From positions 1 to 17,452 of the forward strand of contig JBCCHT010000081.1 of NCBI GenBank assembly GCA_039028615.1: DNA of 17,452 nt. Reading direction: 5' to 3'. How positions within the stretch are numbered: position 1 is the first letter of the stretch; each line of letters opens with the position of its first letter. Under the pieces are notes generated by a model. It had not been told where the DNA came from and did not search any database. It saw only the letters and a program-made list of their open reading frames with translations. Positions 1-17,452 of the stretch are shown piece after piece. The stretch is from Myxococcota bacterium (GTDB lineage: Bacteria > Myxococcota_A > Polyangia > Nannocystales > Nannocystaceae). The position numbers and the translations under genes were made by a program.

Positions 1-290
1 CGTCGACGACTACGCGCTGCGAAGCTGTCGCAAGGCCATCGACGATTTCCGCGAGCAACACGGCATCGAGGACGAGGTGATGCCCATCGACGACTACTCC
101 GTGTACTGGCGTCGAAGCAAATGAGACGAAGGCCCGAACCGCCTCGATGCGGTCCGGGCCTTCGTCTCATTTGCTTCGACGCCAGTACACGGAGTAGTCG
201 TCGATGGGCATCACCTCGTCCTCGATGCCGTGTTGCTCGCGGAAATCGTCGATGGCCTTGCGACAGCTTCGCAGCGCGTAGTCGTCGACG
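1..290. repeat. Long perfect inverted repeat (arms 1-136 and 155-290) centred on a terminator-like hairpin; the left arm is a mirror copy of the 3' end of the O-methyltransferase gene
   Basis: Base i pairs with base 291-i from 1 to 136. The + strand 2..124 translates VDDYALRSCRKAIDDFREQHGIEDEVMPIDDYSVYWRRSK*, identical to the C-terminus of the ORF at 167..937(-). Confidence 0.95.
125..166 (-). terminator. GC-rich hairpin directly after the O-methyltransferase stop codon
   Basis: Minus strand reads TGA-gacgaaggcccggaccgc-atcgag-gcggttcgggccttcgtc, a stem with one G.U pair. Confidence 0.6.
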
Positions 291-937
291 ATCACAAAGC
301 CCCCGACCGAGAGCTTCGGGTAGAGGTTGGACAGCGAGTCGATGGTGGACTCGTACAGGTCACCATCGAGACGGAGGACCGCGAGGCGCTCGACCGGCGC
401 ATTGGGCAGACTGTCACAGAAGAAGCCCTTGATGAACTGAACCTGGTCATCGAGCAGATCGTAGCGGCGGAAGTGCTCCTTGACCTGATCGACGGACACC
501 GCCAGCACCTTGTTGGCGCGATGCAGGCCCAGCCGGACGTCGAGCGGGTGGGCATCGTCGTCGACGGTCGGAATCCCCTCGAAGGAGTCCGCGACCCACA
601 CGCGTCGATCGGTGATGCCATGAGCGGCCAAGACGGCTCGCATCAGGATGCAGACACCACCTCGCCAGACTCCGGTCTCGATGAGATCGCCGGGGATGTT
701 GTCCTCGATGACCTTCTCTACACACTCGTGCACGTTGTTGAGGCGGGCCAGGCCCACCATCGTGTGGGCAACACTCGGCCAGTCGAGACCGACCTTTCGT
801 TTTTCGGCGTCGTACCCCTTGGGGGCCTTGAACCAAGGAATGTCGACGTGCTCGTAGCCCAGGGGAGTGTCCTGGTAGATCACGTTGGCAAGGATCTTCT
901 TCATGAGATCCAGATACAGATGATTGGGTCGACCCAT
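167..937 (-). CDS. TylF/MycF/NovP-family (macrocin-type) sugar O-methyltransferase
   Basis: Family motifs YLDLMKKIL, DWPSVAHTMVGLARL, PGDLIETGVWRGG, VWVADSFEG, LRLDGDLYEST and GGFVIVDDY; 256 aa. Confidence 0.93.
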   Translation of the reverse strand: MGRPNHLYLDLMKKILANVIYQDTPLGYEHVDIPWFKAPKGYDAEKRKVGLDWPSVAHTMVGLARLNNVHECVEKVIEDNIPGDLIETGVWRGGVCILMRAVLAAHGITDRRVWVADSFEGIPTVDDDAHPLDVRLGLHRANKVLAVSVDQVKEHFRRYDLLDDQVQFIKGFFCDSLPNAPVERLAVLRLDGDLYESTIDSLSNLYPKLSVGGFVIVDDYALRSCRKAIDDFREQHGIEDEVMPIDDYSVYWRRSK

Positions 938-943
938 TCGCCC

Positions 944-986
944 AACCTAGCCGCTTGTGTCGACCGGAAATGCTCACAGTGGTGCA
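944..986 (-). promoter_or_regulatory. Palindromic box (971-986) plus -10-like TAGGTT (949-944); probable leaderless promoter of the O-methyltransferase
   Basis: Minus strand: TGCACC-ACTG-TGAGCA, 21 nt, TAGGTT, 6 nt, ATG at 937. Confidence 0.6.
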
Positions 987-1021
987 CCTTCGGTGAACGT
1001 CCGAAGTCCGGCGCGGGGGCT

Positions 1022-1037
1022 CGCTCACTTGTGAGCA
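1022..1037 (+). promoter_or_regulatory. Palindromic box upstream of 2,3-dehydratase 1
   Basis: CGCTCA-CTTG-TGAGCA, followed 22 nt later by TACGGA (1060-1065). Confidence 0.65.
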
Positions 1038-1075
1038 GTCCGATCGCGGCGGGAAGGTTTACGGATTAAGGGCCG

Positions 1076-2533
1076 ATGACTCTCCCGATCCCGGTTGCCT
1101 CCGAAGCGGACGTCCTCGCTCGACTCGCCCACTCGTCCCAGAGTCCGCAGAGCCCGGTCTGGCCGCTCAGCCGCTTCTTCTCCTGGCTGGTGGAACGCGC
1201 GGCCGCACGAGCGTTCACCGTCGAGCAGATGCCGCTGGCGAAGATGGACCAGTGGTCGACCGATTCCGAGACCGGCAACATCGGCCATCGCTCTGGGCGT
1301 TTCTTCACCATCGAGGGGCTGAAGGTCGAGTCGGACCTTCCGTGGGTGACCAACTGGGTTCAGCCCATCATCGTGCAGCCCGAAGTCGGTGTCCTCGGGA
1401 TACTGATCAAGGAGATCGGCGGCGTCCTGCACTGCCTGATGCACGCCAAGATGGAGCCCGGCAACGTCAACGTCGTGCAGCTGTCACCCACCGTACAGGC
1501 GACGCGCAGCAACTATATGGGTGTGCACGCGGGCGCGGCGGTGCCCTACCTCGACTACTTCCGCCCCAACGGCCGCAGCCGGGTCATCGTGGATGTGCTC
1601 CAGCCCGAGCAGGGCTCGTGGTTCTACCAGAAGAAGAACCGCAACATCGTGGTCGAGACCGATGACGACGTGGAGGTCGGCGAGGACTTCTGCTGGCTGA
1701 CGCTCGGCCAGCTCACCCAGCTTCTGCACTGGGACGACATCGTCAACATGGACACGCGCACCGTGCTGTCGTGCATCCCCTCGGCCGAGGACGTCGACGC
1801 GCGCGGCGAGTCCACGCTACGGGGAGAACCTCGCTCGTTCTCCGAGGAGATCCGCCACTCCTTCGCCGCCCTGCAACGCGGCCACCATACTCTGCGTGAA
1901 GTGCTGGGCTGGCTCTCCGAACAGCGCTCCCGCCGAGTGGTCATCCAACGCCGGGTACCCCTGCGCCAGATCGACGACGGCGGGTGGCGTCGCAGCGACG
2001 AGCTCATCGCGCACGAATCCGGCCGCTACTTCCAGGTCGTCGGCGTAGACGTCGTAGCGGGCGGTCGCGAGGTCGGCTCTTGGCAGCAGCCCCTGCTCGC
2101 GCCGATCGAGACGGGCCTCCTCGCCCTCATCGCACGGCGCGTCGATGGTTTGCTGCACGTGCTGGTCCAGGCGCGGATCGAAGCGGGCTCACCCAACGCG
2201 GTAGAGATGGCCCCGACCGTGCACTGCCAGCCGATCAACTACCAAGACCGACCTCCCGAGGCGCGCCCTCGCTTCCTCGACGCGGTGCTCGACGCTCCGG
2301 CCGAGAGCATCCGCTACGACGTCATCCAGTCCGAAGAAGGCGGCCGCTTTTTCCACGCGCGCAACCGTTGCATGGTGGTGGAGGTCGGCGACGATTTCCC
2401 GCTCGAGGCACCCGACCACTACATGTGGGCAACGCTGGGTCAGCTCAGCGCCTTGCTCAGCCACGGCAGCTACATGAACGTGGAGCTCCGCACCCTGGTG
2501 GCCTGTGCCAAGGCCCTGGGCCAACGCAGTTGA
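1076..2533 (+). CDS. NDP-4-keto-6-deoxyhexose 2,3-dehydratase (EvaA/TylX3/EryBVI family), copy 1
   Basis: HRSGRFFTIEG, QPIIVQPEVGVLG, AKMEPGN, QLSPTVQATRSNY, EQGSWFYQKKNRN, SEEGGRFFHARNR and NVELRTL; two-repeat architecture; 485 aa. Confidence 0.95.
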   Translation: MTLPIPVASEADVLARLAHSSQSPQSPVWPLSRFFSWLVERAAARAFTVEQMPLAKMDQWSTDSETGNIGHRSGRFFTIEGLKVESDLPWVTNWVQPIIVQPEVGVLGILIKEIGGVLHCLMHAKMEPGNVNVVQLSPTVQATRSNYMGVHAGAAVPYLDYFRPNGRSRVIVDVLQPEQGSWFYQKKNRNIVVETDDDVEVGEDFCWLTLGQLTQLLHWDDIVNMDTRTVLSCIPSAEDVDARGESTLRGEPRSFSEEIRHSFAALQRGHHTLREVLGWLSEQRSRRVVIQRRVPLRQIDDGGWRRSDELIAHESGRYFQVVGVDVVAGGREVGSWQQPLLAPIETGLLALIARRVDGLLHVLVQARIEAGSPNAVEMAPTVHCQPINYQDRPPEARPRFLDAVLDAPAESIRYDVIQSEEGGRFFHARNRCMVVEVGDDFPLEAPDHYMWATLGQLSALLSHGSYMNVELRTLVACAKALGQRS

Positions 2534-2552
2534 GCCGACGGCAACGTCGGCT
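2533..2552 (+). terminator. Short hairpin after the dehydratase 1 stop codon
   Basis: agccgacg-GCAA-cgtcggct: 8-bp perfect stem with a GNRA tetraloop and no U-tract. Confidence 0.45.
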
Positions 2553-2579
2553 GACACCGTGACTCGAAGCGACTAGCAT
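2551..2579 (+). promoter_or_regulatory. Sigma70-like promoter of the AlkZ-like gene (leaderless)
   Basis: CTGACA (2551-2556), 17 nt, TAGCAT (2574-2579), 7 nt, ATG at 2587; no Shine-Dalgarno sequence. Confidence 0.6.
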
Positions 2580-2586
2580 CCCCGGC

Positions 2587-3726
2587 ATGAAGGTCTCCGA
2601 ACGAGCCCTCAACCGCGCCCTCCTTGCTCGCCAGGGACTGAGCACGCCCCTGACGCAGCCGGTCGCCGAGGTCGTGACCGCCATCGGCGCGATGCAGGCC
2701 CAGCAGTGGAGCACGATCCCCATCGCGCTGTGGTCTCGCATGAAGAGCTTCGACGCCGCCGACCTTCATGCGGCTTTGGACGCGGGTGATCTCGTCGTCG
2801 GCACTTCGATCCGCCGCACCGTACACCTCGTCAGCGCCCCCGAGCACCCAGCCTACGCCACCGTGGCCGATGCCATGGGCGCCAACGAGTGGCAGCGCGG
2901 CAAGACGGCCCCCTCGAAAAGAGCCGCGCAGCTCCGCAAGAAGCTCCGCACCCATCTCGCCAAGACCAAGACCGCCGCCCAGCTCGTAGACTTCATCGAA
3001 GCCTGGGTGGACGCGAACCCGGGGGTCATCGCGGAGGACGAGCTGACCGAGCAACGAAAGTACAAGTGGCGCCCCTTGTATACGTGGAGTGCCTTGCTTC
3101 GCGCTCCCGCGGACGACGTCTGGTCCGACAAGACTCCCGCGGCCTATCGCGCGGCGAAGGTCATGCCCGGAACCAAGGCCGCGCCCACCGTCGACGACGC
3201 ACTCGAGCAGGTGATCCGCGCCCACCTGCGCGCGTTCGGTCCCGCTGCCCCCGACGACGTCGCCGGCTGGATCGGCTGGAAGGTCACCCCGGTTCGCGCG
3301 GCCATGGAAGCGATGGCCGACGAGTTGGAGACCTTCTCCGACGGCACCAAGCGCACGCTCTACGACCTTGCCGATGCACCGCGACCGGGGCCCGATGCTC
3401 CCGCCCCGCCCCGTCTGCTACCCGCCTTCGACAGCACCCTGCTCGCCTACGCCAACAAACACCGTGGACGCATTCTCCCCGACGAGTACAAGAAGGCGGT
3501 GTACTCGGGCGCCAACCTGCGGGTGAAGCCCACCGTGCTCGTCGACGGGCAGGTCGCCGGGATCTGGTCGACCAAGCTGCAACGTCGCGTCTCGACGCTG
3601 ACCATCGAGGCCTTCGACCGCATCCCGGCCAAGGTCCAACGCAAGCTGGAGTCGGTAGGTGACCAGCTGCTGCGCACGCTCGAGCCCAAGTCCCGCGAGT
3701 ACGAGGTGGTGTTCGCTCAGTCTTGA
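2587..3726 (+). CDS. HTH_42 winged-helix protein, AlkZ-like DNA glycosylase (crosslink/adduct repair; candidate self-resistance)
   Basis: LNRALLARQGL start, GAMQAQ (QxQ motif), RRTVHLV, HLRAFGPA..DDVAGWIG, RLLPAFDSTLL and PTVLVDGQVAGIW; 379 aa. Confidence 0.88.
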   Translation: MKVSERALNRALLARQGLSTPLTQPVAEVVTAIGAMQAQQWSTIPIALWSRMKSFDAADLHAALDAGDLVVGTSIRRTVHLVSAPEHPAYATVADAMGANEWQRGKTAPSKRAAQLRKKLRTHLAKTKTAAQLVDFIEAWVDANPGVIAEDELTEQRKYKWRPLYTWSALLRAPADDVWSDKTPAAYRAAKVMPGTKAAPTVDDALEQVIRAHLRAFGPAAPDDVAGWIGWKVTPVRAAMEAMADELETFSDGTKRTLYDLADAPRPGPDAPAPPRLLPAFDSTLLAYANKHRGRILPDEYKKAVYSGANLRVKPTVLVDGQVAGIWSTKLQRRVSTLTIEAFDRIPAKVQRKLESVGDQLLRTLEPKSREYEVVFAQS

Positions 3727-3757
3727 GCAGCACCCCTGCCTCGCGCCGCCCTAGGCT
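3714..3757 (+). promoter_or_regulatory. Palindromic box (3714-3729) plus -10-like TAGGCT (3752-3757) for the glycosyltransferase
   Basis: CGCTCA-GTCT-TGAGCA, 22 nt, TAGGCT. The box overlaps the stop codon of the AlkZ-like gene. Confidence 0.65.
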
Positions 3758-3793
3758 ACTGCCGCTGGCCGAGCCGTACGGCCAGATCGGCCG

Positions 3794-4987
3794 ATGCGAG
3801 CGCTATTTACCTCGATCCCCACCAGTGGCCACGTTCACCCCCTGCTCCCGCTCGCCGATGCGCTGCGCGAAGCGGGGCACGAGGTCGCCTTTGCGTGCGC
3901 GCCTTCGCTGCGCCCTTCGGTTGCGGCCTACGGGTTCGAGAGCTTCGGCGTGAGCCTCAACCGCGACGGTGATGGCAACGCGGAGTTCGATGCGCTCAAG
4001 AAGAAGGCACGCGCCCTCAAACCCGGGTTCGAGCTCGACAAGCTCGGCATCGCGGATGTGATCTACGGGGTCCGAACGCGGCAGATGCTCCCCGGGCTGC
4101 TCGAGGTCGGCAAGTCCTTCGCTCCCGATCTATTCGTCCACGAGTGCTTCGAGGCCGGGGCTGCGATCGTCGGCGACCGCCTCGGCATTCCCCACGTCAG
4201 CGTGGACATCATGCCGCTGTTCGATCGACAGCCCATGCAGTCGGCAATCGACGCCGAGCTGGCGCGCGCGCGCGCGATGGTCGACTTGCCCCCCGATCCC
4301 GAGATGCTCACCCGGGGTCTGGTGCTGAGCTTCGTCCCCCCGGGACTCCTCGATCCCGAGCTCCCTCGCCCCGAGCACCTCGAGCTGCTGCGACCGACGT
4401 TCTTCGATCGGTCGGGCGACGAAGGGCTGCCCGCGTGGTTCGAAAACCGCCCGGACCGTCCGCTCGTGTACGTCACCGTGGGCACCGTGGCCAACCGCTG
4501 GCGCTCCGATGCGGGGTCCTTGATGCAGACCATCATCGACGGCCTCCGCGACGAGCCGATCGAAGTCGTCGCCACCATCGGCCGTGAGGGCAACCCGGAG
4601 GACCTCGGTCCGCAGCCCGACAACGTCCACATCGAGCGCTATATCCCGCAGTCGCTCCTGCTGCCGCACTGTGACGTCTGTGTCAGCCACGCGGGCTTCA
4701 GCACGCTCTTGAGCTCGATCGACAACGGGATCCCTCAGCTGCTCGTGCCGCAGCTCGTCGACGATCCATTCAATGCCGCGCGGTGCCAGGCGGTGGGCAT
4801 CGGACTGAACGAAGATCCGAGCACGCTCACCTCCGATCGCGTGCGCACGGCGGCGCGTCGCCTCCTCGACGAGCCGAGCTTCCGCCGCGAGGCCCAGGCC
4901 ATGCAAACGCAGATGCACGAGCTGCCGGGGCTCGATCACGCCGTGCGGCGCCTCGAGTCACTCGCGGCGACCGGCTCCCTCGGGTGA
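3794..4987 (+). CDS. GT1 (GT-B fold) natural-product glycosyltransferase, EryCIII/MGT-like
   Basis: MRALFTSIPTSGHVHPLLPLADALREAGHEVAFA, RPLVYVTVGT, NVHIERYIPQSLLLPHCD, HAGFST and GIPQLLVPQLVDDPFNA; 397 aa. Confidence 0.93.
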   Translation: MRALFTSIPTSGHVHPLLPLADALREAGHEVAFACAPSLRPSVAAYGFESFGVSLNRDGDGNAEFDALKKKARALKPGFELDKLGIADVIYGVRTRQMLPGLLEVGKSFAPDLFVHECFEAGAAIVGDRLGIPHVSVDIMPLFDRQPMQSAIDAELARARAMVDLPPDPEMLTRGLVLSFVPPGLLDPELPRPEHLELLRPTFFDRSGDEGLPAWFENRPDRPLVYVTVGTVANRWRSDAGSLMQTIIDGLRDEPIEVVATIGREGNPEDLGPQPDNVHIERYIPQSLLLPHCDVCVSHAGFSTLLSSIDNGIPQLLVPQLVDDPFNAARCQAVGIGLNEDPSTLTSDRVRTAARRLLDEPSFRREAQAMQTQMHELPGLDHAVRRLESLAATGSLG

Positions 4988-5001
4988 CTCCAGGCCGAGT
5001 G

Positions 5002-5045
5002 CGCTCACTAGTGGGCAGTGGCGGACCCCCGCGGTGGTGTGTGGT
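5002..5045 (+). promoter_or_regulatory. Palindromic box (5002-5017) plus weak -10 TGTGGT (5040-5045)
   Basis: CGCTCA-CTAG-TGGGCA, 22 nt, TGTGGT, 6 nt, ATG at 5052. Confidence 0.55.
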
Positions 5046-5051
5046 CGACCC

Positions 5052-5939
5052 ATGGCCACTCCTGCTTCCCACGACGAGCTCGGCCCGGCGCTTCGCCCCG
5101 CGTCGGCTCAGCTGTCGAACCCCGACGCATCGATCCTTCACTCCGCCAACTGCGGCCTCATCGTCCACCGGGTAGGGCGCATCTGTGAGGCGTTCCGCGG
5201 CGAGGCCCGAGACTTCGCCCGTACCTTGCAAGGGCACGTCAACGACGCCCTCGGGTCGACCGCCACCACCCTGCTCTACGACGAGCTGCTCGGCGACGAG
5301 CATCGATTCCACTGGTTCGTGCACCTGCGCAAGCCCAACGACTATGTGCACTTCATCCACATGTCCGACGACGACGAGGACGTGCGCGAGCTCGTGGAGT
5401 CCGACCGGCTCGAGCACAAGGGCGGCGGGAACTGGGATCGCATGTTCGAGGAAGGCAGCTTCCGAGAGACGATCATGGTCCCTCAGCACGGCCTGGTCCC
5501 CGCCCAGGTCGACTCGGAGGAGCTGTTCGTACCGGCGGGGCGCCACCAGACGACCCAGACCGACGACCAGCTCGTCCACAGCGCGAACGCAGCCATCGTC
5601 GTGCGGCGAACGGCTCGGGTCCGCTTTCGTTTTCGCGAGCAAGGCCGTCGCCTCGGTCATCGCTGGGCGGAGGGACTCAACCGCGCCCATGCCGGAGATC
5701 TGACCGCCCTGCTCTACGAAGAGACCTGGGGTCGACAAGACCGTCTCCACTGGCTGATCCATTTGCGCTCCTTCGAATGCCTCGAGCGCCTCGTGCGTCA
5801 CCCCGGGCCCAGCCTCGCCGATGCCCCCGAGGGCAATGAGCGAAGCGACGAACGGTGGAGCCACATGTTCGTGGACGGCAGCTTCTCCGACACGATCTTG
5901 GTGCCTCACTTCGAGGGACGCGGCCTCCATTGGCCGTAG
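5052..5939 (+). CDS. Unknown-function two-repeat protein (DUF6039-like), paralog A
   Basis: Two repeats of HSAN..IV.R...F...R.......LLY.E..G...R.HW..HLR...W..MF..GSF..TI.VP.H; clearly homologous to the next ORF. ATG 5052 is preferred over GTG 5034. The DUF6039 name is from recall and unverified. Confidence 0.75.
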   Translation: MATPASHDELGPALRPASAQLSNPDASILHSANCGLIVHRVGRICEAFRGEARDFARTLQGHVNDALGSTATTLLYDELLGDEHRFHWFVHLRKPNDYVHFIHMSDDDEDVRELVESDRLEHKGGGNWDRMFEEGSFRETIMVPQHGLVPAQVDSEELFVPAGRHQTTQTDDQLVHSANAAIVVRRTARVRFRFREQGRRLGHRWAEGLNRAHAGDLTALLYEETWGRQDRLHWLIHLRSFECLERLVRHPGPSLADAPEGNERSDERWSHMFVDGSFSDTILVPHFEGRGLHWP

Positions 5940-5945
5940 GCTCAG

Positions 5946-5961
5946 GTCTCAATACTGAGCG
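5946..5961 (+). promoter_or_regulatory. Degenerate palindromic box upstream of paralog B
   Basis: GTCTCA-ATAC-TGAGCG, 21 nt, TAAGTC (5983-5988), 8 nt, ATG at 5997. Confidence 0.5.
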
Positions 5962-5996
5962 GTCGTTTCCGGGGCTCGCTGATAAGTCCGTGTTCC

Positions 5997-6935
5997 ATGA
6001 GCGAAGCCTCGACCGACAACGTCATCAGCGAAACGCCCACCGCGGAGCAGCAGACCGAAGTCGCCCCGTCGGACCTGCTGAACTCCGCGAACTGCGGGGT
6101 CATCGTCGAGCGTGTGGCCGACATCAAGAGTGAGATGCGTTCCGAGGGCCGGACCTTCGCCCGCAACTTGGCCACGTACATCAACGAGACGCAAAAGGGC
6201 ATCGCCAGCGTGTTCGTGTACGAGGAGACCTTCGGCAAGAAAGACCGCATCCACTGGATGATTCACATGCGCTCGCTGCGAGACTACGAGCGCATGCTGA
6301 CCATGGGTACGCACGACGAGAAGTACCGCAACATCTTCACGCAGCAGGTCATCCCCGAGCACAAGGGCGGTGGCACCTGGGACCGGATCTTCATCGACGG
6401 CAGCATGCGAGAGTCGGTCATCATGCCGCAGTTTTGGGGCATGTACGGCACCGCCGCCACGCTTCGCGATGGTCGCCCTTCGATGTTCGAGGAGGGCCTC
6501 GAGACCGTGCTACCCGCGGCTCACCATCAGTGTGACCTGCCCCAGGAGAAGATCCTCCACTCGGGGAACTGCGGCGCGATCATTCACCGCAGCGCCCAGC
6601 TGGCCTACGAGTTCCGCTCCGAGGGCCGCCAGTTCGCTCGCGAGGCTCTCGATGCGATCAACGAGAAGGGCGGCGAGGTCACCGGCTTCCTCTACGAGGA
6701 AGCGTTCGGCGAGGCCGACCGCATCCACTGGTTGCTCCACATGAAGAGCGTGTCGTCCTACTACTGGCTGATCCGCATGCACGCGATGGAAGAGAAGGTT
6801 CGCGACATCTTCTTCCGCGACCGCATCCCGGCCGAGCGCGGCGGCGGCAACTGGTCGCGAATGTTCGTGCCGGGGAGCATGGTCGACGTCTGCCTCACGC
6901 CCCAGCACTGGGGCATGTACGCCACCAAGAAGTAA
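5997..6935 (+). CDS. Unknown-function two-repeat protein (DUF6039-like), paralog B
   Basis: Paired repeat motifs LNSANCG/LHSGNCG, RSEGRTFAR/RSEGRQFAR, YEETFGKKDRIHW/YEEAFGEADRIHW, GGGTWDRIF/GGGNWSRMF and PQFWGMY/PQHWGMY; 312 aa. Confidence 0.8.
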   Translation: MSEASTDNVISETPTAEQQTEVAPSDLLNSANCGVIVERVADIKSEMRSEGRTFARNLATYINETQKGIASVFVYEETFGKKDRIHWMIHMRSLRDYERMLTMGTHDEKYRNIFTQQVIPEHKGGGTWDRIFIDGSMRESVIMPQFWGMYGTAATLRDGRPSMFEEGLETVLPAAHHQCDLPQEKILHSGNCGAIIHRSAQLAYEFRSEGRQFAREALDAINEKGGEVTGFLYEEAFGEADRIHWLLHMKSVSSYYWLIRMHAMEEKVRDIFFRDRIPAERGGGNWSRMFVPGSMVDVCLTPQHWGMYATKK

Positions 6936-6958
6936 CCCCTCACGACGGACGGCCTCCC

Positions 6959-8176
6959 ATGACCAACGCTGCCCCTGCATCCGACGGCGCTCCGCTGCCG
7001 TTTCCCTTTCCCATCGTCTCGAGCCTCGATCCATCGCCCGAGTACGCTCGGCTGCGCGCCGAGCAGCCCGTCGTTCGCGTTCGCCTCCCGAGTGGAGACC
7101 TCGCGTGGCTGGTGACTCGGCACGAGGACGTGCGCTTCGTCTTCGGCGACCCGCGCTTCAGCCGGGCTGCCGCCTGTGCTCCCGATGCGCCCCGCCTCAT
7201 GCCGGGCGTGGAGGCGGACCCCGAGTCCATCGTCAGTAAGGACGCCCCCGCCCACACCCGCCTGCGTCGCCTCGTTGCGCCCGCGTTCGTGCCCCGACGG
7301 ATGGAGGCCTACCGCGACATGATCACCAACACGGTCGATCGCCTGCTCGATGGCATGGAGGCGGCGGGGCCTCCGGCCGACATCGTCGCGCACCTGAGCA
7401 GCACGCTGCCGATGATCACCATCTGCGAGCTGCTCGGAGTCTCCGAAGAAGACCACGATCGCTTCCGCGAGTGGGCGACGACCATGTTCGGCACCACCAA
7501 AGAAGCGATGAAGAAGGGCATCGCCGCCCGCAAGTCGCTGCTGTCCTACCTGCAGACTCTCATCGAGCACAAGCGCAAGGAACGGGGCGACGACCTGCTC
7601 AGCGTGCTCATCGCGTACCAGGAAGAGGGCGACCGACTGAGCGGCAAGGAGCTGCTCTCGTTCGCGGGTGGCCTCATCGTCGCCGGCTACGAGACCACGT
7701 CCAACCGCATCGCCAACGCGGTGCTCATGCTCCTGCGCCACCCCGGGCAGCTCGCCCTGCTCCGAGACGGAGACGAGCACGTCGAGTCCGCGGTGGAAGA
7801 GCTGCTGCGCTTCATCCCGGGCGGCGCCGCGGGAGGCCTGATGCGAGTCGCCCTCGAGGACGTCGAGATCCGCGGGGTGACCGTGCACGAGGGCGACGGC
7901 ATCATCGCGGTCACCAACTCGGCCAACCGAGACGATGCCGTGTTCCCCGATCCAGACCGCTTCGACATCACGCGCAAGCCGGGCCCCCACAAGACCTTCG
8001 GGCACGGCATCCACTACTGCGTCGGAGCCCAGCTCGCCCGCATCGAGCTGCAGCAATCCCTCGGCCAGCTCGCTCGTCGCTTCCCAAACCTCAGCCTGGC
8101 CGTTCCCGAGCAAGAGCTGAAGTGGCGGAAGAACGTGGTGATTCACAGCCTCGAGTCGCTCCCCGTGAAGTGGTGA
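6959..8176 (+). CDS. Cytochrome P450 (CYP105/107-like)
   Basis: AWLVTRHEDVR, HTRLRRLV, I-helix AGYETT, ExxR (EELLR) and heme motif FGHGIHYCVGAQLAR; 405 aa. Confidence 0.97.
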   Translation: MTNAAPASDGAPLPFPFPIVSSLDPSPEYARLRAEQPVVRVRLPSGDLAWLVTRHEDVRFVFGDPRFSRAAACAPDAPRLMPGVEADPESIVSKDAPAHTRLRRLVAPAFVPRRMEAYRDMITNTVDRLLDGMEAAGPPADIVAHLSSTLPMITICELLGVSEEDHDRFREWATTMFGTTKEAMKKGIAARKSLLSYLQTLIEHKRKERGDDLLSVLIAYQEEGDRLSGKELLSFAGGLIVAGYETTSNRIANAVLMLLRHPGQLALLRDGDEHVESAVEELLRFIPGGAAGGLMRVALEDVEIRGVTVHEGDGIIAVTNSANRDDAVFPDPDRFDITRKPGPHKTFGHGIHYCVGAQLARIELQQSLGQLARRFPNLSLAVPEQELKWRKNVVIHSLESLPVKW

Positions 8177-8207
8177 GCCCGGTCGGCATCGCCGACCACC
8201 GAACCAC

Positions 8208-8245
8208 GAAAAAGCGACCGTCTCCATCGAGACGGTCGCTTTTTC
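8208..8245. terminator. Bidirectional intrinsic terminator between the convergent P450 and C-methyltransferase genes
   Basis: gaaaaagcgaccgtctc-catc-gagacggtcgctttttc: 17-bp perfect inverted repeat with A5/T5 tracts. Confidence 0.85.
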
Positions 8246-8263
8246 CGTTGCCAGGGTTGCCAG

Positions 8264-8306
8264 CGACGATGAGGGCCCGAGGGAGCTCCCCCGGGCCTTC
8301 GTCGTC
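8264..8306. terminator. Second hairpin directly after the C-methyltransferase stop codon
   Basis: gacgatgagggcccgaggg-agct-cccccgggccttcgtcgtc; shares the GACGAAGGCCCG arm with the hairpin at 125-166. Confidence 0.5.
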
Positions 8307-9540
8307 AGGCGCTTCGACGCGTTCGATGCATGACCAGCTCGGGGAGCGGGACGACGTGGCCCTTGGCGATCTTGCTCCGCTCGATGATGGCCTCCGAGAA
8401 GTTCCAGGACAGGATGAACACGACGTCGTTCGCATCGAGCTCGTCCATGCCCACCACCTTCAGGTCCACCCCCGGGATGTACATGCCTTGCTTGCCCTCG
8501 GTCTCGTCGATGACGTGATCCAAGAAGCTGCTGTCCAGGCCGCAGTAGTTGAGCGCGATGCAGCCCTTCGCACCTGCTCCGAAGCCGACGAGTCGTTCAC
8601 CGTCGGCCTTGAGCTGAGTGAGGAAGCGGCGCACGTTGGCCCGAAAATTCGCGGCCTGGGTGCCGAAGCCTTGGTAGCGCTCGAAGCTATAGAAGCCGCC
8701 CTCCTCCTCCGAGGCGATCATCTTCGCCACCGAGGGCTTGATCTCGTGCTTGCCCTCATGGCCGACGAACATCCGCAGGGAGCCGCCGTAGACCGACGTC
8801 TTCTCGACGTCGTAGACCATCATGCCGTGCTTGCGGAACAGCGTGTCGGCCGAGTGCAGCAGCCAGTACGAGGGATGCTCGTGGTGCACCGTGTCGAAGA
8901 GGGTGCCGTTGATGAGGTCGACGTGGTGGGGCGCCTCGACGATGCAGGTGCCGTCCTCGGCGAGCACCACCTTCAGCCCGGCCACGAATTCGCGGATGTT
9001 CGCGACATGCCCGAACACCTGGGTCGCGGTGACGATCTTGGCCTTGCCGAAGCTGCTCACGATGCCGTCGGCGATGGCCGGGGTCCAGTACTCGTTGATC
9101 GTCGAGATCCCCTTGGTCTTGGCCAGCTCGATCAAGTTGGTGGCCGGATCGACGCCGACCTTGACGACCTCGTAGGGAGAGAACTGATCGAGCGGGCCCC
9201 CATCGTTGCATGCGATGTCGACCACGACATCCCCTCGTTTCATCCCCAGTCGCTCCGACGCGATCGATGCGAGTTCCTGGAAGTGCTCGAGGTTCGGCTT
9301 CGACACCGACGACTCCCAGGGAAAGTCCCGGAACATCAGGTCCGGGTTCACATCGACCGTCAGCTGCGACAGGTGACACCCCTTGCAATACGCGAGCTCC
9401 AACTTGAAGCGCCGAACATCGTTGCCGGGAGCAGACTGAAAATCGTCCGGCAGGGGCATATCCCCGAGATCGAAGTACGGCACGATTTCGCTACCGCAAA
9501 CCTTGCAAGACGTTCGCGTGACACAGTCTGGTTTCTTCAT
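8305..9540 (-). CDS. SAM-dependent NDP-hexose C-methyltransferase (TylC3/EryBIII/NovU family)
   Basis: Zn motif CKVC...CKGC, DLGDMPL, DIACNDG, GVDPA, HHEHPSY, GGSLRMF, FGAGAKG and ILSWNF. Start placed at ATG 9540 (MKKPDC); 411 aa. Confidence 0.92.
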   Translation of the reverse strand: MKKPDCVTRTSCKVCGSEIVPYFDLGDMPLPDDFQSAPGNDVRRFKLELAYCKGCHLSQLTVDVNPDLMFRDFPWESSVSKPNLEHFQELASIASERLGMKRGDVVVDIACNDGGPLDQFSPYEVVKVGVDPATNLIELAKTKGISTINEYWTPAIADGIVSSFGKAKIVTATQVFGHVANIREFVAGLKVVLAEDGTCIVEAPHHVDLINGTLFDTVHHEHPSYWLLHSADTLFRKHGMMVYDVEKTSVYGGSLRMFVGHEGKHEIKPSVAKMIASEEEGGFYSFERYQGFGTQAANFRANVRRFLTQLKADGERLVGFGAGAKGCIALNYCGLDSSFLDHVIDETEGKQGMYIPGVDLKVVGMDELDANDVVFILSWNFSEAIIERSKIAKGHVVPLPELVMHRTRRSA

Positions 9541-9556
9541 GGTCTTCTCGGCCTCA

Positions 9557-9600
9557 AACCTAGCCAGGGTCTCGCCGTGACTACTGCTCACGAGTGAGCA
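9557..9600 (-). promoter_or_regulatory. Palindromic box (9585-9600) plus -10-like TAGGTT (9562-9557) for the C-methyltransferase
   Basis: TGCTCAC-GA-GTGAGCA perfect palindrome, 22 nt from TAGGTT on the minus strand. Confidence 0.7.
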
Positions 9601-9638
9601 CCACTTCTGCGGGACGGCGAAACCGGACTGCACTCTCC

Positions 9639-9681
9639 TGCTCATCATTGAGCAGCTCCCATGACCATGGCTGACTACCGT
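9639..9681 (+). promoter_or_regulatory. Palindromic box (9639-9654) plus -10-like TACCGT (9676-9681) for the dehydratase 2 operon
   Basis: TGCTCA-TCAT-TGAGCA, 21 nt, TACCGT, 6 nt, in-frame GTG at 9688. Confidence 0.7.
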
Positions 9682-11073
9682 GCCGCGGTGGAGTCGAGGG
9701 ACCGCAGCTCTTCCGCGCCTGCCTCGCGACCGCGACCGGATCGCGCGATCATCTCTTGGCTGATCGAGCGCTCCGCCAGCCAGAACCATCGCGTCGAGCG
9801 AGTGCCACTATCCGCTCTCCAGGGATGGTCGACCAAGCCCGGCGACGGAGACCTCGTGCACCAGTCCGGTCGCTTCTTTGCGATCCGGGGGGTGAGGGTC
9901 GACGCCGGCCCGCAGCAGTGGACCCAGCCGATCATCGTGCAGCCGGAGGTCGGCCTGTCGGGCATGGTCGTGCGGCGCTTCGATAGCGTGATGCACTGCC
10001 TGGTTCGCGCCAAGATGGAGCCCGGCAACATCAACTACGTACAGCTGTCGCCCACGGTCCAGGCGACCCGGAGCAACTACACCCGCGCCCACCGGGGCTC
10101 GGCCGTTCCCTACCTCGAGTACTTCCAGGACACCGATCCTCGGCACGTGCTCGTCGATGCCCTGCACACGGAGCAAGGCTCGTGGTTTCTGGCCAAGAAC
10201 AACCGGAACATGGTCGTCGAAGTCGACCGCGACATCCCGGTCGAAGAGGATCACGCGTGGCTCTCCGTCTCGAGCCTACAGTCCCTGCTGCGCTCGGACG
10301 ACATCCTCAACATGAGCACGCGAACGCTGCTGGCGTGCATGGGCGCAGCTGGCTTCGTGGAGCGCATGCCCCGTGGTCCACAGACCTCGCTGTCTCGCCC
10401 GGTTCATGACTCCTTCCTCGCTCAGAGCGGCCACCACTCTCTCGACCGAGTGCGGGCGTGGCTGGACCAGCGACGAAAGGAACGCGCGGCGACCAGCGAG
10501 GTCGTGCCCCTGCGGCAGATCACGAACGAAGGCTGGAACCTCGGCGCCGAGTCGATTCGTCACGAACGAGGGCGCTACTTCCAAGTGGTGGGCATCGATG
10601 TCTCGGCCACCGGGCGCGAGGTCCGGTCGTGGCAGCAGCCGATCATCGCCCCCACCGACACGGGCCTCGTCGCCTTCGTCGCTCGGCGCATCGATGGCTT
10701 GTTGCACGTGCTGGTCCAGGCTCGGGTCGAGGCCGGTGCCGCCGCGGGAGCCCACATCGCTCCGACCGTGCAGTGCGTGCCCGGCAACTACGAGCATCTC
10801 CCCGCCGATCAGCGCCCGCGCTATCTCGATGTCGTGCGAGAGGCTCCCGCGAGCCGACGCCACTACGATGCCATGCAGTCGGAGGAAGGCGGCCGGCTGT
10901 TCCATGCTCGCAACCGCTACCGGGTGGTCGAGGTCGACGACGGCTTCTCGCTCGACACCCCACCCGACTACCAGTGGGTCACCCTCGGGCAGCTCGATGC
11001 CCTGCTCGTGCCCGGTGGAAATCTCGACATCGAACTGAGGAGCTTGATGGCATGCACTCGAACTCTCGCGTAG
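9661..11073 (+). CDS. NDP-hexose 2,3-dehydratase, copy 2 (true start may be GTG 9688)
   Basis: HQSGRFFAIRG, QPIIVQPEVG, AKMEPGN, QLSPTVQATRSNY, EQGSWFLAKNNRN, SEEGGRLFHARNR and DIELRSL. Confidence 0.94.
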   Translation: MTMADYRAAVESRDRSSSAPASRPRPDRAIISWLIERSASQNHRVERVPLSALQGWSTKPGDGDLVHQSGRFFAIRGVRVDAGPQQWTQPIIVQPEVGLSGMVVRRFDSVMHCLVRAKMEPGNINYVQLSPTVQATRSNYTRAHRGSAVPYLEYFQDTDPRHVLVDALHTEQGSWFLAKNNRNMVVEVDRDIPVEEDHAWLSVSSLQSLLRSDDILNMSTRTLLACMGAAGFVERMPRGPQTSLSRPVHDSFLAQSGHHSLDRVRAWLDQRRKERAATSEVVPLRQITNEGWNLGAESIRHERGRYFQVVGIDVSATGREVRSWQQPIIAPTDTGLVAFVARRIDGLLHVLVQARVEAGAAAGAHIAPTVQCVPGNYEHLPADQRPRYLDVVREAPASRRHYDAMQSEEGGRLFHARNRYRVVEVDDGFSLDTPPDYQWVTLGQLDALLVPGGNLDIELRSLMACTRTLA

Positions 11074-12044
11074 GCGCCTCCCTCCGGTTCGGCATCCTGG
11101 GCTGCGCCGACATTGCGTGGCGGCGCATGCTTCCCGCCCTCGCGGCCCATCCCTCCACCACCGTCACCGCGCACGCATCACGGTCGACCGACAAAGCACG
11201 GAAGTTCGCCGAGCGCTTCGGCGGCACCCCATGCACGGGCTACCAGGCCCTGCTCGAGCGCTCCGATGTGGACGCGGTGTACATCCCGCTCCCCAACTCA
11301 CACCACTACGAGTGGGCCGCTCGAGCGCTACGGGCGAGCAAGCACGTACTGTGTGAAAAGCCGCTCACCACCGACGCCCGCCAGACCGAGGAGCTGCTCG
11401 AGCTGTCCGAGCGCCACGGCGTCTCGCTGATGGAAAACTACGCGTTCGAGTTCCACTCGATGCACGCCCGCGCCCGAGAACTCGTCGACCAAGGAGCCGT
11501 GGGCGAGCTCCGGCACTTCTCGAGTGCGTTCACCGTCCCGCGTCGCCCCGAGGGCGACATCCGCCTCCGTCACGATCTCGGGGGAGGGGCCATGCTCGAC
11601 GCCGCGGGTTACCCCCTGCGGGCCGCCCTTCACCTGCTGGGACCCATCGAGATTCTCGACGTCGTCCCGCAGCAAAGCGGCGAGATCGACGTCGCGGGCA
11701 CCGTATTGGCGAGGACACCTTCGAATGTCTCGGTCACCCTGACCTACGGCCTCGACCACTTCTATCGGGCCGACTACGTGTTCCACGGCAGCACCGGTCG
11801 GCTCTCGCTGGACCGAGTGTTCACCGCGCCCGCCGACTTCGAGCCGACGCTGCGGCTGAGCACCCGCAACGGGCATCAGGAGCTGACCCTCGCGGCCGAC
11901 GACCAAGTTCGACACATGCTGACCGCATTCGTGGCGTCGGCCAGCGCAGCCCGTGACGCCCAGCGCCGGGCCACGACATCCCTGCACGCCCGCCTACTCG
12001 ACGACATCCGAGCCCAACGAGCCCTCCGGGAGATTGAGCAATGA
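11052..12044 (+). CDS. Gfo/Idh/MocA-family oxidoreductase, probable NDP-hexose 3-ketoreductase (KijD10/SpnN/OleW type)
   Basis: LRFGILGCADIAWRRMLPAL, DAVYIPLPNSHH, KHVLCEKPL and GGGAMLDAAGYP. GAGGAG Shine-Dalgarno at 11037-11042 precedes ATG 11052; 330 aa. Confidence 0.92.
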   Translation: MHSNSRVGASLRFGILGCADIAWRRMLPALAAHPSTTVTAHASRSTDKARKFAERFGGTPCTGYQALLERSDVDAVYIPLPNSHHYEWAARALRASKHVLCEKPLTTDARQTEELLELSERHGVSLMENYAFEFHSMHARARELVDQGAVGELRHFSSAFTVPRRPEGDIRLRHDLGGGAMLDAAGYPLRAALHLLGPIEILDVVPQQSGEIDVAGTVLARTPSNVSVTLTYGLDHFYRADYVFHGSTGRLSLDRVFTAPADFEPTLRLSTRNGHQELTLAADDQVRHMLTAFVASASAARDAQRRATTSLHARLLDDIRAQRALREIEQ

Positions 12045-12646
12045 ACTTCAAACCGATGACGCTGGCCGGGGGTTATCTCATCGACCCCAAGATCTTCCAC
12101 GACGACCGCGGGGAATTCTACGAGGTGCTGCGACCCGCACGCCTCGAAGAGGCCACCGGGTATCGCTTCACCGCGCAGCAGTTCAGCTTCTCTCGGTCGC
12201 ACCGCAACATTCTCCGCGGCATCCATACGACTCGGGTTCCGCCTGGCCAGGCCAAGGTCGTTTCTTGTGCCCACGGCTCCATCTTGACCGCCACCGTCGA
12301 TCTGCGGGTGGGCTCGCCCACCTTCGGCCAATTCGAGCTCACCCCTCAGGATGCCGAGTCCGGCGTCTCCGTGGTCCTCACCGATGGCCTCGGGCACGCG
12401 TTCCTGGTGCTCTCGGACACCGCCGTCGTCTCCTATCTCGCGTCCAAGGAGTACCAGCCCGGCACCATGATCGAGATCGACGCCCTCGATCCCGCGCTCG
12501 GCATCGAGTGGCCGCTCCAGGGCGAACCGATCCGCTCGCCCAAGGATGCCGCCGCGCCCACTGCCGACGAAGCCGCTGCATCCGGCATTCTGCCGACCTA
12601 CGAGCAGTGCCTCCGCTCCGCCGTCATCCCGGAGAAGTCGTCATGA
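12041..12646 (+). CDS. dTDP-4-keto-6-deoxyhexose (3,)5-epimerase, RmlC/EvaD family
   Basis: FHDDRGEFYE, SHRNILRGIH, GQAKVVSC, VDLRVGSPTFG, GLGHAF, DPALGIEWP and SPKD; ATGA overlap with the upstream gene. Confidence 0.95.
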   Translation: MNFKPMTLAGGYLIDPKIFHDDRGEFYEVLRPARLEEATGYRFTAQQFSFSRSHRNILRGIHTTRVPPGQAKVVSCAHGSILTATVDLRVGSPTFGQFELTPQDAESGVSVVLTDGLGHAFLVLSDTAVVSYLASKEYQPGTMIEIDALDPALGIEWPLQGEPIRSPKDAAAPTADEAAASGILPTYEQCLRSAVIPEKSS

Positions 12647-13767
12647 TCCCGTTGTTCAAGGTCTCCACGTCTCCCCGCGCCGCCGACCTCGTCGCCGAAG
12701 TCCTGGAGAGCGGATACTTGGGGGAAGGCCCCAAGGTCGAAGCGTTCGAAGCCGAGCTGGCCAAGCACTTCGGCACCCCCCGCGTCGCCACCGTCAACAG
12801 TGCGACCTCGGGCATCCACCTCGTGTTGCACATGCTGCGCGAGGAGGCACGAGGCCCCGGCGACCGCAACGAGGTGCTCTCGACGCCGCTGACCTTCCCC
12901 TCGTCCAACTGGCCCGTGCTCCTCAACGGGTTTCGTCTGAAATGGGTCGACGTCGACCCGGCGACCCTCAATGTCGATCTCGACGACGTCGCTCGCAAGA
13001 TCACCGAACGCACCCGGGCCATCGTCGTCGTCCACTGGGGCGGCTATCCCATCGACATGGCCCGCCTCGACGCCATACTCGACGAAGCCGAGGCGCTTCA
13101 CGGACACCGCCCCGTCGTCCTCGAGGACTGCGCCCACGCGATGGGTTCCACCTACCACGGCGAGATCGTCGGGACGCACGGCAACCCCTCCGTCTTCAGC
13201 TTCCAGGCGGTCAAGCACCTCAACACCGCCGATGGCGGCATGCTCATCCTCCCCGACGACGAGATGTGGCGTCGCGCTCGACGGCTTCGCTGGCTCGGCT
13301 TCGACCGCGATGGCACCGAGCGTTTCCGTAGCGAGCTGAACATCGAAGAATACGGCTTCAAGTTCCACATGAACGACGTCGCCGCCGCGATGGGCCTGGC
13401 CAACCTCGACATCGTCGACGGCAACATCCGCCGACACAAACACAATGCCGCCCGCTACGACCAAGCCCTCGGCGACGTGGCGGGTCTACAGCTCACCGAG
13501 CGACGCGAAGGCTTCGAGTCTTCGTTCTGGCTCTACTCCATCCTCGTCGACGATCGGCCTGGCTTCATGCGGCGTATGAACGAGGCGGGCATCCACGTCA
13601 GCCAGGTCCAGCGTCGCAACGATCTGCATACTTGTGTCACTGACGTTCGTTCGCAGCTCCCCGGCCTCGACAGCGTCGCCGACCGCATGGTCGCGATCCC
13701 CGTCGGATGGTGGCTGAAAGACGAAGACGTCGACTACGTCGTGGAGACGATACGCGGCGGCTGGTAG
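12643..13767 (+). CDS. DegT/DnrJ/EryC1/StrS PLP-dependent sugar aminotransferase, likely C4-type (AtmS13-like)
   Basis: MIPLFKV start, GPKVEAFE, NSATSG, VHWGGYP, EDCAHA, SFQAVKHL (PLP Lys) and IPVGWWL; ATGA overlap; 374 aa. Confidence 0.94.
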   Translation: MIPLFKVSTSPRAADLVAEVLESGYLGEGPKVEAFEAELAKHFGTPRVATVNSATSGIHLVLHMLREEARGPGDRNEVLSTPLTFPSSNWPVLLNGFRLKWVDVDPATLNVDLDDVARKITERTRAIVVVHWGGYPIDMARLDAILDEAEALHGHRPVVLEDCAHAMGSTYHGEIVGTHGNPSVFSFQAVKHLNTADGGMLILPDDEMWRRARRLRWLGFDRDGTERFRSELNIEEYGFKFHMNDVAAAMGLANLDIVDGNIRRHKHNAARYDQALGDVAGLQLTERREGFESSFWLYSILVDDRPGFMRRMNEAGIHVSQVQRRNDLHTCVTDVRSQLPGLDSVADRMVAIPVGWWLKDEDVDYVVETIRGGW

Positions 13768-13788
13768 CGCCCCCGGGCCCAAGGCGCG

Positions 13789-15537
13789 CTAGAAGTCGAG
13801 CGCGTAGTGATCCGCACCCGTCCGCTGCTCGAACAGCTCGGCGGTCTTCGCCGTCGCCGTCGATGGTTTGAGCCGCGGCAAGAGCTTCGTGTAGCGGCGG
13901 TTCGCCGAGGCTCGGTCGCCCAAGAGCTGATCGATGCGGGCCGCCACGAAGTCGCTCCAGACACTGGTGCGAGCCTCCTTCACGCCGATCGCCCGCACGA
14001 GTTCGTCGAGGTCGGCCTCGGGCTCCGCCCGCGCGGCAACGACCAGCGGCTGCCCATCCCCGGCTTCGTAGTCCTCCGGATCGAAGCGCGGGCCCCCGTT
14101 GCTGCCCGTCCCCTGCAGCTGTGCATGCTCCGGCACTCCCGGGAGCGGCTCGCCGCCCATCGACGCCACGAAGAACACGCTCCCGGCCCAGGCATCGACG
14201 AACGCCCAGCCCTCGGGGGTCACCACTCGAGCGAGTACATGCCCCTTTCCGGGGAGTCGAAACAGCTCGACCCGCTCGAACACACGCGCCAGGGTCGAGG
14301 CTAGGGCGTAGTTCTGACCGTCGGCGTTGACCATGCCCCGAACCAGGCGCGCCCACGCGGTTCGCTCGAAGTCCGGGTCCGTGCTCGACTCGGCGACACG
14401 AGCACCACAATGCCGCTCATTGACGAAGACCTCACGCACGATCGCCTGGGCGACTTTGAGGCTACCGAGCGCTCCTTGCTGGCGACACTCGATCTGTTGC
14501 GTCACCCGCCGCGTCCACATCGACCAGAGCGCGGCATCCAGCGCGAGCACTCGAGCCTGGGCCTGCCCATCGGTTCGGGCCAGCCATCCCGCACGACCCG
14601 GCAAAAAGTAGTCGGGGTGCGACCGAAGCAAGGCCTGCGCGCCCGTTCGGATCGCCGTGCGGGGATGCCTGGACTTCGTCGCCCGAGCGGAACGACGCCG
14701 AATGACGCAGGCCTCGACGGGAGACGGTTCGGGATTGTCGTGAGAGTAGTCGAGGACCCCGCGAACCGTAATGGTCGGGTTCTCCAACACGCGTAGCTCA
14801 CGACCATAGTGGGAGTGCGCCGCATGCAAGGCGAAGGCATGCGAGATCAACACGTCGCCCGCGTCGCCCGTGAACTCGAACGCATCATCGCACTCGCGGG
14901 CGATGGTGCGGCCCCAGTCGACGTCCATCGTGTCGATGCCCTCGGGAGACTCATCGAGCTGGTGAACGACCCGAGTCAGCGACTCACCGCTGAACAGAGT
15001 CCCCCCGCCCCCCGGCTCGACTTTCGACCACAACACGAGCAACACCAGCGCATCATGCCGAGCCTCGAGCGTCGTCGAGTTGGAGGGCACGTCGATGTGC
15101 CAATACTGCTCGTAGCGGTACTCGGGCGTCAGCGGCGGACATGGAGGTGGCTGGTAGTCGCCATTGAGGATGAACTGCTCGCCCATCGTCCGCCGGTCGA
15201 CATAGTGGCGCTGGCCTGCCAGGGTCCGCAGCGCCTCCCACAATTTGGGCGCGAACTCGGCGATGGGAAGGGCCCGCTGCGTATCGACGCTCAAGCTCGA
15301 ATAGGGCCATTGGCTGGCGTCGAGCAGATCGAGCTGCGCCAGCGGGATCGACCCCCTCAGCTCCCCCCGATCCCGATACGTAGGCATCGGCTCCTTGTCG
15401 ACGAGGGTACGGCGGGTCAGCTCGCGCATGCGCTCGGCCGGCAAACACCCCCGCAACACGAGATAGCCTCGCTCGATGAACTCCTCGACCTGGGAGGCAG
15501 AGAGTCCGTCGTCGGGATGATCGAGATCCGAGCCCAT
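13789..15537 (-). CDS. Hypothetical fusion: N-terminal phytanoyl-CoA dioxygenase-like (Fe/2OG) domain plus C-terminal degenerate transglutaminase-like region
   Basis: LSASQVEEFIERGYLVLRGC, WHID (HxD), GGGT and GDAGDVLISHAFALH; C-terminal GMVNADGQN...GHVLARV...WAFVDAW. Start ATG 15537 preferred. Confidence 0.7.
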   Translation of the reverse strand: MGSDLDHPDDGLSASQVEEFIERGYLVLRGCLPAERMRELTRRTLVDKEPMPTYRDRGELRGSIPLAQLDLLDASQWPYSSLSVDTQRALPIAEFAPKLWEALRTLAGQRHYVDRRTMGEQFILNGDYQPPPCPPLTPEYRYEQYWHIDVPSNSTTLEARHDALVLLVLWSKVEPGGGGTLFSGESLTRVVHQLDESPEGIDTMDVDWGRTIARECDDAFEFTGDAGDVLISHAFALHAAHSHYGRELRVLENPTITVRGVLDYSHDNPEPSPVEACVIRRRSARATKSRHPRTAIRTGAQALLRSHPDYFLPGRAGWLARTDGQAQARVLALDAALWSMWTRRVTQQIECRQQGALGSLKVAQAIVREVFVNERHCGARVAESSTDPDFERTAWARLVRGMVNADGQNYALASTLARVFERVELFRLPGKGHVLARVVTPEGWAFVDAWAGSVFFVASMGGEPLPGVPEHAQLQGTGSNGGPRFDPEDYEAGDGQPLVVAARAEPEADLDELVRAIGVKEARTSVWSDFVAARIDQLLGDRASANRRYTKLLPRLKPSTATAKTAELFEQRTGADHYALDF

Positions 15538-15685
15538 GAGGCGCCACGAGTCTACCGTGGGCGCGGGCGAGGCGCTCCTCGGAGCCGCGGAAAATCGACC
15601 GCGCGCGCAATCCATTCGAGGTGCGCCCGGACTTCTCGGTCACCGCTGGCCGGCCCATGTCGCGGCCACGCTCGAGGACGAACCG

Positions 15686-16369
15686 ATGAAACTCCACACC
15701 CTGCCCCGCTCCCTTCGCTTCCACACCGCCATCGCCCTCGCCTCGCTGGCATTGCTCGGCTCCGCGTGCGACCCGACCGACGATGGTCTCGATCCCGCCG
15801 AGCTGCTCGAGGACGAGGACCTCGACGACGAGGCCCCGATCGAGACCTCCCTCGCCGCGCGCCCCGAAGCTCCGCCCGAGGATGCACGAGACGCAGGCAA
15901 AGCCAGCGCTCCCGGCTCGCTGACCACCACGTCGGGGCCCGTCGCCGCTCTCGGCTGGATCGAGGCCGTCTCCGAAGAGACCCCACCGGCCACCTGCGAC
16001 GGCAACGGAGCCGCGATCTGGGTCGACTGCATGGGCAGCAACTGCGACGACGTGCAGATGTTCTGCGGCTCCCACTCCGGCACTCCCGGCACCCGCTCGT
16101 GGACCACATGGTTCTCCGAGGAAGGCACCAGCTGGCGCATCTGCCCCGGCACCGAGTACGTCACGGGCATCGCCTGCAAGGGCTACTGGTGCGACGACGT
16201 GTCGATCGAGTGCACGGACCTGGGCCTCAGCGCGCAGTCCTGCTGGTGGTCGAGCTACTTCAAATCCAACGACCCGATCTTCCAGGCCCCCAGCGGGCAC
16301 CTGATCGCGGGCATGCAGTGCAAGGGCGCCTACTGCGACGAGATGCGCTACTTCACCTGCGAGGTCTAG
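15686..16369 (+). CDS. Secreted Cys-rich lipoprotein with three ~40-aa C-terminal repeats
   Basis: GAGGA Shine-Dalgarno, signal peptide ending LLGSA-C, acidic linker, then three W..FSEE...C......G..C.G..CD.....C-type repeats. Confidence 0.8.
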   Translation: MKLHTLPRSLRFHTAIALASLALLGSACDPTDDGLDPAELLEDEDLDDEAPIETSLAARPEAPPEDARDAGKASAPGSLTTTSGPVAALGWIEAVSEETPPATCDGNGAAIWVDCMGSNCDDVQMFCGSHSGTPGTRSWTTWFSEEGTSWRICPGTEYVTGIACKGYWCDDVSIECTDLGLSAQSCWWSSYFKSNDPIFQAPSGHLIAGMQCKGAYCDEMRYFTCEV

Positions 16370-16443
16370 GCCACGAGTGGATTTCACGACATGGCGACAC
16401 CCTCGGAGCTTCCACGGGGCGCCGCTCTCCCGGCCTCGGGCCG

Positions 16444-17094
16444 TCAGTCGATGTCCAGGCTGTAGGTGACCACCATGTCTGCGCCGTCGAATGCGGGGAA
16501 CTCCGTCTCCCAGATGGCCAGGCGCGAGCACTCGCGGACCCCGGTGTGATCGAGGCCGGGCGTGAGTTCGACCGTCACTCCCCGCACGTCGCCACTGGGC
16601 GCGACCTCGAAGAGCAGGTCGATGGACCCCGACTCGAGCGCACGGTCGTCGTAGCACGCCGACACGCTCACGCACTCCAGGACCTCCGTCGTCGCGCGAT
16701 CCAACAGCTGCATCAACGCCTCGTTGTGGATCGTCTCTTCGCCGGCGTCCATGTTGGTCAGCCGAGTGCGCTCCGCAGCCAGCCCCGGCACGTCCGCATC
16801 GTCGGCCGGCTCGAAGGGCGGGACCTCGCTCTCGTCGTAGGGGCACTCGCCGAAATGCGGCAGCTCGATCCACCGCGTGTCCTCGTCCTCCACGCGCTCG
16901 AGCATCATGTCCGAGCCCTCCTCTCGCTCGACCATCGCAATCGCGTGGCCGTGTGCCCGGTGGGACTCCGACTCGGATGCAGGCGCGGGCTCGGGCTCCT
17001 TCTTCGAGCCCGCGCACGCCGCAAGCGCGAACGACAGAGCGAGGAGAGTGGACGATCGCAGTACGGCCGGACGGGGGCGCGGGGGCTGGGCCAT
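16444..17094 (-). CDS. Lipoprotein with AgmX/PglI (TonB C-terminal-like) domain
   Basis: Lipobox LAA-C; C-terminal CY......GSIDLLFEVAPSGDV..V......V.EC......FP......VTY pattern. Confidence 0.7.
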   Translation of the reverse strand: MAQPPRPRPAVLRSSTLLALSFALAACAGSKKEPEPAPASESESHRAHGHAIAMVEREEGSDMMLERVEDEDTRWIELPHFGECPYDESEVPPFEPADDADVPGLAAERTRLTNMDAGEETIHNEALMQLLDRATTEVLECVSVSACYDDRALESGSIDLLFEVAPSGDVRGVTVELTPGLDHTGVRECSRLAIWETEFPAFDGADMVVTYSLDID

Positions 17095-17205
17095 GGGTGG
17101 TTAGTACCAAATGCTGCGGCGAGCCGACGTCTCGCGGCCACACGCCGTTTCACCGGGCCTCTGCGGGGGTTCACGTCGGCGAGTCTGCTGTACGATGGCT
17201 CGGCA

Positions 17206-17452
17206 GTGGCACGAGTGAAGAAAACGACCACCAAGAAGACGGCTGCCAAGAAGAAGACCGCCGCCAAGAAGAAGACCGCCGCCAAGAAGAAGACCGCCGC
17301 CAAGAAGAAGACCACCGCCAAGAAGAAGACCGCCGCCAAGAAGAAGACCGCCGCCAAGAAGAAGACCGCCGCCAAGAAGAAGACCGCCGCCAAGAAGAAG
17401 ACCGCCGCCAAGAAGAAGACCGCCGCCAAGAAGAAGACCGCCGCCAAGAAGA
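17206..17452 (+). CDS. 5' part of a Lys/Ala-rich histone H1-like repeat protein (truncated by the window end)
   Basis: GTG 17206 opens MARVKKTTTKKTAA(KKKTAA)n with no stop codon; TACGAT -10-like hexamer at 17191-17196. Confidence 0.75.
   Translation, partial: MARVKKTTTKKTAAKKKTAAKKKTAAKKKTAAKKKTTAKKKTAAKKKTAAKKKTAAKKKTAAKKKTAAKKKTAAKKKTAAKK
17248..17452 (+). repeat. 18-bp tandem repeat AAGAAGAAGACCGCCGCC, 11 full units plus a partial unit
   Basis: Units start every 18 nt from 17248. One variant unit (acc acc gcc) is at 17302, and a degenerate unit precedes the array at 17230. Confidence 0.97.

Follow-up and report, generated by a model that had tools for sequence, protein, structure and literature searches.

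A candidate tailoring and self-protection cassette of a leinamycin-type biosynthetic cluster in a marine myxobacterial genome

The leinamycin (LNM) family comprises a few antitumour antibiotics whose sulfur chemistry is unusual and which have so far been described from actinomycetes. Its founding member alkylates DNA. The family is understood here as defined in PMC7618002 and PMC9396626; in the accessible text of PMC7618002, weishanmycin A1 carries a thiopyran, and some members are without the dithiolane. A motif rule for AlkZ-family proteins, the AZL motif (Q/H)-x-Q, is given in the accessible part of PMC9040887, and Tables S2, S3 and S5 of that paper (2022) place an AZL gene within a leinamycin-like cluster of Streptomyces leeuwenhoekii C34, where it adjoins a glycosyltransferase (GT) and deoxysugar genes. 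Cassettes of AlkZ, GT and deoxysugar genes do already exist in LNM-type clusters of actinomycete genomes.

The window, by which we mean the whole stretch of DNA analysed, is the entire contig C81 (JBCCHT010000081.1, 17,452 nt) of a genome binned from a marine metagenome. We consider it very likely that the window is the tailoring and self-protection half of an LNM-type cluster of about 70 kb. The core of this cluster would lie on contig C26 of the same assembly, and its predicted product is a thiazole macrolactam that bears sulfur, is glycosylated with an aminodeoxysugar and is likely to alkylate DNA.

Genes of the window and the core on contig C26

The genes listed in the preliminary description are all in place as intact ORFs and, as it had noted, PKS, NRPS, RmlA, RmlB and regulator genes are absent from the window (none among the 15 ORFs scanned). 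On the minus strand are a TylF/NovP/MycF-type sugar O-methyltransferase (167..937; PF05711, E 1e-103; NovP, E 2.5e-91) and a sugar 3-C-methyltransferase of the D-mycarose C-MT/TcaB9 type (8305..9540); the other listed genes are on the plus strand. These begin with an EvaA-like NDP-hexose 2,3-dehydratase (copy 1, 1076..2533), an AlkZ-family DNA glycosylase (2587..3726; PF06224, E 4e-63) and a GT1 glycosyltransferase (3794..4987), which matches CalG1 and a forosamyltransferase and falls in a clade of 12 rows that includes GTs of actinobacterial LNM-type clusters (support 99). Two DUF6039 proteins follow (copy a, 5052..5939; copy b, 5997..6935), and then a cytochrome P450 (6959..8176) with 64-66% identity to a P450 encoded in both of the glycosylated actinobacterial LNM-type clusters mapped here. 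The remaining sugar genes encode a second 2,3-dehydratase (9661..11073; 53% identical to copy 1), a GFO-family sugar 3-ketoreductase (11052..12044; E 1e-90), a dTDP-sugar 3,5-(5-)epimerase (12041..12646) and a DegT sugar aminotransferase (12643..13767), which is CalS13-like (E 1e-136 and 1e-127; next match 2e-51). We take CalS13 to be a C-4 type aminotransferase, and the C-4 call for this gene follows that assignment.

Outside the window, C26 carries a complete LNM-type NRPS/trans-AT PKS, judged by domain and motif content. It is loaded by an A-T protein with the Thr code DFWNVGMVHK, accompanied by a SyrB2-type halogenase (HQA motif) and a hydrolase-fold protein with a Cys nucleophile. The LnmI-like protein reads PCP-Cy-Cy-A-PCP-Ox-KS0-ACP-KS-KR-ACP-KS, and the LnmJ-like protein DH-ACP-KR / KS-ECH-ACP / KS-DH-KR-ACP / KS-DH-ACP / KS-ACP-ACP-DUF-SH-TE. 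The eight-module layout is recovered as the loading A-T, one NRPS module (Cy-Cy-A-PCP-Ox) and seven KSs, the first of which is without the catalytic His, with a discrete AT of the FabD-PfaD type. The codes of the A domains were located by motif and compared with specificity tables, which assign the loading code presumably to Thr and DLFNFSLVWK presumably to the Cys type. The terminal module is recognised from Pfam KS, ACP, LPG_synthase_C (DUF), Beta_elim_lyase and abhydrolase domains, with the PLP-lysine and G-x-S-x-G motifs present and the second ACP seen by motif only. The LnmJ-type gene is followed by the LnmK-LnmL-LnmM genes for β-branching at C3 (LnmK: TIGR04098 at 257 bits, the cut-off being 100; LnmK structures, E 2e-89). 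Further genes encode a second HMGS/ACP/KS/ECH β-branching set, AT-ER, TEII, a P450 with ferredoxin, an ABC exporter and an LnmO-type Crp/Fnr regulator (cNMP and HTH_Crp_2 domains). In a quick IQ-TREE analysis of 33 rows, the DUF-SH of C26 lies on a long branch within a clade of 27 rows that holds all of the actinobacterial ones (SH-aLRT 97); on this tree it appears deep-branching, and groups with the LNM-type domains and not with other DUF-SH PKSs.

The two DUF6039 genes, whose products the preliminary description had left as unknown proteins, are the only copies in the genome, neither being on C26. Exactly two copies are found in all 18 actinobacterial DUF-SH (LNM-type) genomes examined, sharing a contig with DUF-SH in 15 of them, and none in the seven non-actinobacterial DUF-SH genomes. 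By gene position in related clusters and by the lnm gene order, and not by an alignment, the two are taken as an accessory pair of the LnmE/LnmH type. The structural model of copy b (pLDDT 88.8) is predicted to be a tandem ferredoxin-like fold (dimeric α+β barrel), resembling putative monooxygenases and sulfur oxygenase reductase (Z 15.9, 15.5 and 15.4; rmsd 3.1-3.4 over 200-216 residues, at 6-9% identity).

Predicted product and self-resistance

From these genes, the product is predicted to be a thiazole macrolactam with a 4-chloro-Thr starter, a sulfur group at C3 and one 4-amino-2,4,6-trideoxy sugar, which is possibly C- and O-methylated. As in largimycin, L-Thr would be chlorinated at C4 before its transfer to the NRPS, and Cys would be cyclised and oxidised to the thiazole. 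The chain would then grow by six malonyl extensions, gaining an exomethylene branch at C9 and, at C3, one derived from propionyl. The DUF-SH would place a thiocysteine-derived persulfide on C3 and the TE would close the ring, to a macrolactam rather than an oxime ester because no LrgO-type oxime enzyme was seen. Sulfur maturation and a hydroxylation would fall to the DUF6039 pair and the two P450s, the P450 of the window being a candidate maker of the hydroxyl that is glycosylated. The host RmlA and RmlB, encoded on contig C65 of the same genome, would supply dTDP-4-keto-6-deoxyglucose, which the 2,3-dehydratase, 3-ketoreductase, 3-C-methyltransferase, epimerase and C-4 aminotransferase would convert to a 4-amino-2,4,6-trideoxy-L-hexose; the GT would attach it and the TylF-type enzyme O-methylate it. 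The Crp/Fnr protein would turn on both halves through the sequence GCTCA-N4-TGAGC, and the producer would be protected by the exporter and by excision of N7-guanine adducts by the AZL glycosylase. More tentatively, it is possible that the compound is a new, deep-lineage marine myxobacterial alkylator of the LNM family: a thiazole macrolactam primed with chloro- or epoxy-Thr and carrying a 4-amino-3-C-methyl-3-O-methyl-2,4,6-trideoxy-L-hexose, with sulfur maturation by an oxygenase-like DUF6039 pair, and with an AZL glycosylase specific to its guanine adduct as defence.

The glycosylase is predicted to provide self-resistance. Aligned to AlkZ (5uuj), it has Q-A-Q at the AZL motif. It is 45-47% identical to cluster-embedded copies in the Kitasatospora cluster described below and in the actinobacterial genomes G020 and G1063, although it does not group with these copies; AlkZ itself is distant (E 2e-12), and among its named near relatives (about 50%) are MAG proteins from Solirubrobacteraceae and Thermoleophilaceae. 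The same cluster might instead make a product that is no DNA alkylator, being for instance a thioether or S-methylated as in weishanmycin or guangnanmycin, with the AlkZ protein a general-repair passenger. The sulfur group does vary among family members, many relatives at about 50% have no known cluster context, and an AlkZ gene stands beside the cluster in just one of the 18 actinobacterial LNM-type genomes (G020), so that the enzyme is dispensable for the family. We regard this reading as rather unlikely. The motif and the position within a cluster match the pattern in the accessible text of PMC9040887; AlkZ and GT genes are also neighbours in Kitasatospora, G1063, S. leeuwenhoekii and M. 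tulbaghiae; and the two other full-length HTH_42 genes of the genome are very distant, one of them having Q-x-D. A GnmP-like methyltransferase was not identified here, whereas an additional Methyltransf_11 gene is present in the Kitasatospora cluster, and an epoxide derived from chloro-Thr is a possible second electrophile.

The proposed glycoside also has to account for two 2,3-dehydratases alongside one GT, a count that speaks against it. The Kitasatospora dehydratase is 50% identical to copy 1 and 45% to copy 2. The locus could be a recently patched or decaying mosaic, in which the second sugar operon (C-methyltransferase, dehydratase 2, ketoreductase, epimerase and aminotransferase) was acquired separately and is uncoupled, the strain making the aglycone, a simpler glycoside or nothing. 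The duplicated dehydratase would fit this, as would an aminotransferase only 29-31% identical to the Kitasatospora and G1063 cassette enzymes. We think it improbable, given that every reading frame is intact, that the second operon has two exact copies of the putative operator, and that the 4-amino sugar enzyme set is complete, with no 4-ketoreductase needed.

Physical linkage and host

The preliminary description placed the core beyond a broken left contig end. The end is indeed broken: bases 1..145 are a 99% inverted repeat of 146-290 with a 0-nt spacer, a fold-back assembly artefact and not genomic sequence, and in run X1, a possible but not certain source sample of the assembly, a unitig begins at position 155. 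A hairpin at 125..166 with an 18-bp stem (-22.2 kcal/mol as DNA, z -7.7), a probable terminator between convergent genes and the point of the assembly break, lies after the O-methyltransferase gene. C26 opens with the same hairpin (30-71), which at up to four mismatches occurs in the genome only on these two contigs. Positions 1-71 of C26 match 125-195 of the window at 59 of 71 sites, and the 3' end of the O-methyltransferase gene recurs in degraded form over the opening 32 nt of C26 (22/32, p about 1e-6). The X1 unitigs end within the hairpin from both sides, 8 nt apart, and read depth is alike (19 on C81, 18-18.9 on C26).

The suggested promoter box proved real. The sequence GCTCA-N4-TGAGC occurs exactly between the divergent O-methyltransferase and dehydratase 1 genes (1023..1036), upstream of the GT (3715..3728) and twice (9586-9599 and 9640-9653) in the divergent C-methyltransferase/sugar operon region (9586..9653), and with one mismatch upstream of DUF6039 copies a (5003..5016) and b (5947..5960). 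There are four exact boxes in C81, five in C26:1-56,700 and 15 in the remaining 12.2 Mb; the rest-of-genome rate predicts 0.017 in the window, odds which are indicative only because the pattern was generalised after the matches were seen. Between two and nine exact boxes are carried by seven of the eight actinobacterial LNM-type regions counted, and the two closest glycosylated clusters (Kitasatospora and G1063) have one-mismatch sites and no exact ones. The box is likely to be the site of the LnmO-like Crp/Fnr regulator of C26.

Taken together, there is strong indirect support for C81 and C26 being one physical locus. It is very improbable that C81 lies apart from C26, serving another core elsewhere or one absent from the assembly. 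Neither a contig nor a read bridges the hairpin, and its two copies differ by one mismatch; against this stand the unique hairpin common to both contig ends, the degraded read-through into the O-methyltransferase end, the equal depth and common operator box, and the complementary content (the DUF6039 pair and second P450 on C81, the regulator and core on C26). The cassette was wrongly called an orphan, because its missing parts sit elsewhere in the same assembly, the core on C26 and RmlA/RmlB on C65. With the same box and the same hairpin, the NRPS/trans-AT PKS of C26 bears out a core beyond the left end, and as the adjacent, box-sharing core it takes the place of the enediyne, type II PKS and indolocarbazole cores that had been suggested. 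The genotoxic product proposed in the preliminary description is in keeping with a family founded on a DNA alkylator and with an AZL-type (Q-x-Q) glycosylase in the cluster.

A myxobacterium-like host is confirmed by 65 MYXO-CTERM matches, against none in 14 control genomes. Misbinning of both contigs as actinomycete DNA, which the actinobacterial named closest relatives and the metagenomic origin of the bin might suggest, is largely refuted and hardly credible: a single X1 unitig (155-17157) links the cassette to an AgmX/PglI-type gene, 150 kb of host-like genes follow on C26, the tetranucleotide distance falls between the 62nd and 91st percentiles of 449 windows from the host (six actinomycete loci being at 97-99.8), and bin contamination is just 1.83%.

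Comparison with described clusters

The largimycin cluster lrg (Streptomyces argillaceus; accessible text of PMC9396626 and PMC13200230), compared by description and not by alignment, has a similar discrete Thr loading unit with halogenase and transfer proteins, LnmKLM downstream of the LnmJ-type gene, a second HMGS, ACP, decarboxylating KS and ECH1, ECH2 in module 5, a tandem ACP in module 8 and several P450s. Assignment to the largimycin subgroup was rejected: the annotated cluster ORFs include no LrgO-type FAD oxidoreductase, a macrolactam being predicted where lrg makes an oxime ester, and the NRPS A code DLFNFSLVWK looks to be of the Cys type (thiazole), whereas lrg has an oxazole. Sugar genes are not mentioned for lrg in the accessible text.

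With lnm, gnm and wsm (accessible text of PMC7618002, PMC8479088 and PMC9570651) the cluster shares the eight-module NRPS/trans-AT PKS ending in KS-ACP-ACP-DUF-SH-TE, an LnmK family protein and a Crp/Fnr regulator, and with wsm also two HMGSs and an in-cis ECH in module 5. It differs in its predicted chloro-Thr starter (D-Ala in LNM), its myxobacterial host and its MacAB-type ABC exporter, and the products described in those texts carry no sugar. The glycosylase resembles the AZL enzymes AlkZ and HedH4 (PF06224, Q-x-Q, cluster of a DNA-alkylator family); an AZL assay on an LNM-type adduct was not found in the accessible part of PMC9040887.

An intact pathway in a Gram-negative myxobacterium widens the range of the family, and the sugar set would give it a glycoside not found in the literature searched. 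If the proposal is true, the LNM family would gain its first glycoside, its first representative from a myxobacterium and its first case of self-resistance by DNA repair, as far as that literature shows. The analysis also flags a subgroup of clusters from culturable actinomycetes that combines AlkZ-GT-P450 with deoxysugar genes and makes glycosylation and AlkZ-type resistance directly testable, and offers three reusable markers: the DUF6039 pair as a hallmark, its predicted oxygenase-like fold and the candidate Crp/Fnr activator operator.

The closest parallels are the glycosylated actinomycete clusters. An intact one is on plasmid NZ_CP108290.1 of Kitasatospora sp. NBC_00039, where AlkZ-GT, 2,3-dehydratase, epimerase and aminotransferase genes adjoin the same core, and G1063 carries the same gene set split over two contigs. 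The claim that the pathway was undescribed holds only in part: a cassette of this kind was already tabulated for S. leeuwenhoekii (PMC9040887), although a characterised product was not found in the literature searched. In all three, the gene right after AlkZ encodes an orthologous GT (47-49% identity), with a 2,3-dehydratase, epimerase, aminotransferase, extra P450 (64-66%), halogenase loading unit and core. The two mapped cassettes, Kitasatospora and G1063, use a 3-amino sugar set, and Kitasatospora has a QdtB/C-3 type aminotransferase, an NAD-dependent reductase and an acyltransferase; the present locus instead has the CalS13-type C-4 enzyme, a 3-ketoreductase, a 3-C-methyltransferase, an O-methyltransferase and two dehydratases. 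Its gene order is rearranged, and the cluster is without its own RmlA/RmlB, which S. leeuwenhoekii has. What is new in relation to these clusters is the myxobacterial host, the deep-branching DUF-SH and the sugar set.

The leinamycin-type core and its probable join to the window

The preliminary description read the window as an orphan tailoring cassette of a genotoxic glycoside pathway, with its core lying beyond the broken left contig end. All twelve of the genes it named are present and intact, from an O-methyltransferase (167-937, minus strand) to an aminotransferase (12643-13767), and its statement that PKS/NRPS, RmlA/RmlB and regulator genes are missing holds for the 15 ORFs scanned in the window; its two unknown proteins are DUF6039 proteins. 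The orphan reading is rejected, since C26, another contig of the same assembly, carries a leinamycin (LNM)-type NRPS/trans-AT PKS core. The cassette is very probably half of an intact leinamycin-type cluster, and the proposal taken as a whole is likely.

The window is all of contig C81 in an assembly of 12.27 Mb (94 contigs, 96.7% complete, 1.8% contaminated), sequence of which is present in a marine metagenome run. Window bases 1-145 duplicate 146-290 by fold-back, the turn lying inside an 18-bp hairpin just past the O-methyltransferase stop. BLASTN of the left window end against the host genome gave a single other match, the first 71 bases of C26, whose sequence agrees at 59 of 71 bases with window 125-195 read on the opposite strand. 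The hairpin is unique to C81 and C26 in the genome, allowing up to 4 mismatches. The first 32 bases of C26 are a degraded O-methyltransferase 3' end (22/32, p about 1e-6), and we infer that this fits a read losing quality past a strong hairpin. In the metagenome run, one unitig spans window 155-17157 at a depth of 19 and other unitigs cover C26 from base 50 at depths of 18, 18.9 and 18.2, with the unitig ends 8 bases apart within the hairpin. No public contig bridges the join, and the run may itself be the source sample. It is very likely that the window adjoins C26 as one locus.

An inverted-repeat signal is also found at the ends of host contigs C47, C52, C73 and C91, which suggests more hairpin-caused breaks in this assembly. 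The right end of the window (17181-17452) is an 18-nt tandem repeat, coding for a histone-like protein rich in KKKTAA, and is the likely cause of the contig break there. It is preceded by two host-type genes outside the cluster, a lipoprotein-like ORF with three Cys-rich repeats (15671-16369, plus strand) and a protein whose AgmX/PglI C-terminal domain scores below cut-off (16444-17094, minus strand).

C26 encodes, in this order, a MacAB-type ABC exporter with its permease at C26:84-1253, cupin, AT-ER, ECH, HMGS, ferredoxin, P450 and SDR, followed by a hydrolase-fold protein (G-x-C-x-G), a halogenase with an HQA motif that scores above cut-off for TIGR01762, and an A-T didomain with the code DFWNVGMVHK. 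Next come a protein of 4262 aa, PCP-Cy-Cy-A-PCP-Ox-KS-ACP-KS-KR-ACP-KS, with the A code DLFNFSLVWK and a first KS that lacks a catalytic His, and a protein of approximately 6340 aa with a C-terminal KS-ACP-ACP-DUF-SH-TE and an ECH in module 5. These are followed by LnmK (TIGR04098 above cut-off), ACP, HMGS, ACP, a FabF-like KS, TEII and a Crp/Fnr regulator, and lastly by an acyl-CoA ligase, DUF3224 and a SnoaL-like protein, the cluster ending near C26:55,900. Substrates of the A domains are predicted from the known code tables. LNM-type systems are defined in PMC7618002 by eight modules and a KS-ACP-ACP-DUF-SH-TE terminal module. The largimycin cluster (PMC9396626) has two beta-branching sets and a Thr-loading, halogenating and transfer trio, as on C26.

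The DUF6039 pair and the shared putative operator

A DUF-SH-TE query retrieved 25 genomes, 18 actinobacterial and 7 others. DUF6039 is encoded by exactly two genes in all 18 of the former and is absent from all 7 of the latter; 15 of the 18 have one copy or both on the same contig as DUF-SH, at a distance of about 23-65 kb. The host has only two copies in its genome, both in the window. The gene order on a Kitasatospora plasmid is DUF6039-HMGS-ECH-AT-DUF6039, and in the largimycin cluster lrgE adjoins lrgM2 and lrgF adjoins lrgG (PMC9396626), an order which suggests that the pair is LnmE/LnmH.

The DUF6039 model (pLDDT 88.8) has a tandem ferredoxin-like fold, and its closest structures are putative monooxygenases and sulfur oxygenase reductase (Z 15.4-15.9, rmsd 3.1-3.4, 200-216 residues, <10% identity). 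The predicted oxygenase-like fold is a lead only, a fold match showing no function. A His-x3-His motif was considered as a sulfur oxygenase reductase iron site and rejected, because it is on a predicted strand. A Streptomyces xanthii plasmid (NZ_CP061282.1) has a P450-ferredoxin-YciI-hydrolase-DUF6039-ECH-AT-DUF6039-NRPS/PKS run, adjoining a type II PKS; the run follows the lnmA-J order. DUF-SH-containing PKSs without DUF6039 are found in Bacillota and Acidobacteriota (loci L018-L020, L023, L025, L028 and L029), genome G024 having three copies.

The exact box GCTCA-N4-TGAGC, a putative operator, occurs 24 times in the genome, with 15 sites elsewhere, 4 in C81 and 5 in C26:1-56,700, where 0.017 and 0.07 respectively are expected, the pattern and limits having been chosen after the data were seen. 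The narrower pattern used first, GCTCAC-NN-GTGAGC, was dropped as it misses the C26 sites. Sites on the further contigs C35 and C36 are inside or between unrelated genes. The exact box is found 2-9 times in 7 of the 8 actinobacterial LNM-type regions counted, and is absent from the regions of Kitasatospora and Streptomyces genome G1063. Every LNM-type cluster compared whose region is complete has a Crp/Fnr gene, and LnmO is listed as the Crp/Fnr activator of leinamycin (PMC7105598). The box is a candidate LnmO-type Crp/Fnr site.

A 582-aa ORF (13789-15537, minus strand), convergent with the aminotransferase, has an N-terminal half predicted by structure to be a PhyH-like Fe/2OG dioxygenase and a C-terminal half with no family. 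Lacking a box and unmatched in 4 same-family genomes, it was kept outside the cluster; it may be a further tailoring enzyme or have nothing to do with the pathway.

Predicted sugar and AlkZ function

The best solved relative of both 2,3-dehydratases is EvaA, that of the GFO-family reductase is a sugar 3-ketoreductase and that of the C-methyltransferase is the D-mycarose 3-C-methyltransferase; those of the O-methyltransferase are NovP and MycF, and those of the glycosyltransferase (GT) are CalG1 and a forosamyltransferase. The aminotransferase best matches two 'putative aminotransferase' entries and CalS13 (E 1e-136 to 1e-127); CalS13 acts at C-4. This enzyme set, with no 4-ketoreductase in the window, would fit one 4-amino-2,4,6-trideoxy-L-hexose, which may carry 3-C- and O-methyl groups. 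This scheme gives no role to the second dehydratase; copy 1 is closer to the Kitasatospora enzyme (50%, vs 45% for copy 2), which would fit an older cassette and a newer operon. RmlA and RmlB, both above cut-off, are together on contig C65 near polysaccharide-export-type genes, and could supply the sugar precursor. In the plasmid search the aminotransferase had no match and the C-methyltransferase had only 32-36% matches, among the best 15 of 35 records.

By the AZL motif rule (PMC9040887), which concerns AlkZ-like self-resistance glycosylases, the window AlkZ has the motif Q-A-Q. Leinamycin alkylates guanine N7 via an episulfonium ion (PMC9570651), and this adduct is of the lesion class acted on by AZL-type enzymes. 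It counts against a firm resistance claim that the window AlkZ clusters with the M. tulbaghiae protein and others without a name, apart from the Kitasatospora, G1063 and G020 copies, that many relatives at approximately 50% have no known gene context, and that AlkZ is beside the LNM-type cluster in only 1 of 18 actinobacterial genomes. Both the cluster product and the resistance role of AlkZ are predictions. The AlkZ of genome G020 (G020:C6:121975-123099, or L067:11975-13099) has Q-S-Q and 45% identity to the window protein, and adjoins a Crp/Fnr gene in an LNM-type cluster without sugar genes. The host has two further very divergent HTH_42 genes, at C7:196000-196995, with a Q-x-D (YQL-type) motif, and C12:74249-75244.

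Host range, origin and comparison with known clusters

MYXO-CTERM matches number 65 in the host assembly vs 0 in 14 control genomes. Mis-binning is disfavoured by the host-like composition of the cluster (62nd-91st percentile of 449 host windows; actinomycete loci are at 97-99.8) and by the single unitig joining the cassette to a myxobacterial-type gene. DUF6039 is found in none of 400 other genomes of a phylum sample. Among 60 relatives (5 of the same genus), 24 match the SH-like part only, at 27-36% identity, with the DUF part covered by none and no DUF-plus-SH match. The cluster is therefore sporadic in the phylum and probably acquired. In a quick DUF-SH tree of 33 rows (L029 dropped as too short), the host groups with the actinobacterial rows (97), to all of which it is the sister (85), and its branch is long; it is a distinct lineage. 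DUF6039 homologues (P0096 cluster, P0110) occur in Burkholderia cepacia-complex species, Verminephrobacter and a Myxococcaceae MAG, and may mark LNM-type clusters outside actinomycetes. No claim is made that the present cluster is the first outside actinomycetes.

No glycosylated LNM-family compound was found in the literature covered, which lay largely outside subscription journals. Nor was a myxobacterial LNM-type cluster, though Pan 2017 and PMC8479088, whose main supplement lists 109 DUF-SH clusters, may show glycosylated or non-actinobacterial ones. The comparison also drew on PMC13200230, PMC9230918, PMC8597713, PMC13014233 and PMC7930024. No 2,3-dehydratase is near DUF-SH in any of the 25 genomes, many of these assemblies being fragmented, and no sugar genes are in the LNM-type regions of G589, G627, G473, G496, G729, G725, G008 and G020. 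The halogenase loading unit recurs, without sugar genes, in four clusters belonging to the G008 family. Four near-syntenic LNM-type clusters (L039-L063, in G589, G627, G473 and G496) have the chloro-Thr loading code DFWSVGMVHK, no sugar genes and 5-9 exact boxes each.

In a FastTree GT tree of 28 rows, the window GT is in a 12-row clade (support 99) whose named members are from M. tulbaghiae, S. sanyensis, S. hygroscopicus, S. leeuwenhoekii and the S. diastaticus group; the M. tulbaghiae link is based on neighbouring accession numbers together with a single sentence of PMC5765111. In S. leeuwenhoekii the AZL gene is tabulated inside a leinamycin-like cluster, with the clade GT, a thymidylyltransferase, a 4,6-dehydratase and a 2,3-dehydratase as neighbours (PMC9040887, tables S2, S3 and S5). 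Kitasatospora plasmid NZ_CP108290.1 (L080/L079, 533860-608573) has a complete, unbroken and uncharacterised LNM-type cluster, with an epimerase, aminotransferase, reductase, acyltransferase and 2,3-dehydratase as sugar genes and the GT directly after AlkZ. Its identities to the window are 50% for the dehydratase, 47% for AlkZ, 48% for the GT and 64% for the P450, whereas its aminotransferase is QdtB-like and that of the window CalS13-like. The GT was found in 1 of 401 Streptomyces genomes, G1063, which has the same genes split over two contigs. A glycosylated, AlkZ-bearing LNM type therefore already exists in actinomycete genomes, and the Kitasatospora plasmid cluster offers a culturable model for this subgroup. 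What is new here relative to the known clusters is the host group, the deep-branching lineage and a sugar set that differs from those of the two mapped actinomycete counterparts, Kitasatospora and G1063.

Follow-up and report, generated by a model that had tools for sequence, protein, structure and literature searches.

Which protein reads a palindrome that stands ahead of one biosynthetic gene after another in a myxobacterial contig, and can the same palindrome lead to the core genes that this contig lacks? The window analysed here covers positions 1 to 17,452 of contig JBCCHT010000081.1 (C81) of assembly GCA_039028615.1, from a marine member of the Nannocystaceae. An earlier note on this DNA had described seven copies of the consensus YGCTCA-N4-TGAGCR and had read them as the sites of a single activator encoded elsewhere.

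Boxes and promoters of the window

All seven box sequences and coordinates proved correct on re-check, and one box stands at each of the seven predicted biosynthetic promoters, as had been claimed. Four boxes (1022, 3714, 9585 and 9639) match the consensus exactly, box 5002 carries one mismatch and boxes 971 and 5946 carry two; further two-mismatch strings at 1212, 1596, 4824, 5287, 5654 and 6034 are all within coding sequence and count as background. The common architecture is a 16-bp dyad, TGCTC-N6-GAGCA, placed 21-22 nt ahead of a -10-like hexamer, the individual distances being 21, 22, 22, 22, 21, 22 and 21 nt for boxes 1 to 7; the spacing is thus as fixed as the earlier note held it to be, and the count of TAnnnT hexamers, four of seven, also stands.

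Box 1 (971..986, minus strand, TGCACC-ACTG-TGAGCA) faces the gene of a TylF-family O-methyltransferase (167..937, minus; PF05711; 71% to Micromonospora tulbaghiae), with TAGGTT at 944..949 (minus) and ATG 937 only 6 nt behind it, and a leaderless start is predicted. On the plus strand, box 2 (1022..1037, CGCTCA-CTTG-TGAGCA) is followed by TACGGA (1060..1065) and, 10 nt behind, by ATG 1076; it points toward NDP-hexose 2,3-dehydratase 1 (1076..2533, plus; PF03559; 57% to M. tulbaghiae) and an AlkZ-like DNA glycosylase with a QAQ motif (2587..3726, plus; PF06224; PDB 5uuj at E 2e-12; 52%), which likely serves self-resistance. Box 3 (3714..3729, plus, CGCTCA-GTCT-TGAGCA) overlaps the stop codon of the AlkZ-like gene and, with TAGGCT at 3752..3757 (plus) and ATG 3794 36 nt behind, is directed at an EryCIII-like glycosyltransferase (3794..4987, plus; PF06722; 57% to M. 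tulbaghiae); M. tulbaghiae has a box at this same junction between the AlkZ-like and glycosyltransferase genes. Two genes for DUF6039 proteins (PF19505) come next, each with its own box: protein a (5052..5939, plus), with homologues in leinamycin-type loci, is preceded by box 4 (5002..5017, plus, CGCTCA-CTAG-TGGGCA) and the weak hexamer TGTGGT (5040..5045, plus; ATG 5052 6 nt behind), and protein b (5997..6935, plus; 58% to M. tulbaghiae), together with a cytochrome P450 (6959..8176, plus; PF00067; 68% to M. tulbaghiae), by box 5 (5946..5961, plus, GTCTCA-ATAC-TGAGCG) and TAAGTC (5983..5988, plus; ATG 5997 8 nt behind).

The last two boxes diverge. Box 6 (9585..9600), which reads TGCTCA-CTCG-TGAGCA on the minus strand, faces a sugar C-methyltransferase (8305..9540, minus; PF08484 and PF08421) through TAGGTT (9557..9562, minus; ATG 9540 16 nt behind). 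Box 7 (9639..9654, plus, TGCTCA-TCAT-TGAGCA) faces dehydratase 2 (PF03559; 53% to dehydratase 1) and then a GFO-type ketoreductase, a 3,5-epimerase and a DegT-type aminotransferase (11052..13767, plus; PF01408, PF00908 and PF01041; 48, 54 and 61% to M. tulbaghiae). Its hexamer TACCGT (9676..9681, plus) lies inside the longest frame of dehydratase 2 (9661..11073, plus, from ATG 9661); for it to function, translation would have to begin at GTG 9688, the predicted true start, which follows the hexamer by 6 nt.

At class II CRP promoters the dyad is centred near -41.5. If a transcription start 7 nt after each hexamer is assumed, simple arithmetic places the boxes at -41.5 or -42.5; the window thus presents a dyad at fixed distance, with a calculated centre near -41.5 and without a consensus -35 element. 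A simple scan for sigma-70 promoters found none at any of the seven box sites and two elsewhere in the window. The sequences flanking the boxes are dissimilar to one another.

The motif across the genome

Thirteen exact matches occur in the 12.27-Mb genome, four in the window, five on contig C26 and four scattered, so that nine of the 13 fall within 70 kb. For the window itself, five matches at no more than one mismatch compare with 0.41 on average over 200 shuffles, not one of which gave as many as five, and the four exact matches compare with 0.006 expected at the off-cluster rate of 4 in 12.2 Mb. Both genome-wide checks proposed earlier were run: the motif is not at background frequency, only those four exact matches lying off-cluster, and a matrix built from the seven window boxes recovered the C26 boxes and added one at C26:15469. 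Three of the four off-cluster matches are inside reading frames and none has a good -10 element at 21 or 22 nt; a global regulon is rejected on these grounds, the motif not being spread over the genome. The separation is imperfect when the box is scored by itself, the top box-only score of the genome being off-cluster (C36:48396). With a promoter model trained only on 19 of the 30 actinobacterial regulator loci described below, the box 7 promoter takes the genome's best score and 10 of the 13 cluster boxes are among the top 15; off-cluster sites hold ranks 5, 8, 9, 13 and 14, and window boxes 5002 and 5946 and C26:15469 fall outside the top 40.

The core genes on contig C26

The suggestion that the motif could be used to trace the missing core genes was borne out, since it led to contig C26, which holds a PKS/NRPS core and a Crp/Fnr gene. 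Six boxes were found there (10614, 15410, 15469, 52226, 53096 and 55463), all with a -10-like hexamer, keeping two or three of the T-A-T positions, at 21 or 22 nt toward a gene. The first 57 kb of C26 are a leinamycin-family NRPS/trans-AT PKS cluster with DUF-SH-type domains and LnmK (PF18238, TIGR04098; E 1.8e-89 to solved LnmK), two HMG-CoA synthases, an ECH and a trans-AT. In the last PKS stretch PF09924 (1408-1664), which we take to be the DUF of the DUF-SH didomain, is followed by the PLP lyase domain PF01212 (1765-1985) and then by a hydrolase, and over a stretch of 605 aa this PKS shares 48% with an LnmK-bearing locus from an actinobacterium. The cluster thus shows both a DUF-SH didomain in its last PKS module and an NRPS/trans-AT PKS with the LnmK/ACP/HMGS beta-branching cassette. 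Excerpts of PMC8479088, PMC7618002 and PMC9396626 describe the leinamycin family (lnm, gnm, wsm and lrg) in the same terms, as NRPS/trans-AT PKS systems ending in DUF, PLP lyase and hydrolase and carrying LnmK, and give wsm and lrg two HMG synthases, as on C26; according to the first of them, DUF-SH is also found in non-LNM clusters. Unlike these relatives, the present cluster has a marine myxobacterial host and an efflux set of the HlyD/ABC type.

The window contig and C26 overlap at one terminator-like hairpin (window 123..168), common to the window and the start of C26, which is likely the contig junction; no bridging contig was found among the contigs. Together, C26:1-57 kb and window 125-13767 likely form one cluster of about 70 kb.

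The candidate regulator

The earlier note had predicted a single dimeric, pathway-specific regulator encoded outside the window. A candidate of just this kind, to go by its sequence and position, is the Crp/Fnr gene at C26:52338-53075, which has its own box (52226) and an atypical recognition helix, TTRSRIG. Its product matches PF00027 (the cNMP-type barrel) and PF13545 (the C-terminal Crp HTH), both above cut-off, and its structural model (pLDDT 87) matches CRP and GlxR structures, with M. tuberculosis CRP at E 3.5e-17 and TM 0.76 in Foldseek. It is not CRP proper, in view of the helix, the half-site TGCTC and an NCBIfam CRP score of 38.7 against a cut-off of 266; nor is it FNR, for which the score is 33.6 against 228 and whose ExSR helix (PMC3590769, in extract) it lacks. 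With the class II promoters of E. coli CRP, M. tuberculosis CRP and C. glutamicum GlxR the system shares the fold and a 16-bp dyad of 5-N6-5 form, but the half-site is TGCTC rather than the TGTGA of CRP (PMC1635313, in extract), the helix is RSRIG and not RExxR, identity is about 25%, and one cluster is served instead of a global regulon. Within the C26 cluster RSRIG is thus paired with TGCTC, and we infer that the half-site differs because the helix has changed.

Of the two families named in the earlier note, Crp/Fnr stands, by virtue of the C26 gene and of the joint occurrence of the helix with the box described below, and LuxR does not: no LuxR-type gene was found among the scanned cluster proteins of the window and C26, and neither a LuxR nor a sigma-factor reading has support. 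It is extremely improbable that the dyad is read by some other factor, be it one of the host's Crp-type proteins, a protein of the LuxR type or an alternative sigma factor. The genome does encode five more Crp-type proteins, but RSRIG is confined to the C26 regulator among its six full Crp-type HTH matches, the other helices being RESVNK, RETISL, RAEVTR, REEISR and RETVSR; moreover, no regulator besides the Crp/Fnr protein is annotated in the cluster, and the motif is not genome-wide and elsewhere tracks regulators with RSR[IV]G. A quick tree (52 rows, after removal of 32 of the 46 with S/T-type helices) places the C26 regulator apart from the host's Crp proteins, on a long branch.

Very probably, then, going by these sequence data, the boxes are the sites of the C26 Crp/Fnr protein, which would activate all 13 boxed promoters of the two contigs in class II fashion. 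The dimer would bind at about -41.5/-42.5, where the -35 element is missing, and recruit RNA polymerase carrying the housekeeping sigma factor; it would drive its own gene through box C26:52226 in positive feedback, and several of the transcripts would be leaderless.

The box and the regulator in other genomes

Around 30 actinobacterial RSR[IV]G regulators the proposed scan of homologous loci covered 546 kb and found 40 exact boxes, at 21 of the 30 loci, with shuffles giving 0 per Mb. Around 49 relatives whose helices differ, 644 kb held none, a comparison in which helix and taxon are confounded and many of the 30 loci are close kin (ten Streptosporangiaceae). Nine of the 30 loci lack an exact box, and in two of these allowing one mismatch still yields none. 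When the 30 loci were searched without bias, TGCTCA-N4 came out as the top dyad (35 observed, 0.1 expected); the dyads that such a search gives for the RPR[IV]S sister group are different ones. Over 150 box sides, TAnnnT occurs at spacing 21 in 32 cases, at 22 in 15, and once at all other spacings from 10 to 39. In a Streptomyces-group sample of 17 genomes picked by LnmK alone, the regulator is present in 13, against 1 of 17 LnmK-negative genomes, and 8 of the 13 regulator-bearing genomes, but none of the 4 without the regulator, have exact boxes no farther than 60 kb from LnmK; three of the 13 have no exact box near either the regulator or LnmK. A box at no more than two mismatches is also seen near the 3' end of 8 of 21 regulator genes; it may mark an antisense promoter against the regulator gene, but in most cases the gene it serves is the following one.

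The consensus derives from the very seven sites that it describes, and four exact matches lie off-cluster, so chance matches or a dispersed repeat had to be considered; their probability is practically negligible, being refuted by the held-out C26 and actinobacterial loci, the shuffles, the sharp spacing peak and the dissimilar flanks. The spacing also bears on whether the same Crp/Fnr protein might be a repressor, or both activator and repressor, that occludes the -35 region until it is released by an effector. A site adjoining or covering the -35 position can block polymerase, and ATG 9661 comes 7 nt after box 7, with box 3 placed inside the end of a gene. Such a role is nonetheless very unlikely: 47 of the 48 TAnnnT cases stand at 21 or 22 nt, a constancy required for contact with polymerase but not for repression, and the simple scan gave the seven sites no sigma-70 promoter of their own to be blocked. 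The precedent from leinamycin itself is LnmO, reportedly the regulator of the cluster in Streptomyces atroolivaceus and the subject of work by Huang et al. in 2016. Sections of PMC7105598 and PMC6215055 present it as a Crp/Fnr protein and a positive, pathway-specific regulator, whose overexpression raised the titre about threefold (PMC7105598), and this too speaks against repression. In both systems a Crp/Fnr gene sits inside a leinamycin-type cluster, but the host here is myxobacterial, and the likeness to LnmO is one of gene context. Neither profile searches nor a look-up of the cluster had a record under the name LnmO among the listed matches, and the three of 20 LnmK loci that were compared with the crystallised LnmK are all far from identical to it. 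Activation by the C26 protein thus accords with both the spacing and the precedent, and the class II geometry put forward earlier gains computational support from the 21/22-nt distances.

Origin of the cluster

Homologues of 11 of the 12 window cluster genes, together with LnmK and the regulator, lie on one contig of M. tulbaghiae, which also has 9 of that genome's 12 exact boxes; an extract of PMC5765111 lists this species with a leinamycin-like cluster. The cluster of M. tulbaghiae DSM 45142 resembles ours in its sugar, AlkZ, DUF6039 and P450 genes and uses the same box, whereas the C-methyltransferase found here has no match in the M. tulbaghiae stretches compared, and there are two 2,3-dehydratases. 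DUF6039 was found in none of 72 genomes of the family and LnmK in none of 400 other genomes of the phylum searched, and a search for an empty insertion site in five genomes of the same genus gave matches to the flanks on different contigs. The cluster was likely acquired from actinobacteria.

Such a history raises the possibility that the boxes are relics, brought in with the cluster and unused by the myxobacterial host. Absence of the cluster from the searched kin and the long branch of the regulator would fit, but all 13 boxes keep their sequence and spacing, and the regulator keeps its frame and helix. Since the proteins have diverged to 48-71% from those of Micromonospora and gene order has changed while the boxes have been kept, selection appears to have maintained them, and the relic reading is highly improbable.

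Implications

In the literature searched, which left out most subscription papers, we found neither a description of this motif nor a myxobacterial leinamycin cluster, and no LnmO binding site was found there; the excerpts of PMC8479088, PMC7618002, PMC9396626 and PMC5765111 describe no glycosylated member of the leinamycin family. What is new here is a proposed two-contig regulon and a leinamycin-type cluster, likely a glycosylated one, in a marine myxobacterium. On balance we favour a broader statement: that TGCTC-N6-GAGCA at 21/22 nt from the -10 element is an undescribed operator code of a Crp/Fnr subfamily (TTRSR[IV]G) that runs leinamycin-family clusters, and that the complete regulon, activator as well as promoters, moved as a portable switch from actinobacteria to a marine myxobacterium and there governs a glycosylated leinamycin-type pathway, the first one outside Actinomycetota. 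The RSRIG-TGCTC combination would extend the recognition code of CRP/FNR proteins by one helix-site pair.

The products of leinamycin-family clusters are DNA-alkylating antitumour leads, and the clusters themselves frequently stay silent; for lrg, according to part of PMC13200230, the activator has to be overexpressed. Once an operator is defined, it shows which genes a cluster includes and can link fragments that lie on different contigs, as here, and a test of activation then needs a single protein and a single 16-mer. If the broader statement is true, the motif would be a gene-independent tag with which to fix cluster borders, join split clusters and wake silent ones. For this myxobacterium, the genes point to a sugar-decorated leinamycin-type compound, predicted to be a glycosylated, sulfur-bearing macrolactam with self-protection of the AlkZ type.

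Results

An earlier note had proposed a repeated operator in the window, and all seven boxes (16-nt dyads of the form YGCTCA-N4-TGAGCR) lie where it placed them, at 971, 1022, 3714, 5002, 5946, 9585 and 9639, with mismatches to the pattern that are, in ascending order, 0, 0, 0, 0, 1, 2 and 2. The -10-like hexamers that it assigned are likewise present, 21 or 22 nt behind each box in the direction of the gene. Shuffled sequence averages 0.41 matches at ≤1 mismatch, where the window has five. Three of the seven promoters have their start codon (937, 5052, 9688) exactly 6 nt behind the hexamer, which supports the -10 calls and would, on sequence grounds, fit leaderless transcripts from these starts. 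Since the hexamer of box 7 falls within the longest reading frame, this promoter requires a GTG start.

The motif also served, as had been suggested, as a tag for the missing core genes: a genome-wide scan led to a PKS/NRPS core on a second contig, C26. Of the 13 exact matches in the genome, 4 are in the window, 5 on C26 (10.6-55.5 kb) and 4 elsewhere as singles, 3 of these inside reading frames; a matrix built from the window boxes alone additionally recovers C26:15469. All 6 boxes on C26 (10614, 15410, 15469, 52226, 53096 and 55463) have a hexamer at 21/22 nt that keeps at least two of the three T-A-T positions, and 2 of the 6 promoters have a start codon 6 nt behind it. They face a P450 operon, an A-PCP operon, the first NRPS/PKS, the regulator gene, an acyl-CoA ligase and a SnoaL gene. 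The top box-only score of the genome belongs to C36:48396-48411, which falls in the last codons of an off-cluster gene and lacks a good -10; it may be a chance match or a site that does not activate.

C26:1-57 kb encodes a hybrid NRPS/trans-AT PKS, the final stretch of which closes with PF09924-like, PLP-lyase and hydrolase domains, together with LnmK, two HMG-CoA synthases, ECH, a free KS, a trans-AT, a type II thioesterase, PhyH and an efflux set. The DUF-SH didomain has been described as a beacon of the leinamycin family, yet is present in other cluster types too (PMC8479088, PMC8597713). Window and C26 are likely one cluster. Window 1-136 is the reverse complement of window 155-290, around a hairpin, and C26 71-1 overlays window 125-195 gap-free, the letters agreeing at 35 of 36 positions of the hairpin and at 24 of the 35 positions of the tail outside it; the full hairpin occurs at only these two places in the genome. 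In a possible source run, the hairpin is where both pieces end, the window piece at 155 (depth 19) and that of C26 at C26:50 (depth 18), and no contig of that run bridges the pieces. Most simply, a single terminator, located between the TylF gene and the efflux genes, would account for the break in both assemblies. Window 1-154 is a fold-back artefact in which the TylF 3′ end is falsely duplicated; the contig from the run itself begins at 155. The start of C73 carries a comparable inverted copy.

The genome, found in a marine metagenome run, comprises 12.27 Mb in 94 contigs and is 96.7% complete, the window being the entire contig C81. With 65 MYXO-CTERM matches and no WhiB match, it points to a myxobacterium rather than an actinobacterium as the likely host. 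The boxed window genes encode a TylF O-methyltransferase, two 2,3-dehydratases, an AlkZ-like glycosylase, a glycosyltransferase, two DUF6039 proteins, a P450, a C-methyltransferase, a ketoreductase, an epimerase and a DegT aminotransferase. Neither a nucleotidyltransferase nor a 4,6-dehydratase is among the scanned genes of the window and the C26 cluster; the host would have to supply the sugar precursor. DUF6039, encoded by the two genes at 5052-6935, is an internally duplicated protein that lies beside the regulator in most actinobacterial loci; in Micromonospora tulbaghiae it lies behind ECH and trans-AT and ahead of the first NRPS/PKS, which we take to be the place of lnmH. It seems to mark clusters of the leinamycin type. 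Directly after the cluster, a 608-aa frame without a box (13789-15615, minus strand) has no Pfam/NCBIfam match and no long match among 5 same-genus genomes, and the contig end cuts off all but the start of a histone-like gene with KKKTAAKK repeats (17190-17452); similar repeats occur at the ends of C4, C41, C48 and C56.

The probable regulator, which the earlier note held to be encoded outside the window, was found on C26 as a Crp/Fnr gene (52338-53075) with its own box and TATCGT at 22 nt. Its 245-aa product has cNMP-binding and Crp HTH domains, and the model (pLDDT 87) matches mycobacterial CRP and GlxR. The recognition helix, MVGTTRSRIGLFLK, differs from the RExxR of CRP and the ExSR of FNR (PMC3590769). 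All 5 other full Crp-type matches in the genome have different helices. Written as TGCTC-N6-GAGCA, the box spaces its half-sites as a CRP site does and has other bases, presumably at the positions read by the changed helix residues. In the regulator family, the cysteine of GKxC (C83) is kept in at least 90% of 64 sequences and the long helix is without CRP-like residues; a thiol or persulfide signal would be conceivable in a persulfide pathway. The regulator gene and its upstream DNA form the lowest-GC section of the cluster (61.5% at C26:52-56 kb), and the M. tulbaghiae and S. nogalater clusters each hold a pair of regulators from the family, separated by a few kb. The box at C26:53096 has hexamers on either side; the minus-strand TAGGTC at 21 nt, with a similar hexamer at the M. 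tulbaghiae locus, could give rise to an RNA that runs antisense into the regulator gene from its 3′ end, possibly a brake on a feedback loop.

A profile search limited to a single genome for each species yielded 551 relatives. Record titles served to sort the best 79 of the 551 loci into an actinobacterial group of 30 and a group of 49 others. Among these 79, SR[IV]G is in the helix at 30 of 30 actinobacterial loci versus 0 of 49 others. The proposed motif scan of homologous clusters showed boxes tracking this helix: the 30 loci (546 kb) contain 40 exact boxes, spread over 21 of them (shuffles, 0 per Mb), versus none in 644 kb around the 49. An unbiased dyad search of the 30 loci ranks TGCTCA-N4-TGAGCA first (35 observed versus 0.1 expected, 18 loci). 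These loci carry homologues of DUF6039, HMG synthase, ECH, trans-AT, LnmK or DUF-SH genes found here, and LnmK was present in 8 of 9 tested genomes of this kind. Sister regulators in Acidobacteriota, Binatota and others have the helix RPR[IV]S and lack the box; the dyad TCGACC-N4-GGTCGA is enriched in 9 of the 49 loci.

Among 150 distinct box sides, TAnnnT lies at 21 in 32 and at 22 in 15, and at other spacings of 10-39 once altogether; start codons in the actinobacterial loci are most frequent 6 and 7 nt behind this hexamer. Nineteen of the 30 loci, with zero input from the host genome, were used to train a box-plus-hexamer model, which placed 10 of the 13 cluster boxes (7 window, 6 C26) among the genome's top 15; 5002, 5946 and C26:15469 fell outside the top 40, and five off-cluster sites were interleaved. 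LnmK is present in 17 of 401 genomes sampled around a Streptomyces, and the regulator in 13 of these 17 versus 1 of 17 LnmK-negative genomes. Exact boxes lie ≤60 kb from LnmK in 8 of the 13 genomes with the regulator and 0 of the 4 without, and in 10 of the 13 with either LnmK or the regulator as anchor. These are strong associations, not proof, because kin are non-independent and helix is confounded with taxon.

Discussion

The regulon is real, and the regulator is very probably a class II activator of the 13 boxed promoters through these predicted sites. Sequence, spacing, gene content, fold and co-occurrence are observations; binding, polymerase recruitment and feedback we infer. A regulator dimer would bind each dyad, centred near -41.5/-42.5 as computed with an assumed start, and would substitute for the absent -35 (the window box sites show no consensus promoter) in recruiting polymerase. 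Less likely readings are that the regulator represses, that the boxes are relics, or that a different factor reads them. As an activator, it would exert positive feedback through the box ahead of its own gene, and the internal boxes ahead of single genes would let one protein raise 13 promoters together. Leinamycin itself has a positive, pathway-specific regulator of the Crp/Fnr type, LnmO (PMC7105598, PMC6215055, PMC6001450), and the lrg cluster was silent until lrgR2 overexpression (PMC9396626, PMC13200230).

M. tulbaghiae, compared over 30-82 and 105-145 kb of one contig, has homologues of TylF (71%), dehydratase (57%), AlkZ (52%), glycosyltransferase (57%), P450 (68%) and aminotransferase (61%), as well as both DUF6039, the ketoreductase, epimerase, LnmK, HMG synthase, thioesterase and two Crp/Fnr genes; these stretches gave no match to the C-methyltransferase or GNAT. 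Nine of its 12 exact boxes are at 37-139 kb of the cluster contig, the one at 37 kb having no hexamer and probably lying outside the cluster, and a box at the AlkZ-to-glycosyltransferase junction is common to both organisms. From this contiguous cluster, it follows that the window sugar genes belong with a leinamycin-type core. AlkZ homologues are reported in C-1027/leinamycin-like clusters (10.1101/2021.10.29.466481). Among kin, searches found DUF6039 in none of 72 family genomes and LnmK in none of 400 phylum genomes or 60 relatives, which suggests transfer of the cluster from actinobacteria, though the tree leaves direction unsettled. The literature searched gave no description of the box motif or of a myxobacterial leinamycin-type member. 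What is new is a predicted Crp/Fnr class II activator with a site that we did not find in print and, likely, a glycosylated leinamycin-type cluster in a myxobacterium.
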